From: a virus
Taxonomy: Duplodnaviria > Heunggongvirae > Uroviricota > Caudoviricetes
Reading direction: 5' to 3' (one strand)
IMG/VR virus record: IMGVR_UViG_3300023174_009216
DNA: 64,000 nucleotides
Numbering within the stretch: the stretch's first letter is position 1; the number at the start of each line of letters is the position of its first letter. Shown here piece by piece: positions 1 to 64,000 of this stretch. Position numbers and translations under genes: made by a program. The notes beneath the pieces were generated by a model. It did no database searches. It worked only from the letters and a program-made list of their open reading frames with translations, and was not told the DNA's origin.

Positions 1-142
1 GTAGGATACACTCCGCTCGGATGGTGATTCCCCGATTTCTCTTTATTCTCATACCAATTCTTGAATCCCAATACTTTCATTTATTTAGTTTTATATACCT
101 ATCTATCCTGGAATTTTTTCTATCCTAATGGTATAATATCAG

Positions 143-562
143 ATGACAAAAAAAATCTGGATAAATGGAACATTTGATGTCTTACATATAGGACATCTCC
201 ATTTAATTAAAGAAGCTGCTAATCTTGGCAGTGTTAAAGTTGGGATAGATTCAGATCAAAGAGTGAGAGAATTAAAAGGAGAATCCAGACCTATCAATTC
301 AGAGAATGACAGAAGAGATTTTTTACTAGCAATCAAAGGAGTTGATTCAGTTGAGATTTTTAACACAGAGGATGAGCTAATAGATTTGATAAAATCATAT
401 TCACCTGATTGCTTTGTTATAGGGAATGATTACACAGAGAAAAAAATTATAGGAATAGAACATGTTAAAGAAATAGTATTTATACCAAGAATAAAAAACT
501 ATTCAAGCACAGAAATAATATCAAAAATAATATCTAATGAAAAAAGTATTGGTGATAGGTGA
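143..562 (+). CDS. Cytidylyltransferase-like nucleotidyltransferase, HldE/RfaE domain II-like (heptose 1-phosphate adenylyltransferase-like)
   Basis: 139 aa ORF. N-terminal GTFDVLHIGHLHLI matches the HxGH nucleotidyltransferase signature. Size fits stand-alone RfaE domain II. 26-nt overlap with the downstream kinase ORF. Confidence 0.65.
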   Translation: MTKKIWINGTFDVLHIGHLHLIKEAANLGSVKVGIDSDQRVRELKGESRPINSENDRRDFLLAIKGVDSVEIFNTEDELIDLIKSYSPDCFVIGNDYTEKKIIGIEHVKEIVFIPRIKNYSSTEIISKIISNEKSIGDR

Positions 563-1289
563 ATTTGGTATTGATAGATTTGTTTATGGAAATATAGAAA
601 GACTAAATCCTGAAGCACCCACACCTATTTTAAACATCAAAGAGATGAAGGAGAATTGGGGAATGGCAGGTAATGTCTACAAGAATCTAGAATCACTTAA
701 TAAATTTAATCTTGGATTTGTTTCCAATTATGAGCCGGCAATAAAAACAAGATATGTTGATTCTAAATCAAACTATATTCTTCTAAGAACAGATGTGAAT
801 GATAATATAGAAAGAATTGCAAATATTGATGAAGATTATATTTCAAAATTTGATGCTGTGGTAATATCAGATTACAATAAAGGTTATTTATTAGAGGATG
901 ATATAGTTAAAATAGCTGAAGCATCTAAGATGTCTTTTATGGACACTAAAAAGCCATTAGGAAATTGGTGCAAAGGAATTAACTGGATTAAGATAAACGA
1001 GAAAGAAGCACAGAATCCTAAACATCAGGAAGGATTTTTTTATCTTCTTAAAAAATCTCTTATAGTAACACTTGGCGGAGATGGAGCTTTATACAATGAT
1101 AAAAAATATCCAGCGGATAAAACAAATGTTATGGATGTTGTTGGTGCGGGGGATACATTTATATCAGCATTTGCATGCCATATAATGGAAGGAAATAGCG
1201 TTGATGAATCCATTATGTTTGCTAACAAGTGTGCTTCTGAAGCTGTAAAGAGAAGAGGTGTAACACTATTGAGCGAAGTGTTAAAATAA
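537..1289 (+). CDS. PfkB-family sugar kinase, HldE/RfaE domain I-like (heptose 7-phosphate kinase-like)
   Basis: N-terminal VLVIGEFGIDRFVYG..ERLNPEAPTPIL resembles the RfaE-I N-terminus. C-terminal DVVGAGDTF is the PfkB signature. Confidence 0.7.
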   Translation: MKKVLVIGEFGIDRFVYGNIERLNPEAPTPILNIKEMKENWGMAGNVYKNLESLNKFNLGFVSNYEPAIKTRYVDSKSNYILLRTDVNDNIERIANIDEDYISKFDAVVISDYNKGYLLEDDIVKIAEASKMSFMDTKKPLGNWCKGINWIKINEKEAQNPKHQEGFFYLLKKSLIVTLGGDGALYNDKKYPADKTNVMDVVGAGDTFISAFACHIMEGNSVDESIMFANKCASEAVKRRGVTLLSEVLK

Positions 1290-1293
1290 AAAA

Positions 1294-1311
1294 GGTCCAA
1301 TTTCTTGGACC
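1294..1311 (-). terminator. Hairpin GGTCCAA-TTTC-TTGGACC between convergent genes, with T-run on the minus strand
   Basis: Perfect 7-bp stem with 4-nt loop directly after the stops of 537..1289(+) and 1334..1900(-). A-rich on the plus strand upstream, so a T-run follows on the minus strand. Confidence 0.55.
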
Positions 1312-1333
1312 CTTAAAAATGTATCATTACCGG

Positions 1334-1900
1334 TTAGAATAATCCCATATCGGAAACTAATTTTAGATATTCTTGATCCTTAAGACTTGGTGGTACAACT
1401 CTAAGGTTTCTAACAGACATAGGATCTTCTTCCAGCTTTCTTCTAATTATTTCAACGCCACCCTCGACATTCAATAATTCAGTCTTTGTAATAAAGCTAT
1501 CTTTGTATAATAGCTTCTTTATTAGATATTCCAATCTGTTTTCATAATCCTTCATGTCCAGACAAGCCTTATACCATTTAGGATCATGATCCCATTGTAT
1601 ATTAATTCTATAAGCCTTTCCTGAAGGAGCATCTTCCCAGATAGCTCCGTTAAGATTCATACGAATAGACATAGAGAATGAAGGATGCATAAATCTTAGA
1701 TTCCCCTGTCTTTCACCTTGGAAGGTTTCACCCTCAAGCCTTGGCTCGCCTTTAGCATTAACCTCGGTGTATCCTAAAGATATTAAGTCCGCATAAAGAG
1801 CTGATTCTCTTAGAGGTGTGAAATCTGGTATTGGGCATTTTCTAGGTTTTCTTACCTCATTTACCCCAGACCATTTCTTAAAATTTTTAACATTTCCCAT
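1334..1900 (-). CDS. hypothetical protein
   Basis: 188 aa ORF. No recognisable motif. Confidence 0.5.
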   Translation of the reverse strand: MGNVKNFKKWSGVNEVRKPRKCPIPDFTPLRESALYADLISLGYTEVNAKGEPRLEGETFQGERQGNLRFMHPSFSMSIRMNLNGAIWEDAPSGKAYRINIQWDHDPKWYKACLDMKDYENRLEYLIKKLLYKDSFITKTELLNVEGGVEIIRRKLEEDPMSVRNLRVVPPSLKDQEYLKLVSDMGLF

Positions 1901-1948
1901 TTTTTAATCTTGTTTCCTTATATATCAACGTAGCTAAAAGAAACCTTT

Positions 1949-2983
1949 TTAATCTCTGCTTCCAAATCCAATACCGCCTGATTTATTTCCTTTATTCTTA
2001 GGCTTATTCTTCATTTCTCTAAGATGTGTCAATGTTTCATCATAGGGATTGCCAAGAACCAATGTTGATATAACTAATTCTTTTAAATGAGCTAAGCTAA
2101 ATCCTTCAGAGTCCCTTATCCACTTATTGATATCTATATTCTCTAATTCCTCTTTGGGAAGCTTAGATTCCAAATATGCCCTTCTAATCTTAGAATCTGG
2201 TGGATCTATTCTATATCTTCTATCAAATCTTGATGGTCTGTTTGAAACTCTCTCTTCTAATTTTTCAGGATAATTTGTAGAGGCAAGATATATGACACCC
2301 TCTATTTGTTTTATTCCGTCCAATATGTTTAGAAGCTTTGATGTGGTATATTTGTCTTCGCCTGTTAAAGCATCAAGATCTTCCATTACCACAATTAGCG
2401 GTCTTGATGGTTCTATCTTTCTAACTGTTTGTATAAATTCATCAAAAAGTTCAACCTGATAATGATCCTTTATATTAATAACAATTCCGTCCATCTTCTC
2501 TATTACATGTTTCACACATATCTGTATGATGCCACTTTTACCTCCTCCTGGATCACCGTGTAATAAAATTCCCCTCTTATGTATGTAGTTGTATTTTTTA
2601 AATATTGATCTTCCTTCCCAGAATTTTTTGATGTCAGAAATAATATCCTTTATCTCAGGAGATGGTAGAATAAAAAGCTCTTCTGAAACAACATTGATTC
2701 TTTGTAGGTGCATTCCCTTTTGTGAATCATTTTTTATTTCATATAGGCCGGATGGCAATATATCCACCGTCTTATTGATGGGGAGAAATGCACCATTATC
2801 TAAAGTTGCCCATTGTGAATATCCGCCTTCCTTGTTTTTAACATTATTCTCATGTCCATTAGGAAAATACTCATAGTCGTCTTCAATTAGGTCCCTGATC
2901 ATTTTATTTCTCATTATATCTTGTTTAATTAAGTTTATATTTTTAGTCCTAGCCATTATTTTTTGTATTTTTAATCCCACCAA
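1949..2983 (-). CDS. AAA-family ATPase (classic AAA with SRH motif)
   Basis: Walker A GILLHGDPGGGKSG, Walker B LIVVMEDLD, and second-region-of-homology ASTNYPEKLEERVSNRPSRFDRRYRIDPPD. Confidence 0.8.
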   Translation of the reverse strand: MVGLKIQKIMARTKNINLIKQDIMRNKMIRDLIEDDYEYFPNGHENNVKNKEGGYSQWATLDNGAFLPINKTVDILPSGLYEIKNDSQKGMHLQRINVVSEELFILPSPEIKDIISDIKKFWEGRSIFKKYNYIHKRGILLHGDPGGGKSGIIQICVKHVIEKMDGIVINIKDHYQVELFDEFIQTVRKIEPSRPLIVVMEDLDALTGEDKYTTSKLLNILDGIKQIEGVIYLASTNYPEKLEERVSNRPSRFDRRYRIDPPDSKIRRAYLESKLPKEELENIDINKWIRDSEGFSLAHLKELVISTLVLGNPYDETLTHLREMKNKPKNKGNKSGGIGFGSRD

Positions 2984-3573
2984 TGTTTCATTCCGCTTCC
3001 ATCATACCATTCATCCCATTCCTTTCTTTTATGATTAAATTTTTTCATATCCTGTCCTCTGAATATTTCCCAAAGCTCATTCCATTCTTCCTCCTCTATT
3101 TCTCTGGCTCTTTGATAGACCTTTCTGTTATGTGATTTTTCTTCAGGAGTGTCATTATCAACTAATCTGAAAGATCCTGGTCTATCCTCACATTCTTCAA
3201 ATTCAATTGGATTCATGTAAAGTCCGCCTAATTCTTTCTCTGCCATTTCTATATAGGAATCCTCATTCATTCTATTTAGAATCTCAGCAGCTCTTTTCAT
3301 CTTAGCTACCTTTTTCATTCTGGGAACTGGGACCTCGTTTCCTCCATGTTCAAATTTTTCGGACATTATTTCCAAGGATTCCCTCACGAAATTTAATGAA
3401 TATCCATAGCTGTACCATTTAAATTCCCAAAGTGATTTTCTAAACAACCAGATATTCTTAAAGAATCTAGGAATATCATATCTTAATGTTTCCCATAACT
3501 TATAAGGCCATCTAGATTGCCACTTCAATCTCTTTATGCTTTTAAAAAAACTATTCGAAATACTTACTTTCAT
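2971..3573 (-). CDS. hypothetical protein
   Basis: 200 aa ORF overlapping the upstream stop by 13 nt (operon-like). Confidence 0.5.
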   Translation of the reverse strand: MKVSISNSFFKSIKRLKWQSRWPYKLWETLRYDIPRFFKNIWLFRKSLWEFKWYSYGYSLNFVRESLEIMSEKFEHGGNEVPVPRMKKVAKMKRAAEILNRMNEDSYIEMAEKELGGLYMNPIEFEECEDRPGSFRLVDNDTPEEKSHNRKVYQRAREIEEEEWNELWEIFRGQDMKKFNHKRKEWDEWYDGSGMKHWWD

Positions 3574-3577
3574 CTTC

Positions 3578-3946
3578 CTATTTTAATTTTTCCCAAAGTT
3601 CTACTAGACTATATTTAGACATAGCAGATTGTATAATTTGTGACTTTAGGCTTTCCTCTAATGTTTTTGGTTCTTCTACGTTTACAACCACCCCAGTTGA
3701 TACTGGTTCAGGAACCGCATCATGATATTTGCTATTCTTACATGATTCAAGTTCTGCATAAAGTTCCCTTATCTCTCTATTTGCCATTCCTAACATGCCC
3801 ATAAAGGATGCTATGATCTCTTTAGATTTATGCTTGAAATCCTCTGAATTAGGAAAGTTACTAGAGAGTGAAAGAAATGTGTTCGAATCTCTTTCTACTT
3901 TTTTTTGTAATTTTAGATACTCTTCGGATACGTTGTATTTTGTCAT
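3578..3946 (-). CDS. hypothetical protein
   Basis: 122 aa ORF. Confidence 0.45.
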   Translation of the reverse strand: MTKYNVSEEYLKLQKKVERDSNTFLSLSSNFPNSEDFKHKSKEIIASFMGMLGMANREIRELYAELESCKNSKYHDAVPEPVSTGVVVNVEEPKTLEESLKSQIIQSAMSKYSLVELWEKLK

Positions 3947-4082
3947 AATTTAATTTTTATTTAAGATCATAGCATTTGCCCCAACATAAATTTCAAATCA
4001 TTAATTATAAATTGTTGGATCAAATTCAGATATTCGCCGGAGTAGATTATAGAAGCTAGAGATTCACCAGTAGGTGTATTAA

Positions 4083-4292
4083 TTAAAAATTTCCTTTGCC
4101 GAAAACTTTTTCCATCCATATCGTGTCTTCCTTGGTCATTTGAACAACCTTCCATGTTTCATCGTATCGCATACGCATTTTTATACCATTGTTTACAACA
4201 GTGGTATCAGTTTCTGGTTTCTTCTTTTGGGTTTTCTTCTTTTGGGCATTAGCATTAAAGCTAAGAAATAAAAGTGCAATTAGAATTTTCAT
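4083..4292 (-). CDS. small secreted protein (N-terminal signal peptide)
   Basis: MKILIALLFLSFNANAQ signal-peptide-like N-terminus. 69 aa. Confidence 0.4.
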   Translation of the reverse strand: MKILIALLFLSFNANAQKKKTQKKKPETDTTVVNNGIKMRMRYDETWKVVQMTKEDTIWMEKVFGKGNF

Positions 4293-4295
4293 AAG

Positions 4296-4658
4296 TTATC
4301 TTTTAGGAAGTTTATACTTGTCTACTATTTTATATAGGTTATCTAGGCTTAAATAAATGAAAAGATATATGCTTGGACTGGTAAACGTGCTACTTCCTAT
4401 TTCCCCTTTTTCCTCAGCCCAATCCGCACGATGATTATATTCATATCGATCTATCACAACATTATGTGTGTTGAGAGATATATGGTTTTCTATATAATCT
4501 TCAGCAGATAATTCTTCGTGTGTTTCCCTTATCATACCTTTTAGAATATCAACATGATACGAATCGGAGAGAACTAAGGCATCTTTAAAAAGCTGTTTCA
4601 ATACTTCTATGTTCTCGATATGAGACAGATGAAAAAAACCGTTCCAATTATTTCTCAT
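4296..4658 (-). CDS. hypothetical protein
   Basis: 120 aa ORF. Confidence 0.45.
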   Translation of the reverse strand: MRNNWNGFFHLSHIENIEVLKQLFKDALVLSDSYHVDILKGMIRETHEELSAEDYIENHISLNTHNVVIDRYEYNHRADWAEEKGEIGSSTFTSPSIYLFIYLSLDNLYKIVDKYKLPKR

Positions 4659-5736
4659 TCAATAAAAATTTATTAGATATTGCTTTAAAACTAATTGATC
4701 TATCATATGAGCGTACAACTACACCCTCTCTATCAAATTCTGGGTTTAATACTGATTTACTGTCTGCATATTTAATCATATCTTCAATTGTATCGGGTAA
4801 AAGAAATTCAGTTTCAATAATAGGAACAGTTTCCGCTACTATTGCATGTTGTATAGTTGCAAGAAACATCGGTAAACCATAATAACTCCTGCTATCAATA
4901 TCAAACACATTAAAGAACTTAACAGTATGACCTTTTATTTTATATGGATTTCCCTGAATTCCTTCTCCGATAAGTTCGCCCTGCAGAGAAATATTTTTTC
5001 CATATGCTTCTAGTTTTTCTTTAATCCTCATCTCCCTTGCAACCTTCCAGAATGTATTACCTTCGGTTTCAAGTAAATCTAGGTTTCTTGAACAAACCCC
5101 AAACTCCCCATCTTTCCAATAGAAAGTAGCGGAGCTTCCATCTAGTTTTTCAGTCACATAGAACTGATGCTCTGAAGATATCTTATATTCGGCATACTCT
5201 TTAGATAAATTCTGAACTCTCTCCTCGTCTGTCTTTCTTAAGAAACTTGGGAAGCTGCCTTTAACTTTACCTGCAAGTTCTGCAGGGATTGGAGGCTCAT
5301 ATTTAACGATATGTAACCAGTCTGTAACATCTGTTCCCTCTTCAATCACCAATGCATCATCATAAGGACCAAGTTGTAATTGATCCCCCCAAGGTTGTTG
5401 GCTGATGCCTATTTTCATTTCTTCCCCTTTTTCTAATACTGAAAGTGGCAATATTAAGCCTTGTGAAATTTGTCCCCTCAAGCGGATTGTTTTAAGTCTG
5501 AATCCTTCTTGATCCCCCATTTTCTTATAAGAACTTTTTCTTAAAAATTCAAACTCTGGTTCAACAGGTAAAAAAGAGTCAATTTCACAATAGACTACTA
5601 GATCTCCAATTTCGTGTCCTACATTTTTTGCTACTACTACTTTCCAGCCATCTACAATAGCTAGATCAATAGAATCTGCGCCTTCTATAGGTTGGATATC
5701 AGAGATCCTCCTAAGGGTAGCTAATTTTCTTTCCAT
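4648..5736 (-). CDS. ATP-dependent RNA ligase-like nucleotidyltransferase
   Basis: Candidate motif I TEKLDGSSATF (KxDG lysine adenylylation motif) around residue 195, preceded by an N-terminal domain as in Rnl5/DraRnl-type ligases. Family assignment tentative. Confidence 0.5.
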   Translation of the reverse strand: MERKLATLRRISDIQPIEGADSIDLAIVDGWKVVVAKNVGHEIGDLVVYCEIDSFLPVEPEFEFLRKSSYKKMGDQEGFRLKTIRLRGQISQGLILPLSVLEKGEEMKIGISQQPWGDQLQLGPYDDALVIEEGTDVTDWLHIVKYEPPIPAELAGKVKGSFPSFLRKTDEERVQNLSKEYAEYKISSEHQFYVTEKLDGSSATFYWKDGEFGVCSRNLDLLETEGNTFWKVAREMRIKEKLEAYGKNISLQGELIGEGIQGNPYKIKGHTVKFFNVFDIDSRSYYGLPMFLATIQHAIVAETVPIIETEFLLPDTIEDMIKYADSKSVLNPEFDREGVVVRSYDRSISFKAISNKFLLNEK

Positions 5737-5737
5737 T

Positions 5738-5920
5738 TTATTTTTCTTTTGCTTTTTCTAATAAATCATTGAATGCATTCAAGTAGCATTCATTCTCTGG
5801 CATCCCTGAATGATACAGGTCTGTTGCAAGTTTATCAAGATCGTCCGAACTGATGTTTACTAGAGATAGTTCTTCGACCATCCTATTATACTCGGATTCT
5901 TGTATTACCCAACGTTCCAT
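5738..5920 (-). CDS. hypothetical small protein
   Basis: 60 aa ORF abutting the next gene. Confidence 0.35.
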   Translation of the reverse strand: MERWVIQESEYNRMVEELSLVNISSDDLDKLATDLYHSGMPENECYLNAFNDLLEKAKEK

Positions 5921-6327
5921 TAAATTCTAGATTTAAACTCGTTAATAATGTTGTTAGTGCCTACCGGGTTCATCGAATGAACAAAGATTATAGGCAAATC
6001 TTTTCCTTCTGTTTCATAAAATTCTCTCATCCAGCGTGCACAGTCTAATCCAGTTTTCTCTTTATAGTTCTGAGAATCTTGATACTCTTTGGATTTTTCA
6101 TAATCGTCCCAATATTCAGATGGAGTATAATGCTCGTCAGCAAGATCATGATCAAATGAAACGTGTGAGATCTCATTTATGTGCTTAGAAATTGCATCGA
6201 CAAATTCTTTATAGTCTCTTACAACTAGCCATTCTTCCAAATAGATGGGATTTTTGCTACCTATTCTCTGATGCATGTAAGGTATGCAATGTTCTGGATT
6301 GCGGAAATCGTCTAAAAATATTTTCAT
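5920..6327 (-). CDS. hypothetical protein
   Basis: 135 aa ORF. Confidence 0.45.
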   Translation of the reverse strand: MKIFLDDFRNPEHCIPYMHQRIGSKNPIYLEEWLVVRDYKEFVDAISKHINEISHVSFDHDLADEHYTPSEYWDDYEKSKEYQDSQNYKEKTGLDCARWMREFYETEGKDLPIIFVHSMNPVGTNNIINEFKSRI

Positions 6328-6383
6328 AATTATTTCTTTAGATCCAAATATAAGGGATCTTTGTGGGAATTAAAAATGAAAAA

Positions 6384-7559
6384 TTAACACTGGAATTTAA
6401 GTGACCAACGCGTTTGTCCAACTGGTCCAGTTACATTTATAATCAGATCATTAACTTTTTCTTTTTTATCTAAAGAGATCCTCCAATCAACCCCTTTCTC
6501 CTTGTCAAAATTCTTAACTTGATCCTTATCGAGAATATAAGGAACTATATCCTTGTTTTTATTGAACATTTTTTTATCCTGAGGATTTAATTTTTTATCA
6601 GGAAATGCATATTTGAAATCATTAGGATCTGATAAAGTACCGGACTTAGCCTCGTCCAAAATCCTTTCGGCTTCTTTTGCATCTAGCTCTTTGTATTTAA
6701 TATCTTTAAAGTACCAAGGTTTTTCTTTTTCTTTATAAACATTTCCTATAAGCGTTCCTAATGCCAATCGATAATACTCATTAGGAACACCAAGAAATCC
6801 CGTAGATTTTTTTTCTCCGTTATAATCGTATATAAACATATCAGGGACATCCACTGGATTAACTTGTATAACTATTTTACCTTCCCCGTCAGGATATACA
6901 AATTTATATTCTTCACTTAAAAAATCTGTTTCAACACCTGCAACTCCCCCTTTCTCGTCACGAAAATCTTCCTGTGTGCACGTCATTCCTTCAGGAATAA
7001 GATTTTTTATACCTTTAGATTTTGTCTCGCCCTCCGCCTTCAAAACAAATCTTACAAATTGCTCTTTCTTATATTTTTCATCATCTGGTTTATCCACACC
7101 TTTTGTGTAAGGTGTTTCTCCTATAATATAATTGACATCGATTTTTGGATCGTTGGTAAAAAGTTTTTGAGCCTTATATTCATCCAAGATTTTTCTTAGG
7201 ATTGTTCTAACAGTCTCTCCCCTTTTAGAGGATAATACACCTGGTTTTAATTCAGTTCTCTCTTCGGCCTCATTATCGAAGTTTGTAACCTTTGATTCCC
7301 CTGCCTGTACAGCAATAGAGACTGTATTATTTATATACTTCTTTAAATAATCAGTTATTGGTGCTATCTGGTCCCTTAGTGTTTTTTCTAATTCTGGATT
7401 TTTTTCAGCACTCCACATACCCTTGTCAAACTTAAACTCAAAAGGAATTGTTTGCGCCTCAGCCTTAGTTGTGGTTTCTGTTGCTCCTGTTGCACCTGCT
7501 GCTCCTTCTCCTGTTGCACCAGCTGCTTCAAATAATTTAAATGTCTTAAGATATCTCAT
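6384..7559 (-). CDS. putative capsid-targeted (CTS-like N-terminus) protein
   Basis: N-terminus MRYLKTFKLFE|AAGATGEGAAGATGATETTT shares the MKxIKxFExF + (L/I/F)xE signature with six other ORFs in the window. Gly/Ala/Thr linker follows. Confidence 0.55.
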   Translation of the reverse strand: MRYLKTFKLFEAAGATGEGAAGATGATETTTKAEAQTIPFEFKFDKGMWSAEKNPELEKTLRDQIAPITDYLKKYINNTVSIAVQAGESKVTNFDNEAEERTELKPGVLSSKRGETVRTILRKILDEYKAQKLFTNDPKIDVNYIIGETPYTKGVDKPDDEKYKKEQFVRFVLKAEGETKSKGIKNLIPEGMTCTQEDFRDEKGGVAGVETDFLSEEYKFVYPDGEGKIVIQVNPVDVPDMFIYDYNGEKKSTGFLGVPNEYYRLALGTLIGNVYKEKEKPWYFKDIKYKELDAKEAERILDEAKSGTLSDPNDFKYAFPDKKLNPQDKKMFNKNKDIVPYILDKDQVKNFDKEKGVDWRISLDKKEKVNDLIINVTGPVGQTRWSLKFQC

Positions 7560-7586
7560 TTTTTATGTGATTTATGTATATATCAA

Positions 7587-8045
7587 TTACTTTACCAGCA
7601 TGTCTGCTGCATATGTCATCACAGGGGAGTTTCCTTTATGCCTCACTTTATATCCCATCCCTGTTACAATTCCCACAGCAGTTGCTAGGGCTTGATTAGA
7701 TTTATATTTTGGATCTGGATTAATATCTATATCAATCCATGTTGCAACCAAACTAAGTTCGTTTTTAAGGACCTCTGCAACCTCAACAGATTGCCAAACC
7801 TCTGTTAGCAATCTATTTACACTATCTCTCTCCCTTTTAGTGGTGAATCTAGAATAAAGAACATGAGCTCCTTTCCCTGGTCTATACAGACCAACAACTA
7901 TTGCATAAATTGTTTCTTTATCCTTATTTTGTGAATCGCATCCTATTAGAATTTCTGTTTCTGGATGTTCTTGTAAATAGTCCCTGATGTAAGGAACTAG
8001 TTCGATGTCTTTCTTCTCTGACAGAGTTTTAAATACTTTTTTCAT
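7587..8045 (-). CDS. hypothetical protein
   Basis: 152 aa ORF. No confident motif. Confidence 0.45.
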   Translation of the reverse strand: MKKVFKTLSEKKDIELVPYIRDYLQEHPETEILIGCDSQNKDKETIYAIVVGLYRPGKGAHVLYSRFTTKRERDSVNRLLTEVWQSVEVAEVLKNELSLVATWIDIDINPDPKYKSNQALATAVGIVTGMGYKVRHKGNSPVMTYAADMLVK

Positions 8046-8176
8046 AGTCCTTTCTTTTATATATTGTTTAAATTTTATTAAATTAGTTAGGTTTAAATTT
8101 TGTTCTCATTTTCCTAACGTTGATTTACTACACTGTGGAAAAAACCTGGAATATATAATCGGAATCTTAAACCCGT

Positions 8177-8872
8177 ATGAAAACTATAACCATTGTAATA
8201 CCCTGTAAAAATGAAGGATATCTAGTTATAGACACATTAAAATTTCTTATCAATCAATCCATATCTTTTAAAATTATAATTGCAGACTCATCCGATGAAG
8301 AAAGCAGTATACTTCTTCTTAGAAAGTATCAAAAGATTTATTCCGAAAGAATCCAAATAATACCTGGAGGATTACCTGCAATAGCAAGAAATAACGGGGC
8401 AAAGCTAGCCGAAAGCGATTATCTTCTTTTTTTAGATGCAGACATACATATTTATGATAAACATCTGGTTGAGGAATGCTTAAATATAATATCCAAAAAA
8501 GATTATGATCTTGTCACATGTAAAATGAAAACATTAACAGGAGAACATAATTGGGTTTATAGAATATTTGATTTCTTCCAATGGCTAAGTTCTTTAAGCA
8601 AGCCTTTTGCTTTAGGTGGCTTTATGCTATTTAAAACAGAGACATTTAGAAAATTAAACGGATTCAATGAGAAAGACAAGATTGCTGAGGATTATCATCT
8701 TAGTTCGAAGATTAATCCCAGAAAATTTAAGATCCTTGATTTATATGTACATACTCCGAATAGAAGATTTTCTAAGAAGGGCGTGTATTATATGATTAAA
8801 CTAGCATGGAAAAGCTGGATCAATCGTAATAATGATGAATTTTTCCAAAAAGATTATAACTACTGGTCATGA
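8177..8872 (+). CDS. family 2 glycosyltransferase
   Basis: IVIPCKNEG N-terminal GT-A motif and FLDADI DxD motif. Confidence 0.65.
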   Translation: MKTITIVIPCKNEGYLVIDTLKFLINQSISFKIIIADSSDEESSILLLRKYQKIYSERIQIIPGGLPAIARNNGAKLAESDYLLFLDADIHIYDKHLVEECLNIISKKDYDLVTCKMKTLTGEHNWVYRIFDFFQWLSSLSKPFALGGFMLFKTETFRKLNGFNEKDKIAEDYHLSSKINPRKFKILDLYVHTPNRRFSKKGVYYMIKLAWKSWINRNNDEFFQKDYNYWS

Positions 8873-8963
8873 TAAAAAGAAGTAAGGTTAATATACCATT
8901 TCAAAAAATAGTATTGCTAACTCTAGCTGTACTTATTCTATTAATAGAAATAGCTATTAACAT

Positions 8964-9710
8964 ATGAAATCAGATTATAAAGCAATCATAGTTTCAGATT
9001 TACATCTTGGAACTAAAAACTCACAAGCTAAAGAGTTTATAAACTTCTTAGAGAATCATTCCACTGATCTATTGATTCTTAATGGCGACATCATAGATGG
9101 ATGGGCACTGAATAGAGGATCCAAATGGAAAAAGTCTCACACTAAAGTTATTTCTAAATTACTAAAGATCTCAAATAAAACTAAAATAATTTGGATCAGA
9201 GGCAATCATGATGAATTCATATCTGAATTTATAGGTTCAAGATTCGGAAACATAGAAATAAGAGAGGATTATGTACTAGAACTATACGAATGGTATAATG
9301 ACAAATACAATCCCAAACATTATTATGTTTTCCATGGCGATGTGATCGATGTTTTTATTACAAAATATAAATGGCTATCTAAAATAGGGTCTATGGGATA
9401 CGATCTAGCTCTATGGGTAAACAGATGGTATAATAAATACAGATTATGGAGAGGACTTCCATATCAATCAATCTCTCAAAAAATAAAATCAAAGGTCAAG
9501 ACTGCAACTAACTATATCAATGACTTTGAAAGTGCAGCTGTTAAAATGGCCAAGAAAAAAAATTGTCATGGAGCAATCTGTGGACACATTCACAATCCAA
9601 TTGATTTGTATATTGAAGATGGTCATTACCTTAATTCAGGCGACTGGATAGAAAATAGAACTGCTATTTTCCTAGACCATTCAAATAACTTTAGTATAAA
9701 GGAATTTTAG
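8964..9710 (+). CDS. calcineurin-like metallophosphoesterase (LpxH-like)
   Basis: Motifs SDLHLG, GDIIDGW, GNHD and GHIH in the canonical order for a metallophosphoesterase. Confidence 0.6.
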   Translation: MKSDYKAIIVSDLHLGTKNSQAKEFINFLENHSTDLLILNGDIIDGWALNRGSKWKKSHTKVISKLLKISNKTKIIWIRGNHDEFISEFIGSRFGNIEIREDYVLELYEWYNDKYNPKHYYVFHGDVIDVFITKYKWLSKIGSMGYDLALWVNRWYNKYRLWRGLPYQSISQKIKSKVKTATNYINDFESAAVKMAKKKNCHGAICGHIHNPIDLYIEDGHYLNSGDWIENRTAIFLDHSNNFSIKEF

Positions 9711-9910
9711 TTACACTCTTCTTTATTCTCATTCTTATTCTGAAAAAATTCACAAGTGTGTCTTCTGCTAGGAACCATTTTATAATCACTTTTTTCGTTT
9801 CCTGGTTTAACTAAAGTGCATCTTAGTCCTTGCCCTAGTGCGATTAACCAAGCTAGGTGTTTACAGTTGTAGCAAATCTTTTCTGATGGATCTATTTTAT
9901 CTTCTTTCAA
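9707..9910 (-). CDS. small Cys-rich protein
   Basis: 67 aa ORF with CxxC...C...C pattern. Confidence 0.35.
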   Translation of the reverse strand: MKEDKIDPSEKICYNCKHLAWLIALGQGLRCTLVKPGNEKSDYKMVPSRRHTCEFFQNKNENKEECN

Positions 9911-9922
9911 TTTTTATGTTTT

Positions 9923-10930
9923 TTATAAACCGAATCTTGATTTATCAGCTGTCCAGTTAGTGTCTATTCCTGATATTCCAAGATCTTTATTGTAAATACG
10001 AACTATACCTAAATCTCCTCCCCAATAATTGGGGTTGTCCCATCTTCTCATTAGACGTATTCCACCCCCAGAAGAAGATGGGAGAGAGCCACCAGTTTGG
10101 GTTGTACTGATTAATGTATTATTTAAATATGTCTTAATCATCTGGCTGGAATCAACTGTTAAAACAATTTGATACCAATTTCCTGGAGTTAAATTAAATC
10201 CTGGTGATTGATGAAATCCGTTATTATAATATCCACCAGCGAATCCCCCTATTGATCCTATAACATAATTTATAACACCGTTAGCAAATACCTCAGATAT
10301 CAAACATGGTGTATCTGCTGTATTAGTACCGCTCCATCTATGCCAAATTTCAACGGTAAAAACAGGAAGCGAAGGCAAGCTTGTGTTACACTGTGCATAT
10401 TGTTCCGTGCTTGGATTGAAAGTGAAATACTTTTCCCCTGTGCCTGTATATGAAGGACCATTATAGAAATTAAATTCCTTACTTCCTATTGAATCTATCC
10501 AAGGACCAGATCCTGCATATGTTTTAGCATTAAGATTTAAAACAAGTCCTTCTGTTACATTCGATATCGTCGAAAAGCTTGTCCAGTATCCATTTGTGTT
10601 TAGCCATTCTTTGGCATTGACCCCGTTTACAAAACTCTGAGAGAATTTTTGATTAACTAATGAAAGAAATGAGACTTCAGTTTTTTCATCAGATCTATAA
10701 AATCCAACCGATGCGGTAACATTAGGTATAGGAGTGGGCTGACTATTATCTGGAACTGATTCACCTATAACGTAACCAAGATTTTCATCTGGTCCATTCC
10801 ACCAGGTCAAGCCTGTTGCATCAAATCCATCAGATGGAAATCCAACAGCTAAGTCCCCGAATTGTTCTGTTCCCGCTATTGGTCCTCCTGTGTTGTATGC
10901 TAACGGAGTTGCTTTTATTATTGGAGGCAT
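9923..10930 (-). CDS. putative virion structural/fibre protein
   Basis: 335 aa, Gly/Ser/Thr/Asn/Trp-rich. Begins MPPIIKA like the other MP-initiated fibre ORFs. Confidence 0.45.
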   Translation of the reverse strand: MPPIIKATPLAYNTGGPIAGTEQFGDLAVGFPSDGFDATGLTWWNGPDENLGYVIGESVPDNSQPTPIPNVTASVGFYRSDEKTEVSFLSLVNQKFSQSFVNGVNAKEWLNTNGYWTSFSTISNVTEGLVLNLNAKTYAGSGPWIDSIGSKEFNFYNGPSYTGTGEKYFTFNPSTEQYAQCNTSLPSLPVFTVEIWHRWSGTNTADTPCLISEVFANGVINYVIGSIGGFAGGYYNNGFHQSPGFNLTPGNWYQIVLTVDSSQMIKTYLNNTLISTTQTGGSLPSSSGGGIRLMRRWDNPNYWGGDLGIVRIYNKDLGISGIDTNWTADKSRFGL

Positions 10931-10970
10931 ATTGTAATTCTTTTGAATTTTATATATCCAAAAATATAGG

Positions 10971-11042
10971 TAGTCCCACCTAGACTCGAACTAGGATATC
11001 AGGTTTAGAAAACCTGCGTTCTATCCCTTGAACTATGGGACC
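10971..11042 (-). tRNA. tRNA-Arg(TCT)
   Basis: Hand-folded cloverleaf. Acceptor GGTCCCA/TGGGACT, D stem GTTC/GAAC, anticodon stem CAGGT/ACCTG with loop TTTCTAA, T arm CCTAG-TTCGAGT-CTAGG. Confidence 0.75.
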
Positions 11043-11138
11043 ATTTCGACATGGAGTAGTCACGGCCACCTCTAATCCTTCCATGTCTGTTTGTAACCGA
11101 AGCAAAATGTGGCTCGACTCTAGTTACAATCTTTTTAT

Positions 11139-11795
11139 TTATCTTCTTTTTAAAAATTTGTTTCTTAAAACTGGAATTAAAAAAGCCATTAAGGTAGCTA
11201 ACGAGAATACTAGATCCACACCCTCTGTGTTTAATCCTTTTGTCCAATAGCTTGCTACCAGCCTTATACCTAATACTCCTATCACCCAATAAGCTATTTT
11301 TTCTAAAAGTGGAACTTCCTCTAGGACTTTTACGAATGCAGTCGTGGCAAATCTCATTGCAAATATACCAATGAATACACCGCCACAGATCAACCAAAGA
11401 TTATCAGTGAAAGCCACAGAAGCAAATACATTATCAATACTAAATACCAGATCCATAATCTCTATCATCACCACAGTTGACCAGAATGTGTTTAGGAAAG
11501 GTATTTTTATAGGTTTAACGTGTCCGTTCTTCTGCTCTTTAAAAAGTGAGCTATAAGCTAAATAAACAAGGTATAAACCTCCTAGAACTTTAAGCCATAG
11601 TATATTGATCAGAACAGAAGCAAACACTAGTGCCAAGCCTCTAAAGACGTATGCACCAATGATTCCATAAGTTAGAGATTTCTTTTGCTGGCTCTTAGGT
11701 AACTGCTTTACCATTGTTGCTAAGACAGCTGCATTGTCTATACTTAGGACTATTTCTAGTAATAAGATATTTAGAAAGATTATTATCTGTGTCAT
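11139..11795 (-). CDS. TerC-family integral membrane protein
   Basis: Multiple TM segments with repeated SIDNAAVLA / SIDNVFA motifs typical of TerC. Confidence 0.7.
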   Translation of the reverse strand: MTQIIIFLNILLLEIVLSIDNAAVLATMVKQLPKSQQKKSLTYGIIGAYVFRGLALVFASVLINILWLKVLGGLYLVYLAYSSLFKEQKNGHVKPIKIPFLNTFWSTVVMIEIMDLVFSIDNVFASVAFTDNLWLICGGVFIGIFAMRFATTAFVKVLEEVPLLEKIAYWVIGVLGIRLVASYWTKGLNTEGVDLVFSLATLMAFLIPVLRNKFLKRR

Positions 11796-12079
11796 AAGGA
11801 TTTATTGATTATAGAATTTTTTCCATTAAAAAATTCGATCATGGAAATTTTTCCACTAAAACAAGATTTTTGGAGAATTTTTTCCATTATACTATTTTTC
11901 TTCTATTGCTTCCCAGGGAAACTCTGTAAGCAAAAGAATTTTATGCATTATCTCTTTATCTATAGCCATTCTCAATTCCTCCACCAAAAAATTAGTTATT
12001 TTACGTTCTGCCTTCTTTTTTTTCAGATATATTCTTTCTCTTCTTTTCATATTGTTTTTTATCTAACCTAAGAATTATG

Positions 12080-12152
12080 TGGACCCAACAGGATTCGAAC
12101 CTGTGACCTCAAAATTATGAGTTTTTTGCTCTACCAGCTGAGCTATGGGTCC
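12080..12152 (-). tRNA. tRNA-Met or Ile2 (CAT)
   Basis: Acceptor GGACCCA/TGGGTCC, D arm GCTC-AGCTGGTA-GAGC, anticodon loop CTCATAA, T arm ACAGG-TTCGAAT-CCTGT. Confidence 0.8.
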
Positions 12153-12163
12153 AGTTATATTTG

Positions 12164-12242
12164 TAGCCAGGACAGGATTCGAACCTGTAATACCGGTTTG
12201 ACCACTCGACGTGGTTGCGTCTATCCATTCCGCCACCTGGCT
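12164..12242 (-). tRNA. tRNA-like gene with Leu-type D arm and atypical anticodon arm (possible TCG anticodon)
   Basis: Acceptor AGCCAGG/CCTGGCT, D arm GCGG-AATGGATAGA-CGC, T arm ACAGG-TTCGAAT-CCTGT. Anticodon region ACCAC-GTCGA-GTGGT gives a 5-nt loop or a 4-bp stem with loop CGTCGAG (G33). 79 nt. Confidence 0.45.
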
Positions 12243-12362
12243 ATTTTTCTTTACTTCTTTTTACCAGTATTAACGGCAATCACAAATAATGATAATGTAC
12301 AGAATACAGTACATACAGGATAAAGTATATGCGTTAAAAAATTTTCCATATTATTTTATTTT

Positions 12363-12458
12363 TCATATTTCTTTTTTATCTTTTCTATGTATTTTTATTC
12401 TAACTCCGAAGAATGTAAAAAACACAATAACAAAAATAAATCCTATAATTAATTTCAT
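12363..12458 (-). CDS. small hydrophobic peptide (31 aa)
   Basis: ATG preceded by the conserved upstream motif AAAACAATAGAAAGTT. Encodes MKLIIGFIFVIVFFTFFGVRIKIHRKDKKEI. Below the ORF-track length cutoff. Confidence 0.3.
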   Translation of the reverse strand: MKLIIGFIFVIVFFTFFGVRIKIHRKDKKEI

Positions 12459-12464
12459 AACTTT

Positions 12465-12674
12465 CTATTGTTTTACGTAGTCCATTGTTTCTCTCATTTT
12501 TGCAATCAATGCTTCCATGCTTTCAGTATTCAAATATAATCTACCATTGTGATAGTCGTCAGCACTTTCTTTAAATTCTATAACGATACCATCGAATTCA
12601 GGTGTAGGCTGTATTCTAATGTCCTGATCGTTTTCTGTTGTGATTTCTGTTTTTATCCAGACTTTACTTTTCAT
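12465..12674 (-). CDS. hypothetical protein
   Basis: 69 aa acidic ORF inside the tRNA region. Confidence 0.4.
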   Translation of the reverse strand: MKSKVWIKTEITTENDQDIRIQPTPEFDGIVIEFKESADDYHNGRLYLNTESMEALIAKMRETMDYVKQ

Positions 12675-12758
12675 ACTATTTAAGTTTTAAGATAGTTTAT
12701 TTTTTCTCGTATAATATTACTTATAGTAACAAAATACGAGAATTTTTAAACTAAAAAG

Positions 12759-12832
12759 CGGATCGGACGGGACTCGAACCCGTGACCTCTGCCGTGACAG
12801 GGCAGCATTCTAACCAACTGAACTACCGATCC
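12759..12832 (-). tRNA. tRNA-Asp(GTC)
   Basis: Acceptor GGATCGG/CCGATCC, D arm GTTC-AGTTGGTTA-GAAT, anticodon stem CTGCC/GGCAG with loop CTGTCAC, T arm ACGGG-TTCGAGT-CCCGT. Confidence 0.85.
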
Positions 12833-12838
12833 TAGCGG

Positions 12839-12911
12839 TACCATGTACGGGGGTCGAACCCGTAATCTTCTCCGTGAAAGGGAGACGACTTAACCATTTG
12901 TCCAACACGGC
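12839..12911 (-). tRNA. tRNA-Glu(TTC)
   Basis: Acceptor GCCGTGT/ACATGGT (two G-U pairs), anticodon stem TCTCC/GGAGA with loop CTTTCAC, T arm ACGGG-TTCGACC-CCCGT. CC encoded. Confidence 0.75.
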
Positions 12912-12997
12912 ATTTTAATTCCTTATATCAAAGAACTCGTTATTTTTATTAACGAAGCAAATATAAAGTTTACGAGGGAAAAGAAAAAATGCTTTTT

Positions 12998-13669
12998 TTA
13001 AATCACCTGTTCTCTGTTATCTATATGAAAAATAACACAGGTATAATATTCTATAAAATGTTCATTCCACAAATCCCATTTTATATTCACACCATTAAGG
13101 GAGAAAACTTCAAAATTTGGAAATTGAGGAAGTATATTATCTCTGAAGTTTCTAAATCTTTCTTTATCTACTTCTGATAAATGCCATTCTCCGACAATCT
13201 TTTTAACTTTTGATTTTATGAATTCCATATTCTCTTCACAAAATATATCATATTCTCCGCCTTCACAATCTGTCTTTAAAAAATCTATTCTTTCTATACC
13301 ATATAATTTTAAAAAAGTAGAGAATTTAATGGTTTCTATTAGTTCTCCTCCTGGTCCCTCATAGTAAACACCAGGCATAAATTTTTGACCATCAGAATTT
13401 GAGATTGCCTTGCTTATGTGTGTAACTGGATGGCCCATTGTATTTTTAACCAGGAGGGGCAAAATAGTCCTTGATGGTTCAAAACAGAAAAAATGTTTAG
13501 CACCCTTATCTAAATTATTATAAGTAAAAGGTCCCCAACTAGCTCCGATATCAACAACTAGATCTCCTGGCTCAACTTCAAAAAACCTAGAATATTGGTT
13601 TATGTCATCAATATATTGATTCACATATTGTTCTTGATCACCTCCCCATTGAAAATTAGTAAAATCCAT
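12998..13669 (-). CDS. SAM-dependent methyltransferase, FkbM family
   Basis: LVVDIGASWGPFT glycine-rich SAM-binding motif followed by FCFEPS, matching the FkbM pattern. 223 aa. Confidence 0.6.
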   Translation of the reverse strand: MDFTNFQWGGDQEQYVNQYIDDINQYSRFFEVEPGDLVVDIGASWGPFTYNNLDKGAKHFFCFEPSRTILPLLVKNTMGHPVTHISKAISNSDGQKFMPGVYYEGPGGELIETIKFSTFLKLYGIERIDFLKTDCEGGEYDIFCEENMEFIKSKVKKIVGEWHLSEVDKERFRNFRDNILPQFPNFEVFSLNGVNIKWDLWNEHFIEYYTCVIFHIDNREQVI

Positions 13670-13753
13670 AGTTTTTATTTTTATATTCTCTTTATACTAA
13701 CAGTGGTTAGGCAAAGTTTCTTCTTGGAAGGAAAAAATGCTTTTAATTTTTTG

Positions 13754-13837
13754 TCGGACAGGTGAGAGTCGAACTCACTCAGCTATAAAGCAACGGTGTT
13801 ACAGACCGTCCTGGCTCTCCAACTCCAGCGCTATCCG
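13754..13837 (-). tRNA. tRNA-Tyr(GTA), class II with long variable arm (bacterial type)
   Basis: Acceptor CGGATAG/CTGTCCG, D arm CTGG-AGTTGGAGAG-CCAG, anticodon stem ACGGT/ACCGT with loop CTGTAAC, 14-nt variable arm with GCT-TTAT-AGC hairpin, T arm GTGAG-TTCGACT-CTCAC. Confidence 0.8.
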
Positions 13838-13843
13838 AAATTG

Positions 13844-13915
13844 AGGACTGGGAGAATTACGATATCTCGACCCCGAAGTTAACAGCTTCGTGCTCTGCCT
13901 CTGAGCTACCAGTCC
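13844..13915 (-). tRNA. tRNA-Asn(GTT) with non-canonical T loop
   Basis: Acceptor GGACTGG/CCAGTCC, D arm GCTC-AGAGGCA-GAGC, anticodon stem CGAAG/CTTCG with loop CTGTTAA. T arm GAGAT-ATCGTAA-TTCTC has A54 and one mismatch. Confidence 0.65.
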
Positions 13916-13967
13916 ATTTTGCTATTATGTTGCAACCAACGTTTTCTTGATGAGGAACGACCTGGTG

Positions 13968-14041
13968 TGCTTATGGGAAGACTCGAACTTCCAACCTTCC
14001 ACGTATCAGGCGGATGCTCTAACCAATTGAGCTACATAAAC
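13968..14041 (-). tRNA. tRNA-Ile(GAT)
   Basis: Acceptor GTTTATG/CATAAGC, D arm GCTC-AATTGGTTA-GAGC, anticodon loop CTGATAC, T arm GGAAG-TTCGAGT-CTTCC. Confidence 0.85.
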
Positions 14042-14161
14042 ATTTGATACGATTGCTGTTATTGGTTCGTATCAGACCTCCCCTTGCCCGTAATATAGTC
14101 TACTCGCTACTGTTATTCGCTTTCACTATACCCTAAAGGTTTGCCGGATGCACTAGTAAGG

Positions 14162-14249
14162 CGGAAAAGGCAGGATTCGAACCTGCGCGCCAGCTTTCAC
14201 CGACGAACGGTTTAGCAAACCGCGGCAGTACCACTATGCTTACTCTTCC
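14162..14249 (-). tRNA. tRNA-Ser(GCT), class II
   Basis: Acceptor GGAAGAG/CTTTTCC, anticodon stem GCGGT/ACCGT with loop TTGCTAA, long variable arm of about 20 nt, T arm GCAGG-TTCGAAT-CCTGC. CC encoded. Confidence 0.75.
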
Positions 14250-14254
14250 TAATG

Positions 14255-14328
14255 TGTTCTGAGCGGGATTCGAACCCGCACTGTATAAATTTTAAGTCTA
14301 TCACCTCTCCCTGTTGGGTTACCAGAAC
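14255..14328 (-). tRNA. tRNA-Leu(TAA), class-I-like (short variable loop)
   Basis: Acceptor GTTCTGG/TCAGAAC, anticodon stem ATAGA/TTTAT with loop CTTAAAA, 5-nt variable loop, T arm GCGGG-TTCGAAT-CCCGC. 74 nt. Confidence 0.7.
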
Positions 14329-14333
14329 TTCTG

Positions 14334-14406
14334 TACTCTTGGTCGGATTCGAACCGACACTGAATGGCTTCTAAGACCATTGCCTCTCCCGTTGGGCTAC
14401 AAGAGC
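14334..14406 (-). tRNA. tRNA-Leu(TAG), class-I-like (short variable loop)
   Basis: Paralogous to the preceding gene. Acceptor GCTCTTG/CAAGAGT, anticodon stem ATGGT/GCCAT with loop CTTAGAA, T arm GTCGG-TTCGAAT-CCGAC. Confidence 0.7.
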
Positions 14407-14412
14407 ATTTGG

Positions 14413-14483
14413 TGTGACAGTGGGTATCGATCCCTATCTAACTGCTTCACAAACAGTCGTGCTACCATTACACTACAGTCACC
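14413..14483 (-). tRNA. tRNA-His(GTG) with encoded G-1 and aberrant T arm
   Basis: Extra 5' G before acceptor GTGACTG/CTGTCAC, D arm GTGT-AATGGTA-GCAC, anticodon stem ACTGT/GCAGT with loop TTGTGAA. T arm GGG-ATCGATA-CCC is only 3 bp and has A54. CCA encoded at 14410..14412. Confidence 0.7.
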
Positions 14484-14489
14484 ATATTA

Positions 14490-14548
14490 AAAATAGCATG
14501 TGTAGGATTGCTCACCTACTTCAGCCGTCGGACTGCGCATGCTATTTT
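14490..14548. repeat. 11-bp inverted repeat AAAATAGCATG / CATGCTATTTT with nested GTAGG/CCTAC hairpin
   Basis: Perfect 11-bp arms at 14490..14500 and 14538..14548. The spacer contains GTAGGATTGCTCACCTAC. Lies between tRNA-His and tRNA-Ser. Confidence 0.6.
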
Positions 14549-14550
14549 GG

Positions 14551-14632
14551 CGGAAAGTGACGGACTCGAACCCCCACGGCTGTTACACCCTCATAGTTTT
14601 CAAGACTACGTACCACTCCTTTGGGACCTTCC
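14551..14632 (-). tRNA. tRNA-Ser(TGA)-like, class II
   Basis: Acceptor GGAAGGT/ACTTTCC, anticodon stem GTAGT/ACTAT with loop CTTGAAA, 17-nt variable region, T arm GGGGG-TTCGAGT-CCGTC (one mismatch). D arm weak. CCA encoded. Confidence 0.6.
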
Positions 14633-14639
14633 TTTTTTG

Positions 14640-14712
14640 ATGCCACAGCTGGATTTGAACCAACACCAACTCAGTCAAAGTGAGTTATGCTAAACCGTTA
14701 CACTATATGGCA
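14640..14712 (-). tRNA. tRNA-Gln(TTG)
   Basis: Acceptor TGCCATA/TGTGGCA, anticodon stem ACTCA/TGAGT with loop CTTTGAC, T arm GTTGG-TTCAAAT-CCAGC. Confidence 0.8.
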
Positions 14713-14804
14713 ATAAAGAAATTAGAGAATTTTTAAAAAGTGTGTGTTTGGGTCAAATTTTCCTTTTGATGATGTAACACTTTCTACCGCTTCTAACTTC
14801 AGTG

Positions 14805-14876
14805 AGCGGGTAAATGGAATCAAACCATCGTCTGCTGGTTGGAAGCCAGCCATAATAATCACTATACGATACCCGC
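14805..14876 (-). tRNA. tRNA-Gly(TCC)
   Basis: Acceptor GCGGGTA/TACCCGC, anticodon stem GCTGG/CCAGC with loop CTTCCAA, T arm GATGG-TTTGATT-CCATT. Ends +/-1 nt. Confidence 0.75.
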
Positions 14877-14883
14877 TTGTTGG

Positions 14884-14956
14884 AGGCCAATCCCAGAGTC
14901 GAACTGGGGACTCATGATTACAAATCACGTATTCTCACCAACTGAACTAATCGGCC
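14884..14956 (-). tRNA. tRNA-Thr(TGT)
   Basis: Acceptor GGCCGAT/ATTGGCC, D arm GTTC-AGTTGGTGA-GAAT, anticodon stem CGTGA/TCATG with loop TTTGTAA, T arm CCCAG-TTCGACT-CTGGG. Confidence 0.8.
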
Positions 14957-15067
14957 ATACTTAAAATATTTTAATGTACCATATACTTGTGTCGATCAAG
15001 TCTAATATCGGATATGAGCCAATATTGGTCGCCGGACCATATGGTAGATAATAATATGTTTAATATT

Positions 15068-15898
15068 TTATATCTTGTCTTGAATCTTATATCTTTCTAA
15101 AAATAAATTAAATTCACTTTCAACAAATTTGGGATTGAATTTTCCCATATCTTTTATAACATAAGGAGAATATCCGCATTTTTTAATCTCCTCTATTTTA
15201 ATTTTATCCCTATTCTGGACCTGTTCTAGTGAATGCGATTTTTTTATTTTTCTATAATGCCAAACTCCATTCCACATTATAGCAATTTTCTCGTTATGTA
15301 AAATTATATCTGCATCCCATCCATTAAAAATATTTTCGTTATTGGTAACATTTTTGAATTTATCTTTACAAAGATCATAAAAAAGTTCTTCATTTTTGCT
15401 TCTCCTACCCTGAACTGAATTCCTTCCACCTACAGATCCAACGCAATTTAAACTGCAATATTTTCTACTTGATTTCTTATTACATTCAAAAACTTTATTA
15501 CAAAGTAAACAGTTTCTTTTATCTTTAAAATTCTTTGTTTTTTGTTTATTTCTATTCTCTTTATTTTTATCGTCTTTGTTTTTATTTCTGAGTGTTTTTG
15601 AAATTTTATTTTTAACTTCTTCATCCAGTATTCTAATATTAGAGCATTTATAAGAACAATTTTTTTTATATTTTCCTTCTATAAATCTTTTATTACTTAC
15701 TAATACTTCATATTCAACTCCACATTTTTCACAATTCAATATTCTTTTTTGTTTAATGTTAGGATTAGATCTCTTAACATTTTCCAAAAATTGATTTCTT
15801 TTTGGATTCATTAAACAATTTGTTTTATGAGCTCCTGGCTGTGTTCTTTTATCGAAGATAAAAGTTTCTTTACAATAATCGCAATTATAAGTATACAT
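15068..15898 (-). CDS. Zn-finger protein with C-terminal PD-(D/E)xK (Vsr/DUF559-like) endonuclease domain, putative homing endonuclease
   Basis: N-terminal half has at least four CxxC pairs and K/N-rich linkers. C-terminus WDADIILHNEKIAIMWNGVWHY fits the D..(D/E)xK nuclease motif. Sits between two tRNA sub-arrays. Confidence 0.45.
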   Translation of the reverse strand: MYTYNCDYCKETFIFDKRTQPGAHKTNCLMNPKRNQFLENVKRSNPNIKQKRILNCEKCGVEYEVLVSNKRFIEGKYKKNCSYKCSNIRILDEEVKNKISKTLRNKNKDDKNKENRNKQKTKNFKDKRNCLLCNKVFECNKKSSRKYCSLNCVGSVGGRNSVQGRRSKNEELFYDLCKDKFKNVTNNENIFNGWDADIILHNEKIAIMWNGVWHYRKIKKSHSLEQVQNRDKIKIEEIKKCGYSPYVIKDMGKFNPKFVESEFNLFLERYKIQDKI

Positions 15899-15962
15899 AG
15901 ATTATATATCATTGCGGCTAATGAAATCGAGCCTATTTAAAAAATCTTTTTATAAAAATAGT

Positions 15963-16049
15963 TGCAGGTGCCGGAATCGAACCGGACGTGTCCTTTGTTA
16001 AGAACTTTGGGTTATGAGCCCAACGAGTTTGACCTCTACTCTAACCTGC
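15963..16049 (-). tRNA. tRNA-like gene, CAT anticodon, 87 nt with 20-nt extra/variable region
   Basis: Acceptor GCAGGTT/CACCTGC (one mismatch), D arm GAGT-AGAGGTCAA-ACTC, anticodon stem TTGGG/CCCAA with loop CTCATAA, then 20 extra nt before T arm CCGG-TTCGATT-CCGG. Confidence 0.5.
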
Positions 16050-16054
16050 GATTT

Positions 16055-16143
16055 TTTCTGGGTTCCTGTTAATTCAGGTATTGATAGTCCACTGACGACT
16101 ATCTGTTTTTACTCCTCAGCAGAGATCTAAACTAAACCCATTG
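16055..16143 (-). other. degenerate tRNA-like cloverleaf / structured spacer
   Basis: Closing stem TGGGTT/AACCCA and three hairpins: CTC-TGCTGAG-GAG, GATAGTC-GTCAGTG-GACTATC (7 bp) and CCTG-AATTAA-CAGG. No canonical T loop. Confidence 0.35.
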
Positions 16144-16220
16144 TAGCCATTCCCAGAATCGAACTGGGGCAATACCCAGCTTGTAAGGCTGGAGCTCTAA
16201 ACCAACTGAGCTAAACGGCT
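16144..16220 (-). tRNA. tRNA-Val(TAC)
   Basis: Acceptor AGCCGTT/AATGGCT, D arm GCTC-AGTTGGTTTA-GAGC, anticodon stem CCAGC/GCTGG with loop CTTACAA, 7-nt variable loop, T arm CCCAG-TTCGATT-CTGGG. Confidence 0.75.
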
Positions 16221-16223
16221 GTG

Positions 16224-16295
16224 TGGACACGTGGGGAATCGAACCCTCATACGAATTGATTGCAAATCAATCGGTCTGCCATTGACTTCCGGCCC
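16224..16295 (-). tRNA. tRNA-Ala(TGC)-like, weak acceptor and D stems
   Basis: Perfect anticodon stem ATTGA/TCAAT with loop TTTGCAA and T arm GGG-TTCGATT-CCC. Acceptor GGGCCGG/CGTGTCC pairs at only 5 of 7 positions. Possible pseudogene. Confidence 0.45.
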
Positions 16296-16301
16296 ATATC
16301 G

Positions 16302-16377
16302 TAGAGTAAGCCGGGGTCGAACCGGCATGAATGTCTACATCCCAAATGTAGCGGCTTTCCAATTAGCCCATTACTCT
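16302..16377 (-). tRNA. tRNA-Pro(TGG)
   Basis: Acceptor AGAGTAA/TTACTCT, D arm GGCT-AATTGGAA-AGCC, anticodon stem CTACA/TGTAG with loop TTTGGGA, 8-nt variable loop, T arm GCCGG-TTCGACC-CCGGC. Confidence 0.75.
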
Positions 16378-16383
16378 ATAAAT

Positions 16384-16407
16384 GCTGGCTGATTAGGCTC
16401 AGCCAGC
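16384..16407. repeat. perfect 9-bp hairpin GCTGGCTGA-TTAGGC-TCAGCCAGC
   Basis: GC-rich perfect inverted repeat directly upstream (on the minus strand) of tRNA-Pro. Confidence 0.6.
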
Positions 16408-16440
16408 TAAGCCAATTTTTTCCACAATGTCAAAGATCTG

Positions 16441-16510
16441 AGGTTAGTGTTGGGATCGAACCAACTCCGTAGATTTTGCAGATCTACTGGCCTCCTAGAC
16501 CAAACTAACC
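16441..16510 (-). tRNA. tRNA-Cys(GCA)
   Basis: Acceptor GGTTAGT/ACTAACC, anticodon stem TAGAT/ATCTA with loop CTGCAAA, T arm GTTGG-TTCGATC-CCAAC. Short D arm. Confidence 0.7.
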
Positions 16511-16556
16511 ATCAATCCAGATTTTAATTATCACGCCAGATCTGGAACTGGACCTG

Positions 16557-16628
16557 TGCTCTCGAAAGGATTCGAACCCTTATTCTCTGATCCGTAGTCA
16601 GATGTTCTATCCATTAAACTACAAGAGC
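16557..16628 (-). tRNA. tRNA-Arg(ACG)
   Basis: Acceptor GCTCTTG/CGAGAGC, D arm GTTT-AATGGATA-GAAC, anticodon stem TCTGA/TCAGA with loop CTACGGA, T arm AAGGG-TTCGAAT-CCTTT. Confidence 0.8.
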
Positions 16629-16636
16629 AATTTTGG

Positions 16637-16707
16637 CGCGGGTTAGACGAATCGAACGTCTCCGGCGAGGTTTTGGAGACCTGCCCGGCTCCTTGCCTGT
16701 AACCCGC
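16637..16707 (-). tRNA. tRNA-Trp(CCA)
   Basis: Acceptor GCGGGTT/AACCCGC, anticodon stem AGGT/ACCT with loop CTCCAAA, T arm AGACG-TTCGATT-CGTCT. CCA encoded at 16634..16636. Confidence 0.7.
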
Positions 16708-16728
16708 TTATTATTTTTGTTCCCCCTA

Positions 16729-16823
16729 ACGGTACTGCCCCGTTTTCCACGAGTTAAAAGCTCGTTACTTCACTTTAAAGCTTAGAGGGATTTTTATACT
16801 CCCTTCCTGCTTTTAGTGAAGGG
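16729..16823. promoter_or_regulatory. cluster of four hairpins upstream of the tRNA array; the last two are mutually exclusive
   Basis: ACGG-TACTGCC-CCGT (16729..16743), ACGAG-TTAAAAG-CTCGT (16749..16765), AGGGA-TTTTTATAC-TCCCT (16786..16804), CCTTC-CTGCTTTTAGT-GAAGG (16801..16823). The last two share the CCCTTCC segment. Confidence 0.4.
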
Positions 16824-16987
16824 AGCTTATGTCTTTCGTTTTCGTTTCATATCTTCTTTACTTTTTTGTAATAGCTTCATAAAATCTTCAATCTCTTCTG
16901 ATCCAATTTTATACTCTTTGGATTTTGATTTTTTTAAATCATCGAATGTTGAATATTTAGTTAGCTTTTTCATTTTCATTTTTTATG

Positions 16988-17059
16988 TGGTGATGGGGAA
17001 TTCCGAGATCCCAACGCCCAGTTCTTCAAACTGGCGCTCTACCTTTGAGCTACATCACC
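16988..17059 (-). tRNA. tRNA-Phe(GAA) with non-canonical T loop
   Basis: Acceptor GGTGATG/CATCACC, D arm GCTC-AAAGGTA-GAGC, anticodon stem CCAGT/ACTGG with loop TTGAAGA. T arm GGGAT-CTCGGAA-TTCCC (C54, one mismatch). Confidence 0.65.
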
Positions 17060-17061
17060 AT

Positions 17062-17097
17062 AAAAAAACCCTGAATCTTTATGATCCAGGGTTTTTT
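17062..17097. terminator. bidirectional terminator-like hairpin (A-run, ACCCTG...CAGGGT, T-run)
   Basis: 6-bp GC-containing stem at 17068..17073 / 17087..17092 with 13-nt loop. Flanked by AAAAAAA and TTTTTT. Confidence 0.55.
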
Positions 17098-17475
17098 AAT
17101 ATTTTTAGTTATTTCTTTTTTAACTTATATCTATATCATATATTAACCCTGGATTTTCTTTCGGCTTACTTTGATCAATCGTCATTGTATTCACTGAGCA
17201 ATAGCCTGTCGATAAGAGAATTTCATTCCCTCTAAACCAACGATTTGTATGTATTGCCAAGTTTTTCATTATCGAAAATTTCTGAGTTTGTTTTTTATAT
17301 ATCTTTTCTTCTTAGAAGTTCCAAAGATAAATCAAATTTTTTTAGAAAAAAAATATTTTTTGTTTCTTTTTTAAATTATCCGAAATTGAGGACTGTGAGA
17401 ATTACACCGTCTCGAAGGAATAAAATAAAAAACCCAATCTTTAAAGATTGGGCTATGCTAGGTTCTATATGTTTT

Positions 17476-17919
17476 TTACCAATTAGGTTCCATCCCGTAT
17501 CCTTTTATAGGTAGATATTTAGATGCTATTTTATATTTTGTTTGTGGATTCATTATCAACGCAATCTCTGATAATAACCTAGCTTCTCTTTTTCCTAATT
17601 CTCGACCTTTCGTATTCCATTCGTCATTCTTCAAATCGTAGTAAATATATAAGGTTAAATCCATAGATGGTTTAATATATGTAACAATGACCCTATCTAT
17701 ACTGGATTTATCATAATTCAGTTGTATCTCTATATCTGAGAGTGTTCCATCTAGGAATGGCTTATCCATATAATTATAGAAGTGTGTTTTTAATAATTCT
17801 CCTGCTCTACCTGGCTGACCTTGCGACACAGCAACATCAGCGGCACTTTTAATTGTCTCAGATGATATCTCGTTTAATTCTCCAGGAACGAAACTTTCGA
17901 ATACTTTAATGTGCTTCAT
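17476..17919 (-). CDS. putative capsid-targeted (CTS-like N-terminus) protein
   Basis: MKHIKVFESFVPGE N-terminus. A TATAAATA octamer lies 11 nt upstream of the ATG on the coding strand (T4 late-promoter-like; may be chance). Confidence 0.55.
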   Translation of the reverse strand: MKHIKVFESFVPGELNEISSETIKSAADVAVSQGQPGRAGELLKTHFYNYMDKPFLDGTLSDIEIQLNYDKSSIDRVIVTYIKPSMDLTLYIYYDLKNDEWNTKGRELGKREARLLSEIALIMNPQTKYKIASKYLPIKGYGMEPNW

Positions 17920-17966
17920 GACTATTTTTTTATTTATATATCCAAGTTATCTTATTAAATTATTTT

Positions 17967-18890
17967 TTAGGTAAATTTAAAGGTATCTTTACCTATTTTT
18001 ATTCCTTTCGTAATTTGATCGTATAAAGCTTTATTTATACCTTTACTGATATCTCCAAAATATATAGCGTTATTACCTGTTCCTTCAGTTGCCCGCCCTG
18101 CTGTTAAAATAGCTCTTTGAGTCATGTTTCCGTAGTTTCCTGTAGCAGCAGGTATATTCAAATATTTTAATTCGATTAGTTTATTCTGAAGATCTGTTAT
18201 GTATTTGCCATCAGATCCTTTATCTGTTGTTCCTATTGGTATATAGGCTCTTTTCGGATCTTTAGTTTCATCGTTAACAAATGGACTACCCTTATATGGC
18301 TTCATCTTATACTTATTCTTAATAAAACTGTCAATGATTTTTCCATTAGAACAACTCCATGTTGAATCTATCCACTTTGCATTCTTAGAATCAGGACCCA
18401 TAGAATTACTTCCTGCCATTAAAGATTTTGATTTACCGTTAGGATAGTAACGAACAGTACCTTGTGAAGTTCTGGTTGTAAACATATCAATAATACCATC
18501 ATTATCGGTATCTTGTGGAATATATTTTTGAAAATCCTGTTTTGTTATACATTCAAATTTACCTAAAAATCCTGGATCATACTTGTATTTATCTTTAGTG
18601 ATATAGTTAGGTGTTGGTGCTTGATCTACCTTTCTATATTCACCACCAATATCTTTATAATATCTTAGAAAATTAATATCCATGAATGGCGACTTAAACC
18701 CGCTTCTGTCCATTTTATCCTCTACTTTTGGAAATCCTGCAGACCATAATTTTTCATCATCATTTCTATTTTCAGTACCATCGTAAAGGGATTTCTTCAC
18801 CATGGTCGGTAATTTATTAAAATCTATAACAGGTGCTGTTGATGCCTCTGATACTGAGCTAAAATTTTCGAAAACTTGTAAATACTTCAT
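17967..18890 (-). CDS. putative capsid-targeted protein with C-terminal peptidoglycan-binding-like domain
   Basis: MKYLQVFENFSSVSE N-terminus. C-terminal DGKYITDLQNKLIELKYLNIPAATGNYGNMTQRAILTAG matches the PG_binding_1 pattern (LQ..L..LGY...G.FG..T..A). Confidence 0.55.
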   Translation of the reverse strand: MKYLQVFENFSSVSEASTAPVIDFNKLPTMVKKSLYDGTENRNDDEKLWSAGFPKVEDKMDRSGFKSPFMDINFLRYYKDIGGEYRKVDQAPTPNYITKDKYKYDPGFLGKFECITKQDFQKYIPQDTDNDGIIDMFTTRTSQGTVRYYPNGKSKSLMAGSNSMGPDSKNAKWIDSTWSCSNGKIIDSFIKNKYKMKPYKGSPFVNDETKDPKRAYIPIGTTDKGSDGKYITDLQNKLIELKYLNIPAATGNYGNMTQRAILTAGRATEGTGNNAIYFGDISKGINKALYDQITKGIKIGKDTFKFT

Positions 18891-18906
18891 ATTGTTTAAA
18901 TATTTA

Positions 18907-19332
18907 TTATGCTATATCTTCTCTTTTATCCCCTTGAATAAGGCCTTTATCTTTTGTGTATGTGGTATTAGTAGCTAGTCTATCAATAAGTTGATCGTAT
19001 AATTTTTTATCTACTTTTTGACCCTTCTTATATATGTCGCTATTATTCATTTCTAATCCTGCATCAGTCATGGGACCAAAATAACCAGTAACTAAATTTT
19101 TACCTTTGCTACTCACAAGGCGCATTAATTCCTGTAATGCCTTAACCTTTTCGTTGTTTCTCATTCCCTTTTGGATAAACTCTGTAGATCCCCATGTAAT
19201 ACTTTTTGCGTTTTTATACAAAGAGCTTACTGAGCTTGAGAGATTTGATGTATTTATTGGATTTGATGGGGTTACTGGGCGTCCATCTTCATTCAGATCG
19301 CTCCATTTTTCGAAAACTTGTATATGCTTCAT
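18907..19332 (-). CDS. putative capsid-targeted protein with peptidoglycan-binding-like segment
   Basis: MKHIQVFEKWSDLNE N-terminus. VKALQELMRLVSSKGKNLVTGYFGPMTDAGLE resembles PG_binding_1. Confidence 0.5.
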   Translation of the reverse strand: MKHIQVFEKWSDLNEDGRPVTPSNPINTSNLSSSVSSLYKNAKSITWGSTEFIQKGMRNNEKVKALQELMRLVSSKGKNLVTGYFGPMTDAGLEMNNSDIYKKGQKVDKKLYDQLIDRLATNTTYTKDKGLIQGDKREDIA

Positions 19333-19395
19333 ATTGTTTTTATATATTCTTATATATCACCAGAATAAAAGAAAAATATAAAAAAATATTTTAAA

Positions 19396-19821
19396 TTAGC
19401 CTATTTCATCTCTATTGACTTGTCCATAGTTAAATGCTCTTTGTCTGTACATTGCTTCGTCCAATATATCCAAAGCAGCAGGTAATGCCGCTCGGTCATC
19501 TAAGAAGTGGTTACAATAAGGCTTGCTTCCTTTTTGTCCATAAGGCAATTCAATAGGAGTTTGGTTGATTGAATCTACCTTGATTCCAATCTTATCACAG
19601 TACTCCATTATATACTGGTGTCTGTCCTCGTTGCACGCGGTGTGTATCACGGTGTAGCAACCAACCCCTTGACAATCTTTAAGAAGCTTGATTGTTCTAT
19701 CAATATCTTCTTGGTTATCCAATGTGTGATAGGGCGAGATTGTTGAATCAAAGTCAACCCCTATAATAATTTTACCGTGGGATTGCCACTCATTAACTAG
19801 TCTGTCTACGTATTTTTTCAT
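19396..19821 (-). CDS. HAD-superfamily phosphatase (possible nucleotidase)
   Basis: Motif I IGVDFDSTI (DxDxT). Start chosen at the internal ATG giving MKKYVDR, because the track ORF extends upstream into the neighbouring gene. Confidence 0.55.
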   Translation of the reverse strand: MKKYVDRLVNEWQSHGKIIIGVDFDSTISPYHTLDNQEDIDRTIKLLKDCQGVGCYTVIHTACNEDRHQYIMEYCDKIGIKVDSINQTPIELPYGQKGSKPYCNHFLDDRAALPAALDILDEAMYRQRAFNYGQVNRDEIG

Positions 19822-20266
19822 GAAAGTGTTTTTTAAATTCGTCAAGTGATTCAAATAATGGAATGTTATATTTATTGCAAACGATATCAACGTTACCTTT
19901 GCGCCAGAATCCATTAGGACATACCACATATAAATTTTTATTGGATGCATGTAAACCTAATTCCATCAGGCTAATCGGAGACATCGTTTCTGGTACCAAG
20001 TATAATAAGATATGATCTGCTTTTTCAAGTGCATCCAGTTCCCAATTTACTTGTTGGTAGAATTGCGGGTTTTCAAACTCTTGAGTCCAGGAGTTATTCC
20101 AATCTTTTCTTCTTGGATTAAATGAACCTATACCCATTTCTAAAAAGTATTGTGTCATGTCTGACTGCCAATCTTCGGATTTTCCCATTTCGATCGAACC
20201 GGCCAGAAAAACATATTCTTTTGACTTGTCTCTCCGTGCAATGTTCTGTGGTGGTGTGTATATCAT
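19793..20266 (-). CDS. nucleoside 2-deoxyribosyltransferase-like (DNPH1/Rcl-like) protein
   Basis: YVFLAGSIEMG...W near the N-terminus resembles the N-deoxyribosyltransferase/Rcl family motif (YFCGSIRGG). 157 aa. Confidence 0.45.
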   Translation of the reverse strand: MIYTPPQNIARRDKSKEYVFLAGSIEMGKSEDWQSDMTQYFLEMGIGSFNPRRKDWNNSWTQEFENPQFYQQVNWELDALEKADHILLYLVPETMSPISLMELGLHASNKNLYVVCPNGFWRKGNVDIVCNKYNIPLFESLDEFKKHFHEKIRRQTS

Positions 20267-20279
20267 TGTTTATTTTAAG

Positions 20280-20819
20280 TTATCTTAAAGAATTATAAAT
20301 CGATAAAACTTTTGGAATGTATAATTTAGTATGGGCTTTAGCGTACATTTTTTCTGCAAATAGACCGTCAGCATTATATCTATCAATTATCCATCTCTCC
20401 TCCCCTATGATATCGCTTTTTACTAAAAAGTTATGACTATCTATTTGATATAACTGGACATTTTCACCTGATAGTCTAAGACTCCCATCTTTTTCATTTT
20501 GCATAAAATGAATTATATCATGGTTAAGGTCTTTAATATTTTCCCAAAGATCTGGATGAATCTCTGTATCATCATCATTAAAATATACCCATCCATCAGT
20601 TATCATGCCTATTGCATAATTTCGTTGGCCGTGTCCCACTGTACTATTTTCTACCCGGATTGCATATGCCTCGCAGTTAGTTGGAATATTTTCAGGAACT
20701 GAATCAGCATCAAATACTACGATCCATCTATATCTTTCCCTTGGGATGCTCATTATACTTTCAGAAACTTTATTCAAATTTTGGGGTCGACTGCAAGGTG
20801 TTATTATATTTAAAAACAT
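20280..20819 (-). CDS. hypothetical protein (possible glycosyltransferase-like, DxD motifs)
   Basis: 179 aa with VVFDADS and FNDDDTE acidic motifs. Confidence 0.35.
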   Translation of the reverse strand: MFLNIITPCSRPQNLNKVSESIMSIPRERYRWIVVFDADSVPENIPTNCEAYAIRVENSTVGHGQRNYAIGMITDGWVYFNDDDTEIHPDLWENIKDLNHDIIHFMQNEKDGSLRLSGENVQLYQIDSHNFLVKSDIIGEERWIIDRYNADGLFAEKMYAKAHTKLYIPKVLSIYNSLR

Positions 20820-20821
20820 AT

Positions 20822-21031
20822 TTATATTTTATTTTCTATAAATTCTTTGTAAAGCAATTCCCAATCGTCAGATAAATAATTCTTTTCACCTAGCCATTTA
20901 AAGACATCCTTGATTGTAAAACCATTAACTGATTTGGTCATTGTTTCTTTGTATTCTTGCGAACTGCCTGAAAACTCATGACCACATTGACAAGGTGTTG
21001 ACCAGCATTCTGTGCAATCTGATAGTGCCAT
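20822..21031 (-). CDS. small Cys-rich protein
   Basis: 69 aa with CTECWSTPCQCGH. Confidence 0.35.
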   Translation of the reverse strand: MALSDCTECWSTPCQCGHEFSGSSQEYKETMTKSVNGFTIKDVFKWLGEKNYLSDDWELLYKEFIENKI

Positions 21032-21041
21032 AAATATTATT

Positions 21042-21290
21042 TTAACTTTTAAATATTAAAAAATTTCCATCCCTTTGATCTGAGCGCCAAGCGACATCTC
21101 TCCAACCAGCCTTTGTGTATCTTTGATTAAGAACGCTAAAATGACTCGTGCTCATTCCATCAGGAACCTCTATAGTAACAATTCCACCATTTGCCAATTT
21201 ATGGCAGGATAGTTTTGAATCTATCTTTTTTTCATAATCTGCAACTTCCGCTAAGAAGTTTTCGTTTAATAACTTTGGTCCGATTGCCAT
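21042..21290 (-). CDS. hypothetical protein
   Basis: 82 aa ORF. Confidence 0.4.
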   Translation of the reverse strand: MAIGPKLLNENFLAEVADYEKKIDSKLSCHKLANGGIVTIEVPDGMSTSHFSVLNQRYTKAGWRDVAWRSDQRDGNFLIFKS

Positions 21291-21291
21291 A

Positions 21292-21771
21292 TTAAAGTGT
21301 TTTTAATTCTTGCTTAACTAACGTAAGTGCTTGTCCTAGAAGGTTTAATCCTAACCAAAAAGATGGATTATTAATACCTTCGGCATCTTCTGCTAATCCT
21401 ATTCCCCAGATGTGGTCCAAAGGTGATGCCTCTACAAACACCTTATCTCCTGTTTCTAGCATTTGTTCTTTAAGGTCTTGGTTCTGACTGAACTTAGCTA
21501 GATTACCTTCGTATACAATTGACAAGCAATTCTTATCCCAGGTGGTTTTGTCAAAGTTTTTAATCATTCTACCAAATCTTTTTTGTTCTCTGGGATTTGA
21601 TTCTTGCATGATTTGTTCAGCGATTTCTGTGTCGCCAAATAGCAAGGCTTTCTGATGCATCATGTATTGTTCGCATGAGTTGTATTCACGGCCATCGATG
21701 GTCATGTTAGCTTTATGCCATTGGGAATATATCCCATTCCAAAAAAATACGTAGTTGTCTGTTATTTTCAT
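21292..21771 (-). CDS. NADAR-domain protein (YbiA-like N-glycosidase)
   Basis: FFWNGIYSQWH...SCEQYMMHQKALLFGD...RFGRMIKNFD...EASPLDHIWGIGL follows the NADAR (DUF1768) pattern. Confidence 0.7.
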   Translation of the reverse strand: MKITDNYVFFWNGIYSQWHKANMTIDGREYNSCEQYMMHQKALLFGDTEIAEQIMQESNPREQKRFGRMIKNFDKTTWDKNCLSIVYEGNLAKFSQNQDLKEQMLETGDKVFVEASPLDHIWGIGLAEDAEGINNPSFWLGLNLLGQALTLVKQELKTL

Positions 21772-23273
21772 TTTAAACGATTTTTAATTTCAGTTAATGT
21801 TGTTGGATTTTCAAATTGACCATTTAAGTAGATAGCTTTTAAAATACCCTTTCCTTCTTGCTCCCATGATAACTTATCTTCAAGTCTAAGAGAATCATCA
21901 CCATTTAAGAATACACCTAATAATCCTGTTGCTGATTTCTTCATGCCATCATCTGTGATTGGATCTTTAAAGATTTCTCTAGCTTCACCATTCACTTCAA
22001 CATAAGTTGCTTTCATCGCAAAACCAAATGTGTCACGAGTATTGAATTGATAGGTGAATGAACCAACACCCAATACAATGTTGGTACTTGCAAATCCTTT
22101 AGCTTCTAATCTAGTACAGATTTCTTCTGCTCTATCAATTGTAATACTATCACCATAGATTGCTCCGATATGTGGGTCAAGAACCTTGTAACCTTGTTCG
22201 TTAACTGTACCACCGAATACATCCCAAAGTAATTCAATAACACCTTTATCATCAGGATTTAACCCTGATATTCTAGATTTATTAAAATCAAATTCCCCTT
22301 TATTTTCCCATACTATTTTACCACAAATAATATCAACTGGATTACCAGAGTCAGGGCGTATTACCAATTTGCCATCACGAGCTAGAATTTGTTCCTTAAA
22401 TCTTGGAAGATATACCGTACAAATGTCCCAAAGATTGAACGTATCTGAAACCATACTCAAAATTCCTGTTGGGTATGTTTTTAAAAGATGGGTAATATAT
22501 GAAGTTTCATCAATTTTTCCATCGACAATGTTCATATGTGCACAAGCTACACTATGTTCGGTGGCATTCACACTACCACCAACGAATCCTGTTTCACCAT
22601 AATACTTTCTAGCACCACCGATAGCTGGTAATGAATCTGTACCTGAGAATGATGTCAAGTGACCAAGCCCTGAACTTATTGTGGCATCAATTGAATCCAT
22701 ACCTCTCATTGAGAAGTCATGTCCTTGCCAGTCAACAAACCAAGCTCTTTCCTTATCAGTTTTTTCTTGCCATCTGGTAAGAACTTTACGATATTGGTGA
22801 GCAATAGTTGCAGATGTCATTGGCTTCCATAAAAGATTTGAAATGATTGTTTCAAGATAATTTGTTACCCAATAGAAATCAGGATGTGTGTTATAGATAG
22901 TCAGTACAGGAACTCTCATTGGTACTAAAGTTCCTTCTTCGATTATCTTTACATGGATGGGTAAATATCCTAAGTCATGTAGTTTTTCAAAGTGGGTGAC
23001 ATCGTAGTCTGTACCTAAGTACATTGATAATTCTCGTTTCATTTCGTCGCAAACTTCTTCCTTCTGTTTTGAGAAGAATTCATTCTGGAATGCTTCATGA
23101 ATTTGTTTCATTACCATTTGCTGACCAAATGAAACAAGCTGATCACAACCTTTAGGTGCATGTCTATTGCTACGTGGTGTGAAGTTTGAATAAACTAGTG
23201 TGGTACCTTCTGGGTACTGTTGATGGTGTCCTGTTTTGTAACCATCCGTAAGCAAAAGCGGATTTATTTTCAT
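21768..23273 (-). CDS. nicotinamide/nicotinate phosphoribosyltransferase (NAMPT/NadV-like)
   Basis: N-terminus NPLLLTDGYKTGHHQQYPEGT matches the NAMPT signature (TDSYK.TH...YP). 501 aa. Overlaps the downstream NADAR gene by 4 nt. Confidence 0.75.
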   Translation of the reverse strand: MKINPLLLTDGYKTGHHQQYPEGTTLVYSNFTPRSNRHAPKGCDQLVSFGQQMVMKQIHEAFQNEFFSKQKEEVCDEMKRELSMYLGTDYDVTHFEKLHDLGYLPIHVKIIEEGTLVPMRVPVLTIYNTHPDFYWVTNYLETIISNLLWKPMTSATIAHQYRKVLTRWQEKTDKERAWFVDWQGHDFSMRGMDSIDATISSGLGHLTSFSGTDSLPAIGGARKYYGETGFVGGSVNATEHSVACAHMNIVDGKIDETSYITHLLKTYPTGILSMVSDTFNLWDICTVYLPRFKEQILARDGKLVIRPDSGNPVDIICGKIVWENKGEFDFNKSRISGLNPDDKGVIELLWDVFGGTVNEQGYKVLDPHIGAIYGDSITIDRAEEICTRLEAKGFASTNIVLGVGSFTYQFNTRDTFGFAMKATYVEVNGEAREIFKDPITDDGMKKSATGLLGVFLNGDDSLRLEDKLSWEQEGKGILKAIYLNGQFENPTTLTEIKNRLK

Positions 23274-23277
23274 ATTA

Positions 23278-24051
23278 TTATATTTTAAAATTTTTGAATA
23301 CTTTTAAGTTAGATAATTCGTAGTTATCATACTTGCTATTGGTGCAATAGATTCTTTCGTATAAGTTTTCTAATTCTTTATTGGGATTCTGTACTGTGAT
23401 ATGACTTACTGCAAGATAAAGTTTGCCTGCGTTTTTTGTTTTAAGAAGTTTAGCCAGACCTACAAATGTTCCACCATATACACAAAGATCGTCTAGTACT
23501 AATATGTCAGCGCCTTCGAAATCTTCTTTGTCAATGGTTTGTGTTAACTTATGGGTTACCAGATCTCTAGATTTGCTAGCAGAATATACACCAGCTTCGT
23601 GATGTAATGTATCAGCAAGCTTGTTTATCCATTTGAATGAACCAGCATCTGTTGATAAAAAGATAGGTTTTGATCCAATGTCTTCAAGCACATCGACAAT
23701 AAAGACCGAATTATCTATAAGCCTGCTGTTATTTAAACCCATCAGTGTTGAATCACTATGCGGATGAAAGACGTAAACCCTTACGAAGTTACACGAGTTA
23801 ATAAAATCACAAACTAATTTTAATTCGAATGATTGGTTGGTTTCAAATCTACGATCATGTTGTTGCTGGAACATACACGGGATTCTAAGAACAACATTCT
23901 GAATTTGATTAAAATCGCATATATCTTTAAGCGACTTAATAAAGAATAAATCTTCGTATGTGTTTATTCTTTCAGTGATTACTGGATCTTTGAAATCTGT
24001 AATTTGGGCATAGACTGTGCCATCTGGGTATCTGTGTCTTGTGTATATCAT
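23278..24051 (-). CDS. type I phosphoribosyltransferase-domain protein, PRPP-synthetase-like
   Basis: ADILVLDDLCVYGGTFVGLAKLL is the PRPP-binding motif of type I PRTases. Its position in a 257-aa protein suggests ribose-phosphate pyrophosphokinase. N-terminal half not confirmed. Confidence 0.5.
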   Translation of the reverse strand: MIYTRHRYPDGTVYAQITDFKDPVITERINTYEDLFFIKSLKDICDFNQIQNVVLRIPCMFQQQHDRRFETNQSFELKLVCDFINSCNFVRVYVFHPHSDSTLMGLNNSRLIDNSVFIVDVLEDIGSKPIFLSTDAGSFKWINKLADTLHHEAGVYSASKSRDLVTHKLTQTIDKEDFEGADILVLDDLCVYGGTFVGLAKLLKTKNAGKLYLAVSHITVQNPNKELENLYERIYCTNSKYDNYELSNLKVFKNFKI

Positions 24052-24236
24052 AATGTTATTTTTTCTATTTTACCGCATTTGTTGCAAATAAGTGTTTGTC
24101 TGGTTTCAATAGGCTTGGAATCCTTAGCCCTCCAGTGGACATTCTCATATATGTCTGTTGAGCTGTGTATTCTCCAATCATGATGACATGATATTTTATT
24201 TAGTATTTCTATTAATGATTTCCACATAAATTTATT

Positions 24237-24800
24237 TTATTTCCAATTGATTATAGGACAGGTTTTAGTGTAGATTGCTTTGATCATAGCTGAAGGAATC
24301 TTAATTACATTTAGATTTCTAATTTTATCACCATACTTTAATATTCCAGATATTGTCCAAACAATAGTAGTACCAATACCTATCAAAGTGAATAGGAATC
24401 TTATTAAACTATACCATCCGTCTTTTTTAACCACAAAATATAGGGATAAAGATAAAAGTCCTAAAAGAAATAATAGGAATATACCGATTACAATCTTGCC
24501 TGTTATCTCACTCATTTTTTCTCTTCTCTTGAGATCTTCCATCTCCTTTTTAATTTCTTCCTCTGTCATCTCAGATTCTGGCTTTTTAACTGGCTCTTCT
24601 TTTCGGGAAAAAAGATCCGTCAAAAATCTCATAATAATTGAGATCAATCTAAAAGATAAAAATATTGGTGAGAAAACAACGATTGCAACCATGCTCCAAA
24701 AATAAGGACATAATGATTTTGGGGTTCTGCCTTTAAACACCATTGAATAGATTTTAAAATGCCAACTGTCTTTGTTAAGTGTAATATTCATTTTTTCCAA
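24237..24800 (-). CDS. membrane protein
   Basis: Multiple hydrophobic segments flanking a charged KKPESEMTEEEIKKEMEDLKRREK segment. Confidence 0.5.
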   Translation of the reverse strand: MEKMNITLNKDSWHFKIYSMVFKGRTPKSLCPYFWSMVAIVVFSPIFLSFRLISIIMRFLTDLFSRKEEPVKKPESEMTEEEIKKEMEDLKRREKMSEITGKIVIGIFLLFLLGLLSLSLYFVVKKDGWYSLIRFLFTLIGIGTTIVWTISGILKYGDKIRNLNVIKIPSAMIKAIYTKTCPIINWK

Positions 24801-25090
24801 TTTTTGGGATTAAATATGATGTTAATAATCTTATCAATATTTGACTTTTTATTTCGTGGAATTTCTTGCTTTTTTTCTGTGTTGTTCCATACAACAATGT
24901 TCTTGTCGTATTGATATGAAAGTGATTGTAGATACACACCATGTAAATGCTGTGGTATTTTACTAAAGTCTGCAATCACCTTGACGGGTAGGCTTGTACC
25001 AGTTCCCGCAATTTCAATGGTGTTAAGAATTACAGCATCAGTGCTCCCTTTCATTGTTAGGGAATTATTTGTGTCAAGTGATAGATTCAT
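24788..25090 (-). CDS. hypothetical protein
   Basis: 100 aa ORF. Confidence 0.35.
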   Translation of the reverse strand: MNLSLDTNNSLTMKGSTDAVILNTIEIAGTGTSLPVKVIADFSKIPQHLHGVYLQSLSYQYDKNIVVWNNTEKKQEIPRNKKSNIDKIINIIFNPKNWKK

Positions 25091-25327
25091 CTGCCTTATA
25101 TTTTAATTCTTGGCAAATATAGGTTTCATTATCGGAAAGAAAAAATGTTTAAGAGTATATTGTATAGAGCCTGCTAAATTTCCTAAATCATTCCTTTCCA
25201 TGCTAGGCTAAAAAGAAGCAGGTCTTACTTGATTGAGCATTCCATCTCTTCTCAAAGCCTATTACCAGTGGGTTAGTGGTTACTTCCTATTATTATTTAT
25301 GATAAACTTTCCCTGTGATTACTAACC

Positions 25328-27067
25328 CTATTTTATTTTTTGAGAGTCATCTATCCAAGGTTCTATCTTTTTCATAATTTCATCTTTTGCATCAATCATT
25401 GCCATCACACGTTCATAAATACCAGGACTTTCCTCATAGAGATTTCTCCAGGATGGGTCTTTATCCCATCTATTTTTAAAGTCCAGCATTCTTATAAAAT
25501 TTCTAATAGTTGCTTCTGCAACTTTTCCCATAAATTCTGAATCAGGACTAGGAAATATAGCATCAAATACTTCGATAGAAACCCTATTCATTAATCCACC
25601 AGCAATTCTTGGATTCGAATTCTCATTTCCCCTGAAAGCATCTTTAATGGCATTCATTTCTCTCTCCCCAGCATTTAATAAAATACCCTGTATAACAATT
25701 TTAAAGAATATTGATTTAATTTCATTAAAAGAATCATCACTAGTATATCGATAAGAGCTCTTAATAAAATTATTAACAGCTTGGCCTATATTACGGTTAT
25801 CCCTATAGAAATCATCAGTTACTTTCTTTAATGCGAATTCCTCCCTAAAAACCCTTTTGATCTCATCAATCATTTCCTGCGGGTATCCTAATCTCTTTAG
25901 CTGATCATAGTACTTCTCACCATTCTGTTTTATATTATCATTATTAATATCACTAGACGAATAAACACCTCCGTCTTCAGAGATTGTTACACCTATAAGA
26001 TGTAATTTATCGCTCTCAGGAACCCCAAAATTAAATATATTAAGTTGAACTCTTCCACCTGCGTATGACCAGAATCTGGTGTCATTAATACACCAGGTAC
26101 CTGCAATAGAACATAATCCTTTCTGAGCATCCTCTGATCTTATAGAAAGAGCTACATATTGACCATCCTCATATAAGATAGCAACCCCAGGTTTCAGGGA
26201 TTCTGCATCTTTCAATATTTTATTGATATTAGATCCCATGGATTCTATAAATTTTTCCCCAAATTTTATAAGGGATTTAATAGAATCATAAGAAGATACT
26301 CTACTAAGAAATCTTTTTTTGATTGTTTCCGATTCTTCAGCAGCCTCTATTTTGGTTGCTATGTTGATGATCTTTTGTTTATCTTCTGGTCCTGATTTTC
26401 TATATTCATCCTTAAGGTTAACAACTCTACCCGCCACATATAAAGGATTACGAGGATCTGAAGCTGCACTGGTTGGGAGTGCATCTACAAGCCATCTAGC
26501 ATCTCTTTCTTTACCAATCTCCCTTAATGCATCTTCGAGCATCTCAAATCCAGATCTAATCTCAGATTGTGAATTGACCTTTTCAATTTGAGATTTTATT
26601 CCCTCTATTCTATCTACATCACCTGATTTTTCAGATCTCATTAAATCAGATTCTAGTTTTTTTAAGGTCTCTGATTTTGGAAGAATCTTAGCATATTGCT
26701 CAATATTCATTGGAAGACTTCCAAGGAAAGGTGCATATGTTCCTAATTTATTTTTAAGAACCACTAGGTCAGGAAGAGAAACATCCTGATCAAAGTGAAA
26801 TCTAACAAAAGCATTTAACAATCCCTGCTGATCAGCAACTATAGAATTTTTAATTTCTAAATATTCTTTATTGGAAAGTATTGCTATTTCTTCTTCTTTT
26901 GTTACCTCCGATGGTTTCTTTTTAGAAAACTTATTTATCATGAAGGATTTAGCTGCCTGTACGTTCTCATTTAAGATTTTTAAATAATCTTGGTTTTCCC
27001 ATGAAGATCCTATTCTTTTTATATTTTCATTCAGAGAAAAACTTTTAAAATTCTTAATTCTTTTCAT
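25328..27067 (-). CDS. putative capsid-targeted (CTS-like N-terminus) large protein, paralog A
   Basis: Start set at ATG 27067 giving MKRIKNFKSFSLNE (the track begins at an upstream GTG). Long blocks shared with 27092..28888, e.g. RSGFEMLED...ARWLVDALP..AASDPRNPLYVAGRVVNLKD. Confidence 0.6.
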   Translation of the reverse strand: MKRIKNFKSFSLNENIKRIGSSWENQDYLKILNENVQAAKSFMINKFSKKKPSEVTKEEEIAILSNKEYLEIKNSIVADQQGLLNAFVRFHFDQDVSLPDLVVLKNKLGTYAPFLGSLPMNIEQYAKILPKSETLKKLESDLMRSEKSGDVDRIEGIKSQIEKVNSQSEIRSGFEMLEDALREIGKERDARWLVDALPTSAASDPRNPLYVAGRVVNLKDEYRKSGPEDKQKIINIATKIEAAEESETIKKRFLSRVSSYDSIKSLIKFGEKFIESMGSNINKILKDAESLKPGVAILYEDGQYVALSIRSEDAQKGLCSIAGTWCINDTRFWSYAGGRVQLNIFNFGVPESDKLHLIGVTISEDGGVYSSSDINNDNIKQNGEKYYDQLKRLGYPQEMIDEIKRVFREEFALKKVTDDFYRDNRNIGQAVNNFIKSSYRYTSDDSFNEIKSIFFKIVIQGILLNAGEREMNAIKDAFRGNENSNPRIAGGLMNRVSIEVFDAIFPSPDSEFMGKVAEATIRNFIRMLDFKNRWDKDPSWRNLYEESPGIYERVMAMIDAKDEIMKKIEPWIDDSQKIK

Positions 27068-27091
27068 TTTCACATTTATATTAATTTCATC

Positions 27092-28888
27092 CTACTTAGA
27101 TTTAAGGGTTTTTTTGGAAAATTTATTAGACATAAATGATGAGGAGTTTAAACTTTCTTTTATTTTGTCGCCTTCAATACTTTGATCATTACCTAGCCAT
27201 GGTTTTATCTTATCTATGATCTCATCTTTTGCTTCTATCATTGCAGATAGTTGTCCATAAAAATCTGGACTGGAATTGAACTTAGCTTTAAACCCAGGTT
27301 GAGTGTCCATTCTATCCTTAAGATTCGTCATTGCGCTAACATTTTTAAGAGTTGCTTCAGCAACCTGTTTCATAAATTCAGGCTCGGGATTAGGATATAT
27401 TGTATCAAATAATTCTATAGCAGTGGTGTTCATTATACCGCCTGCAATATTTCTTGATGGGTCTCCAGTGAAACATTTTCTAACAAGTTCCATTTCATTT
27501 TTACTCTTAAGCATGTTTAATTCTATATTTTGTTTAAGAATTTGATAGAATATAGATTTAACAGACTCAAATGCAACTTTGTTTTCGTAAATATAGGAAA
27601 CCCTAAGAAATTTATTAATAGATTCTGAGAGGCTTTTGCCATCTTTATAAAAATCATCGGTTAGTGACTTTACCTTGTGCTCTTGATCAAAGTATTTTTG
27701 AATCTCACTTATCATAATATTAGGATAGCCCATTCTAGCAAGCTGCTCGTAATACTTTTCTGAACCATTACTTATTCTGGAGTCATTAACATCATGTGAT
27801 GTTGTAACTTTTCCATCTTTAGCTATTGTTATACCTATTAAGAAAAATCTATCCGTTGGTGCCAGCTCAAAATTAAAAACAGCAAGTTGTATATTTCCTT
27901 TTGCATAACTCCAAAATGCTCCTCTATTAATACACCAGTTAGCAGCACCGCATAATTCTTTCTGAGCATCCTCTGATCTTAATGAAAGAGCTACATATTG
28001 TTCATCGCTATACATAATAGCAACCCCTGGATATAGTGCTTCAGCTTGTTTTAAAAGCTTATCAGTATTACCACCAAGTGCTTTAGAGAAAGATGATGCA
28101 GTGATAGATAGATTCTCTATAGAATCAAATGCTGATATCTTTTTTAAAAATCTCTCCTTATTTTCCTCTGCATTTTCAGATTTAGCTATTATGCTTCCTG
28201 CATTAATAATCTGATTTTTTAACTCAGGATCTGCATTTCTATATTGATCTTTAAGATTAACGACCCTACCTGCCACATATAAAGGATTACGTGGATCAGA
28301 AGCTGCATTGCTAGGAAGAGCATCTATAAGCCATCTAGCTTCTCTTTCCTTCTCGATGTATGCTAATTCATCATCTAACATTTCAAATCCTGATCTGATA
28401 TCTGTTTCTTCCTGTGCTCTAACAGATTTTATTTGATTCATTACTCCTTCTATTCTGGCTTCGTCACCAGATTCTTGCGCTTTTCTTAAAGTATTCTCTA
28501 GCTTTTTTATCTTTTCCGCTTTTGGCTCATATACAATTTTAGCATACTCGTCTATATTCTTAGGTAGACCTCCTAGAAAATTTTTATAGGTTTCTAAATT
28601 ATTCCTAAGACCTATTAAATCTTCTAAAGATTTACCTTGATCAAAATGGAATCTAACAAAAGCATTAACCCATCCTGGATATTTAGCACAGATTACATTT
28701 TTAATCTCCTGGTATTCTTTATTGGAAAGGATCTCTATCTCTTCCTCTTTTGATACAGGTGTTTTCTTAGCGAATTTTTTGAGCATGAATGCTTTAGCTG
28801 CTTGCACGTTTTCGTTTAAATTTTTTAGATAATCTTCTTTTTTTCTCTCATTAAGGAAAAAACCTTTGAAATCTTTAATTCTTTTCAT
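27092..28888 (-). CDS. putative capsid-targeted (CTS-like N-terminus) large protein, paralog B
   Basis: MKRIKDFKGFFLNE N-terminus. Tandem paralog of 25328..27067. Confidence 0.6.
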   Translation of the reverse strand: MKRIKDFKGFFLNERKKEDYLKNLNENVQAAKAFMLKKFAKKTPVSKEEEIEILSNKEYQEIKNVICAKYPGWVNAFVRFHFDQGKSLEDLIGLRNNLETYKNFLGGLPKNIDEYAKIVYEPKAEKIKKLENTLRKAQESGDEARIEGVMNQIKSVRAQEETDIRSGFEMLDDELAYIEKEREARWLIDALPSNAASDPRNPLYVAGRVVNLKDQYRNADPELKNQIINAGSIIAKSENAEENKERFLKKISAFDSIENLSITASSFSKALGGNTDKLLKQAEALYPGVAIMYSDEQYVALSLRSEDAQKELCGAANWCINRGAFWSYAKGNIQLAVFNFELAPTDRFFLIGITIAKDGKVTTSHDVNDSRISNGSEKYYEQLARMGYPNIMISEIQKYFDQEHKVKSLTDDFYKDGKSLSESINKFLRVSYIYENKVAFESVKSIFYQILKQNIELNMLKSKNEMELVRKCFTGDPSRNIAGGIMNTTAIELFDTIYPNPEPEFMKQVAEATLKNVSAMTNLKDRMDTQPGFKAKFNSSPDFYGQLSAMIEAKDEIIDKIKPWLGNDQSIEGDKIKESLNSSSFMSNKFSKKTLKSK

Positions 28889-29039
28889 TCTTAAATTTTA
28901 ATTCTTTTTGCAGATGCCTGCTAAAACTATAAGTTATATATCCAAGCAAAAAAGATAAAACAATTAAAGCTTAAGATACAATATGCTTTTAGCTTATTCA
29001 AAAGAATCATCGGGATTTTTCGGATTAGAAATGAGATTT

Positions 29040-29170
29040 TTAAATTGTTGTACAGGAGGTAGGGCTTGCACCTACATGGTTCGGTTACCCTATACCGGCC
29101 CCTTGACAGGGCTACGTCTTTCTATTGTCTGGTGTCGACCCCAGTCTCTTTCGCCACTCCTGTATGTTTA
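29040..29170. ncRNA. GC-rich island in an intergenic gap, candidate structured RNA
   Basis: About 55% GC over 130 nt versus about 30% for the surroundings. No credible ORF. Hairpins GTAGG-GCTTGCA-CCTAC and GCCCC-TTGAC-AGGGC. Confidence 0.3.
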
Positions 29171-29313
29171 GGAAAGCAGAAGATGGGTGAGTGGACAACT
29201 GCTTTTATGATTGGCATTACTGTGTATTTCAAGGATTATCTCCTATTACCCCTCCGATTAATAACTGTTTCTAATGTTACCACCATTATTAATCTATTCC
29301 CCAATCAACCTTT

Positions 29314-29661
29314 TTATTCATCTGTGATCCCATAAAAATCTTTATAGGTACCACTATTATTTTCCACCGCAGCCATAAAGTCTCCCCATGACCTAACAGT
29401 AAAAGACATTGAAAACTTATCGTCAAAAAGAAAGAAATAGACCTCACAAAATCTAATGGATCTAAAATCTTCTTCCATCTCATCACGAAAAACATATACA
29501 AGCTCTTTGATAGATTCAAGTCTTTCATGTAGATCTTTATCAAATCCAGTAAGATAATAATTCCAGGTCATTTGCCCCTTAAATCCACCATAAACTATCT
29601 TACGGTCTTTGTAGAAATCTTCCTTAAGATATTCTTTTCTTTTTACAAGATCTACATTCAT
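29314..29661 (-). CDS. hypothetical protein
   Basis: 115 aa ORF. Confidence 0.45.
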   Translation of the reverse strand: MNVDLVKRKEYLKEDFYKDRKIVYGGFKGQMTWNYYLTGFDKDLHERLESIKELVYVFRDEMEEDFRSIRFCEVYFFLFDDKFSMSFTVRSWGDFMAAVENNSGTYKDFYGITDE

Positions 29662-29663
29662 TT

Positions 29664-30365
29664 TTACCTAATTAATTTAAGACCTTTTGCTCTGTTTTCC
29701 AATTCGTAACTTTCCAGATCCTTTAGGAGATCAAAGATTTCAGTTAGGGAATAGGGTCTGAATTCAGGATGCCCGCACATCCCTACATCCATTCTTTTAC
29801 CATTTCCAAATCTTTGATCTCCCTTAAGATGCTGGTGTCCATGTAACATATATGAGCCTTTGCGCATATTGTTCCAAGATACTATTGGGTAATGACAAAG
29901 AATTAACTTCGATGTCGATGTTTTTTCTTTGCTGTTGCTATCTTTAATTGTCACTTCAAGATATGAATTAACAGAGGAAAAATATCTTCTAATACCATCT
30001 TTATTAGATTCTATATGATGATCGTGGTTTCCCGTGATAAGATGTATATTTTTACAATTAATTCTGTATCTAAATTCTGTGATATTCTCTATTCCCCCGA
30101 AACTCCAATCCCCCATATGAAAAAGTATATCATTCTCTTTAACATGCAGATTAATATTATTGATCATGGCCTCATTCATGTCCTCAATAGTATCGAAATC
30201 TCTAACAGCATCTAAAGGTATAAAGAGATTACCCTCACTATCTTTTGCTCTCCAGTGTGTTGTTCCCCTACAAATTCCACCATGTGAGTAATGCGTATCT
30301 GATGTAAGCCATATGCTTACTCCATCTTTTTTAAAATCTTCGTTTATTTCTATTTTTAAATTCAT
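29664..30365 (-). CDS. metallophosphoesterase
   Basis: Motifs DTHYSHGG, GDWSFGG, GNHDHH, LHGHQH. Confidence 0.65.
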   Translation of the reverse strand: MNLKIEINEDFKKDGVSIWLTSDTHYSHGGICRGTTHWRAKDSEGNLFIPLDAVRDFDTIEDMNEAMINNINLHVKENDILFHMGDWSFGGIENITEFRYRINCKNIHLITGNHDHHIESNKDGIRRYFSSVNSYLEVTIKDSNSKEKTSTSKLILCHYPIVSWNNMRKGSYMLHGHQHLKGDQRFGNGKRMDVGMCGHPEFRPYSLTEIFDLLKDLESYELENRAKGLKLIR

Positions 30366-30481
30366 CTATTTCTTGTGTGTAAATATAAGACTCAATAACG
30401 GATTAAAAAAATGCTACAACACATTTAATATCCACTATTTATACATTTGAGTGAATAAATGTTTCTTCCAAATATTAAAAA

Positions 30482-32413
30482 TTAGACAGCAGTGCAATCA
30501 AAAAACACACTGCCATTTGTTAAAGCCTGTATCTGATATCTTCCTGCTGGGCTAGATGTCCAGGTGAAAGATGCTGTTGTTCCTATAGTATTGTTTAAAT
30601 ATATTACAATTCCTGTATTAAGATCACATATCTGAACCATGAATGCCGTTTTTACGCCGCTAGTTCTACTTATATTAAAAGTGTATGAATTAGAGGTACT
30701 TGATATGCTAGGCACATTTATATTGGAAGAACCCAATGCCCATGATGCCAGTGTGCCAGTTGTGGCTGTAAGCGATGCCGTTCCCACAATTGCCGCCCCA
30801 ATGTATTGGAAACTTATAATTGTAGGAGAGCATCCTAGTGGTGTGCTAACTATTGTTTGGCAAAGGCCAGTAGCGGGATTATAGGAGTAATTAGTAGGAC
30901 ATGTAAAATTTGTACAGTAAGGAGATGCAGCATTAACACCCCCTGTTCTATATGTGCTAGTACTAAATAGTATACTTAGACCAGCGTTTGAAGTTGCCGC
31001 AGATAATTGTGCTAAGGTGTTATCATAAATTTCCGCACCAAATGCACCATCAGATCCTACATTATTATTTGAAAGAGTTAATATATTACTACCCGCTTGG
31101 AGATAAACAGGATAAATATGCCAATATTGAAAATTTTGGCCTAATCCAGAATTAGCAGTCTGGGAGACTATAGTTTGATTGATACCTGGACCATTAATGG
31201 CTATGGATATACCATTATCTCCTGCTGTTCCAACATAATATATTTTACTCGTAGGCACATTAACAACAGCGCAGAGCGAAAGTATACCTACATATTGGGG
31301 GTTGGCTGGATTCCATATCCCACTCGTAACTCCTAGTTTGCTAGCCCAATATGTTCTTACTGCTGCATTAGGAAAACTGGCATCACCAAGTACAGCATAA
31401 GATCCAGAGGGTGTAGGATTACCTATAGAGTCATATCCATTTATATTATAGATTAAAAATCCAAGTGACCCATATGCACCGTTATTAGGAGAGCTCCCAG
31501 TAAAAATAGTTTGTCCTGATCCTGTTGGAGCTTGTGTTAAGGTTTGAACGCATAATGTGTTATCTGGATTAGGTACAGCTGGAGCGGTACAAGTAGATCC
31601 GATACAAAAAACTGCATATATTCTGTTGTATGCTGTTAGCTGTGTGTCAGTATAATTTATTTGTAGGGGATTGGATGTGCTATATACAGATCCTTGAGAT
31701 GATTCAAGCACCCATTGGGAAAAAGCAAATCCGGAAGAAGGGATAGCTTCAATCTGCTTAGATGCGATACTACTTGGTATGTACAGTGGCTTAAGTGATG
31801 TTGCTGGACCTATATTATAGGGATATGTCATTTTTACCGTTCCCCCTGTTGTGGCATACACATCAAACTTGTAAAAAAATTGTCCCGTTGATCCCCCGTA
31901 TTGGCTTGTCTGATACCAGGAGAATGGTGAATATTTTTTGGTATCAACTGCAAGCATCGATATAGGGGCAGATATAGGATCAAGTTGTACTGTAGGACAT
32001 GCAGTAAAAGCTGTATTAGATCCTATTAAAATCTGTAATCTATATGTTTTTCTTGCAGCAAATGTTATTGGAATATCAGATGCAGTAATGTTTATTCCAG
32101 AAGACACTGTACCTCCTGTGCTAGAATCACATAGATTATATGCAAGGATTCCAGTAGTACCTGTTCTTGTTAATGAAATAGAATATGTTCCTGCAATAAG
32201 ATAAAATGAATCAGTGATTGAAGAACTAAGTGGCACATAAGCAGATGGGTTAGACTGGTCAGAAGCTGTGCTAATCACCAATGTTCCTGTAGCTGCAGCA
32301 ACAAATATAACCTCCAGATTAAGTGTAAATTTACTAGGGTCATTTAATGCCCATGGATAAAAATCTGTAAACTTTATCCCTGTATTAGATCCTGGTACTA
32401 GATATTTAGGCAT
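30482..32413 (-). CDS. fibre/structural protein, Ser/Thr/Gly-rich
   Basis: 643 aa. MPKYLVPGS N-terminus shared with the next ORF. Low-complexity S/T/G/Y composition with conserved Cys. Confidence 0.55.
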   Translation of the reverse strand: MPKYLVPGSNTGIKFTDFYPWALNDPSKFTLNLEVIFVAAATGTLVISTASDQSNPSAYVPLSSSITDSFYLIAGTYSISLTRTGTTGILAYNLCDSSTGGTVSSGINITASDIPITFAARKTYRLQILIGSNTAFTACPTVQLDPISAPISMLAVDTKKYSPFSWYQTSQYGGSTGQFFYKFDVYATTGGTVKMTYPYNIGPATSLKPLYIPSSIASKQIEAIPSSGFAFSQWVLESSQGSVYSTSNPLQINYTDTQLTAYNRIYAVFCIGSTCTAPAVPNPDNTLCVQTLTQAPTGSGQTIFTGSSPNNGAYGSLGFLIYNINGYDSIGNPTPSGSYAVLGDASFPNAAVRTYWASKLGVTSGIWNPANPQYVGILSLCAVVNVPTSKIYYVGTAGDNGISIAINGPGINQTIVSQTANSGLGQNFQYWHIYPVYLQAGSNILTLSNNNVGSDGAFGAEIYDNTLAQLSAATSNAGLSILFSTSTYRTGGVNAASPYCTNFTCPTNYSYNPATGLCQTIVSTPLGCSPTIISFQYIGAAIVGTASLTATTGTLASWALGSSNINVPSISSTSNSYTFNISRTSGVKTAFMVQICDLNTGIVIYLNNTIGTTASFTWTSSPAGRYQIQALTNGSVFFDCTAV

Positions 32414-32435
32414 ACTCTCTTATATATAAAAATTT

Positions 32436-35285
32436 TTAAACACCGCATATTGGTATATTAGCCCCAGCTGGACCTAATCCTAATGAATACCCAGGTCCTA
32501 CAGTTGCATTGAAAGGTACAGATACCTCCCCTGTCAAATTGGGATTACCACTAATCTGAGTTGATGCGTTAATATCACAAAACTGATAAGTTAAACTACC
32601 ATCAATTGATGAAACATGGGTTATTTTTAAAGTATACTGGCCTGGTATTAAATAATACTCTCTTGTTAAATAGAGTCCATCCTCTAGATTCTCAAGAATT
32701 TTCCATTCCCCTGTATCTGTGTTTGTCAGAAGTACCCTGCAATAAAAATTTACTGTTGCTGTAGTCCTAAAAAATATAGTGAATGGTATAGATCCCTCAG
32801 TGTCTTTTACGCATCTAACGGCAGCACCCGCTGTGGGATTAATTATTACCCCCTTGGATAATGTAGTTGTATTATAAGCAAGCGAGTATCCTGTCCAGCC
32901 TATATTAGGAGTGAGATCCACTGGCCAATAAGTACTAGTCCAGTATAGTGCATTTGTTCCTATATTTGAAAATGCCCCTGCTGCAGATATACCTCCGCTG
33001 GGTATAGAATCGAATCCATAAGCATCAGTGGCTCCTGTATTTGGTGTGGTCCAATGTGTGGTACCAATTTCTTTTAATTTGTATCCGTTTGAACTACCCC
33101 CTATATAGGTTGAGAGTTTTTGCCATTCATAATCTGATGGTATATGCCATCCAAGTGGGGCCAATCCCCTAGGATCAGTTATAGCATAGTTGTTATATAG
33201 CTTTCCATAGACTGTTCCATATGAAGCATAATTAAATCCATACCAGCACCAAGCTCCTGTTGTTGCAGCTGCCCATGCTGTTGCATTTGTTATCTGGAGT
33301 ATACTATCTCCGTTTCTATACTGTGTTACATCCAGATTTGTTGCCATCCATGTTTGTGTTCCTATTGTAGATACGGGCATAACATATCTCACACTCATCC
33401 CAGCATTCTTACCACCTACGTTTCCTGGGTATTGCTTGGATATCTGTCCACAGGGGGGATCTGCAGCGTGCGATAGTTTCCATCCTGTATTAAAAGATCC
33501 AGCACGTGAATCTGTAAGGACTGGTGTTACTGTAAGGCTGGATCCCCCTGTGCTATATGCAGCAACAGTTCCTGTAACTTGTCTATAGAAAGACACAGAT
33601 ACAGTATCTCCAGGGGCTACCCCTGATATTACCCCATTTATTGTTAATGTCAGATTGGATCCTAAAGTGGGAGGAAATGTAATAGCTGTTGTAGAAGATC
33701 CTGTATATGATGGTCCTATAGATACAGACCAGGGGAGGGATCTAGCCCCCGATATATTTGAAGCATTGGTGTATGAATTAATAGTAAATGTAAAAGCATT
33801 AGTTATGGAAGAAACAAGTGTTCCTGTAAGTGAAAAATCTGCTATAATGTTTATGTTTTGTCCAACTTGCCACGACTGACCTGCAGCTGAAGTGAAGGAA
33901 AAATTAACACCAGACGTCACAGGGAAAGTTACTGTTGTATTTAATTCATAAAAAAATCCAGGTGGTAACGGCCAGTATGGTTCAGTGTGTCCAGTCGCCC
34001 TATAGAATTTAACAGTTCCTGATGTTGGAGGGGTTGTCACTACAGTTCGGGGACTTACCCCTGTACCGTCGCTTAAAGTGACCCATGGCCCAGAAACTGA
34101 TGTTGATGTTTCTATAGTTACCCTATTAAGATTGCTAGGACTGAAAGTCCAGCTAAACGACAATGATGTTGAGTTATTTGGAGAAACCGTAAATGAATTA
34201 AGAGATCCATTTGTGCAACCTCCTAGATTATCAGTAGGGGTTATTCTTTGGGAATAAACAGAGGATCCAAGAGAATCTATAGTTTTAAAAAGTGCTTGTG
34301 TTGGATCTGTGGGATCTTCTGTGGAGCTCCACCAATATCCACTAACTGTGGAATCCAAATAAGATCCCTCCGAAGTTCTATATCCACCTCCCCTAGCATT
34401 AAAACCACTAGAATTATCCGCTCCTGTATTATTTACGTTCCATAAAATCTGAGTTACATCTTCCTTCATTCTATTTCCTGCAGATGAAGTTCCGCCCAGA
34501 CAATTAATTAAAACATCCCAGTCGCTAGATAATGCTGGTGGATCCGCTGCTGTCGGTATCCGGCATCCAACAGGTGCCAATCCCCTAACATCATTTACAG
34601 CGGACCAATTATATAATGCACCAAATAGTTTTGTTTGTTTTAGAGTATTACCATAGTATGTATATGAACCTGTAGTTGCTGCTTGCCATGATGATGCAAG
34701 GGTCACTAATGGAATTGATGTATAATCCCTGTATGTGTTAGTTCTTAAATTTTCTAAAGACCAAGCATATGTGCAAGGTCTATATGTAGATATGGATGGT
34801 AAAGAATCAGGAACAAATACCGCATATAAAATAGATGAGTCTGTTACAGAATTAGCATAATTCACACTCGTGTTTGCATTACTAGAATACGATAAACCGT
34901 CTGGTGTTTGTATTGCCCAGTGATCAAATACATATCCTAAAGTAGCAGTGGCAGTGATTGAAAATGATGAGAAAAGACCGCTAGGAAACCACAGTGGTGT
35001 AAAATCAGTTGCAGTTGCAGCTATAGAGTATGGAAAAGTCATGGATACAGTTCCTTCACCAATAACTGCAATTTTTAATCTATAAAAATATTGGCCAGGA
35101 GCAGTTGTTGATCCATATAGACCTAATCCATACCAGTTCGTAGAGACCCCTGAATATTTTTGTGTGTTAACAAAGTTCATGGAAACATTAACCTGGGGCT
35201 GTCCCTCATAAGCCCATGCAGACAATTCTGAGAACTTAGTTCCTCCCGCTCCTGATAATGCTTGTGTTACTAGGTATTTAGGCAT
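32436..35285 (-). CDS. large fibre protein with two Fibrobacter succinogenes major paralogous (FISUMP)-like domains
   Basis: 949 aa. MPKYLVTQ N-terminus. Segments GALYNWSAVNDVRGLAPVGCRIPTAADPPALS and GKLYNNYAITDPRGLAPLGWHIPSDYEWQKL match the FISUMP motif. Confidence 0.55.
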   Translation of the reverse strand: MPKYLVTQALSGAGGTKFSELSAWAYEGQPQVNVSMNFVNTQKYSGVSTNWYGLGLYGSTTAPGQYFYRLKIAVIGEGTVSMTFPYSIAATATDFTPLWFPSGLFSSFSITATATLGYVFDHWAIQTPDGLSYSSNANTSVNYANSVTDSSILYAVFVPDSLPSISTYRPCTYAWSLENLRTNTYRDYTSIPLVTLASSWQAATTGSYTYYGNTLKQTKLFGALYNWSAVNDVRGLAPVGCRIPTAADPPALSSDWDVLINCLGGTSSAGNRMKEDVTQILWNVNNTGADNSSGFNARGGGYRTSEGSYLDSTVSGYWWSSTEDPTDPTQALFKTIDSLGSSVYSQRITPTDNLGGCTNGSLNSFTVSPNNSTSLSFSWTFSPSNLNRVTIETSTSVSGPWVTLSDGTGVSPRTVVTTPPTSGTVKFYRATGHTEPYWPLPPGFFYELNTTVTFPVTSGVNFSFTSAAGQSWQVGQNINIIADFSLTGTLVSSITNAFTFTINSYTNASNISGARSLPWSVSIGPSYTGSSTTAITFPPTLGSNLTLTINGVISGVAPGDTVSVSFYRQVTGTVAAYSTGGSSLTVTPVLTDSRAGSFNTGWKLSHAADPPCGQISKQYPGNVGGKNAGMSVRYVMPVSTIGTQTWMATNLDVTQYRNGDSILQITNATAWAAATTGAWCWYGFNYASYGTVYGKLYNNYAITDPRGLAPLGWHIPSDYEWQKLSTYIGGSSNGYKLKEIGTTHWTTPNTGATDAYGFDSIPSGGISAAGAFSNIGTNALYWTSTYWPVDLTPNIGWTGYSLAYNTTTLSKGVIINPTAGAAVRCVKDTEGSIPFTIFFRTTATVNFYCRVLLTNTDTGEWKILENLEDGLYLTREYYLIPGQYTLKITHVSSIDGSLTYQFCDINASTQISGNPNLTGEVSVPFNATVGPGYSLGLGPAGANIPICGV

Positions 35286-35657
35286 TTATATCTCATCCGT
35301 TATATTATTCAAACCAAATATCTCAGAAAATCTCTCTCTAACTAATGAATATGAATATCCATAAAGATCTTCAAAATTGGTTTGTCTATCTATCACAGAT
35401 TCTATAATAACTGGATAATTCATAACTGCACCATTATAAATTATTTCCACCCCGATAACCCCTGAAAATTGTGACCCTATAAGATCATCATAAATTGGGA
35501 AACTTAGTTTAGCATCATCCCACGAGGGATAAGCAGCCACGACTATAGTGATAGAATTAGATCTCCTATCAAAAATAAGATTCTCTATCCGGACATAAAA
35601 TTCATGTAATGATCCTTGATTTGTTGTGCCTATTGGCTGAGATATTTTTAAACCCAT
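35286..35657 (-). CDS. hypothetical protein
   Basis: 123 aa ORF. Confidence 0.45.
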   Translation of the reverse strand: MGLKISQPIGTTNQGSLHEFYVRIENLIFDRRSNSITIVVAAYPSWDDAKLSFPIYDDLIGSQFSGVIGVEIIYNGAVMNYPVIIESVIDRQTNFEDLYGYSYSLVRERFSEIFGLNNITDEI

Positions 35658-35677
35658 GATTTATATATCAAACTAAA

Positions 35678-36061
35678 TTACGGCTGTATAAACAGTTCAT
35701 ATACGCTATTCTCTGTGTTGAATTTAATATATCCATCGCCCTTCTCTAGAATTTCTGTGATTGATGTGGTCATCCAGACATAGTTACCATATGCGAAATC
35801 TAGAACTAGGCTTCTTCCAATTTCAGGTTCTTCATGCTTTTCTTTGAATAGGCCTTTTTTATTCCATTCTAGCCAAAGAGCAGTATTGCCTCTCTTTTCT
35901 AATCCATCCCTTTCTCTAACTAATCTGTATTTATGTAATGAATCGCCTCCGCATTTCCCGCATAGGAGATCCTCAGTGATGCCTTCTGAGATTATAGAAC
36001 TACATTTGGTGCAAAGTGTTGCACCATTTCCACCGTTAAATTTATGTATTGGTTTTTTCAT
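35678..36061 (-). CDS. zinc-ribbon protein
   Basis: CTKCSSII...LCGKCGG double CxxC. Confidence 0.4.
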   Translation of the reverse strand: MKKPIHKFNGGNGATLCTKCSSIISEGITEDLLCGKCGGDSLHKYRLVRERDGLEKRGNTALWLEWNKKGLFKEKHEEPEIGRSLVLDFAYGNYVWMTTSITEILEKGDGYIKFNTENSVYELFIQP

Positions 36062-36062
36062 A

Positions 36063-36362
36063 CTATTCTGTTTGACTCATTATTAGATCAAGCTGGTCTC
36101 TGCAATTTCCTGTCAGTTCTTCTTCCGCCCTTTCAAATATATATACATATCTCATTAAATCAATGTCTCTAACAAAGATCTCCGATTTTAATGAGTCGCA
36201 TTCTTTTCTTTCTTGATAAAGTGAATCTCTAAGTCTTACGACCTCATTGCTAGGTTTTTTTAAATCCTTTATAGTCTCATTCTGTGTATAGAGAGAATAG
36301 ACTAATGAAATCATAGCAATCATAACAAGAACAATTGCAAAAGTGAGCCTGGTGTTTTTCAT
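36063..36362 (-). CDS. small membrane protein
   Basis: N-terminal TM helix LTFAIVLVMIAMISLVYSL. Confidence 0.4.
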   Translation of the reverse strand: MKNTRLTFAIVLVMIAMISLVYSLYTQNETIKDLKKPSNEVVRLRDSLYQERKECDSLKSEIFVRDIDLMRYVYIFERAEEELTGNCRDQLDLIMSQTE

Positions 36363-36384
36363 AAATGTATTTTTAAATTAAATC

Positions 36385-36615
36385 TTATTGTGGGTTATTT
36401 TGATAGATCCAAAAATGAAAATAAACATTCAATATAGTTAATTCTATAGTGAATGCTGGGCTATGATCATCTTTGTATCTATCCCAATTTACATTACAAC
36501 AAAAGAATCTAATCCCATCTTTATAGGATCTGATCAGGGCAAATAGCTGAGCCTCCCAATAAATTCTTTTCCTTTTTGAAATCGTTCCGTGTGGTGTGAA
36601 TCCTATAAAACTCAT
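36385..36615 (-). CDS. hypothetical protein
   Basis: 76 aa ORF. Confidence 0.35.
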   Translation of the reverse strand: MSFIGFTPHGTISKRKRIYWEAQLFALIRSYKDGIRFFCCNVNWDRYKDDHSPAFTIELTILNVYFHFWIYQNNPQ

Positions 36616-36778
36616 GCTTCTTCTTTTATGATTAATTCTGGATTTTTTTCCATGATATCTGCTATCATATCAACTATCTCTTCCGGACCAAAGTGTGTGA
36701 CCCAATCACATTCTTCTGTGATAAAATCAACCCTTGCCATATAAAGGTCGTATAATTTTTTTCTTTCTATTTTCATAA

Positions 36779-37051
36779 TTAGTCCTTTTTTATTCTTAGA
36801 CCTTCTTTTTCAAAATCAGTGGAGTCTTTTTGAGTTGGTAAATGATCATAGGTTTTTCTGCTCATGTAAACATTACCAACCGAATCATAGCACGGTATTG
36901 ACTCTATTGTATATGATTGTTTTTTAGCAGGAGGTGTGTCTTCTCTACATAATGCTATGCAATAACCAATACCTATTATAAATGGAGTTGCTAAGAATAG
37001 CAATATTAGAACTTTTGCAATTGGTGAAGATTTTTCTGGTATTCCGTACAT
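36779..37051 (-). CDS. small membrane protein
   Basis: TM helix VLILLFLATPFIIGIGYCIALC. Confidence 0.4.
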   Translation of the reverse strand: MYGIPEKSSPIAKVLILLFLATPFIIGIGYCIALCREDTPPAKKQSYTIESIPCYDSVGNVYMSRKTYDHLPTQKDSTDFEKEGLRIKKD

Positions 37052-37056
37052 ATTGT

Positions 37057-37284
37057 TTATTTATTTTGTGCTAGTACTTTAATTTGAATTCTACTTGGTG
37101 GGTTGGTGTGGTATTCGTACCATGTATTTGCCTCCTTTTTATTATAAAAGGTTGCGCTATCATGGAAATGTTCTTCGAAGTATTTTGACCACCATAACCC
37201 TAAGATTAGTTTTTCAACTCTCCAGTATGGTTTGCCTTTGTTGTCTAACTTGTCTTTAACTTCTAATAATCTATATCTTGCCAT
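37057..37284 (-). CDS. hypothetical protein
   Basis: Start moved to the internal ATG (MARYRL) to remove a 77-nt overlap with the upstream gene. Confidence 0.35.
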   Translation of the reverse strand: MARYRLLEVKDKLDNKGKPYWRVEKLILGLWWSKYFEEHFHDSATFYNKKEANTWYEYHTNPPSRIQIKVLAQNK

Positions 37285-37285
37285 A

Positions 37286-38002
37286 TCAATTAAATTTTCT
37301 TTCTCTTTCCATTCTACGCAAACATTCCAAAGGAGTTTCATTTGGCAATAAATCATATCCACATCCTAGTGTTCCCCCTTTCCAACTGCCTGCTCTTTCA
37401 CCAACCTCATCATTGAAATCCACATTGATGGTTTTTCTTTTTTTAGCAAATAGAGATGTCCATTTAAACCATCTAGGTCTCCACTCTCGTTCTTCCACTC
37501 TAATAGTAGCAGTTCTCGCCTGAACTGTTCCATTCTTTAGTGTATATGTATAGGGATAGGTCCAGCTCCAAAGTATGCCATCCCACTTCTCCTTGTTATA
37601 AAATTCTTTATTTCTTCTTCCTAATTTTTCTGCTAGGAATTCATGCTCCCATTCTCCGTCCATTCTCATGCATGATGTTCTGACCCATGTTAAATCCCAT
37701 GGCATATAGATGAATTTAGTTTTCTTTCCCAGACAAAAAACAAGGGAAGTTGGAAACCATGAATCATTTGAATAAAGATAAAAACCATATTGAGGTGGAT
37801 CACACTCGTCATATTTGCTTCTAATAAACGGAATGTGAATGTAAAATTGTCCCCAACCAAGGCTGAAGGATAGCATTGCCCTGTTATCGAAATAACCCGC
37901 TGGAGCTACCTTGAAATTTAATTTCTTCCATCCTGTACAAAACTCAAACCAGTCGTTCCTATAAATTGTGTTCTCTCTGTATTTTTCTTTTCTTAGTTTC
38001 AT
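37286..38002 (-). CDS. hypothetical protein
   Basis: About 238 aa Trp/Tyr-rich ORF. Start at the second ATG to avoid overlap. Confidence 0.45.
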   Translation of the reverse strand: MKLRKEKYRENTIYRNDWFEFCTGWKKLNFKVAPAGYFDNRAMLSFSLGWGQFYIHIPFIRSKYDECDPPQYGFYLYSNDSWFPTSLVFCLGKKTKFIYMPWDLTWVRTSCMRMDGEWEHEFLAEKLGRRNKEFYNKEKWDGILWSWTYPYTYTLKNGTVQARTATIRVEEREWRPRWFKWTSLFAKKRKTINVDFNDEVGERAGSWKGGTLGCGYDLLPNETPLECLRRMERERKFN

Positions 38003-38003
38003 C

Positions 38004-38333
38004 TTAGTATAAATCTTCACTAAATAATCTGGTTTCAAAATCTATTGTGTGTCCATTTGCTTGATGAATTTGTGCTCCTTCTTCTCTATCTACAAAACGA
38101 TTCTTACTGGTAAGAAATCCCTGTACGTGTTCACCGGAACAGTCTTCACCAATTTCGCAAGTTCGTAAACCTGTTAATGAACTCATGGTCCACATACACT
38201 GTCCATGACGATGTCCTAAGATTACTAATCCTTTATCACAATTCTTTGGAAGCACCCCATCTATAATTTTCTTTAGAGGTATTTCTTTATACCATATCGC
38301 TGCGCAAAGGATGTATTCGTCTTTTGTTTTCAT
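38004..38333 (-). CDS. hypothetical protein
   Basis: 109 aa ORF. Confidence 0.4.
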   Translation of the reverse strand: MKTKDEYILCAAIWYKEIPLKKIIDGVLPKNCDKGLVILGHRHGQCMWTMSSLTGLRTCEIGEDCSGEHVQGFLTSKNRFVDREEGAQIHQANGHTIDFETRLFSEDLY

Positions 38334-38563
38334 AATTTTTCTATTTCTTTTTTAACTTCTATCCAATAATATACCCATTTTGAATTAGCATTACTTGCAG
38401 TTTCAGTATACTCATCATCCATTTTCATAAATTCCATTATCTCATCAACTGCTTTTGATGCACATTTTTTAGCATTCCTATTTTTCATGCTATCACTCAA
38501 AAATGACATTATTGTATTTCTGTATTCATCAACTAACTTTTGAGCTTTTTCTTTTGGCGTCAT
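38330..38563 (-). CDS. hypothetical protein
   Basis: 77 aa ORF with 4-nt overlaps on both sides. Confidence 0.4.
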   Translation of the reverse strand: MTPKEKAQKLVDEYRNTIMSFLSDSMKNRNAKKCASKAVDEIMEFMKMDDEYTETASNANSKWVYYWIEVKKEIEKL

Positions 38564-39399
38564 ATCTTCTCTTTATAGTAGTGATCTAGAATTTGATTCA
38601 TGGTTGCCTCGTTACCCATAGAGTCCGCCCATCCAAAGAATTGGCCATCATTGGTGGTAGAGTAATGTTTAGTAAACCAGCGTAAGAATAAAGCAAACTC
38701 TCTCTTTTCATCTTCCTTGTCTATTGGTTTTTCATTCAAAGATTCAAATGGAGATGTATATGTGGAAACTTCTTTAATTGCTTGTTTGTAAAATTCCACA
38801 TCAATTTGTGTTTTTTGTATCATTTCGTCTTCATCTTTAAATGGATATAATCCTAAATCCTCCATAATCATCTGCATAACTCTTTCATTTGGAGTTTCCC
38901 ATTTCCAATCTCCATAAAACCAACTCTTTGCCAGTAATTTTGCTAAAGCCTCTAGATTCTCAATCTTACCTAATGTTCCATTGTTTGCTCTTATTAAAAA
39001 TTCTTTAAAAAGATTGTTTACCTCACCAGCATCATTGATTACCTTCCCCTTATAGCTAAATCCATTTTCATTCATAACAATCATCTCTTCTCCTTTGATT
39101 TTGAAAATAATTGAGTTATCTTGATTCTGATTCTGTGCTATTTTCAACACATAATTGTCAGGGATATCTATTGGTTCTCCCTGTGTAATCAGCTTAGCAT
39201 ATTCTTTTATTCCAGGAACGTTTTGATAATCAACATAATCCCTTACGGCTTCAAACTCCACCTGTTCTCCATAAACTAAATCATCATTCACATCATCAGG
39301 ATGTAATGGAAGTTCTGTTTCATGAAATCCAAAATCGTCATGGGTAAACGCAATGTACCAACCGCTCGGCTGTGTTTTTTTGTATAGGTATCCTTTCAT
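38560..39399 (-). CDS. hypothetical protein
   Basis: 279 aa ORF. Confidence 0.5.
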   Translation of the reverse strand: MKGYLYKKTQPSGWYIAFTHDDFGFHETELPLHPDDVNDDLVYGEQVEFEAVRDYVDYQNVPGIKEYAKLITQGEPIDIPDNYVLKIAQNQNQDNSIIFKIKGEEMIVMNENGFSYKGKVINDAGEVNNLFKEFLIRANNGTLGKIENLEALAKLLAKSWFYGDWKWETPNERVMQMIMEDLGLYPFKDEDEMIQKTQIDVEFYKQAIKEVSTYTSPFESLNEKPIDKEDEKREFALFLRWFTKHYSTTNDGQFFGWADSMGNEATMNQILDHYYKEKI

Positions 39400-39636
39400 T
39401 TAATAAGTTTTTATAGTTGGATATTCTGTTACGGAAACAAATCTTTTGTCGATTTTATAATGGTGTTCAAGAACTTCTTTTAATAGCTCTTCTTTTGAGT
39501 CTTTACGATAGATATAATTTATCGATCCATATCCTGTGTCTACCCAATATCTAATATACTTCCAGCCATACCATGTTTTGCGTTGAAGTATGAAATCCTT
39601 TTCACGTTGGATGAATCGTATTTTAATTTTTTTCAC
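39400..39636 (-). CDS. hypothetical protein
   Basis: 78 aa ORF. Confidence 0.4.
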   Translation of the reverse strand: MKKIKIRFIQREKDFILQRKTWYGWKYIRYWVDTGYGSINYIYRKDSKEELLKEVLEHHYKIDKRFVSVTEYPTIKTY

Positions 39637-39647
39637 AATGCCTACTT

Positions 39648-39998
39648 TTATTTTGTTTTAACAACTTTAAATAGTCCTTTTTCTATTGTATAACCATTGT
39701 TAATAAAATGTTTCAGACTATCAACATTACAATGGGCATATACTGTTTTATCTGTGTCTTTTATCTTTGAGTCTCGATAGTTCCATAAGAGTTTATAAAT
39801 ACCTTTACTTCTATGTTCTTCCTTGACATACGCATGACATAAGTAGATCACAGATTCGTGTTCCACGTAAGACACAACGCCAACCAATTCATTTTTAATT
39901 AAACATCCGTAGTAAGTGGCATGTTTATCTAATAGGTCAGGTTTGAGTTCTTTAAACTCATTCTCAACGTCATTATATGGGATCTTTTTAATTTCCAT
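39648..39998 (-). CDS. GNAT-family N-acetyltransferase
   Basis: VGVVSY...YLCHAYVKEEHRSKGIYKLLW resembles GNAT motif A. Confidence 0.45.
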   Translation of the reverse strand: MEIKKIPYNDVENEFKELKPDLLDKHATYYGCLIKNELVGVVSYVEHESVIYLCHAYVKEEHRSKGIYKLLWNYRDSKIKDTDKTVYAHCNVDSLKHFINNGYTIEKGLFKVVKTK

Positions 39999-40001
39999 TG
40001 G

Positions 40002-40890
40002 TTAATTACTTAGAGGTGCTTTGATTGCTGGATGTGATTGATAGTTTTCTAATTGAAAATCTTTTGGATCTAGGTGACCATATAGAGATTGGTTTTCTGA
40101 TAGAGATTTGTAAAACTCATCTGTCTTCATGTGTTTTAATGTAGGTAATTCAAAAGGCTGTCTTGTTCTTTTCGGAATGTTAGCTTCCATAAATTCTTGA
40201 CGTTTACCATCAACCAATGCGTCCATGCCAGTTTTTTGCAGAAACTCTATTCTTTCTTCTTCCGTGTATTCTCTACCTATCTGCTCTTTAGCCTGCTCAA
40301 TGTGGTTGCTATAAAGGTGTACATCACCCAAGTTACCAATCAATTCATCAGGAACCATGTTGACTTCTTTGGCTATGATTTCAAGTAGTAATCCATAAGA
40401 TGCTATGTTGAATGGTAAACCAAGGAAGGTATCTACTGAGCGTTGATTCCACATTAATGAGATTGCTCTGGTTGGAACTCTACTTGCTCTCATATCATCT
40501 TCTTCATTTTCTAACCCTGCTTCTAAACGTTCTAAAACTACATTATTCTTTTTACACCAGTCTCTTCTTTCTTCCAAACTCAACTCTCTCGTATATACTT
40601 GAAATCCATAATGACAGGGTGGCAAAACCATTGAATCCAAATCTGAACAGTTCCAGCTATTAACCATTAATCGTCTTGAGTCAGGATTTGTTTTGAGTTC
40701 AGAGATTAGGTTTGCGATTTGGTCTATTCTATATGTTGACATTCTCATCTCTGACCTATCAATACCTCTCCAATTTCTCCACTGCTTTCCGTATATTGGT
40801 CCAAGGTCTCCAAATCGATCAGAAAATTCTTTGTTTGTTTTAATTTTTTCTACAAACTCTTCTTTAGTATAAGGCCTTCCTTCTGGGTGT
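40002..40890 (-). CDS. thyA: thymidylate synthase, 3' exon / C-terminal portion (5' boundary approximate)
   Basis: GDLGPIYGKQWRNW, MVNSWNCSDLDSMVLPPCHYGFQVY (active-site PPCH) and GDVHLYSNHIEQ match ThyA. The N-terminal ThyA region is absent from this ORF and found at 41571..41831. Confidence 0.7.
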
Positions 40891-41570
40891 AAATGTTCTT
40901 TATTCATAAGTTTATTTTTTATATTCCCATTTGTAATTTCCTGATGATTTTCTTTTTCCTTTACACACATTACATATATTACTAGCCGCTAATTTTAATT
41001 CCCTTTGTATATCTGCTAAGCTATCCCATGTTTTAATATATTCATCATTTAAAGTGTATTGGTTTATTTTAATACTAGAAAAATGCAATACCCCAATTTT
41101 TTCAAACATACCATGATTCTCTCCAGATATTAAATAACCCTTGCCAAACATCGGATTGTTTTTACCGATCCTTTTACCTTTCCTGTTTTTCCTCATCAAT
41201 GATTTTGTATCTTCTGAGTGTTTACCGTTGCTACCTGGATCTTTTATATTCAACATTTCAAATTCACAATCTTTATATTGTTGCCAATAATATATCTCAT
41301 AATCATTTAGAATGGTTTGTGATACATCTTTTGGAAGTATTGTAAGAATTTGAAATTTATGATTTTCCCATCCGTATTTAATTATTGAATTATATAGCTT
41401 TTTTTGGCGACTGCAATGAGTTTTTTCATATTGATTAATTCTCCTTCTAATACACCAACTTTGGCCTATATAAATTTTATTTGTTGGGCTAACGATTTTG
41501 TATATTGCTATCATCAATCCTTATTTTGTTTCTCTAATCTTTCGCACTCTTTCAAATAAGCTTGATAACA
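40891..41570 (-). mobile_element. putative group I intron (or intervening mobile insertion) carrying a GIY-YIG homing endonuclease ORF within thyA
   Basis: ThyA N-terminal and C-terminal coding parts are separated by about 680 nt that encode a GIY-YIG/NUMOD protein. Architecture mirrors the T4 td intron with I-TevI. Splice sites not determined. Confidence 0.5.
40912..41514 (-). CDS. GIY-YIG homing endonuclease with NUMOD3-like motifs
   Basis: AIYKIVSPTNKIYIGQSWCIRRR...H (GIY-YIG core) plus GKRIGKNNPMFGKG and GENHGMFEK repeats. ATG at 41514 overlaps the TGA of the upstream thyA reading frame. Confidence 0.75.
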   Translation of the reverse strand: MIAIYKIVSPTNKIYIGQSWCIRRRINQYEKTHCSRQKKLYNSIIKYGWENHKFQILTILPKDVSQTILNDYEIYYWQQYKDCEFEMLNIKDPGSNGKHSEDTKSLMRKNRKGKRIGKNNPMFGKGYLISGENHGMFEKIGVLHFSSIKINQYTLNDEYIKTWDSLADIQRELKLAASNICNVCKGKRKSSGNYKWEYKK

Positions 41571-41831
41571 GTCCCCAGTCCAGATGTTGCAATCGTTATC
41601 CAGCAAATACTTCAAATCAGACCGTCCTTGCAAAAACCACAATAGTTCTGTTACAACTCCTTTAAAATAAAGTTTTTTGGTGGTTAAAGCAGGAAACCCG
41701 GTTTTCATATCATGTCTTATGGTTATTCCAAAGACACTTAAAGTACCGGTTCCTGTTCGGTCTTTCTTTTCAACTCCATTATCAAGAATATCTTGTAAAA
41801 GAGCTTGATAATCTAAATCTAATTTATTCAT
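41571..41831 (-). CDS. thyA: thymidylate synthase, 5' exon / N-terminal portion (3' boundary approximate)
   Basis: [12 protein letters not shown]...GFPALTTKK...ELLWFLQG...NIW is the conserved ThyA N-terminus. The frame runs on to a stop at 41514 inside the insertion. Confidence 0.7.
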
Positions 41832-41847
41832 AACTTTCTATTGTTTT
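41832..41847 (-). promoter_or_regulatory. conserved translation-initiation-region motif AAAACAATAGAAAGTT immediately 5' of ATG
   Basis: Same 16-mer (coding-strand sense) abuts the ATG of seven small minus-strand genes: 12459, 41832, 42196, 42463, 42691, 43602, 44107. Confidence 0.5.
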
Positions 41848-41988
41848 ATTTGATTAACTACACTTACTATACTCTTCATCCAAGCACCCATAATATCTCT
41901 TCTTCCGAACAATACATTCCATATTGACATATCAGCATCCCAGATTTCTTTTGGCACTTCTACTTTAATAACTTGTCTATTCTTCATA

Positions 41989-42195
41989 TTATTTATTTTT
42001 TATTTTTGTAGTTAATAAATGATATTTTTGACAATGACAACATTTATATGCGACTAATTTAGTATCGGGTTTTGGGTCTTTCCCATTCACTATTTTAGCC
42101 GCGGCTATTGCGGCATTGTCAGTATCATAGGATTTCTTTGGTATTCCATTTCTTGATATACAAGTAAATTTACCTTTATCAACACATTTAACCAT
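41989..42195 (-). CDS. small zinc-ribbon protein
   Basis: CxxxxC...CCHC pattern. 68 aa. Conserved upstream motif. Confidence 0.4.
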   Translation of the reverse strand: MVKCVDKGKFTCISRNGIPKKSYDTDNAAIAAAKIVNGKDPKPDTKLVAYKCCHCQKYHLLTTKIKNK

Positions 42196-42210
42196 AACTT
42201 TCTATTTTTA
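42196..42210 (-). promoter_or_regulatory. conserved upstream motif instance (AAAAATAGAAAGTT-ATG)
   Basis: Variant of the 16-mer directly 5' of the 41989..42195 ATG. Confidence 0.45.
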
Positions 42211-42462
42211 ATCTAATCTTGTTAGTTTATCGTGTATTTTTGAAATCATTTCAATTTGTTCACCTCTCAAAAATTTAATTTCACCTGTTTCGTCATTTCT
42301 GATAAAAACACCAGCACCCAAACCTCTCTTACTTATTCTTTCATCCACCGCTAGATAATAAGTTTCGGTGTTCCGAAATGCATCAAGTGTAACTTGGCCA
42401 ACGGGAGTTAATAAGATTTCTCCTAAGAACGGATCTTTATGTTTTATGGGTTCTTTATTCAT
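42208..42462 (-). CDS. hypothetical protein
   Basis: 84 aa ORF. Conserved upstream motif at 42463..42480. Confidence 0.45.
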   Translation of the reverse strand: MNKEPIKHKDPFLGEILLTPVGQVTLDAFRNTETYYLAVDERISKRGLGAGVFIRNDETGEIKFLRGEQIEMISKIHDKLTRLD

Positions 42463-42468
42463 AACTTT

Positions 42469-42690
42469 CTATTGTTTGTTTAAAATATAACCTCTATAGT
42501 ATTTGGTGCCATATCCTTTATAGTCTTTATAGACATAAAGAATAGCATCGTCTTTTATTTCAGAAAACCCTCGGGGATATGTTTGTACGGTAATCATCTT
42601 CCAATTACCATCCATCGGTACATAGCTAACTTCTGTTGGGTTATCTAAGTTAATTAAAAATGTTGGTTGGGCTACTTCTATTTTATTCAT
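42469..42690 (-). CDS. hypothetical protein
   Basis: 73 aa ORF. Conserved upstream motif variant at 42691..42710. Confidence 0.45.
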   Translation of the reverse strand: MNKIEVAQPTFLINLDNPTEVSYVPMDGNWKMITVQTYPRGFSEIKDDAILYVYKDYKGYGTKYYRGYILNKQ

Positions 42691-43001
42691 AACTTACTAT
42701 TATTGTTTATCTGTTCGTATAACTCTTTTAGTTTGTCCTTGAAAGCGGTCATCACTATGTCTACTGCTATGAGATGTCCATGTGGGCTAAACATATCTTC
42801 ACAGAGTTGGCATCCTAAGAAAACATTCTCTTCAAGGCCTAGCATGGTCATTTTAGTTGAAACGCCAAGTTGCCCAATTGGATAATGTTCTGATGGTTCT
42901 GTTCTCGTCATTTCACCTATGAACTCTACTTCCAAACCATCATTAACTCGTTTCATTAAGTCAACGGCTGCAATGATGATAGGACTGATTTCGTTATTCA
43001 T
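42687..43001 (-). CDS. hypothetical protein
   Basis: 104 aa ORF. Confidence 0.45.
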   Translation of the reverse strand: MNNEISPIIIAAVDLMKRVNDGLEVEFIGEMTRTEPSEHYPIGQLGVSTKMTMLGLEENVFLGCQLCEDMFSPHGHLIAVDIVMTAFKDKLKELYEQINNNSKL

Positions 43002-43007
43002 AATCTT

Positions 43008-43601
43008 TTAATTTAATCTTTTTGATATGTTTTCATTTATTTTCTCACCCAGCTTCCAACCTTCTATCTCATCCTCTTTAATCTGTATGTTTATATCATT
43101 ATTAAGAAATCTATATGCCTTGTTGGTGTATTGATAATAAACATATCCATGTTTTTCAAAATCAAGGGGTCTTCCGTAAGATACAGTAAATTCAAATTCT
43201 TTGCCATTAGTGTCAACTGTTTTAAATGTGCCGCCATAAAAATCTTCAACAATTTCAGGTAATTCAAATTCTTTATGAATTGTCAAATAACAATCCAAAT
43301 AGGTGTCATGTGAGAACGCCCACCACGATTCTTCATATTTTATATGACCAAGATACTTTTGCATAAGGTTCGGTTTCTTTGAATTCAAATCCCCTCCATA
43401 TAAACTAACCAATGTGATTGTTGCAATTTCTTCGTTATTTACAATCAATGGAAAAGAATAAACAAAATAAGGATAATCACGCTTTTCCAAATCAAGTGGT
43501 GTATTCGCTTTTTTGTTATTCCAATCTAAAAGAATTTGTTCTGGATTTTTGTCAGTACATTGTTTTATTATATCTAAAACTTCGGGTTCATTATAATTCA
43601 T
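43008..43601 (-). CDS. hypothetical protein
   Basis: 197 aa ORF. Conserved upstream motif at 43602..43620. Confidence 0.5.
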   Translation of the reverse strand: MNYNEPEVLDIIKQCTDKNPEQILLDWNNKKANTPLDLEKRDYPYFVYSFPLIVNNEEIATITLVSLYGGDLNSKKPNLMQKYLGHIKYEESWWAFSHDTYLDCYLTIHKEFELPEIVEDFYGGTFKTVDTNGKEFEFTVSYGRPLDFEKHGYVYYQYTNKAYRFLNNDINIQIKEDEIEGWKLGEKINENISKRLN

Positions 43602-44106
43602 AACTTTCTATTGTTTTGTTGGTTGGGATGTTATTATCATCCATAACTTTAATATGTCCTGATGGATAATGTAACATAGCAGATTCAGCTTCTAATTTTT
43701 TTCTTAGTTCTAAATTTTTGTAAGCAATCTTAAACCGTTCATCATAGCTCAACTCTCTAGTTATTGTGATTAGTTTGGTTGGGATATCATTTTCATCATA
43801 TTGATTATGTGTATAGATATTACCGACAGGATTATGTGTATTATTCCATATTGTTGCTCTTTCTTCCAAACTCAACTCCCTTTCCTCAATCTTTAATCCC
43901 CACCTTTCACTGAACTCCGGGTCAGTTTTACATTTGATGATAAACTCTTCTTGTGAGTAATGAACATAATTAGGATATCCGCTATTAAATTCAAGTCCAT
44001 CTGATTTGAAATGTTTACCTCTATCACTAAAAGTAATTGAACCTATTAAAGTGGTGCAGTAATTCTCATACGCCTCACTCAATAATTCTTGTTGTTCGTT
44101 ACTCAT
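43591..44106 (-). CDS. hypothetical protein
   Basis: 171 aa. N-terminus MSNEQQELL is shared with the next small ORF. Conserved upstream motif at 44107..44122. Confidence 0.5.
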   Translation of the reverse strand: MSNEQQELLSEAYENYCTTLIGSITFSDRGKHFKSDGLEFNSGYPNYVHYSQEEFIIKCKTDPEFSERWGLKIEERELSLEERATIWNNTHNPVGNIYTHNQYDENDIPTKLITITRELSYDERFKIAYKNLELRKKLEAESAMLHYPSGHIKVMDDNNIPTNKTIESYEL

Positions 44107-44112
44107 AACTTG

Positions 44113-44244
44113 TTATTGTTTTATTAAATCCTCAACCATTTTATCAAAAGGACATTTAACACCTTGCTGTCCTTCGACACAACTGTGTGGGCATTGATGG
44201 CAAGGTTTGAATTCAAATAATAATTCTTGTTGTTCGTTATTCAT
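44113..44244 (-). CDS. small Cys-rich protein (43 aa)
   Basis: Below the ORF-track cutoff. MNNEQQELLFEFKPCHQCPHSCVEGQQGVKCPFDKMVEDLIKQ. Same N-terminal heptapeptide as the 43591..44106 product. Confidence 0.3.
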   Translation of the reverse strand: MNNEQQELLFEFKPCHQCPHSCVEGQQGVKCPFDKMVEDLIKQ

Positions 44245-44500
44245 TTTCTGCTATGTTTTCAATGTAATGTTTAACAATATAATCAGGAGCTGGAAGTATA
44301 TCAAGTCTGTGAGCCGTCTCAGTAAGTCCAAAACTTTCATCAGTCATTAGCTCTTCTCTTAAACTGTCTGCATCTGTTTTTGTTGGCTTGTTCCAATATC
44401 CACAGAAATGCAGTATGTCCAGCATTTCGCCTTCTTGCAGTGGATCGATAACGATCAATCCATATTTTATGTCTTTTGGGTTGTGTTGCTCATTAGCCAT
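44237..44500 (-). CDS. hypothetical protein
   Basis: 87 aa acidic ORF. Confidence 0.4.
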   Translation of the reverse strand: MANEQHNPKDIKYGLIVIDPLQEGEMLDILHFCGYWNKPTKTDADSLREELMTDESFGLTETAHRLDILPAPDYIVKHYIENIAENE

Positions 44501-44625
44501 TGATGATAGCTTTAAGACGTTTAATCTCTGAGATTACATCATCTCCAAGTTCAATCTTGGACATCATTGACAAGTCCACTATTTGGTTTTCTAAGATTTC
44601 AATTAATTGTGTTTTTGCTTCTTCT

Positions 44626-45210
44626 TTATTCATGATTTTCTATTTTATCTTCTAATTCTTCTAAACGTTTTTCTAGACTGCTAATCGTAGTATTGACTAT
44701 TTTAGCTTCTGGATCTAATTCTTTGATTCTCTGTATCAAATCATCTCTGTGTCCCTCTTCGTAGAATTTACCTGCTATAGCACTTTTAAGAGATTCCATT
44801 TGTTGAGTTCCGCTTATTGATATTCTGAGATCATAATCGCTCCATTTAGTTTTATAATCCCAGATAAGGAATCCTCCAGTGATTCTATTTTGTAAATCAT
44901 GAAGCCATCTATTTCTAACTCTCACTATGCTTTTATCGGACCCAAACAAATGTAAAAATCTAAGAAACCATCTTGGACACCACCACGGCTTAGCTTTATA
45001 ATCCATAAAGATAACTAGTGGCTCCATTGCTTTAAAAATATTTCCTCCTTCATTCCATGGCACTGAACCAAGATATCCATATTTTTCATTAAAGTCTTTA
45101 GGAAAAAATATCTCCCTGATATCATCTAAGACTATATTCCTTGTGTGTACTGGTCCGCTCTTTGCCTTCTTACCTTTAAAGATAACTATATCCTTTATTT
45201 TTTTACTCAT
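44626..45210 (-). CDS. hypothetical protein
   Basis: 194 aa ORF. Confidence 0.45.
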   Translation of the reverse strand: MSKKIKDIVIFKGKKAKSGPVHTRNIVLDDIREIFFPKDFNEKYGYLGSVPWNEGGNIFKAMEPLVIFMDYKAKPWWCPRWFLRFLHLFGSDKSIVRVRNRWLHDLQNRITGGFLIWDYKTKWSDYDLRISISGTQQMESLKSAIAGKFYEEGHRDDLIQRIKELDPEAKIVNTTISSLEKRLEELEDKIENHE

Positions 45211-45212
45211 AG

Positions 45213-45425
45213 CTAATTCTCCATATTTTTTATAAAGTGATTATTAATTTCCTGTTCTTCCCCTTCTGTCAATTCATCTTCACCATCACACTCTATACTA
45301 TCTACTGACCATCCATCCCAATCGTTCCATTCTGCAATAAGAGTGAACGTTCTTCCATCTTCCATGCTTCCGTTGAATTTCTTAGTGACACTAAATGTCT
45401 CTGGGGTTTCAAAATTAATTTCCAT
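45213..45425 (-). CDS. hypothetical acidic protein
   Basis: 70 aa ORF. Confidence 0.35.
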   Translation of the reverse strand: MEINFETPETFSVTKKFNGSMEDGRTFTLIAEWNDWDGWSVDSIECDGEDELTEGEEQEINNHFIKNMEN

Positions 45426-45436
45426 GATTTTATCTT

Positions 45437-46384
45437 TTAGTCCTTATTTGGCATATTCATAATAACTCCTTGTCCGTTACCCATCATGTAGTTAGGTAAT
45501 TTACCGTCCCATTTATTAATCCACTCCAATTGAATAATTTTTGGATTAGAAGCAATAGATGAACCTTTGATTTGTAGGGATTTAGCTTCACCCTCTGCTT
45601 TTTGAATTGCGATATCCTTATCAATCATTGCTTGCTTTAATGCTTCATCTTTCTGACGAGTGATCTGAACCATTGTTAGAACTTTTTGTTCTTCTAGTTT
45701 TTTCTGATTTATGCTAGCTTCATACGCTGGATTATAAAAAACTTCTCTAATTTGAGCAACCTCTACGATAAGATGATTACTCTGTAATTCTTTTCTAAGA
45801 GCTGCTTGTACCTTGGCCTGGATCTCAGAACGCTTATCTGAATAACATTCAATAGGAGTGTACTTTGAAACAGTAAGCGGCATGATAGATTTGATGGCTG
45901 GTCGAATAATATTTTCTTCTATCCAGTGGTATTTGCCTTCCCCGTCTTGATCTGCAGATATATTTGCAAAGATCCAAGATGCCTGATTGGGATCAATACG
46001 CCAATTCACTGAGATATCAAATCCCATTTTGATACCATCCGATGTTGGTGCCCAGATAGCGTCGTCAGTTGGTTTAGCACCTTCTTTAGGATTAGAGGTT
46101 AGGGTGTAGACCCAAACTGTTTTGTCCATTATCTTAACCGTGTTCCACGGTGCAACAAAATTCCAACCGGTTGTTAATTCCGTTTCGTTCACCCCTCTTG
46201 GTGTTACTACCACACCTACCTCTTGTGCATCGATCTTGTAGAGGGTTATATTAAAGATGAAAAAGAAAATAAAAGAAAAAATTGCGGGAATTAAAATACC
46301 TTTGAAAGGTAATTCACCATTGATCTTAGCAACTACTCCATAGACTAGAGCTAAGAAAGATAAGACTGTTAAAACTGTGATCAT
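45437..46384 (-). CDS. SPFH/band-7 (prohibitin/HflK-like) membrane protein
   Basis: N-terminal TM helix, a central band-7-like region, and a C-terminal coiled-coil QKKLEEQKVLTMVQITRQKDEALKQAMIDKDIAIQKAEGEAKSLQ. Confidence 0.45.
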   Translation of the reverse strand: MITVLTVLSFLALVYGVVAKINGELPFKGILIPAIFSFIFFFIFNITLYKIDAQEVGVVVTPRGVNETELTTGWNFVAPWNTVKIMDKTVWVYTLTSNPKEGAKPTDDAIWAPTSDGIKMGFDISVNWRIDPNQASWIFANISADQDGEGKYHWIEENIIRPAIKSIMPLTVSKYTPIECYSDKRSEIQAKVQAALRKELQSNHLIVEVAQIREVFYNPAYEASINQKKLEEQKVLTMVQITRQKDEALKQAMIDKDIAIQKAEGEAKSLQIKGSSIASNPKIIQLEWINKWDGKLPNYMMGNGQGVIMNMPNKD

Positions 46385-46411
46385 TTTTTTTAGATTTAAA
46401 TTGTTTATTAA

Positions 46412-46813
46412 TTATTGATTATCGATTATATAGATATACATAAAGCTGTCATAAATAACAGCTATACTTGAATTCATTGTTTTGTCCCTGTATGACATAA
46501 GGGCTACTATACATTTTCTATTTTTCTCATCCAGACATGACGCACTGGTTGTTTCTTTATTACGATCCTTTTTAGTTGGAAGATCTTCTATGATTCTATA
46601 GATAGAATGACTTTGATCATCCACTGAAATATAATCATCTTTGAATGTAAATGTGATTCCAGCATAGGCATAGTCCTGGAAATCATATTGCTCAGAAGAA
46701 GAGTTCCAATAGCCCAAACAATTCTTAAATGTTTTAAGTCTAACGGTATTATCCTGGGAATATGAGATTACTCCAGATAATAAGAATGCAAGAAGAATGG
46801 TGATTTTTTTCAT
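46412..46813 (-). CDS. putative lipoprotein
   Basis: MKKITILLAFLLSGVISYSQ signal peptide of the type common in Bacteroidetes secreted/lipoproteins. Confidence 0.4.
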   Translation of the reverse strand: MKKITILLAFLLSGVISYSQDNTVRLKTFKNCLGYWNSSSEQYDFQDYAYAGITFTFKDDYISVDDQSHSIYRIIEDLPTKKDRNKETTSASCLDEKNRKCIVALMSYRDKTMNSSIAVIYDSFMYIYIIDNQ

Positions 46814-46827
46814 TTTTAATTTTTATA

Positions 46828-47082
46828 TTATACTACTAATTTATCCGGGCTAATATCATGTTCATTTAGAATTTCCCAGAATTTGTCATATATTTTATCG
46901 AGTAATTCATACTCAGCAGCTATTGTGCTATCTTTGGCTTGAAGATCCCATACCATACTCTTTCTAGAGTTATATACAAACTCCCAGATAGACATTGCCA
47001 TGCCATATGACTTGGCTGCACGTTCAAATTCCAAGAGATCGTCAGGATCGGTTAGATCAAATTCCAGTATTGCTTTTGCCAT
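46828..47082 (-). CDS. hypothetical protein
   Basis: 84 aa ORF. Confidence 0.4.
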   Translation of the reverse strand: MAKAILEFDLTDPDDLLEFERAAKSYGMAMSIWEFVYNSRKSMVWDLQAKDSTIAAEYELLDKIYDKFWEILNEHDISPDKLVV

Positions 47083-47146
47083 TTTAATTTATTTAAACAA
47101 ATGTAATAATTTTTAAGGGGAATAAAAAATGTAAAATATTATCTTT

Positions 47147-48157
47147 CTATTCCGCTATTTGTAAATTATGATATTTTATAACATAATACTTACTAACAAA
47201 CGTACATAATGTAGCATCTGTATCGATAGAATAAGAATTTGAAAAATTAACTTCCCCTATTTTTACATTAATTTTTTTTCCTGAGATTATAAAATCAGTT
47301 ACATCTATAACATTTACTGAATAGTTTGGCCTAATAGAATGAATTCTCTTCTCGTCATCAATTTGTATTTCCAAAATATAATCCTTAGATTTATTGGTAA
47401 AAACTGAGACGAAGTAATTTTCAAGCCCCTGTTCTTTAGTAAGATAAATTATAATTTCTCCATTTATTATATTTGTATCAAATTTATGAAAATCTATAAC
47501 ATTATCAGAGTTTAATAGTAATGATCTGTCATCGCTTTTTATTTTTAAACCATTTTTATCAGAGAAATATTTATGTATAAAACTTTCTAGAACCGGCTCA
47601 TTCTCTACTAGAAAATCTTTTTTAGATTTTATATTCTTAGAGCAATTTAAAAAAGGATCAATTCTGGCTGAAAAAATTCCGCAATCTAAAGATCTCATAT
47701 TAGCATCATAAGAAAGATCATGATAACCAAATATGTCACAGGATTCAAGCATGTATGAATGTTTCTTCAAAAGTGATTCCTCATTTATTATATAATCGTA
47801 ATTGACAAAATGAGAAATCGAATATCCGTTAGCCCAAGCTATAGCTAAAGCATTTGTGTATAATCTTAGTATAGAGTATGAATGATATTTTATTGCCTGT
47901 GATGATTGATAATAATCTCCGTTAGTAAAATAAAAAGAATAAGACTTATCAAACTCATCTTCCCCAAAGATTATAGGCAAATTCGTAGAGTCGTAAACAA
48001 AATAATTTACAGTATTTACTATATTTTCGGGAATTGGTATATGACTACTTAAAATAATATCAAATCCCTGCTTATTAATTTGGGATATACAATTAGATAA
48101 GGTTAATATTTTTTCTTCACTATCAGCATGAGACGATATTATTACTATTTCTTTCAT
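47147..48157 (-). CDS. hypothetical protein
   Basis: 336 aa ORF. Confidence 0.5.
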   Translation of the reverse strand: MKEIVIISSHADSEEKILTLSNCISQINKQGFDIILSSHIPIPENIVNTVNYFVYDSTNLPIIFGEDEFDKSYSFYFTNGDYYQSSQAIKYHSYSILRLYTNALAIAWANGYSISHFVNYDYIINEESLLKKHSYMLESCDIFGYHDLSYDANMRSLDCGIFSARIDPFLNCSKNIKSKKDFLVENEPVLESFIHKYFSDKNGLKIKSDDRSLLLNSDNVIDFHKFDTNIINGEIIIYLTKEQGLENYFVSVFTNKSKDYILEIQIDDEKRIHSIRPNYSVNVIDVTDFIISGKKINVKIGEVNFSNSYSIDTDATLCTFVSKYYVIKYHNLQIAE

Positions 48158-48173
48158 CCTATATTTTTAATAT

Positions 48174-48830
48174 TTATATTATATCATAATAGCCGCCTAT
48201 CTCAAAAACCGTTTTTTCGTTTTTAGTTTTTCTTTGGCTGCTTTTAAAATTTGATTCGCTAGAAATTCTAAAGTCCATGCTAATCCTAGTGTCTTCTGTG
48301 ATGTTTATTTTGTTTCCATGTCTTAAATTAGTTCCGTCCCATCTAACAATTTCGCCGTAGTTGCAATTCATAGGTATGTAATCTCCTTTATCCTCCTGTG
48401 TTTCAAACCATATTGTATTGGTATCATATGCATCGGTAAATGGCAAATAATAGTTATCTTCTTTTATTGATTGATGCCAATCGCTTTCTCTTAAATCCTT
48501 ATCTTTATGAAACATCCCTACTGAAAGCCCATTTGGAAAATGTATTCTAAATGTTGGTATCTTTTGGTAAACAATTCTTTCACCATCATATAAGGGTTTT
48601 ATTACTTTCTGAATTAAATCTTTATAGATAGAGCTAATTGATTCAAAGTTGCTGTAATACTTTTGATGATATTTGGATTGCTGAAAATTATGAGTGTCTT
48701 CGACTGATTTTTTTATAAGATCTGTAAAATTTTCTGATAAATGAATTTTTGATAGATCACCATATTCTAATACTTGAGAAATCCTATCCCTGAATGGATA
48801 TAGATCTTTATCGTAAATTATTTTTTTCAT
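48174..48830 (-). CDS. hypothetical protein
   Basis: 218 aa ORF. Confidence 0.5.
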   Translation of the reverse strand: MKKIIYDKDLYPFRDRISQVLEYGDLSKIHLSENFTDLIKKSVEDTHNFQQSKYHQKYYSNFESISSIYKDLIQKVIKPLYDGERIVYQKIPTFRIHFPNGLSVGMFHKDKDLRESDWHQSIKEDNYYLPFTDAYDTNTIWFETQEDKGDYIPMNCNYGEIVRWDGTNLRHGNKINITEDTRISMDFRISSESNFKSSQRKTKNEKTVFEIGGYYDII

Positions 48831-48833
48831 TTT

Positions 48834-49427
48834 CTATTTTTTAATTCCCCAGAAATATAGATCGCAATGGTTAGGCTCAACAGAGAATTCATAGGAAGAA
48901 AATATTAGATCAACATCTATACATTCTCTTATGTCTTTTTCTGTCACATTTCTATAGTATTCATTATCCCACTCCCTTCTAAAAACATTAGGCATTGTGA
49001 TCCAAGAATTTGCAGGATTTCCTTGAGCTGTTTTTAAATTTTTTCTATCTATAGAATCTTGTGTTTTAGTCCCATGAACAGGTCTTCCTGTTGTTGCACA
49101 TGTGAAAATAAAAAATCCTCCAGATTTTAGCATTCTTACTGAATTCTGAATACTCTCCTTGTAAAATGGATTATGCTCCCAACACTCACAAGATATTATA
49201 GTATCAAACGTTTCATCAGGGGCATCGTATTCATTTGCAGGACAAACAACATCTACTCCTTTCCCGGGACCTATGTCTAGTCCGATAAAATCACATTCAT
49301 CAAACCATGGTTTTTCGTTACCATTAACATCAAAAGACCCTATATCCAAAACTTTCTTACATTTAAAAGCCTCTGGAAATTTATTTTTCATTAAATCAAG
49401 AAAATCTTTCTGCTCTTTGTGCGCCAT
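48834..49427 (-). CDS. class I SAM-dependent methyltransferase
   Basis: VLDIGSFDVNG / GLDIGPGKG motif I and LKSGGFFIF motif. Confidence 0.55.
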   Translation of the reverse strand: MAHKEQKDFLDLMKNKFPEAFKCKKVLDIGSFDVNGNEKPWFDECDFIGLDIGPGKGVDVVCPANEYDAPDETFDTIISCECWEHNPFYKESIQNSVRMLKSGGFFIFTCATTGRPVHGTKTQDSIDRKNLKTAQGNPANSWITMPNVFRREWDNEYYRNVTEKDIRECIDVDLIFSSYEFSVEPNHCDLYFWGIKK

Positions 49428-49461
49428 TCTTTCTAATTAAGGTTGTTACCTCTATTATAGA

Positions 49462-49674
49462 TTAAAGGCCCATTAAATGTTTCCCGAAATCAGTCCAATC
49501 GAGTCCGCCTGTTTTTTTATCAATGAAAAGTATTTTCTTTTCAAAGACACAATGCTTCAGAAATTTTTCGCCAAATTTTTCTGAAGCAACTTCCATTGTG
49601 CAAAGATCCGTCATAATTTTTTTGTCCTTCACAAAGCACATTAAATTGAACTCTTTGCTAAATATCTCTAGCAT
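49462..49674 (-). CDS. hypothetical protein
   Basis: 70 aa ORF. Confidence 0.35.
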   Translation of the reverse strand: MLEIFSKEFNLMCFVKDKKIMTDLCTMEVASEKFGEKFLKHCVFEKKILFIDKKTGGLDWTDFGKHLMGL

Positions 49675-49697
49675 TTTTATTTTTTATAGTATGGGTT

Positions 49698-49895
49698 TCA
49701 GATGTTATCTTCGCCTTGATGTGTTTCTAGCTCCTTAATGATATCGTCTATCTTCTGTACATCTGTTTTAAGAAGAGACATGAGTTTATCTATCTGTTCT
49801 TGAGAGAGAACAAGAGGTAACTTATCTGCGTTCTCTAGCAGATAGTTTATTTTTTCCTCATCAAAATTTAAAAGTGATTCTAGATTATTCTCCAT
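49698..49895 (-). CDS. hypothetical protein
   Basis: 65 aa ORF. Confidence 0.35.
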   Translation of the reverse strand: MENNLESLLNFDEEKINYLLENADKLPLVLSQEQIDKLMSLLKTDVQKIDDIIKELETHQGEDNI

Positions 49896-50142
49896 CTAAA
49901 ATAATTGATTTGTTTTCTAATAATGAATCCGGAATTCCTTTTATCTTAGATGCAACAAATTCTGGAATTTTTCCACATTCCTGACATGCAACAAGATCTA
50001 TAGGAGCATGTTCTTCTTTCCCTGTTGGTGATTCAAATTGGGAGATTTTTTTAACCATCGTAACAGGCTTAAATAAATAAGAGCCACATTTACAATTTAT
50101 CCACGGAGCATCTGAAATGCTAAAAGGAACTTGATTTTCCAT
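49885..50142 (-). CDS. zinc-ribbon protein
   Basis: CKCGSYLF...CQECGKIPEF. Confidence 0.4.
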   Translation of the reverse strand: MENQVPFSISDAPWINCKCGSYLFKPVTMVKKISQFESPTGKEEHAPIDLVACQECGKIPEFVASKIKGIPDSLLENKSIILDGE

Positions 50143-50149
50143 ATTTAAT

Positions 50150-50542
50150 TTATATTATTTTTTTCTTTAGGGTTGATACTATACTGTAAACATCATCAGA
50201 AGGACATTCAGGATGTTCTTTAGACATATTAATTAGAAGATCGAAAAAATTTCGTGTTGATTCTTCGTGTTCAGGAGTGTTCATCCTATTATTTACTATA
50301 CTCCATGATTTAGAAACTGCCTTAATTATGTTGCTCTTATTTTCGTAATTGGAGTTTATAATTCTCCAGATATTTTCTCTTATCTCTTTCTCCGAGAAAT
50401 AAAAATCGTGTATAGCGGGAGCGTATTCTCCCTCGTTAACATAACAATCAGATTTGGTCATGTAATGATTAAATGATTCAAAGTTTTTTGAACCAACCAT
50501 TAATAGGGATTCGTCGGAAATAAATCTTTTATTCAAGCCCAT
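50150..50542 (-). CDS. hypothetical protein
   Basis: 130 aa ORF. Confidence 0.45.
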   Translation of the reverse strand: MGLNKRFISDESLLMVGSKNFESFNHYMTKSDCYVNEGEYAPAIHDFYFSEKEIRENIWRIINSNYENKSNIIKAVSKSWSIVNNRMNTPEHEESTRNFFDLLINMSKEHPECPSDDVYSIVSTLKKKII

Positions 50543-50925
50543 TATTTTTTATTATTAGAAAATAGATTTTTTATTTGCTGAAGTCTTTCCCCATCAGTCA
50601 TTTCTTTTTTTGGAACATACTCCTCGAAATCATCTGCTACTCTTAATTTTTCAACGCAGTCCCAAAGTGAAGGAATATCATAGCAAATTGGTGTGCCATC
50701 CTCGTCCCATGCTTGATCCCCGCCTTCATCTGACCTTTCATATAAAAACCAAGATATCCAATCCTCCCCAGCTTCTCCGTAATAGACCTTTAATAAATGA
50801 CTTATTATTTTATGATAGGGATCTGAGATAGATTGTATATCCAATCCCATCTTGTAAAATTTACTATCAGTCTCTGAAGCAGATTTTATCTCACTAATTA
50901 AATATTGGAATGTCTCTATCTTCAT
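50542..50925 (-). CDS. hypothetical protein
   Basis: 127 aa ORF. Confidence 0.45.
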   Translation of the reverse strand: MKIETFQYLISEIKSASETDSKFYKMGLDIQSISDPYHKIISHLLKVYYGEAGEDWISWFLYERSDEGGDQAWDEDGTPICYDIPSLWDCVEKLRVADDFEEYVPKKEMTDGERLQQIKNLFSNNKK

Positions 50926-50968
50926 ATCTTTATTCTATTCTTAAGATCCTTAAATGTTTCTTAGATGA

Positions 50969-51433
50969 TTATATATCGGAATTTTTAGAAAATATTGGTT
51001 CCGAAATCTTTATGACTGGTCTAGATCTTAATGATTCTTCTGGGTCTATTATTTTTTCTTCCATCTCTTCAGGATCAGTTTCAAGCTTAACATTCACACC
51101 AAAATAATTAAAAGTGTTTCTTATGTGGTCAACAGTTATTATAGGTTCATCCTCTGTCTTTGATTTCTCGATTCCATTAACCTTTATAATTATCTTTTTA
51201 AACTTCTCCCTCTTTTCCTTTTCTACTTTCTTTTCTATCTTTTTATCTATCCAATCCAATGGATCTCTTTCAGGCATAAATCCACCACCCCCACCTCCAA
51301 TAGCTTCTCCTACCTCTATAATGATAAAGACCTCGCTCCAGATAAAATCTATAGTTCCCTCTGGACCCGCATTTGGTCCATTCCACCAAACCCTATCATC
51401 ACTCCAATCAAGGTAAATTTTTTGTTGTGCCAT
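50969..51433 (-). CDS. hypothetical protein
   Basis: 154 aa ORF with a GGGGGF tract. Confidence 0.45.
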   Translation of the reverse strand: MAQQKIYLDWSDDRVWWNGPNAGPEGTIDFIWSEVFIIIEVGEAIGGGGGGFMPERDPLDWIDKKIEKKVEKEKREKFKKIIIKVNGIEKSKTEDEPIITVDHIRNTFNYFGVNVKLETDPEEMEEKIIDPEESLRSRPVIKISEPIFSKNSDI

Positions 51434-51448
51434 ATTTTATAAGTGTAT

Positions 51449-54046
51449 CTATCCTACACCACCTGAACTTAAGAGAGATTGTGAACTAGGTGGAATAGTA
51501 AATATCCACCCAGAACCAACCGTAGCTACAGCCTGGTTATTAGTGCTATTAGCTCCCGCATACCATGTTGATGCTGGGGATGCAACACTATGTTGAATAT
51601 TAAGATAATCACAATTTACGATTCCCCTTCCTTGTCTGCTCAATGAATGGGCTGCTGTTGTTGTACTATTGATAGTTATTAGAGCACCAGCGCTCCCTCT
51701 CACATTAAATCTAACAAAATTATTTACACTAGCTGCAGTGAATATTAAAGAATGAGCTGCAGTAGATGTGGTGTCTATAAAGTTTACAAATGTATTGTTT
51801 CCACTAAGGGTAAGAGTTCCTCCACCCCCACCTCTAGCATATTCTAATGTATAATAAACAATAGATCCCCCCGCAAAAGTAACAGCAGTAGCTGATGTAT
51901 CAGTAATAACTATTCTACTCTTTTGAGGATCAAGTCCCATGTTAGTGGAAGTAGCTAAATTCCAAACTGTACCTGTACCTGTAAGGGTCCAAGTCCCACT
52001 GCCCATATATAATACCCGGGTATTTGTGTTAGCGCTAGAAAATATTCCACAAGTTATATTAGCACCATTGTAAACATAGATCGAGCTATTAATATTGCTT
52101 GAAGTAAAAGTAAATGTTCCTGTACCAATATTAAAATTACCATTAATAAGAAATAATCCAGCTCCCGTAATAGTAACAGCAGCATTGGTTAAAGTAAATG
52201 TGCTATTAATATTGACTGTTCCCGCTGAAGATACTGCTAAAAGGGCATTAGAGTTAAATGCATCCACAAATGTAAATGTACCATTCAAAATCCCTGGTCC
52301 TAGTGTATCATTTAATGTTATGTTACCAGTAACAAGACTTTTACCGGCAAGAGTTATTCTTGAGTTGTTTAATAATGCATATCCAAGTCCTCTAAATATA
52401 AACGAAGGAGTAAGTGTCGGATTACCCATTGTGGAAACAAGTGTAAGATCCCCGTCTATAGTTATTACTTGGGAGCCTCCATTAGACCAAACCACGTTTG
52501 TTCCCCCGCTAAAAATAAGTTCAGCAACATTCCCTGTACTAAAAGAAACAACAGCTCCCCCAGTATTTGTTACATAAACTCTAGGATCACCTGTAGTACC
52601 TGGTGCAAGAGTAATAGATCCTGAACCGGTTCCACCTAATTCGCAGTATCCGTTACCAGGATACACCACAGTATTGAAACTGAGCGTTCTAGCAGATGTT
52701 TGAGCCCCTGTTACAATTATTGAATTGGTATTCCAGCCTAATCCTGTAACTGTAGTAGCTGTTATTAATGTACCAAGTCCGGTTAAATACAGGGTTCCTC
52801 CAATTTGAAAAGTTCTACTATTAGAATTAGATGTTGTAATCTGACCTATATAAGCATCAGTAGAAGTTACAAATAAACCTGCGGTTAAGGTAAAAAGGGC
52901 TGAAGTTGTAAAAGTTGCGCTAGCTGTAGCACCATTAATAAGTCCGCTATTTGTAATTGTTACAGGGCCACTAGTTGTAAAAGCATCAGCAAATGTATAT
53001 GCAACATTGTTTCCCACATCAGATATAGTTATTGTTCCTGTTACAAAACTTTTACCAGCACTTGTGATAGTTTGAGAATTTGCTCCTGCACCATTTAATG
53101 TTATAGACGGGGTAAGGACAGGAGCTCCCTGTGTAGATGTCAATGTAACATTACCTATACAAGTGAGTGTTTGAGATGCTGCATTAGACCACACAGCATT
53201 TGTTCCTGATTGAAATGTAATATTATTATAAAGTCCTGTTCCAAGACTTATAGCAGCTCCACCTGTATTAGTAACTATAATATTACAATAAACACCAGTG
53301 GCAGTAGTGGATGTAAATGTCATATTTCCAGATCCTGAACCAGCTAAATAAACATTTGTATTAAAAGGATAAAAAAATCCTGTTATAGCTAAAGATCTAG
53401 CTGAAGCTTGTGCTCCTGTTATATAAAAATCATTAACGTTAAATGAAAGATTTGTTTGTGTAGCTCCTATAGTTGCAAGAGTTCCTGCTCCTGTAAAGCT
53501 CATAGAATTAAAACTAATATTTCTAGTTAATGAATTACTAGTTATTGTAAAAGTACCAACACTTATAGTGGATCCATTTATACCACCTTGTGTCATAGTC
53601 AATATTCCTGATGTAGCAAATGCATCTGTACAGCTAAGATTTAAATTTGAACCACTAATAGTTATGTTACTACCTGGCCATGTTACACCATTAGATGTTA
53701 TATTAAAACCTGTTGTACCATTAAATGTTATAGCTCCTGCATATGTATATGTAGTAGATGCACTAAGAATTAACCCTCCAGATATAAAAACAGCTCCTGT
53801 ACCACTTTGAGCAAAAGTCCCTGTATAGTCTGATGTACCTGATAAGCCTCTAAAGCTAAGGCTTAAACATACTCTGTTAGATGTATTCACTGTAACTGTA
53901 CCACCACCTGAGTTAGCATCAAAATAAACATCATCAGCAGCTGTAGGTATAGAAGCTCCTCCTGTTCCACCAGATGTAGCAGACCATTTAGTACCTACAG
54001 TAGCATCCCAGGTACCAGTTCCTCCTACCCAAAATCTGTTTGCCAT
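51449..54046 (-). CDS. large fibre/structural protein, Gly/Thr/Ser/Asn-rich repeats (beta-helix-like)
   Basis: 865 aa with recurring GxG, TFT and NxT short repeats typical of tail-fibre-like proteins. Confidence 0.55.
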   Translation of the reverse strand: MANRFWVGGTGTWDATVGTKWSATSGGTGGASIPTAADDVYFDANSGGGTVTVNTSNRVCLSLSFRGLSGTSDYTGTFAQSGTGAVFISGGLILSASTTYTYAGAITFNGTTGFNITSNGVTWPGSNITISGSNLNLSCTDAFATSGILTMTQGGINGSTISVGTFTITSNSLTRNISFNSMSFTGAGTLATIGATQTNLSFNVNDFYITGAQASARSLAITGFFYPFNTNVYLAGSGSGNMTFTSTTATGVYCNIIVTNTGGAAISLGTGLYNNITFQSGTNAVWSNAASQTLTCIGNVTLTSTQGAPVLTPSITLNGAGANSQTITSAGKSFVTGTITISDVGNNVAYTFADAFTTSGPVTITNSGLINGATASATFTTSALFTLTAGLFVTSTDAYIGQITTSNSNSRTFQIGGTLYLTGLGTLITATTVTGLGWNTNSIIVTGAQTSARTLSFNTVVYPGNGYCELGGTGSGSITLAPGTTGDPRVYVTNTGGAVVSFSTGNVAELIFSGGTNVVWSNGGSQVITIDGDLTLVSTMGNPTLTPSFIFRGLGYALLNNSRITLAGKSLVTGNITLNDTLGPGILNGTFTFVDAFNSNALLAVSSAGTVNINSTFTLTNAAVTITGAGLFLINGNFNIGTGTFTFTSSNINSSIYVYNGANITCGIFSSANTNTRVLYMGSGTWTLTGTGTVWNLATSTNMGLDPQKSRIVITDTSATAVTFAGGSIVYYTLEYARGGGGGTLTLSGNNTFVNFIDTTSTAAHSLIFTAASVNNFVRFNVRGSAGALITINSTTTAAHSLSRQGRGIVNCDYLNIQHSVASPASTWYAGANSTNNQAVATVGSGWIFTIPPSSQSLLSSGGVG

Positions 54047-54047
54047 A

Positions 54048-54296
54048 TTAGATAGCTTCTGTTAAATTAAGTTGTTGTAATACGTAGTTTTTAACTACGT
54101 TATCATCTGTTCCCCATGTATCTATAATAGACTGAGGTAATATCATAGTGCCTTCTTTAGAAATACCATTACCACTCACTTTCCAAAATACATTTACAGA
54201 TGTAGGGAATAAAGGAAATGGTTGCACTATAATTTCAAGTGTGTCAGCTGTACCATCTAATGGTAATTGGACAAAATTTGTAGGAACAATTTGCAT
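54048..54296 (-). CDS. hypothetical structural-module protein
   Basis: 82 aa ORF in tight array with the fibre genes. Confidence 0.4.
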   Translation of the reverse strand: MQIVPTNFVQLPLDGTADTLEIIVQPFPLFPTSVNVFWKVSGNGISKEGTMILPQSIIDTWGTDDNVVKNYVLQQLNLTEAI

Positions 54297-54302
54297 ATTA
54301 GT

Positions 54303-54764
54303 TTATTTATAAAATATATTAATAATAAGATCATTAAGAGCAACTGCTGTATTATCAGCATTAGTTAAACCTGTAACTGTTGTGATTGCTATACCTGTGC
54401 TAAAATCTATTCCATCAGGAAATGATACGTTAGCTGCTGCAAGACCTGGAATAACTATAGATAGATACACTGCAGATCCAGCTGTTGGTGTACCTGCTGT
54501 ATTATGAAAAGCTACCTTTCTAGCAGAAGCATTTGAATTGTATATATACCACCCTGTTACTTTACCTGCACTAGCTTTTATAGATATCGGATTAGTAGTA
54601 GCAGCACTAACAATTGCTTGTGAACTTACTGCAGATACAGAATCACCACCTGTTGCTCCCGCTTGTATAGTTACAGGAACGGCTGTTTGGTTATTAGCTA
54701 TTGCTACGGGCAATGAGCCCGACATTGATGTTTGGCCTAAAGCTGGTTGCGGATTATATGCCAT
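54303..54764 (-). CDS. hypothetical Ala/Thr/Gly-rich structural protein
   Basis: 153 aa ORF. Confidence 0.45.
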   Translation of the reverse strand: MAYNPQPALGQTSMSGSLPVAIANNQTAVPVTIQAGATGGDSVSAVSSQAIVSAATTNPISIKASAGKVTGWYIYNSNASARKVAFHNTAGTPTAGSAVYLSIVIPGLAAANVSFPDGIDFSTGIAITTVTGLTNADNTAVALNDLIINIFYK

Positions 54765-54782
54765 GTTTTTATACTAATTTAT

Positions 54783-57293
54783 TTATACTATATACCAGTT
54801 TGCGTTATTAGATACTAAAGAGATTGCTGCATATTGAACTAAAAGTGTTGCTGTTGTTCCGTCATCTATTTTTTCAGTACCGCTTCCGTCTACTATTACT
54901 GAGTTAGCACCAGAGTCAGTTTTTTTAATTGTAAACTTAGCGGTGTTTCCCACAGCAGTTGGCAAGTTAATTGTTACTGTACCTCCTGCAGTTGCAGCAT
55001 CAACTAATATAATAATTTCACCAGAAGTTTGAGATGCATTATAAGTGGTGGAACTTTGTGATACTATTGTGTATGATCCACCAATACCAGATGTACCGGA
55101 AGATCCACTTGTTCCGGTAGATCCAGATGTACCAGAAGAACCAGAGCTTCCAGTTGATCCTGAAGAACCAGAAGAACCTGATGTCCCAGAAGAACCATTA
55201 GCACCTGATGTTCCAGAGGATCCAGATGTACCAGAAGAACCAGAGCTTCCAGTTGATCCTGAAGAACCAGAAGAACCTGATGTACCTGAAGAACCAGAAG
55301 AACCTGATGTACCAGAAGAACCATTAGCACCTGATGTTCCAGAGGATCCAGATGTACCAGAAGAACCAGAGCTTCCAGTTGATCCTGAAGAACCAGAAGA
55401 ACCTGATGTCCCAGAAGAACCATTAGCACCTGATGTCCCAGAGGATCCAGATGTACCTGAAGAACCAGATGTCCCAGAAGAACCATTAGCACCTGATGTT
55501 CCAGAGGATCCAGATGTACCAGAGGAACCAGAGCTTCCAGTTGATCCTGAAGAACCTGATGTACCAGAAGAACCATTAGCTCCTGATGTTCCAGAGGATC
55601 CAGATGTACCAGAAGAACCAGAGCTTCCAGTTGATCCTGAAGAACCAGAAGAACCTGATGTACCAGAAGAACCATTAGCACCTGATGTTCCGGAAGAACC
55701 AGAAGAACCTGTTGATCCTGAAGAACCAGATATACCAGATGTTCCGGAAGAACCTGAAGAACCTGTTGATCCTGAAGAACCTGATGTACCAGAAGAACCA
55801 CTAGCGCCTGAAGTACCGGATGTACCAGAAGAACCATTAGCACCTGATGTTCCAGAGGATCCAGATGTACCTGAAGAACCTGATGTACCAGAAGAACCAT
55901 TAGCTCCTGATGTTCCGGAGGATCCAGATGTACCAGAGGAGCCAGAGCTTCCAGTTGATCCTGAAGAACCTGATGTACCAGAAGAACCATTAGCTCCTGA
56001 TGTTCCGGAGGATCCAGATGTACCAGAAGAACCATTAGCTCCTGATGTTCCGGAGGATCCAGATGTACCAGAAGAACCATTAGCACCTGATGTTCCGGAG
56101 GATCCAGATGTACCAGAGGAACCAGAGCTTCCAGTTGATCCTGAAGAACCTGATGTACCAGAAGAACCATTAGCACCTGATGTTCCGGAAGAACCAGAAG
56201 AACCTGTTGATCCTGAAGAACCAGATATACCAGATGTTCCGGAAGAACCTGAAGAACCTGAAGAACCTGAAGATCCGCTTGTTCCAGAAGAGCCATTAGC
56301 ACCTGATGTACCTGAAGAACCTGTTGATCCGGAAGAACCTGTTGATCCGGAAGATCCTGATGTTCCTGTAGATCCTGAACTACCTGTTGAACCAGATGAT
56401 CCTGATGTACCTGTAGATCCTGATGTACCGCTTGAGCCAGAAGAACCTGATGTACCAGAGGAGCCTGTTGATCCTGATGTACCCGATATACCAGATGATC
56501 CAGAAGTTCCTGATGAACCATTAGCTCCTGAAGTTCCTGATGAACCATTAGCTCCTGATATTCCAGATGTCCCTGATGTACCAGGTGATCCTGTTCCTGA
56601 CGTTCCAGAAGAACCTGAATTTCCAGAAGATCCTGATGATCCATTAGATCCAAGAAACATCCAGGATATGGAATATTCTTTTCCTACTTGTAAACTTCCA
56701 TTGTATGATAATGCACTAAATAATGTATATTCAACAGTATTAACATCACTTAATGCCACATCGCTAACAATATAAATCCCACCAACTGTGTGATCATTAA
56801 CTTCAACTAGTTGGAGTATTAATTTTTGATTGTTGTTATCCTCCCAATTCTTAGCTGCATTATGCCAGTTATCTATAACTGACCCATAGACATCAAAATC
56901 ATAGCTAATTCCAAATTTAGTAACAGAAGATAATGTAGAGCTATTAGCTTGGAAGCTCCCATCGCTAACAGATCCAACTAAAGGTCCTTCATATTGAAAT
57001 CTTAAAGAATTACCTCCATCATTTCCTGTTTGTCCTGATGATCCCGATGTTCCACTAATTCCAGAGGATCCTGATGATCCGCTTTCCCCCGATGTTCCAG
57101 ATGTGCCATATGTTGCTCCAGATGTACCAGAAACACCAGAAGATCCCGATGTTCCTGTACCACCTCCTGAAATTTGTATCTCATCCCCTAGGCCATTATA
57201 AAATGTCCCATCATCTGATCTCTGGACAACGTGTTGAAATGTCTCAGAAATCTTTTGATTGGTAAGATTAAAATTCGGATTATTTCCAGGCAT
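54783..57293 (-). CDS. collagen-like (Gly-X-Y triplet repeat) fibre protein
   Basis: 836 aa. Central region of about 530 aa is uninterrupted G-S/T/A/N-S/T triplets (GSS GTS GSS GST ... GAN GSS GTS). Globular N- and C-terminal domains. Confidence 0.65.
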   Translation of the reverse strand: MPGNNPNFNLTNQKISETFQHVVQRSDDGTFYNGLGDEIQISGGGTGTSGSSGVSGTSGATYGTSGTSGESGSSGSSGISGTSGSSGQTGNDGGNSLRFQYEGPLVGSVSDGSFQANSSTLSSVTKFGISYDFDVYGSVIDNWHNAAKNWEDNNNQKLILQLVEVNDHTVGGIYIVSDVALSDVNTVEYTLFSALSYNGSLQVGKEYSISWMFLGSNGSSGSSGNSGSSGTSGTGSPGTSGTSGISGANGSSGTSGANGSSGTSGSSGISGTSGSTGSSGTSGSSGSSGTSGSTGTSGSSGSTGSSGSTGTSGSSGSTGSSGSTGSSGTSGANGSSGTSGSSGSSGSSGSSGTSGISGSSGSTGSSGSSGTSGANGSSGTSGSSGSTGSSGSSGTSGSSGTSGANGSSGTSGSSGTSGANGSSGTSGSSGTSGANGSSGTSGSSGSTGSSGSSGTSGSSGTSGANGSSGTSGSSGTSGSSGTSGANGSSGTSGTSGASGSSGTSGSSGSTGSSGSSGTSGISGSSGSTGSSGSSGTSGANGSSGTSGSSGSSGSTGSSGSSGTSGSSGTSGANGSSGTSGSSGSTGSSGSSGTSGSSGTSGANGSSGTSGSSGTSGSSGTSGANGSSGTSGSSGSSGSTGSSGSSGTSGSSGTSGANGSSGTSGSSGSSGTSGSSGSSGSTGSSGSSGTSGSSGTSGANGSSGTSGSSGSSGSTGSSGSSGTSGSTGTSGSSGTSGIGGSYTIVSQSSTTYNASQTSGEIIILVDAATAGGTVTINLPTAVGNTAKFTIKKTDSGANSVIVDGSGTEKIDDGTTATLLVQYAAISLVSNNANWYIV
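55060..56660. repeat. nucleotide tandem repeats encoding the Gly-X-Y region
   Basis: Near-identical 9/27/45/63-nt periodic units, e.g. ggatccagatgtaccagaagaaccattagcacctgatgttccagag recurring many times. Confidence 0.8.
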
Positions 57294-57295
57294 CT

Positions 57296-58105
57296 TTATC
57301 TCCTATTTAGTGATGGCATTACCTGTACCGATACTTTCTTAGCCGATGAGACTTTGAAAGGACTTTCCCAAGGAATAAAAATGATGTCATCTACTATTAT
57401 TTCTAGACAAGCTTCACCAATTGTTCCATCAGGAAATACGGACAGTTTTTTTAATGGGACCACGCAGGTTCCATCTTTTCTTACTGTGCCATCAAAAACT
57501 AAATTCCAGAGATCTGTTTTTAATACTAATCTTGCAATGGTATTTTCGGGATTACCCCCTTCTACTGTTACTTTACATTCGAATGTTTCATCCGAATCTC
57601 TATGAAAAATATATTCTTTCTTTCTTCTGATCAACTCGGGCATCGGTTCATCTTCGTAGAAATAGTCAGATTCTTTTATGGGTTGTATCTTTGATGGCGA
57701 TTTTTTTTGAGCAGACTCAGTGTTTTTAATTTTCTTCTTTTTAGGAGCTTCTTCTTTAGATTCTGTAATGCCCTTTTTACTTTCTAAAAGGAATTCCTCA
57801 AAGGGTGATAGCTCTTTCTCTTTTATTTTATTTGATTCTTCTGCTTGATTTTTTTCTTTCCTTTCAGGCGAAAATTTTTTCTTTATGCTATTTAGTGTTT
57901 CATTTACACTATTTAATGTTTCTTCTATAGAATTAGATGGTGCTAATGTAGGCGGGGGAAGAGCAGGTCTGTTAGATTCGTTTAGATCTGGATTTTCTTT
58001 AAATCTGTTACCTAGCGTTGATCTAATAAGATCCTCAACAGATCCATGTATCTGTACAGAATTTTGTTGATTAAGTCCCTGAAGAATTCCACCTATTAAG
58101 CTCAT
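57296..58105 (-). CDS. hypothetical Lys/Glu-rich protein
   Basis: 269 aa ORF. Confidence 0.45.
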   Translation of the reverse strand: MSLIGGILQGLNQQNSVQIHGSVEDLIRSTLGNRFKENPDLNESNRPALPPPTLAPSNSIEETLNSVNETLNSIKKKFSPERKEKNQAEESNKIKEKELSPFEEFLLESKKGITESKEEAPKKKKIKNTESAQKKSPSKIQPIKESDYFYEDEPMPELIRRKKEYIFHRDSDETFECKVTVEGGNPENTIARLVLKTDLWNLVFDGTVRKDGTCVVPLKKLSVFPDGTIGEACLEIIVDDIIFIPWESPFKVSSAKKVSVQVMPSLNRR

Positions 58106-58147
58106 TGTAAAATTATCTATTCTTTAGTACTCTATGTATCCCTTTTT

Positions 58148-58681
58148 TTACTTAAGAGTTAATAGGTACTTAAATTTGGAAACTGCTCCAAGTAATTCAT
58201 CCATTATGTTTAAAAGATCGCTAGATCCTTTAAATACCCTTTCAGTACTTTCCCTTAATTGCTCAATAACATTTATTACCCCAGATAGCCACTCCTCAGT
58301 GTTAACATCTTCATAATCAAGAATATTAAGTTGTCCTCCAAATCTTAATCTTTCATCTTTCATATATCCCTGATAAGCTTCAACCAATGTATCTAGAATA
58401 TCGTCTACAGAATCATAGGTGGCACCAGCACCTGAATGTTCAGAGAAAGATTTTGTTTGCCAATGAAATGCTTTTAATTGTACATGAAATTCAACTAGGC
58501 TTCTAAAGAGAGCATTCATATCAAGGATCCCCATTGTTGGCTCATCAGAATCAGTATTTTTCTGGTCGCGAGAATCAACAGGTTCTACTTCTAGATCATT
58601 AGTGGTATCGATTTCATCGCTGTTTACCTCCATATCATCCTGTTCGTTCACTCTTTTTCTAAAATCCATAAAATTCCTCAT
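58148..58681 (-). CDS. hypothetical acidic protein
   Basis: 177 aa ORF. Confidence 0.45.
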   Translation of the reverse strand: MRNFMDFRKRVNEQDDMEVNSDEIDTTNDLEVEPVDSRDQKNTDSDEPTMGILDMNALFRSLVEFHVQLKAFHWQTKSFSEHSGAGATYDSVDDILDTLVEAYQGYMKDERLRFGGQLNILDYEDVNTEEWLSGVINVIEQLRESTERVFKGSSDLLNIMDELLGAVSKFKYLLTLK

Positions 58682-58715
58682 AGTATTTTTTTATTTATAT
58701 ATCTATGAGAAAGAA

Positions 58716-59873
58716 TTAAAAAAGTGCTTTAACTAAAAGTAAATTAGGGGAGAGCGGTTGATATCCCATAACTTCTATAAATCTATTGATGGGATCTAAG
58801 ATGGTACGGTTAAATTGTGCATCAAAATCTATAGGAGGTGCAAGTTCGTATGGATAAGCTCCGTTTAAATAGCCGAAGACATTGTTTTCTTGCTCGCTAT
58901 TGACCGCTACAAAGTAATACTTGATTTTCTCTGATGAACGAATTAGCGAGTATTTTGCCTTGTATTTTGAGTTATTAAGGATATAGTTATGATACCCAGA
59001 TGCTCTAACATGCATAGGGCATCCTTTTGCTACCTCAAATCCTGTTGTATCGTTTAGAATAAATTTTTCTATATTATTAACACCAACACCTATAGAGATA
59101 GCATCAGGCTTCTGAATCTTAAATTCAGATTTAATTTCCCTTAGCATTTTTACAAACGTCCTTAGATCAAAATTTTTACCTGTTTGGAAGATATGCTTAA
59201 GTAAAAGAATAAGTTTTTCTCTTGCAAATGGAGGGGTTCCTCCTTGAACTATTTCAATACCTGTGGGCTTAATTCTTGAAAGATCAGCATAATGTTTTCC
59301 TGGTGCTTCGTATGTTAGATTAACAATGTACTTTTTCTTACCTAAGAAAACCGCATTTCTTGATATGGTTTCCAGTTCAAAGTCTTGGTGATTATCAGTG
59401 CTCCATTTCTTAGCATAAACATTAAAACAATTGTTTAAATATTCAGCTAATCTGTTCTTGTTTATATTTAAAATAAGATCAAGAGGTTCACAATCAAATT
59501 CACATGAAGCTATAATATTTCCAAAGTTAACATAGTTAGAATCTGTGTCTGCATAAATTATCATTTCTGCTGTTACAGGTCTAACATTTCTAGCACCTAT
59601 TTTTTCATGAAGCTCTGTGTCTAAATGCCAATGCTCATGAAAATACCTATTGATTACTTTCTCTGCAAACTTAACAAGATCCTGTCCCTGAAGGGTTACG
59701 CTTTCTGCAACATCAGAATTGAAGCATGCAAAGTAGGCGTTTCCCGTTGCTCCGTAGATACTATTAAGTGTTAGCTTAATTCCTTGTTCTTCGTTTTTAT
59801 AATCCGCAGACATCTTTTTAAGCCTGCTGATTTCCTTCTTGATTTCTTCAACACTTAATTCTTCGTAATTCAC
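58716..59873 (-). CDS. DNA polymerase B family, C-terminal fragment (T4 gp43-like, motifs B and C only)
   Basis: EEQGIKLTLNSIYGATGNAYFACF...TLQGQ...YADTDSNYV aligns with T4 gp43 ERQGRKILINSLYGALGNIHFRYY...GDTDSVYV. Lacks motif A and the exonuclease domain. 385 aa. Confidence 0.75.
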   Translation of the reverse strand: MNYEELSVEEIKKEISRLKKMSADYKNEEQGIKLTLNSIYGATGNAYFACFNSDVAESVTLQGQDLVKFAEKVINRYFHEHWHLDTELHEKIGARNVRPVTAEMIIYADTDSNYVNFGNIIASCEFDCEPLDLILNINKNRLAEYLNNCFNVYAKKWSTDNHQDFELETISRNAVFLGKKKYIVNLTYEAPGKHYADLSRIKPTGIEIVQGGTPPFAREKLILLLKHIFQTGKNFDLRTFVKMLREIKSEFKIQKPDAISIGVGVNNIEKFILNDTTGFEVAKGCPMHVRASGYHNYILNNSKYKAKYSLIRSSEKIKYYFVAVNSEQENNVFGYLNGAYPYELAPPIDFDAQFNRTILDPINRFIEVMGYQPLSPNLLLVKALF

Positions 59874-59885
59874 TATTTTTATTTT

Positions 59886-60650
59886 TTAAACTTCAACTAA
59901 TCCTATTGCAATGATTGAATTGCTTTCTTCTGAGATAACTACTATTCTATTTTCTTGAACATGAAAAGATGAATTTTCCTGATCAATAAAATTAAATTGA
60001 TTCTTGTAGATTGTATAATTTGAATCCTCTTTGTATTCAGGCAAAGGACCATCTTTAACTATATTGTACTGAAAAGAATTACCTTTAACTGAAAGTCCAT
60101 TTGCATGAACCTGGAAATTAAGAAGTTCCTCTGAATTACTTTCTATGGTTGTTAAAGAGCTTATCTTAGAAAATGAGTCTTTAGAAACATTAAATGATAT
60201 AATTGCTCCTTCGCTGGTGTGTATGGTTTTTTGTATTTTATCTTCTATATAAGATAGCAAAGAAATATCTGCACATTTAAATTTGATATTAATACTTGGG
60301 GAATACACTCTAAATCCTGTAGCAATCAAAGCAGAATCCATCGTCTGTGCAGTGAACTCAATATATGTTTCTTCCTCCGGTCCAAAATATTTAAAAACGT
60401 CTATAAGTTTTCCTATCTCTAGTATTCCTATTTTTACTCTGCTAGGGCTAGAATCACCATCAAAAAAATCATCTATTGTCGATCCAACAAATTTAATGAC
60501 AGATTTATCTGGTGTTCTCACTTTAGCAAAAAATTCTCTGCCTTCTAATTCTAATATAATAGATCTGTCTACCATTTTCAATTTCTTCAAAAAAGTAATT
60601 AGATTCCCCGAATTAGTAATTCTAAAATTTAATTTTAATTCTTTTTTCAT
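59886..60650 (-). CDS. sliding clamp-like protein (T4 gp45-like)
   Basis: 254 aa. N-terminal LKLNFRITNSGNLITF resembles T4 gp45 LLKNFATINSGIMLKS. Adjacent to the polymerase fragment. Moderate confidence. Confidence 0.45.
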   Translation of the reverse strand: MKKELKLNFRITNSGNLITFLKKLKMVDRSIILELEGREFFAKVRTPDKSVIKFVGSTIDDFFDGDSSPSRVKIGILEIGKLIDVFKYFGPEEETYIEFTAQTMDSALIATGFRVYSPSINIKFKCADISLLSYIEDKIQKTIHTSEGAIISFNVSKDSFSKISSLTTIESNSEELLNFQVHANGLSVKGNSFQYNIVKDGPLPEYKEDSNYTIYKNQFNFIDQENSSFHVQENRIVVISEESNSIIAIGLVEV

Positions 60651-60689
60651 TCTCTTTTAATTATAAGATTTATATTCTTTAGCTTGCAT

Positions 60690-62123
60690 TTAGTTATTTG
60701 TTTCCTCTTCTCCGTCTACTTCCCCGTTTATGATTATTTCCTCCTCTATGTGATCTTCTGGGTTCCAAACCTGTATTCCATTAAAAGTGTCACTAACAGA
60801 ATTCATAATGAGTGAGGATTGTTTGATAGTATTTTTAGAAAGTCTATTCCATTCCTTAATTACTTTTTTCACAATAATTTCTTGCTCCTTTATGGCGCTC
60901 TTGATTTCTTTACCACTCTTCTTGGTTTCCTCTATTTTTTGTTTTGTTATCTCTATCTCGTTAGATGATAATTTTATCAAGGGTATAGCTTCTAATCTAT
61001 TTTTAATCCATGTTTGAAATTGTTTTAAGAATTCTATAATTTCATCATTATCTCTTTTATTAGCAGACATGAATACTAAGAACTTAAGTTTAGCTTCTAA
61101 AAATTCTAATTCTCTGTCATTATAAAATGAATCTCTCACTAATCTTTTTAAAAGAACCTCCTCCTTATGAACCCTGAATTGATCAAGGTATTCCTCAACA
61201 GATGTGTATTCAAGGACTGCCCCGTCTCTAACAAGCACTATGTTTTCTGTAACTATCTGCTGGGTCTCTTTTTTTATCCTATCGCTTATCTCCTTAAATT
61301 GATCATCACTGCATTTAAATTTCAAAGAGAATTCAACCTCCTCTTTAGATCTGTTATCCATTCTATAATCTATTCCTGATATCTCTAAAATCCTATTAAT
61401 TCTTTCTAGAAAAGAAGCATATCTTGTTAACGGTGAAAGACTAAGTACCCCAATGGTTTTTGTTTTAGGATCTGAAGAAAACTGGCCCTCTATTAACCAG
61501 GCAGATCTTATTCCATCCACTCTTGAGATCTTTCCTTTAAAACCCTTAAAATAAGGCTTTATTTTTCTTGTCACGTCACCATTAAGATATGCAACAATAT
61601 CATCATGCTTTCGTGGAAGTATATTAGATCTATATCCAACTGCTATACCAACTATATGCGTGGACAATCCTATTGGATATGTAACATGCAACCAGTCATA
61701 TCCACCCTCCTCATTCTCGATGTTTAGATCCTTATGCTCATCTATAATTGATTTATATCTACTAGATATCCTAACAGAGGTGTATCTAGGAGCGGACGGG
61801 GTGGGATTAACAGGGGTTCCAAAAAATCCATCTCCCTCCATTATCAAATCACCACATCCAAAAGGCCTAGCAAGTTTTGAAATTGCGGAGGAAAGTGAAG
61901 AATCTCCGTGGTGGTATAGCTGAGTTCTAAATACCTCGCCTACAACACCTATGGTCTTATTAAATGATGTTGGGGACTTCTGTAGAATTAATCTTTGAAC
62001 AGGTGTAAGACAGTCATAAAAATTAGGAATCCCCCTACTCTGTATAACATAAAGGGCGTATTTTCTATAATCTTGATCTATTTGATCTGGTATACTAATT
62101 GTGTTTTTATTCTGACCGCTCAT
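60690..62123 (-). CDS. type II DNA topoisomerase subunit with catalytic Tyr region (T4 gp52 / GyrA N-terminal-like)
   Basis: DCLTPVQRLILQK, YHHGDSSLSSAI, GDGFFGT and APRYTSVRIS correspond to the GyrA/ParC/gp52 motifs LKPVQRRIL, YHPHGD, GNFGS, AARYTE. 477 aa. Confidence 0.7.
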   Translation of the reverse strand: MSGQNKNTISIPDQIDQDYRKYALYVIQSRGIPNFYDCLTPVQRLILQKSPTSFNKTIGVVGEVFRTQLYHHGDSSLSSAISKLARPFGCGDLIMEGDGFFGTPVNPTPSAPRYTSVRISSRYKSIIDEHKDLNIENEEGGYDWLHVTYPIGLSTHIVGIAVGYRSNILPRKHDDIVAYLNGDVTRKIKPYFKGFKGKISRVDGIRSAWLIEGQFSSDPKTKTIGVLSLSPLTRYASFLERINRILEISGIDYRMDNRSKEEVEFSLKFKCSDDQFKEISDRIKKETQQIVTENIVLVRDGAVLEYTSVEEYLDQFRVHKEEVLLKRLVRDSFYNDRELEFLEAKLKFLVFMSANKRDNDEIIEFLKQFQTWIKNRLEAIPLIKLSSNEIEITKQKIEETKKSGKEIKSAIKEQEIIVKKVIKEWNRLSKNTIKQSSLIMNSVSDTFNGIQVWNPEDHIEEEIIINGEVDGEEETNN

Positions 62124-62170
62124 CTAATTTATTGTTTACTATCTTTTTATCATAAAAATAAATAAAATTC

Positions 62171-62198
62171 CATAAAAAAGAGGCTTTAAAAGCCTCTT
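62171..62198 (-). terminator. rho-independent terminator-like hairpin (AAGAGGC...GCCTCTT) with T-run on the minus strand
   Basis: 7 to 10-bp GC-containing stem immediately 3' of the 62230..63591 stop, followed on the minus strand by TTTTTTATG. Confidence 0.6.
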
Positions 62199-62229
62199 TA
62201 GAAAATTATCGATTTAATATTATTTTTTA

Positions 62230-63591
62230 TTATGATTCATCGTCATCTTTAGACTTACTTTTAGAACCTGATGTTGCAGTAAGCTTTTTAAGTTCTGATC
62301 CTGATAATGCTCTATCCAGGTCTTCTATCACATCCACCTTATATTTGCTTTTATACAAATTCTTAAATTTCTTTGCTGTGCTGCTATTAGTAACAACCGA
62401 ATTATAAAGATCTATAAGCTTATCCTCGTCAGAAAAAGTTTTATCTAATTCATTTCTAATCTCATCTGCCACGTCATCCATTTCATCTTCCGCTCTTTCT
62501 TCTGATGCTTCTTTTTTAGCCTTTTTAGCAGAGCTTAATTTTTCATCCTCCTCAGATTTTTTTTCCTCCTCCTCAGATTTTTTAGCGGCAATACCGTCTG
62601 CATCCTTTTTTTCTATGTCTCCTAATTCATCATTCTCTATCAAAGCGTAGAGATAATTTCCACCGTTCTGTGATGCTTCTTTAAGTGCAGTCATAAATTT
62701 ATTAAAATCTTCGCCATTTGCAAATACCTGGCATCCTGCAGAATATGGTCCTACACAAACACCTGGTCCTTTAGATCCTCTATGAATATTAATTCCATAT
62801 CCGTCACCCTTATCTGGATTTCCTGGTTCGTATGTATCTATATCGCTACTACCTGGTTTGTATCTTTCTATTTGCATTGGACCCGCTTGAAGTAATGCTT
62901 CATGCTCTGTTGGGCTTCCTTTTTTATGTATGCCTATTTTATATTGATATACGCCAGGCTGCATTATAGCAACCCCTGCTGCATTTAAGGATCTGCTAGG
63001 ACTTCCATAATAAGAAACCGAAGGAGTTGTTGTTACTGCATAAGTTTCTGGTGTTTCATTAGGCTTAGAAGGATCTATGATCAATAATTTATCTATAAAT
63101 TTATCACCCTCTCTTTTTTTAATCTCTAGCTTTTCTCTAATTCCCAATATAAATACTTTATTGCTTCCCGCATAAGGCTTAGACGCTCCAGTTGCTCCTG
63201 TTGCACCTGTCGCTCCAGTTGCTCCTGTTCCACCAGCTCCGTAATTAGAACCGGTTAACTCTTTAGATATTTCAATATACGCATCTTTTTTAGATAATGC
63301 ACCATCAGGATATACAAAAAGATCTATGATCCATTTATTGGTTTTGTTGACAGGAGAAATTTGATAAGCGCTGCTACCACATGCGGTGTAAGGTAATCCA
63401 CCTTTAGTCTCTTTTGTGTCTGCAATTTTGGAATAATCCTTGTCTTCAAATCCTAACTTAGATAATGCTTGCTGTACAAGAGCTGTTCCTATTCCGCCTG
63501 CGCTAAGATCCATTCCTAATCCTGAATCTTTTTTGTCCTTCTCCTCTTGCTCGAAAATGAACTGTTTAAAAGAAAATATTCTTCTATGCAT
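62230..63591 (-). CDS. putative capsid-targeted (CTS-like N-terminus) protein with Gly/Ala/Thr linker
   Basis: MHRRIFSFKQFIFE N-terminus. GAGGTGATGATGATGATGAS linker (compare GATGEGAAGATGATETTT in 6384..7559). Early segment GIGTALVQQALSKLGFEDKDY is PG-binding-like. Highly charged C-terminus. Confidence 0.55.
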   Translation of the reverse strand: MHRRIFSFKQFIFEQEEKDKKDSGLGMDLSAGGIGTALVQQALSKLGFEDKDYSKIADTKETKGGLPYTACGSSAYQISPVNKTNKWIIDLFVYPDGALSKKDAYIEISKELTGSNYGAGGTGATGATGATGATGASKPYAGSNKVFILGIREKLEIKKREGDKFIDKLLIIDPSKPNETPETYAVTTTPSVSYYGSPSRSLNAAGVAIMQPGVYQYKIGIHKKGSPTEHEALLQAGPMQIERYKPGSSDIDTYEPGNPDKGDGYGINIHRGSKGPGVCVGPYSAGCQVFANGEDFNKFMTALKEASQNGGNYLYALIENDELGDIEKKDADGIAAKKSEEEEKKSEEDEKLSSAKKAKKEASEERAEDEMDDVADEIRNELDKTFSDEDKLIDLYNSVVTNSSTAKKFKNLYKSKYKVDVIEDLDRALSGSELKKLTATSGSKSKSKDDDES

Positions 63592-63620
63592 TTGTATATT
63601 TAAATATTACTTCTATTTAT

Positions 63621-63920
63621 CTATTTCCCTCCTGAAAAAAGGAAATATATTAATCCATTCATAAAAGCATTGAATCCAGAGGATATAAATCCCCAGAAAA
63701 GAAATCCTATATAAGGATGAAAATATTGAGGAAGATCTCTAAAACAGAGAAATAATAACATCCCTGCCCAGAATCCACAGCATTGATGACATGTGAGAAC
63801 GCCCTGCATAAATCCGCTTTTGATCATTAACCAATTTCTTGGCTTATCAAAAATACTTCCTTTTACTAAAATGTGAGTCAGTCCCCAAGATGTTAGGAGA
63901 AAAATTAAAATTGTTGTCAT
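63621..63920 (-). CDS. small membrane protein
   Basis: 99 aa with three or four hydrophobic helices. Confidence 0.45.
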   Translation of the reverse strand: MTTILIFLLTSWGLTHILVKGSIFDKPRNWLMIKSGFMQGVLTCHQCCGFWAGMLLFLCFRDLPQYFHPYIGFLFWGFISSGFNAFMNGLIYFLFSGGK

Positions 63921-64000
63921 AATATAAAAAGTTCTTTTTCTTTTATTTCTTCTAGCATAGATATATCCTCTTGGTTTCTAGGTTTAGGAACTCTAATATG

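Follow-up and report, generated by a model that had tools for sequence, protein, structure and literature searches.

The closest characterised relatives of the nucleotidyltransferase and kinase described here are the bacterial enzymes for ADP-L-glycero-beta-D-manno-heptose, namely the fused HldE and, in Burkholderia, the split HldA and HldC, in a pathway that also includes gmhA, gmhB and hldD. Among phages, the nearest described counterpart is the cyanomyovirus cassette of T4-GC 304 (nucleotidyltransferase) and T4-GC 305 (carbohydrate kinase), which Sullivan et al. listed together with T4-GC 307 and 308 as co-occurring 'LPS genes' (PMC1079782, PMC3037559). In Prochlorococcus phage P-SSM2, this pair (PSSM2_309/310; PHROG 7878/8133) is followed by a HAD gene and a cupin gene, and the cyanophage pair in general sits within large sugar clusters (HAD phosphatase, cupin, epimerases, transketolase, transferases). 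As recounted in commentary on Tang et al. (2024; Science 385:678), a viral isomerase, kinase and nucleotidyltransferase synthesise ADP-heptose in vitro, combined enzymes from single organisms (at least one organism per kingdom) all gave this product, and the viruses yielded no homologue of the phosphatase (PMC11573728, PMC11461863). A phage kinase and a cytidylyltransferase-type nucleotidyltransferase also make nucleotide sugars in the heptosyl-5hmC 'contig 53' and the arabinosyl-5-hydroxycytosine Afh clusters, whose kinases are APH-like (heptosyl-DNA) or protein-kinase-like and are accompanied by a GT-B DNA transferase and an enzyme that hydroxymethylates or hydroxylates the base (10.1101/2023.12.21.572611; PMC13326640).

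Here, we compare these systems with a 64,000-nucleotide stretch of DNA (the window) from an uncultured huge phage that has affinities with the T4 superfamily. Its polymerase is closest to those of huge phages and the Lak phage, the nearest cellular relatives of its phosphoesterase are from Bacteroidota, and an SD-like motif precedes 6 of 64 genes against a background of 17%; on these three indirect grounds, the host is probably a member of the Bacteroidota.

We confirmed four ORFs on the plus strand (Table 1), the Pfam matches of which all exceed the gathering scores, and, as the preliminary description had it, these are the only plus-strand genes in the window, given that the remaining plus-strand ORFs of at least 90 aa overlap minus-strand genes. 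The one that lies in a gap between genes (16816..17235) would encode a low-complexity protein, and a tRNA on the minus strand (16988..17059) falls inside it. An exception to the set of four is a 32-codon ORF situated between the glycosyltransferase (GT2) and phosphoesterase genes. Because the minus-strand gene that begins at about position 80 runs leftward off the window's edge, the nucleotidyltransferase (NT) and kinase genes form a two-gene plus-strand island. The divergent region in front of it presumably holds the cassette promoter; a sigma-70 scan returned 44 sites against 45 expected, and the sequence CCTGGAAT that this region has in common with the one upstream of the GT2 gene is not significant. 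Directly 3' of the kinase stop codon, at the convergent junction, lies a hairpin that is a weak candidate for a bidirectional terminator, being among the two terminator-like sites found in 10 kb (4.2 expected).

Table 1. Features of the plus-strand islands and further glycan-related genes in the window
Feature	Coordinates	Strand	Basis or remark
Divergent intergenic region	81..142	.	Between minus-strand gene (start ~80) and NT gene; read from the sequence and the layout of parent contig L010
HldC / HldE-domain-II-like sugar-1-phosphate nucleotidyltransferase, 139 aa	143..562	+	Profiles, motifs, PDB sequence match
Compact HldA / HldE-domain-I-like PfkB sugar-phosphate kinase, 250 aa	537..1289	+	Profiles, motifs, structure model
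Hairpin, 10-bp stem	1291..1314	.	Convergent junction; terminator-like site reported on minus strand
Soluble GT-A fold family-2 glycosyltransferase, 231 aa	8177..8872	+	First gene of second plus-strand island
32-codon ORF MIKRSKVNIPFQKIVLLTLAVLILLIEIAINI	8869..8967	+	Basic N-terminus and one hydrophobic helix; 4-nt overlap with each neighbour
Metallophosphoesterase, LpxH/LpxH2 (COG2908-type) branch, helical insertion, 248 aa	8964..9710	+	Profiles, metal ligands, structure model
FkbM methyltransferase	12998-13669		Further glycan-related gene
Second GT2	20280-20819		Further glycan-related gene

The nucleotidyltransferase and kinase pair

The domain assignments made earlier hold for all four proteins, both in the HMMs proposed at that time (PF01467, CTP_transf_like, 1.6e-17 for the NT; PF00294, PfkB, 4.4e-20 for the kinase) and in PF00535 (Glycos_transf_2, 9.9e-17) for the GT2 and PF00149 (Metallophos, 2.2e-14) for the phosphoesterase. 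The best NCBIfam models for the NT, kinase and phosphoesterase all score under their equivalog cut-offs. For the NT, this model is TIGR02199 (rfaE_dom_II) with 105.6 bits (cut-off 181.5), as against 53.6 for TagD; moreover, the protein matches phrog_7878 over its full length (2.3e-35) and, in the PDB, HldC of B. pseudomallei (5X9Q, 7.9e-15). It shares with bacterial HldE and HldC the cytidylyltransferase fold and the HxGH, KGxxRPxN and C-terminal S(S/T)T motifs. In fact, H15-x-G17-H18 and K45-G46-x-x-R49-P50-x-N52 are invariant across eight NTs, and there is also an R116...YSST motif. At position 5 of the (F/L)XXGXSTT motif of Tang et al., as described in PMC11573728, the window NT has a tyrosine instead of an arginine.

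The kinase reaches 132.7 bits with TIGR02198 (rfaE_dom_I; cut-off 345) as against 57.2 with the ribokinase model, in two stretches that skip model positions 65-102, and it matches phrog_8133 at 1.4e-76. Its best PDB sequence match is HldA (4E84), with which it has an N-terminal PEAP-P signature in common, along with the NxxE and GAGD motifs of the bacterial enzymes. Catalytic N154-x-x-E157 and G203-A-G-D206 are invariant in 31 kinases (43-72% identity), and so is the HldA-specific N-terminal R-x-x-PEAP-x-P segment in the phage kinase family. HldA is also the nearest solved structure: with the AlphaFold2 model (pLDDT 92.3), the seven best Foldseek matches in the PDB are all HldA chains (E ~1e-20), ribokinases following at ~1e-15. 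These profile and model comparisons agree with the preliminary description in pointing to a kinase of the heptose-7-phosphate type rather than a generic ribokinase. Yet the protein falls some 60 residues short of HldA in length, and because of this, and because both enzymes lie far under the equivalog cut-offs, the substrate could be another sugar phosphate. The kinase has 3164 homologues at E<=1e-10, with lengths of 208-267 aa among the 120 listed, and compact kinases of this sort fall into hundreds of clusters at 50% identity. The 36 phage records that carry the kinase include none from outside marine plankton.

Unlike in fused HldE, the window genes are separate and in reverse order, with the NT first and a 26-nt overlap between the two ORFs. 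This split, order-swapped layout had been taken as unusual, which proved not to be so, as that of P-SSM2 is identical and the order differs from phage to phage. The two-gene NT and kinase cassette is thus an already known phage type and its layout is not new; the cyanomyovirus cassette comprises the same two families, matching over the full length with 38-47% identity (the range for the NT and the T4-GC 304 proteins), and is likewise compact (kinase ~250 aa, NT ~140 aa). What sets the window pair apart from the cyanophage one is that it stands alone, as an island of two genes on the minority strand, in a huge phage of different lineage. Here, its position is conserved in relatives with 69% and 63% kinase identity, with flanking genes at 57-77% and dN/dS for the pair of 0.08-0.27, and it is therefore a stable resident that diverges at the pace of its flanking genes.

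Genes for GmhA, GmhB, HldD, a GT9 heptosyltransferase, cupin or HAD proteins were not found in the window together with 9.6 kb to its left and 10 kb to its right (~84 kb), nor was an isomerase, which the viral set of Tang et al. includes according to commentary, found in the window; in its stand-alone kinase and heptose nucleotidyltransferase, that set, as so described, is like ours. The preliminary description had counted a want of further heptose pathway genes against its proposal, and such a want does hold for the window and its ~20 kb of flanks, but not for relatives, as cupin and/or HAD genes adjoin the pair in P-SSM2, P-TIM68, S-SM2 and the loci L004-L007, L009 and L015.

The glycosyltransferase, small membrane ORF and phosphoesterase

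The GT2 has TIGR04283 as its best NCBIfam model (72 bits, cut-off 182), and its translation contains D87-A-D89 and 'AEDYHL'. Among its 1131 homologues, the best 120 are 58-97% identical and lie on phage contigs of up to 308 kb, and in every phage context examined the gene stands directly upstream of the phosphoesterase. The 32-codon ORF between them is predicted as a gene in L010, L012, L016 and L102, with its architecture kept and its sequence diverged, and is optional since it is absent from L017 and L018/L019. This trio of GT2, small membrane peptide and phosphoesterase is a phage arrangement conserved much more widely than the NT-kinase pair. Bacterial homologues of the phosphoesterase differ in this respect, with coupling to a GT2 seen in 0 of 80 loci.

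The phosphoesterase (~8000 homologues, the best 120 at 70-97% identity) has LpxH (PRK05340) as its best NCBIfam model, at 51.3 bits (cut-off 134). It shares with LpxH the metallophosphoesterase core, all seven metal ligands (D12, H14, D42, N81, H124, H208 and H210) and a helical insertion domain at the same place (residues 126-198 of the AlphaFold2 model; pLDDT 81.9). The top nine Foldseek matches are all LpxH (E 1e-10 to 4e-9; 17-18% identity), with a TM score of ~0.55. The GNRD motif of LpxH here reads GNHD (His82); in LpxH, the arginine contacts the phosphate of lipid X and is present in 'all species of known sequence' (PMC5016852). Because a histidine replaces the lipid-X-binding arginine of every known LpxH, the phosphoesterase is not a true LpxH, and the link to lipid A drawn earlier is left unsupported. 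Its features resemble instead the description of LpxH2, an LpxH paralogue the substrate of which is thought to differ.

Proposed pathway and alternative readings

With somewhat more confidence than doubt, we favour as a whole the reading in which two accessory units, each independent of the other and vertically inherited, lie in this part of a huge phage with a probable Bacteroidota host, the NT-kinase pair being central to a phage route to NDP-heptose and the GT2 trio standing separate. The comparisons above show the families, catalytic motifs and folds, the synteny, the independence of the units and the purifying selection; which substrates and nucleotide are used, where the missing steps are supplied, what the acceptor is and which host is infected are inferred. 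The compact PfkB kinase would phosphorylate O-1 of heptose 7-phosphate and, once the 7-phosphate had been cleaved off, the HxGH nucleotidyltransferase would couple the sugar 1-phosphate to NMP, giving an ADP-heptose-type nucleotide sugar. The isomerase and 7-phosphatase steps would lie outside the cassette, coming from the host (GmhA, GmhB) or from unlinked phage genes, whereas in relatives the small cupin and the HAD phosphatase beside the pair probably supply them.

Alternatively, the two enzymes may carry out a self-contained salvage of a non-heptose sugar, in which an anomeric kinase makes a sugar 1-phosphate and the NT converts it to an NDP-sugar. As no isomerase or phosphatase would be needed, this would explain the minimal two-gene cassette, and it agrees with the sub-threshold scores, the trimmed kinase, the lack of GmhA or GmhB within ~84 kb, the isomerase-like partner in relatives being a cupin and not a SIS-type GmhA, and the phage arabinose pathways that follow the same logic of isomerase, kinase, HAD and NT with different folds (PMC13326640). 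We nevertheless hold it to be unlikely, as ribokinases and TagD are more distant than HldA and HldC / HldE domain II, the nearest characterised enzymes, and the HldA-specific segment is invariant. Moreover, many relatives have a HAD phosphatase beside the pair, from which a bisphosphate intermediate like that of the heptose route is to be expected, and viral homologues are reported, in commentary, to yield ADP-heptose (PMC11573728).

Glycosylation of DNA or virion is possible, and for the former the nucleotide sugar would serve hypermodification of the phage genome, such as heptosylated 5-hydroxymethylcytosine, in evading restriction. There is precedent in a reconstituted phage cluster (HAD/kinase, cytidylyltransferase, GT-B) that adds 1-2 heptoses to 5hmC (bioRxiv 10.1101/2023.12.21.572611) and in the isomerase, kinase, HAD and NT steps of arabinosyl-hydroxycytosine pathways (PMC13326640), and the GT2 and phosphoesterase genes adjoin a thymidylate-synthase-family gene in L017 and L018. 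However, the proteins of this family (window, L017 and L018) look like ordinary ThyA, since their scores of 182-314 bits exceed the curated ThyA cut-off of 108. The window kinase is of the PfkB type, unlike those of the two hypermodification clusters, and a cytosine methyltransferase/TET pair, a hydroxymethylase or a T4-type GT-B DNA glucosyltransferase was not found among the proteins scanned. Together with the co-encoded Glf, which points to conventional glycans, this makes a role in DNA modification improbable.

We give slightly less credence still to the four genes being one module, in which ADP-heptose from the pair is transferred by the GT2 while an LpxH activity raises the flow of lipid A precursors. 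All four are on the minority strand, are found together at matching positions in L012, a close relative, and belong as pairs to glycan-related families. Against this, the pairs are 6.9 kb apart with eleven minus-strand ORFs of at least 60 aa in between, and each occurs without the other in several phages: GT2 and phosphoesterase are adjacent in four to five further contexts (L016, L017, L018/L019 and L102) with neither NT nor kinase within 8-10 kb, and neither GT2 nor phosphoesterase was found in the flanks fetched for the NT and kinase of L015, L004-L009 and cyanophages. Known heptosyltransferases belong to the GT9 or BAHT family, not GT2, and the phosphoesterase lacks the LpxH-defining arginine. 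Of the 'LPS-precursor module' first proposed, the genes and their families are thus real, but the single module and the lipid A role are not borne out.

That the genes are functionless passengers, be it decaying host-derived DNA or the 'stuffer' that Sullivan et al. (2010) left open for cyanophage clusters (PMC3037559), would fit the incomplete pathway in the window but is very improbable, with strong evidence against it in the intact ORFs, the catalytic residues invariant across the 31 kinases and 8 NTs, the synteny kept across diverged phages, the hundreds of compact-kinase clusters, and the purifying selection on all four genes (dN/dS 0.06-0.27 against relatives, with dS near saturation for distant pairs).

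Returning to the favoured NDP-heptose pathway, just right of the window the phage encodes Glf, by its profile score a genuine UDP-galactopyranose mutase (TIGR00031, 406 bits, cut-off 304), adjoining a 400-aa GT2. Because the phage carries, besides Glf, three further GT2-type transferases and an FkbM methyltransferase, the nucleotide sugar would most likely be used to build glycans of the host envelope or of the virion.

Two plus-strand gene units

The four open reading frames (ORFs) singled out in the preliminary description are present exactly where it had placed them, and each carries the Pfam domain proposed for it above the gathering score; the observation is confirmed, and the interpretation attached to it is partly supported. 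Likewise borne out was the remark that these are the only plus-strand genes in the window, as the sole other unoverlapped plus-strand ORF (16816-17235) was not accepted as a gene, having a low-complexity translation and overlapping a minus-strand tRNA detected by Rfam. To the four we add a 32-codon ORF between the glycosyltransferase (GT2) and phosphoesterase genes, whose product combines a basic N-terminus with a single hydrophobic helix, an architecture that is the same in three other phage contexts. The nucleotidyltransferase (NT) and kinase ORFs overlap by 26 nt, with the NT upstream, and as a gene on the minus strand begins near position 80, they stand as an isolated two-gene island; a hairpin with a 10-bp stem (1291-1314) follows the kinase stop codon. 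A sigma-70 promoter scan stayed at background (44 sites vs 45.4 expected), and Rfam at gathering thresholds on positions 1-20000 returned tRNAs only, with no riboswitch near either island. A CCTGGAAT motif upstream of both plus-strand islands was also rejected, its 5 occurrences (2.65 expected) being reached by 10 of 100 shuffles.

Features of the window and of other phage loci or contigs (L numbers)
Feature	Location	Coordinates	Strand	Detail
NT, CTP_transf_like (PF01467)	window	143-562	+	Pfam 1.6e-17
Kinase, PfkB (PF00294)	window	537-1289	+	Pfam 4.4e-20
cREC_REC-domain protein	window	5920-6327	-	
GT2, Glycos_transf_2 (PF00535)	window	8177-8872	+	Pfam 9.9e-17
32-codon ORF	window	8869-8967	+	
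Phosphoesterase, Metallophos	window	8964-9710	+	Pfam 2.2e-14
tRNA array	window	10969-17059		23 tRNA genes (22 by ARAGORN, 1 by Rfam)
TerC-family integral membrane protein	window	11139-11795	-	3.9e-49; among tRNA genes
FkbM-family methyltransferase	window	12998-13669	-	
tRNA	window	16988-17059	-	Rfam 51.2 bits; missed by ARAGORN
Second small GT2	window	20280-20819	-	179 aa
Nicotinamide phosphoribosyltransferase	window	21768-23273	-	phrog_448, 1e-189
Divergent ribose-phosphate diphosphokinase-like protein	window	23278-24051	-	
Second metallophosphoesterase	window	29664-30365	-	233 aa
CBASS inhibitor Acb3 family (PF25187)	window	37286-38038	-	250 aa; 5.6e-51, nearly full length
Thymidylate synthase match	window	40002-40970	-	begins only at about model position 76-123
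GIY-YIG endonuclease ORF	window	40912-41517	-	
SPFH/Band 7 protein	window	45437-46384	-	
Collagen-like tail fibre	window	54783-57293	-	836 aa
Gene at tail fibre locus	L103	16817-17824	opposite to window	335 aa
UDP-galactopyranose mutase	L103	3613-4704		
GT2	L103	1380-2582		400 aa
PAS histidine kinase + response regulator	L012	3984-5997		upstream of NT + kinase
NDP-sugar C-methyltransferase-like gene	L012	20577-20753		directly after phosphoesterase
'Phosphoheptose isomerase' (PSSM2_311)	L003 (P-SSM2)	8722-9066		
'Phosphoheptose isomerase'	L002	8275-8613		
'Phosphoheptose isomerase'	L001	11981-12292		
'Cysteine dioxygenase' (PSSM2_312)	L003 (P-SSM2)	9047-9403		
GT2 + phosphoesterase	L016			211 kb contig
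GT2 + phosphoesterase	L017			276 kb contig with terminase
GT2 + phosphoesterase	L018/L019			
GT2 + phosphoesterase	L102			308 kb contig; beside gp32, DnaB, RNR

The preliminary description had read the four genes as one module, possibly for cell-envelope or LPS precursors, but they are two separate units. In every phage context examined besides the window, the GT2 and phosphoesterase genes are adjacent and in the same order, and no NT or kinase lies within 8-10 kb of them in L016, L017, L018/L019, and L102. Both proteins have many relatives, with 1131 homologues for the GT2 (top 120 at 58-97% identity) and about 8000 for the phosphoesterase (top 120 at 70-97%). Pelagibacter phage Mosig (40%) and S-SRM01 (28%) are the only isolated phages to carry the phosphoesterase, and no isolated, named phage carries the GT2. 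Moreover, this GT2 was never found within 6 kb of the phosphoesterase homologue at any of 80 bacterial loci, which are almost all from Bacteroidota (37-46% identity), so the pairing is phage-specific. The GT2 itself matches PF00535 with 61.8 bits (threshold 23.3) and has a DxD motif (D87-A-D89) in its translation, though it reaches the cut-off of no specific subfamily, the best NCBIfam model being TIGR04283 with 72 bits against a cut-off of 182. Compared with the related phage contig L012, the GT2 (98% identity) and phosphoesterase (94%) are better conserved than the NT and kinase (68-69%); we rejected this difference as a signal, as it follows a regional mosaic in which the neighbouring genes for RNA ligase, cREC, and an RNaseH-like protein reach 91-96% identity.

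The nucleotidyltransferase-kinase cassette

For the kinase, the best NCBIfam model is domain I of HldE, the heptose 7-phosphate kinase (TIGR02198, 132.7 bits, vs 57.2 for ribokinase), though the score stays below the equivalog cut-off (345 bits) and the match comes in two stretches that skip model positions 65-102. At 250 aa, the protein is also shorter than heptose kinases (about 310 aa; HldA chains have 299-313 resolved residues). Its PfkB motifs NxxE (N154, E157) and GAGD (G203-A204-G205-D206), the latter forming the anion hole and catalytic Asp of the PfkB fold, are invariant in 31 homologues of 43-72% identity. The closest solved relative found by phmmer is Burkholderia cenocepacia HldA (PDB ID: 4E84, 1.3e-14), with which it has the N-terminal segment LV(I/V)GD..DR..G...R..PEAP.P in common. 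In a Foldseek search with the AF2 model (pLDDT 92.3), ranks 1-7 were all HldA chains (E 7e-21 to 8e-19, 23% identity, TM 0.67-0.74), and ribokinases came next (E ~1e-15). A clustering with generic ribokinases, which the preliminary description had named as the outcome that would speak against its reading, was not seen, since the HldA chains match best and the ribokinases stand behind them; by family score, phmmer, and Foldseek alike, the kinase is closer to heptose kinases. This compact family is large, with 3164 homologues at E<=1e-10 (the 120 listed are 208-267 aa) and, in a 50%-identity library, 354 clusters at E<=1e-30 (all 150 listed representatives at E<1e-39), and the kinase is a full-length member of phrog_8133 (1.4e-76; residues 2-246 on profile positions 3-237 of 246). 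Long homologues (P0364, P0392, P0422, and P0369) were uninformative as natural fusions, as their N-terminal extensions lack a Pfam domain and one resembles an HNH endonuclease read-through. In P0364 and P0392, a common N-terminal domain of about 240 aa with no Pfam match is fused before the compact kinase, and could be a functional partner of it.

The NT likewise finds its best NCBIfam model in HldE, here domain II, the heptose 1-phosphate adenylyltransferase (TIGR02199), with 105.6 bits, about twice the TagD score (53.6) and below the curated equivalog cut-off (181.5). The nucleotide-binding HxGH motif of the cytidylyltransferase fold is present as H15-I-G17-H18, with H15, G17, and H18 invariant in 8 phage NTs, and a KGxxRPxN segment is common to the NT and Burkholderia pseudomallei HldC (PDB ID: 5X9Q, 7.9e-15). 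A commentary on Tang et al. gives (F/L)XXGXSTT as the C-terminal motif of heptose nucleotidyltransferases (PMC11573728). The NT has R116-I-K-N-Y-S-S-T at this place, with SST for STT, Asn for Gly, and Tyr at position 5, and cyanophage copies have R-V-G-G-Y-S-S-T; this would make the motif a recognisable variant. The commentary links the 'STTR5' motif type with NTP promiscuity (PMC11573728), and with Tyr rather than Arg at position 5 the NT is not of this type. Over its full length it belongs to phrog_7878 (2.3e-35; residues 3-130 on profile positions 2-129 of 131).

A tblastn search with the kinase gave matches of 34-46% identity in 36 phage records, comprising T4-like cyanomyoviruses, marine single-cell viral contigs, and a few uncultured or unnamed phages. 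In Prochlorococcus phage P-SSM2, the NT (PSSM2_309) precedes an overlapping kinase ORF (PSSM2_310) just as in the window, and genes annotated 'phosphoheptose isomerase', 'cysteine dioxygenase', and 'nucleotide-sugar epimerase' follow. The window's genes match both PHROG families full length and are adjacent, which places them in the cyanophage T4-GC 304/305 cassette. Its genes were described as 'LPS genes' by Sullivan et al. in 2005 (PMC1079782), and T4-GC 304, 305, 307, and 308 were later found to co-occur in three phages (Sullivan et al., 2010; PMC3037559); the same authors proposed cell-surface alteration during pseudolysogeny and left 'stuffer DNA' open (PMC1079782, PMC3037559). According to commentaries on Tang et al. 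2024, viral isomerase, kinase, and NT enzymes make ADP-heptose in vitro, and viruses yielded no homologue of the phosphatase (PMC11573728, PMC11461863). In the window, as in P-SSM2, L004, L012, and L015, the NT precedes the kinase, whereas in S-SM2, P-TIM68, and L005-L007 the kinase leads. As gene order varies in this way among phages, the split and order-swapped layout emphasised in the preliminary description has no special meaning, and what the window shows is an already known phage cassette, now in a new lineage.

In this lineage, the NT and kinase keep the same syntenic slot in L012 (69% kinase identity) and L015 (63%), and they diverge at the rate of flanking genes (57-77%) with dN/dS of 0.08-0.27, all of which argues for a stable, selected resident rather than a recent import. 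An identical kinase (P0001) occurs on contigs up to 118 kb, the parent contigs spanning 50-118 kb. In L012, genes for a PAS histidine kinase and a response regulator lie upstream of the cassette, and the window has its own cREC_REC-domain protein.

A lack of other heptose-pathway genes had been counted in advance against the heptose reading. Near the cassette (the window and some 20 kb of flanks) none was found: tblastn with cyanophage HAD, cupin, epimerase, transketolase, aldolase, and transferase proteins left the window with only NT and kinase, no isomerase, 7-phosphatase, or epimerase turned up in the window, 9.6 kb left, or 10 kb right of it, where most mid-sized proteins were scanned, and no sugar-related gene was seen over the 9.6 kb of the parent contig region left of the window. 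In relatives, by contrast, cupin and/or HAD genes travel with the NT and kinase among the fetched loci (P-SSM2, P-TIM68, S-SM2, L004-L007, L009, and L015). Directly upstream of the L015 NT is a 127-aa cupin that is 42-45% identical to the cyanophage 'cysteine dioxygenase' and weakly matches mannose-6-phosphate and lyxose isomerase families; the P-SSM2 gene of that name also encodes a small cupin with weak sugar-isomerase matches. Three cyanophage genes are annotated 'phosphoheptose isomerase', and these have a DxDGT motif, only faint HAD-family matches, and no SIS match, and so most likely encode the pathway's phosphatase. Judged from such motifs and profile matches, both annotations look wrong, and the HAD and cupin proteins could supply the phosphatase and isomerase steps. 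A full phage pathway may reasonably be inferred to run from the cupin (isomerase or epimerase) through the PfkB kinase and HAD phosphatase to the NT, of which the window's lineage would have kept only the two central enzymes, kinase and NT, at the cassette locus. The heptose assignment of this predicted pair survives the sequence and model comparisons run.

The phosphoesterase and its likeness to LpxH

LpxH is a UDP-2,3-diacylglucosamine pyrophosphohydrolase, and the preliminary description called the phosphoesterase LpxH-like, which holds for its fold only. Its seven dinuclear metal-centre ligands (D12, H14, D42, N81, H124, H208, and H210) are invariant in 26 phage homologues and align to D8, H10, D41, N79, H114, H195, and H197 of PaLpxH. 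Moreover, the AF2 model has four helices at residues 126-198 between core strands (pLDDT 61-79 there), an insertion placed where LpxH has its lipid-binding cap; its aromatic enrichment was set aside as an analogy to LpxH2, being marginal (16% vs 14% for the whole protein). All nine leading Foldseek matches are LpxH structures, but with TM ~0.55 and 17-18% identity. The best NCBIfam model, LpxH PRK05340, gave 51.3 bits against a cut-off of 134, with TIGR01854 at 34.9 (cut-off 190), and Bacteroidota relatives also fall below the NCBI LpxH cut-off (53-57 bits).

However, Okada et al. stated that Arg in place of the catalytic His of GNHD sets LpxH apart from every other metallophosphoesterase 'in all species of known sequence' (PMC5016852), and this Arg80 (GNRD) holds the phosphate of lipid X through a bidentate salt bridge, its mutation crippling the enzyme (PMC5016852). 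While solved LpxH sequences read GNRD, the phosphoesterase has GNHD (G80-N81-H82-D83), as do 26 of 26 phage homologues and 75 of 80 Bacteroidota/Rubritalea relatives. With the defining Arg absent, the protein is not classed as LpxH but placed in the wider LpxH/LpxH2-type branch, and a link to lipid A thereby loses its main support.

The phage and the likely use of heptose

Megablast of positions 1-12000 against phage records gave no match, so this phage lacks a close sequenced relative among them. Nearly all genes of the window lie on the minus strand, and they include those for a collagen-like tail fibre, a family-B DNA polymerase in split form, NAMPT, and topoisomerase II. Uncultured huge phages of 460-735 kb and Prevotella phage Lak have the nearest matches to the polymerase fragment (36-44% identity), SD-like motifs precede just 6 of 64 genes, a share below the random background of 17%, and the nearest cellular relatives of the phosphoesterase are almost all Bacteroidota; together these point to a huge phage that probably infects Bacteroidota. 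Among other genes, the window has a putative anti-defence gene of the Acb3 family, and the nicotinamide phosphoribosyltransferase and its diphosphokinase-like neighbour make a phage NAD-salvage pair, possibly with a counter-defence role. The GIY-YIG ORF overlaps the 5' end of the thymidylate synthase ORF, and a homing endonuclease or intron has probably inserted into thyA. The SPFH/Band 7 protein is, like the TerC-family protein, a membrane-associated accessory gene. At the tail fibre locus, the differing genes of the window and L103 are a strain-level swap between two contigs of the same phage.

To the right of the window in this phage, on L103, which has an identical 453-aa protein and gene order in common with it, the UDP-galactopyranose mutase scores 406 bits with TIGR00031 (cut-off 304), and as a genuine enzyme of this kind it predicts that the phage can make UDP-galactofuranose. 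The mutase gene and that of the 400-aa GT2 stand about 6-9 kb past the window's right edge, beside ribonucleotide reductase genes. In L012, an NDP-sugar C-methyltransferase-like gene directly follows the phosphoesterase, and the dispersed GT2, metallophosphoesterase, and FkbM genes of the window may be glycan-related too. Several nucleotide-sugar activities in one phage favour conventional glycan synthesis, for the envelope or virion, as the fate of the heptose. Less favoured is the alternative that the nucleotide sugar serves DNA hypermodification, a reading with precedents in a reconstituted phage cluster that makes heptosyl-5hmC (10.1101/2023.12.21.572611) and in arabinosyl-hydroxycytosine pathways with the same isomerase, kinase, HAD, and NT logic (PMC13326640), but one for which neither a base-hydroxymethylating enzyme nor a GT-B DNA transferase was found among the proteins scanned. 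The thymidylate synthase-like genes that lie beside the GT2 and phosphoesterase in L017 and L018, and the one at 40002-40970 in the window, were rejected as hydroxymethylases, as all pass the ThyA equivalog cut-off.

We also considered a wider proposal, which we hold to be improbable: the GT2, the membrane peptide, and the LpxH-fold His phosphoesterase, found in thousands of uncultured large-phage contigs and unpaired in bacteria, would form an undescribed phage system acting on a nucleotide-linked lipid or sugar of the probable Bacteroidota host, and with NDP-heptose and UDP-galactofuranose supplied by the phage it might, during infection, assemble or reshape a surface glycoconjugate so as to exclude superinfecting phages, mask receptors, or decorate virions.

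For phage biology, the known range of a cassette that was first described from marine cyanomyoviruses in 2005, and whose viral enzymes have recently been reported as active, now extends to a huge-phage lineage that probably infects Bacteroidota, where the heptose-activation set can shrink to kinase and NT only. An over-reading is corrected in that the 'LpxH-like' gene, judged by the residue that defines the LpxH family, does not encode a lipid A enzyme, and the apparently misannotated cyanophage HAD and cupin genes may mislead pathway reconstructions. Any tractable phage carrying the cassette would help in finding a biological role for viral NDP-heptose. The GT2 and phosphoesterase, as a separate and highly conserved phage gene pair, may deserve their own study, and the chief interest lies in their widely conserved trio with the membrane peptide and in the use that phages make of NDP-heptose.

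Follow-up and report, generated by a model that had tools for sequence, protein, structure and literature searches.

The window discussed here, meaning the whole 64-kb stretch of DNA that was analysed, derives from a T4-like phage of about 206 kb, known as a metagenome assembly. Spread through it are genes whose products begin with a common short peptide, here called the tag. Seven of these genes, together with their N-terminal peptides, had been picked out in a sequence-only reading, and a check of ORFs and translations bore this out for all seven, each peptide being exact at the coordinates given below and each gene lying on the minus strand (in what follows, a slash marks a junction). The first, p391 (391 aa, 6384..7559), has the tag MRYLKTFKLFE/A followed by a linker rich in Gly, Ala and Thr, and gave no match in Pfam, PHROG or NCBIfam. 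Next come p147 (147 aa, 17476..17919, tag MKHIKVFESFVPGE/LNE/I), whose gene is separated from the end of the tRNA array by about 850 nt, p307 (307 aa, 17967..18890, tag MKYLQVFENFSSVSE/A), which has a weak peptidoglycan-binding domain near its C-terminus (Pfam PG_binding_1, E=7.7e-4, which misses the curated cut-off), and p141 (141 aa, 18907..19332, tag MKHIQVFEKWSDLNE/D). Two larger proteins, p579 (579 aa, 25328..27067, tag MKRIKNFKSFSLNE/N) and p598 (598 aa, 27092..28888, tag MKRIKDFKGFFLNE/R), are paralogues (53% identity), and each has a second conserved junction, ...ILNE/NVQAAK in p579 and NLNE/NVQAAK in p598; an AF2 model of p598 is mostly helical (mean pLDDT 77.5) with residues 1-16 disordered, and a fold search with this model found no match in the PDB. 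The last of the seven, p453 (453 aa, 62230..63591, tag MHRRIFSFKQFIFE/QE and then a linker), comprises a YkuD-fold domain like those of peptidoglycan L,D-transpeptidases/carboxypeptidases (about residues 148-323), an acidic helix and an annexin repeat.

To these can be added an eighth clear member that had been missed, p188 (188 aa, 1334..1900, minus strand), with the tag MGNVKNFKKWSGVNE/VRK and orthologues that carry MSIKNYPEFKKIQE/VRR. All eight tags begin at the first ATG of their respective ORFs; in the case of p579 the ORF list opens two codons earlier, at a GTG (27073), and it is the ATG at 27067 that the tag requires. Two further genes are doubtful. One, at 1..80 on the minus strand, begins MKVLGFKNWYE/N and belongs to an ORF of 318 aa that extends past the edge of the window (in full, L003:8982-9938, minus strand); it fits the tag less well, the first aromatic residue being one position off. 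The other, p177 (58148..58681, minus strand, N-terminus MRNFMDFRKRVNE/Q), is a DUF5856 protein (Pfam E=5.5e-12) of the Dps/ferritin-like type, and here the tag is not clearly conserved, since the orthologues begin MTFDEFK..., the homologue in L025 beginning MITSFNNFLNE/N. The window thus holds eight clear tagged genes and two doubtful ones, i.e. 8-10 in 64 kb, while about 4 kb beyond it in the left flank there is a 342-aa protein with the N-terminus MSDKIKKFDSFFE.

The pattern M[KR].[IL][KQ].F[EK].[FW], which had been proposed for all seven of the original proteins, holds strictly for six of them, and in p453 the peptide is one residue out of register; a hydrophobic-x-Glu following the tag, as also proposed, is present in all seven (LFE, PGE/LNE, VSE, LNE, LNE, LNE and IFE) and indeed, at sequence level, in all eight clear members. 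Searching the six-frame translation of the window with the same pattern gives six matches, all of them at ORF starts on the coding strand, as against a chance expectation from the amino-acid composition of the window of 6e-5 matches per 100 genes. What the proteins share is essentially their first 15 or so residues: pairwise comparison of the tagged proteins of the window found nothing detectable in common past the first 20 residues other than between p579 and p598, so that, with that one pair excepted, a common peptide stands on unrelated cargo. The sequence-only reading had also set store by whether the tag occurs on cytoplasmic enzymes, and in the window no enzyme recognisably belonging to replication or nucleotide metabolism carries it.

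A pattern of this kind could in principle reflect conservation of the nucleic acid, for instance as a 5' translation-initiation enhancer acting without a Shine-Dalgarno sequence or as a recombination cassette, leaving the peptide without a role. Such an explanation would suit the AT-rich upstream regions, which have no obvious Shine-Dalgarno sequence, and the frequent tandem arrays of tag genes (14 in 9 kb in L105), and the T-even internal-protein genes are likewise a highly diverse set that share only their targeting sequence (PMC3012670). However, synonymous codons differ within the tags while the residues stay constant, which argues that selection acts on the peptide and not on the DNA, and what is conserved is a set of specific aromatic and Glu residues spaced as in a helix, with the conservation ending exactly at the Glu. 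An origin in the nucleic acid is accordingly judged highly improbable, a view further strengthened by the behaviour of other late genes, considered next.

Copies of the box GATATATA stand upstream of tag genes, on the minus strand, at 1919-1926 (p188), 7577-7584 (p391), 17935-17942, 19351-19358 (p141) and 28935-28942 (p598), and GATATATAAATA is found at 17931-17942 (p147) and 58692-58703 (p177). There are 11 copies of GATATATA in the window, all 11 on the coding strand, and five of the eight tag genes have the box in the 60 nt upstream, against six of the 83 other genes (Fisher p=4.6e-4); in L144, ATATATAA also precedes the portal, protease and other structural genes. Judged by its position, the box is a candidate late promoter, in which case the tag genes would be transcribed late, together with the head genes. 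Proteins that share the box but are not internal to the head are without the tag, as seen in fibre-like and baseplate-like proteins and in an endolysin-like PG_binding_1 protein encoded in the flank, so that expression under this box would not depend on a tag.

The last of these proteins also bears on whether the tag might be an export or membrane-targeting signal directing proteins to the host envelope. Several of the cargos could well act there, given the YkuD-fold domain, the annexin repeat, the weak PG_binding_1 matches and, in related phages, a CHAP peptidase; yet the endolysin-like protein is untagged, and so are homologous envelope-active domains in phages outside the clade. The tag itself, moreover, does not conform to a Sec, Tat or lipoprotein signal peptide, having no hydrophobic core (of seven or more residues), no twin-arginine motif and no lipobox cysteine, while being charged and amphipathic. 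Export by this route is thus scarcely credible.

A degenerate DNA scan of IMG/VR for the tag, with families clustered after trimming the tag away, gave at least 134 complete tagged ORFs in at least 101 unrelated families. The consensus in this clade, the hosts of which are probably Bacteroidota, is MK[HY]IK[LT]FExF[ILV][NS]E, with conservation ending at the Glu; relative to it, four of the eight window tags have Lys instead of Glu at position 8, and the closing Glu may fall anywhere at residues 11-17. Among 137 non-redundant tags, hydrophobic-x-E occurs exactly at positions 11-13 in 70, compared with about three at control positions (a 23-fold excess), and conservation is gone after position 13. 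More loosely, aromatic-x-x-aromatic-hydrophobic-x-E is found inside the first 20 residues in 103 of 120 homologue clusters, and it is for this reason that the shifted tag of p453 is counted in the same class.

The histories of individual families point the same way as the comparisons within the window. Orthologues of p453 retain the tag although the next 150 or so residues are unalignable, while homologues of its catalytic domain outside the clade (in a crAss-like phage, a P2-like phage and Bacteroides phage DAC16) lack both the tag and the linker, at a length of about 205 aa. In the p598 family, most members of which open with a recognisable tag, the length of the propeptide varies from 16 to about 480 residues (the latter only in 1015-aa homologues), and it closes with hydrophobic-N-E/NVQA[AG]K in all but the most divergent member, where the junction is LNE/DIKSAK. 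Tagged cargo in related phages includes GNAT acetyltransferases, the CHAP peptidase already mentioned, an ATP-grasp enzyme, an Acb1-like phosphodiesterase and an FAD amine-oxidase-like enzyme, some of which (the FAD amine-oxidase-like and ATP-grasp enzymes) could equally be read as ordinary cytoplasmic enzymes. In Tenacibaculum phage PTm1, a cultured relative, no clear tag was found in the 45 kb examined. One tag, then, marks more than 100 protein families over a very large group of uncultured phages; a search by tag strings found no description of it in the papers covered, and the sequence-only reading, too, had known of none for this exact motif family.

The clearest indication of what the tag may do comes from the head genes. 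In all 74 of the related head modules having both a portal and an S77 protease, a single small ORF between the two begins with the tag; it encodes a protein of about 115 aa with a very acidic C-terminal tail, and its neighbours are a T4-type portal gene and the gene for a Peptidase_S77 (gp21) protease. Relatives encode Portal_T4, Peptidase_S77 and Gp23, Peptidase_S77 being found in every related head module examined. For the present genome, neither the protease nor the head-module genes were found in the window and its 10-kb flanks, and the window holds other T4 hallmark genes (Acb3, T4_Y16D, a gp43-type polymerase and topoisomerase II).

The gp21 protease of T4 cleaves after Glu at I/L-x-E motifs (PMC12991175), and the sites to be expected for its relatives in this clade can be read from their structural proteins. 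The capsid proteins contain ...HYHNLNE/SV, aligned with the T4 gp23 cut FLTE/AEIGG, and that of Chryseobacterium phage MA9V-2 has GGFLNE/S at the same position; hydrophobic-N-E sites abound in both the capsid and the scaffold proteins of this clade, and in the protease-scaffold proteins they reach 3-6 times background, with a conserved RVNE/SF immediately past the protease domain. In four of six protease-scaffold proteins examined, the scaffold part includes 2-8 copies (6-8 in three of them) of a unit of about 14 residues, mostly in tandem, and this unit, ..I-x-Y-S-E-Y-[LVI]-A-E..., matches aromatic-x-x-aromatic-hydrophobic-x-E, the same pattern being seen in the tag (F-E-x-F-[ILV]-N-E) and in the T4 capsid-targeting sequence (Y-Q-E-F-I-A-E).

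These observations weigh against the view that the tag, whether as a cleavable propeptide or as a docking peptide, serves a late process other than loading into the head, such as recognition by a chaperone or unfoldase, assembly of the tail or neck, or keeping an enzyme inactive until it is cut. In favour of that view, one tagged gene in the left flank has a gene for a 764-aa ClpB-like AAA+ protein immediately upstream, a comparison of jumbo phages has raised the speculative idea that AAA+ proteins move other proteins into heads (PMC7824862), and several of the cargos are enzymes that might plausibly be made as inactive precursors. Nevertheless, the tagged protein is universally conserved between portal and protease, the tag ends in the motif of the capsid-protein maturation site, and the fibre-like and baseplate-like proteins under the same box go untagged, all of which makes this alternative unlikely.

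The shared N-terminus is therefore most probably a T4-type propeptide for capsid targeting, with a site for the prohead protease at its end. This is what the sequence-only reading had put forward, and it is well supported, if indirectly, by the specificity and modularity of the tag, its presence in 74 of 74 head modules, the cleavage motif and the T4-like intermediates described below. On such a scheme the first ten or so residues, M-K-x-[IL]-[KQ]-x-F-[EK]-x-[FW], would fold into an amphipathic helix in which positions 4, 7 and 10/11 are hydrophobic, and this peptide would bind the scaffold core of the assembling prohead, so that the protein behind it would be enclosed once the capsid shell closes. 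The Peptidase_S77 protease would then cut after the Glu of hydrophobic-x-E (the preferred site in this clade would be hydrophobic-N-E followed by S, A or N), and the mature cargo would remain in the DNA-filled head, probably to leave with the DNA at infection. In the window this cargo would include the YkuD-fold enzyme with its annexin repeat, weakly PG_binding_1-like proteins and the two proteins of about 590 aa. A more specific version, which is possible but distinctly tentative, is that the tag is a detached copy of the repeat by which the scaffold associates with itself, with cargo co-polymerising into the scaffold and being freed by the same cuts that dismantle it. Were this so, one 13-residue peptide would determine which proteins are injected across a clade whose capsid proteins form more than 3000 clusters, and the complete set would include the Acb1-like anti-CBASS phosphodiesterase and the GNAT acetyltransferases, delivered before phage gene expression.

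In T4 itself, the capsid-targeting sequence is a propeptide of 10-20 residues that ensures incorporation into the prohead (PMC5694885) and is carried by IPI, IPII, IPIII and Alt (Mullaney and Black 1996, as cited in PMC5694885 and PMC3012670). Like the tag, it is short, sits at the N-terminus of proteins that are otherwise unrelated and ends in hydrophobic-x-Glu, matching gp21 specificity, and in T4, as in this window, the genes concerned adjoin a tRNA cluster. In the T4 record (NC_000866) IPI begins MKTFKEF and IPII and IPIII begin MKTYQEFIAE, so that M-K-x-hydrophobic-[KQ]-x-F is common to these and the tag, a likeness noticed from the start and one that is a resemblance of short peptides only, common descent being unprovable from a 10-mer. 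Ten-residue intermediates occur in two cultured phages of Bacteroidota, MA9V-2 (MKTFTYFINE, MKNFFSFINE and MKTFFTFVNE) and in Tenacibaculum phage pT24 (MKDISVYINE); for the related phage MA9V-1, virion proteins have been reported by SDS-PAGE only. The tag differs from its T4 counterpart in being usually 13-15 residues long rather than 10, in preferring hydrophobic-N-E to I-A-E, in having a far larger repertoire (8-10 genes in 64 kb, 14 in 9 kb in L105, and at least 101 families), in being carried by a core head-module protein too, and in belonging to phages that probably infect Bacteroidota rather than enterobacteria. That head protein resembles T4 gp67 in being small with a very acidic C-terminal tail, and its gene has the position of gp67/gp68, between portal and protease; hhalign, however, detected no homology with gp67, and neither gp67 nor gp68 has a targeting sequence of the internal-protein type at its start.

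Propeptides are also removed from the head-internal proteins (ejection and inner-body proteins) of SPN3US and other phiKZ-like giant phages, where a T4-related prohead protease cuts after Glu and the N-terminal propeptides are believed to direct their proteins to the prohead (PMC5694885, PMC10052503). Those propeptides are mostly of more than 100 residues, protein-specific and cut at ALE or SLE sites, whereas the tag is short, common and portable, the window tags being 11-17 residues long and common to several proteins. A further parallel lies in the cargo-loading peptides of encapsulins, to which we know of no sequence relationship: these too are short and portable, and load unrelated proteins into a shell of HK97 fold, as the tag is proposed to do, but they usually sit at the C-terminus, attach directly to the shell protein and stay uncleaved, while the tag is N-terminal.

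The seven ORFs picked out in the sequence-only reading, at 6384..7559, 17476..17919, 17967..18890, 18907..19332, 25328..27067, 27092..28888 and 62230..63591 (encoding p391, p147, p307, p141, p579, p598 and p453 respectively, where the numbers are lengths in residues), all exist, lie on the minus strand and begin with the peptides quoted for them. As to the pattern proposed for these tags, M-[KR]-x-[IL]-[KQ]-x-F-[EK]-x-[FW], six of the seven fit it, while in the seventh (MHRRIFSFKQFIFE) the match is shifted by one residue. A six-frame translation of the window gives six strict matches, each coinciding with the initial ATG of a genuine coding-strand ORF, where the amino-acid composition of the window would lead one to expect 6e-5 such starts per 100 genes. 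The hydrophobic-x-Glu said to end each tag is likewise present, the window tags closing with SLNE/N, FLNE/R, DLNE/D, GVNE/V, SVSE/A, PGE/LNE/I, LFE/A and IFE/Q (here and below a slash marks the predicted cut). A looser pattern brings in an eighth clear member that had been missed, p188 (1334..1900, minus strand; MGNVKNFKKWSGVNE), while weaker candidates are an ORF leaving the window (start at 80; MKVLGFKNWYE) and a DUF5856 protein (58148..58681; MRNFMDFRKRVNE); a further clear member (MSDKIKKFDSFFE) is encoded some 4 kb beyond the left end of the window.

Once the first 20 residues are removed, all-against-all BLAST finds only one paralogous pair, p579 and p598 (53% identity), and no other similarity among the tagged proteins. 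Within the tag, synonymous codons vary between genes (AAA/AAG, TTT/TTC, ATT/ATA/CTT/TTA, GAA/GAG), implying that the conserved object is the peptide rather than a DNA repeat. Among the recognisable replication and nucleotide-metabolism enzymes of the window and its flanks, none is tagged.

The same peptide is widespread. When MKxIKxFExF was back-translated to degenerate DNA and used to scan IMG/VR, matches were listed on at least 120 stretches, and nearly all of the matches (at least 156) fall at ORF starts, with residues 3' of the scanned pattern conserved as well. The 137 non-redundant ORFs among the matches listed yield the consensus MK[HY]IK[LT]FExF[ILV][NS]E; in 70 of these a hydrophobic-x-Glu occupies precisely positions 11-13, as against about 3 at control positions, and past position 13 no conservation is left in them. 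With the tag trimmed, the 134 complete tagged ORFs among the matches listed fall into at least 101 families, and the genes often stand in tandem arrays (in one locus, L105, there are 14 in 9 kb). Among ten cargos run against Pfam there are members of two GNAT acetyltransferase families, a CHAP peptidase, an ATP-grasp enzyme and an FAD amine-oxidase-like enzyme; another is a 2H-phosphoesterase (L107:979-1518) that scores 28.3 bits against the cut-off of 27 for Acb1 (anti-CBASS), and thus barely passes it.

The peptide also resembles that of T4. In the T4 record IPII and IPIII start MKTYQEFIAE/A and IPI starts MKTFKEF...ITE/A, so that M-K-x-hydrophobic-[KQ]-x-F is common to the window tags and all three. 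Two cultured Bacteroidota jumbo phages, which came to light when GenBank phages were searched by blastn with DNA of the consensus tag (a search that otherwise gave mostly noise), carry 10-residue forms that bridge the tag and the T4 sequence: Chryseobacterium phage MA9V-2 (OR513085) has MKTFTYFINE/A in its portal-protease gap and five other forms (MKNFFSFINE/A, MKTFFTFVNE/S, MKNFFQFINE/S, MKNFFINE/S and MKQFFVNE/S), and tandem genes of Tenacibaculum phage pT24 (LC168164) begin MKDISVYINE, MKSILEYVTE and MRIEQYLTE. In Tenacibaculum phage PTm1 no clear tag was seen in the 45 kb examined. Three tag genes of the window lie about 850 nt from an array of 22 tRNA genes (10969-16628), much as the IP genes of T4 flank its tRNA cluster, but this is a weak parallel.

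Further evidence comes from the head-assembly genes. Searching the ORFs of tagged loci with T4 gp20, gp21 and gp23 (NC_000866) found T4-type portals, prohead proteases and capsid proteins, and at tagged loci having head genes a tagged gene of about 115 codons lies between portal and protease; in one of them (L052) tagged genes also lie between protease and capsid protein. These are the gaps in which T4 holds its core and scaffold genes 67, 68 and 22. The portal alignment was too divergent for locus scanning; a capsid-protein profile scan of IMG/VR gave 80 further head modules, all from the loci closest to L033 (one of the related loci), and in all 74 of these that have both portal and protease there is exactly one small ORF between the two, always starting with a tag (the strict pattern in 63, obvious variants such as MKIYNTFESFIKE in the other 11). 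Like T4 gp67, its product combines a conserved central part with a strongly acidic tail, although hhalign detected no homology between them. One head-module locus, L144, has Pfam matches to T4-gp15, Phage_T4_gp2, Portal_T4, Peptidase_S77 and Gp23, and a 395-residue protein encoded right after its capsid gene begins MKRVKSYNQFIAE. As for the window genome, its own head module and protease were not found in the window or in 10 kb on either side, and a capsid-protein profile search matched more than 3296 clusters, the best 120 of which include none on its contigs.

T4 gp21 cuts after the Glu of I/L-x-E motifs (PMC12991175), and the same kind of site recurs in the head proteins of the clade. Capsid proteins in the best 120 of the clusters mostly read MYANQLINE/AEVQKTW...HYHNLNE/SVYNTV. 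It would be tempting to equate the N-terminal LINE/AE with the T4 gp23 maturation site FLTE/AEIGG, but this was ruled out, since the alignment places the downstream NLNE/S or FLNE/S there (GGFLNE/SIIG in MA9V-2, HNLNE/SVY in L052, KLYE/DA in L033). Such sites abound in the protease-scaffold fusions: five of the six have 6-9 hydrophobic-x-E per 100 residues (MA9V-2 has 3.5; background 2.8), hydrophobic-N-E reaches 0.8-1.6 per 100 residues in all but one (0.3 in a further locus, L062; background 0.25), and an invariant RVNE/S[FY] comes right after the protease domain in all four such proteins from metagenomic loci. Members of the p598 family are extended at the N-terminus by anything from 16 to about 480 residues. 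Most of these extensions start with a recognisable tag (e.g. MAKIKKFGQFNSIQE, MRRIKGFKTF), and they end at hydrophobic-N-E/NVQA[AG]K, save in the most divergent member, which has LNE/DIKSAK. Two homologues of p598 (P0122 and P0123, 1015 residues) contain an extra domain of about 470 residues between the tag and the junction LNE/NVQAAK, so that one tag may there deliver two cargo modules that the protease then parts.

A possible basis for loading is offered by the scaffold itself. In four of six protease-scaffold proteins the scaffold part contains a unit of about 14 residues, ..I-x-Y-S-E-Y-[LVI]-A-E.., repeated mostly in tandem (6-8 copies each in L144:8092-9897, L052:6338-8080 and L062:5128-7122, and 2 in L033). 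The repeat fits aromatic-x-x-aromatic-hydrophobic-x-E, for which the background is 0.05 per 100 residues, and so do both the tag core (F-E-x-F-[ILV]-N-E) and the T4 capsid-targeting sequence (Y-Q-E-F-I-A-E), one repeat reading YSEYIAE. Given this shared pattern, the tag may be a mimic of the scaffold repeat, in which case tagged proteins would co-assemble with the scaffold. Neither the MA9V-2 nor the PTm1 scaffold has the repeat, so the mimicry idea may apply to part of the clade only.

Expression signals were also considered. The T4 late-promoter octamer TATAAATA was rejected as the late promoter of the window, since it occurs only at chance frequency; the informative box is GATATATA, of which there are 11 copies, all on the coding strand, ten of them intergenic and just upstream of a gene and the eleventh within the 3' end of a gene whose downstream neighbour starts about 45 nt further on. 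Of the 8 tag genes, 5 have a copy in the 60 nt before the start, as against 6 of the 83 others (Fisher p=4.6e-4), the remaining copies being upstream of structural-looking genes, among others. The box without the tag is seen, in the window and its flanks, for fibre-like proteins, a Laminin_G_3 protein and an endolysin-like PG_binding_1 protein. A similar ATATATAA precedes the portal, the protease and one tagged gene in L144, and GATATATA[GC] is kept right before the start codon of the p453 orthologue in 10 of 10 relatives. Judged by its position, the box is a putative late promoter. Separately, small and probably early genes starting at 41831, 42195, 42462, 42690 and 43601 (minus strand) have a near-identical AACAATAGAAAGTT just before the ATG, perhaps a conserved cassette for regulation or translation initiation, and one different from the GATATATA box.

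Among the cargo proteins, p453 has syntenic orthologues that retain the tag as M-x-[KR]-x-[ILV]-[FL]-[ST]-F-x-x-[FY]-[IL]-x-E/Q, even though the roughly 150 residues that follow are unalignable and identity in the catalytic domain is no more than about 35%, and the tag core is present in 103 of 120 clusters of p453 homologues. Catalytic-domain homologues of about 205 residues, with neither tag nor linker, occur in a crAss-like phage, Bacteroides phage DAC16 and a P2-like Pseudoalteromonas phage. The protein has a YkuD-fold domain like those of peptidoglycan L,D-transpeptidases/carboxypeptidases (residues ~148-323) and a C-terminal annexin repeat (~390-450; profile E=2e-9 against annexin VI); to our knowledge annexin repeats are unusual in phages. 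Gly-Ala-Thr repeat linkers (GATGATGATGA) occur in two unrelated tagged proteins (p391 residues 12-30, p453 ~120-136), and in p453 orthologues of relatives the tag is immediately followed by linkers of a like kind, with much Gly, Thr, Ser, Ala and Pro. For p307 there is a weak PG_binding_1 match, and no relatives were found in IMG/VR. An AF2 model of p598/p579 (pLDDT 77.5) is mostly helical with the tag disordered, and its fold has no PDB match by Foldseek, while p391, p147, p141 and p188 have no match in Pfam, PHROGs or NCBIfam. Some 5-7 kb to the left of the window, directly upstream of the gene for a tagged 342-residue protein, a ATATATAA box precedes the gene for a 764-residue ClpB-like double-AAA+ protein (L003:3471-5765, plus strand, in a locus reaching left of the window), which might serve to unfold or translocate head-internal proteins.

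The G+C content of the window is about 34%, and nearly all its genes lie on one strand. Its sequence also lies on two contigs of one sample in ENA ERZ2680843, NODE_321 (117.7 kb) and NODE_556 (88 kb), which by their coordinates abut within a collagen-like gene and span about 206 kb in all. No GenBank phage is a close relative at the DNA level and an exact 40-mer taken from the window is absent from IMG/VR, where relatives are about 70% identical in a polymerase fragment and lie on contigs as long as 206 and 248 kb. The window encodes a topoisomerase II subunit, the C-terminal part of a split family-B DNA polymerase and an RNA ligase; together, the span, the distantly T4-like content and the IMG/VR relatives point to a jumbo-sized, distantly T4-like metagenomic phage as the source.

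Other features of this genome may be mentioned briefly. The polymerase half is preceded by a 254-residue ORF (58716-59873 and 59886-60650, both minus), a pair that is syntenic in another locus, L040; the MA9V-2 polymerase is likewise split, with a TnpB gene between the halves. Thymidylate synthase is in two pieces of 105 and 322 residues (40002-41831, minus) with a 200-residue ORF (40912-41514) between them, reminiscent of the T4 td intron/homing-endonuclease layout. The collagen-like (Gly-X-Y) fibre protein (836 residues; 54783-57293, minus) is encoded by a gene in which two further reading frames, one on its own strand and one on the other, are spuriously open over long stretches (529 and 576 residues); metagenome assemblies break there, and one, L126, has a different gene of 335 codons in its place. 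Two adjacent large fibre-like proteins of 643 and 949 residues (30482-32413 and 32436-35285, both minus) begin MPKYLV, and in the larger there is a domain characteristic of Fibrobacter and Bacteroidota (Fib_succ_major). A NAD+ salvage cluster (21292-24051, minus; a phosphoribosyltransferase-like protein, NAMPT of 501 residues and a NADAR-domain protein) may counter NAD+-depleting host defences, and homologues of T4 Acb3 (anti-CBASS) and T4 Y16D adjoin at 37286-38333 (minus).

Taken together, the place of tagged genes in the head module, the protease-type site, the likeness to T4 and the modularity of the tag are convergent, if indirect, lines that support the capsid-targeting reading first put forward from the sequence: the tag is a predicted T4-type capsid-targeting peptide, whose bearers would reside in the head, lose the tag and be ejected. 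As to a prior description of this exact motif, its strings are unmatched in mainly open full text, so that an earlier one is possible. In the same body of text, work on capsid-targeting sequences since 2012 concerns T4 and its engineering, SPN3US and P1, with none on metagenomic or Bacteroidota phages; a comparative study of 224 jumbo phages (PMC7824862) does not mention such tags, and the MA9V-1 paper describes virion proteins by SDS-PAGE gel only.

Phage-injected proteins are hard to infer from sequence, and we know of no well-studied case other than T4 where a short address label predicts them. Should the tag act in this way, one could tell straight from the genome which proteins are packaged and injected in a very large T4-like group, nearly all of it uncultured (more than 3000 capsid-protein clusters), whose hosts are probably Bacteroidota. 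The tagged cell-wall enzymes, acetyltransferases and Acb1-like anti-CBASS enzyme suggest ready-made counter-defence and entry functions. The tag (MKHIKLFEQFINE or the MA9V-2 10-mer) is also a candidate handle for loading foreign proteins in Bacteroidota phages, as the T4 sequence has been used in engineering T4, and MA9V-2 and pT24, both being cultured, put the idea within reach of testing. The principle would be the same as that of the T4 capsid-targeting sequence, from which the clade differs in the consensus, in the preferred cleavage motif, in having a tagged core head protein, and in scale.
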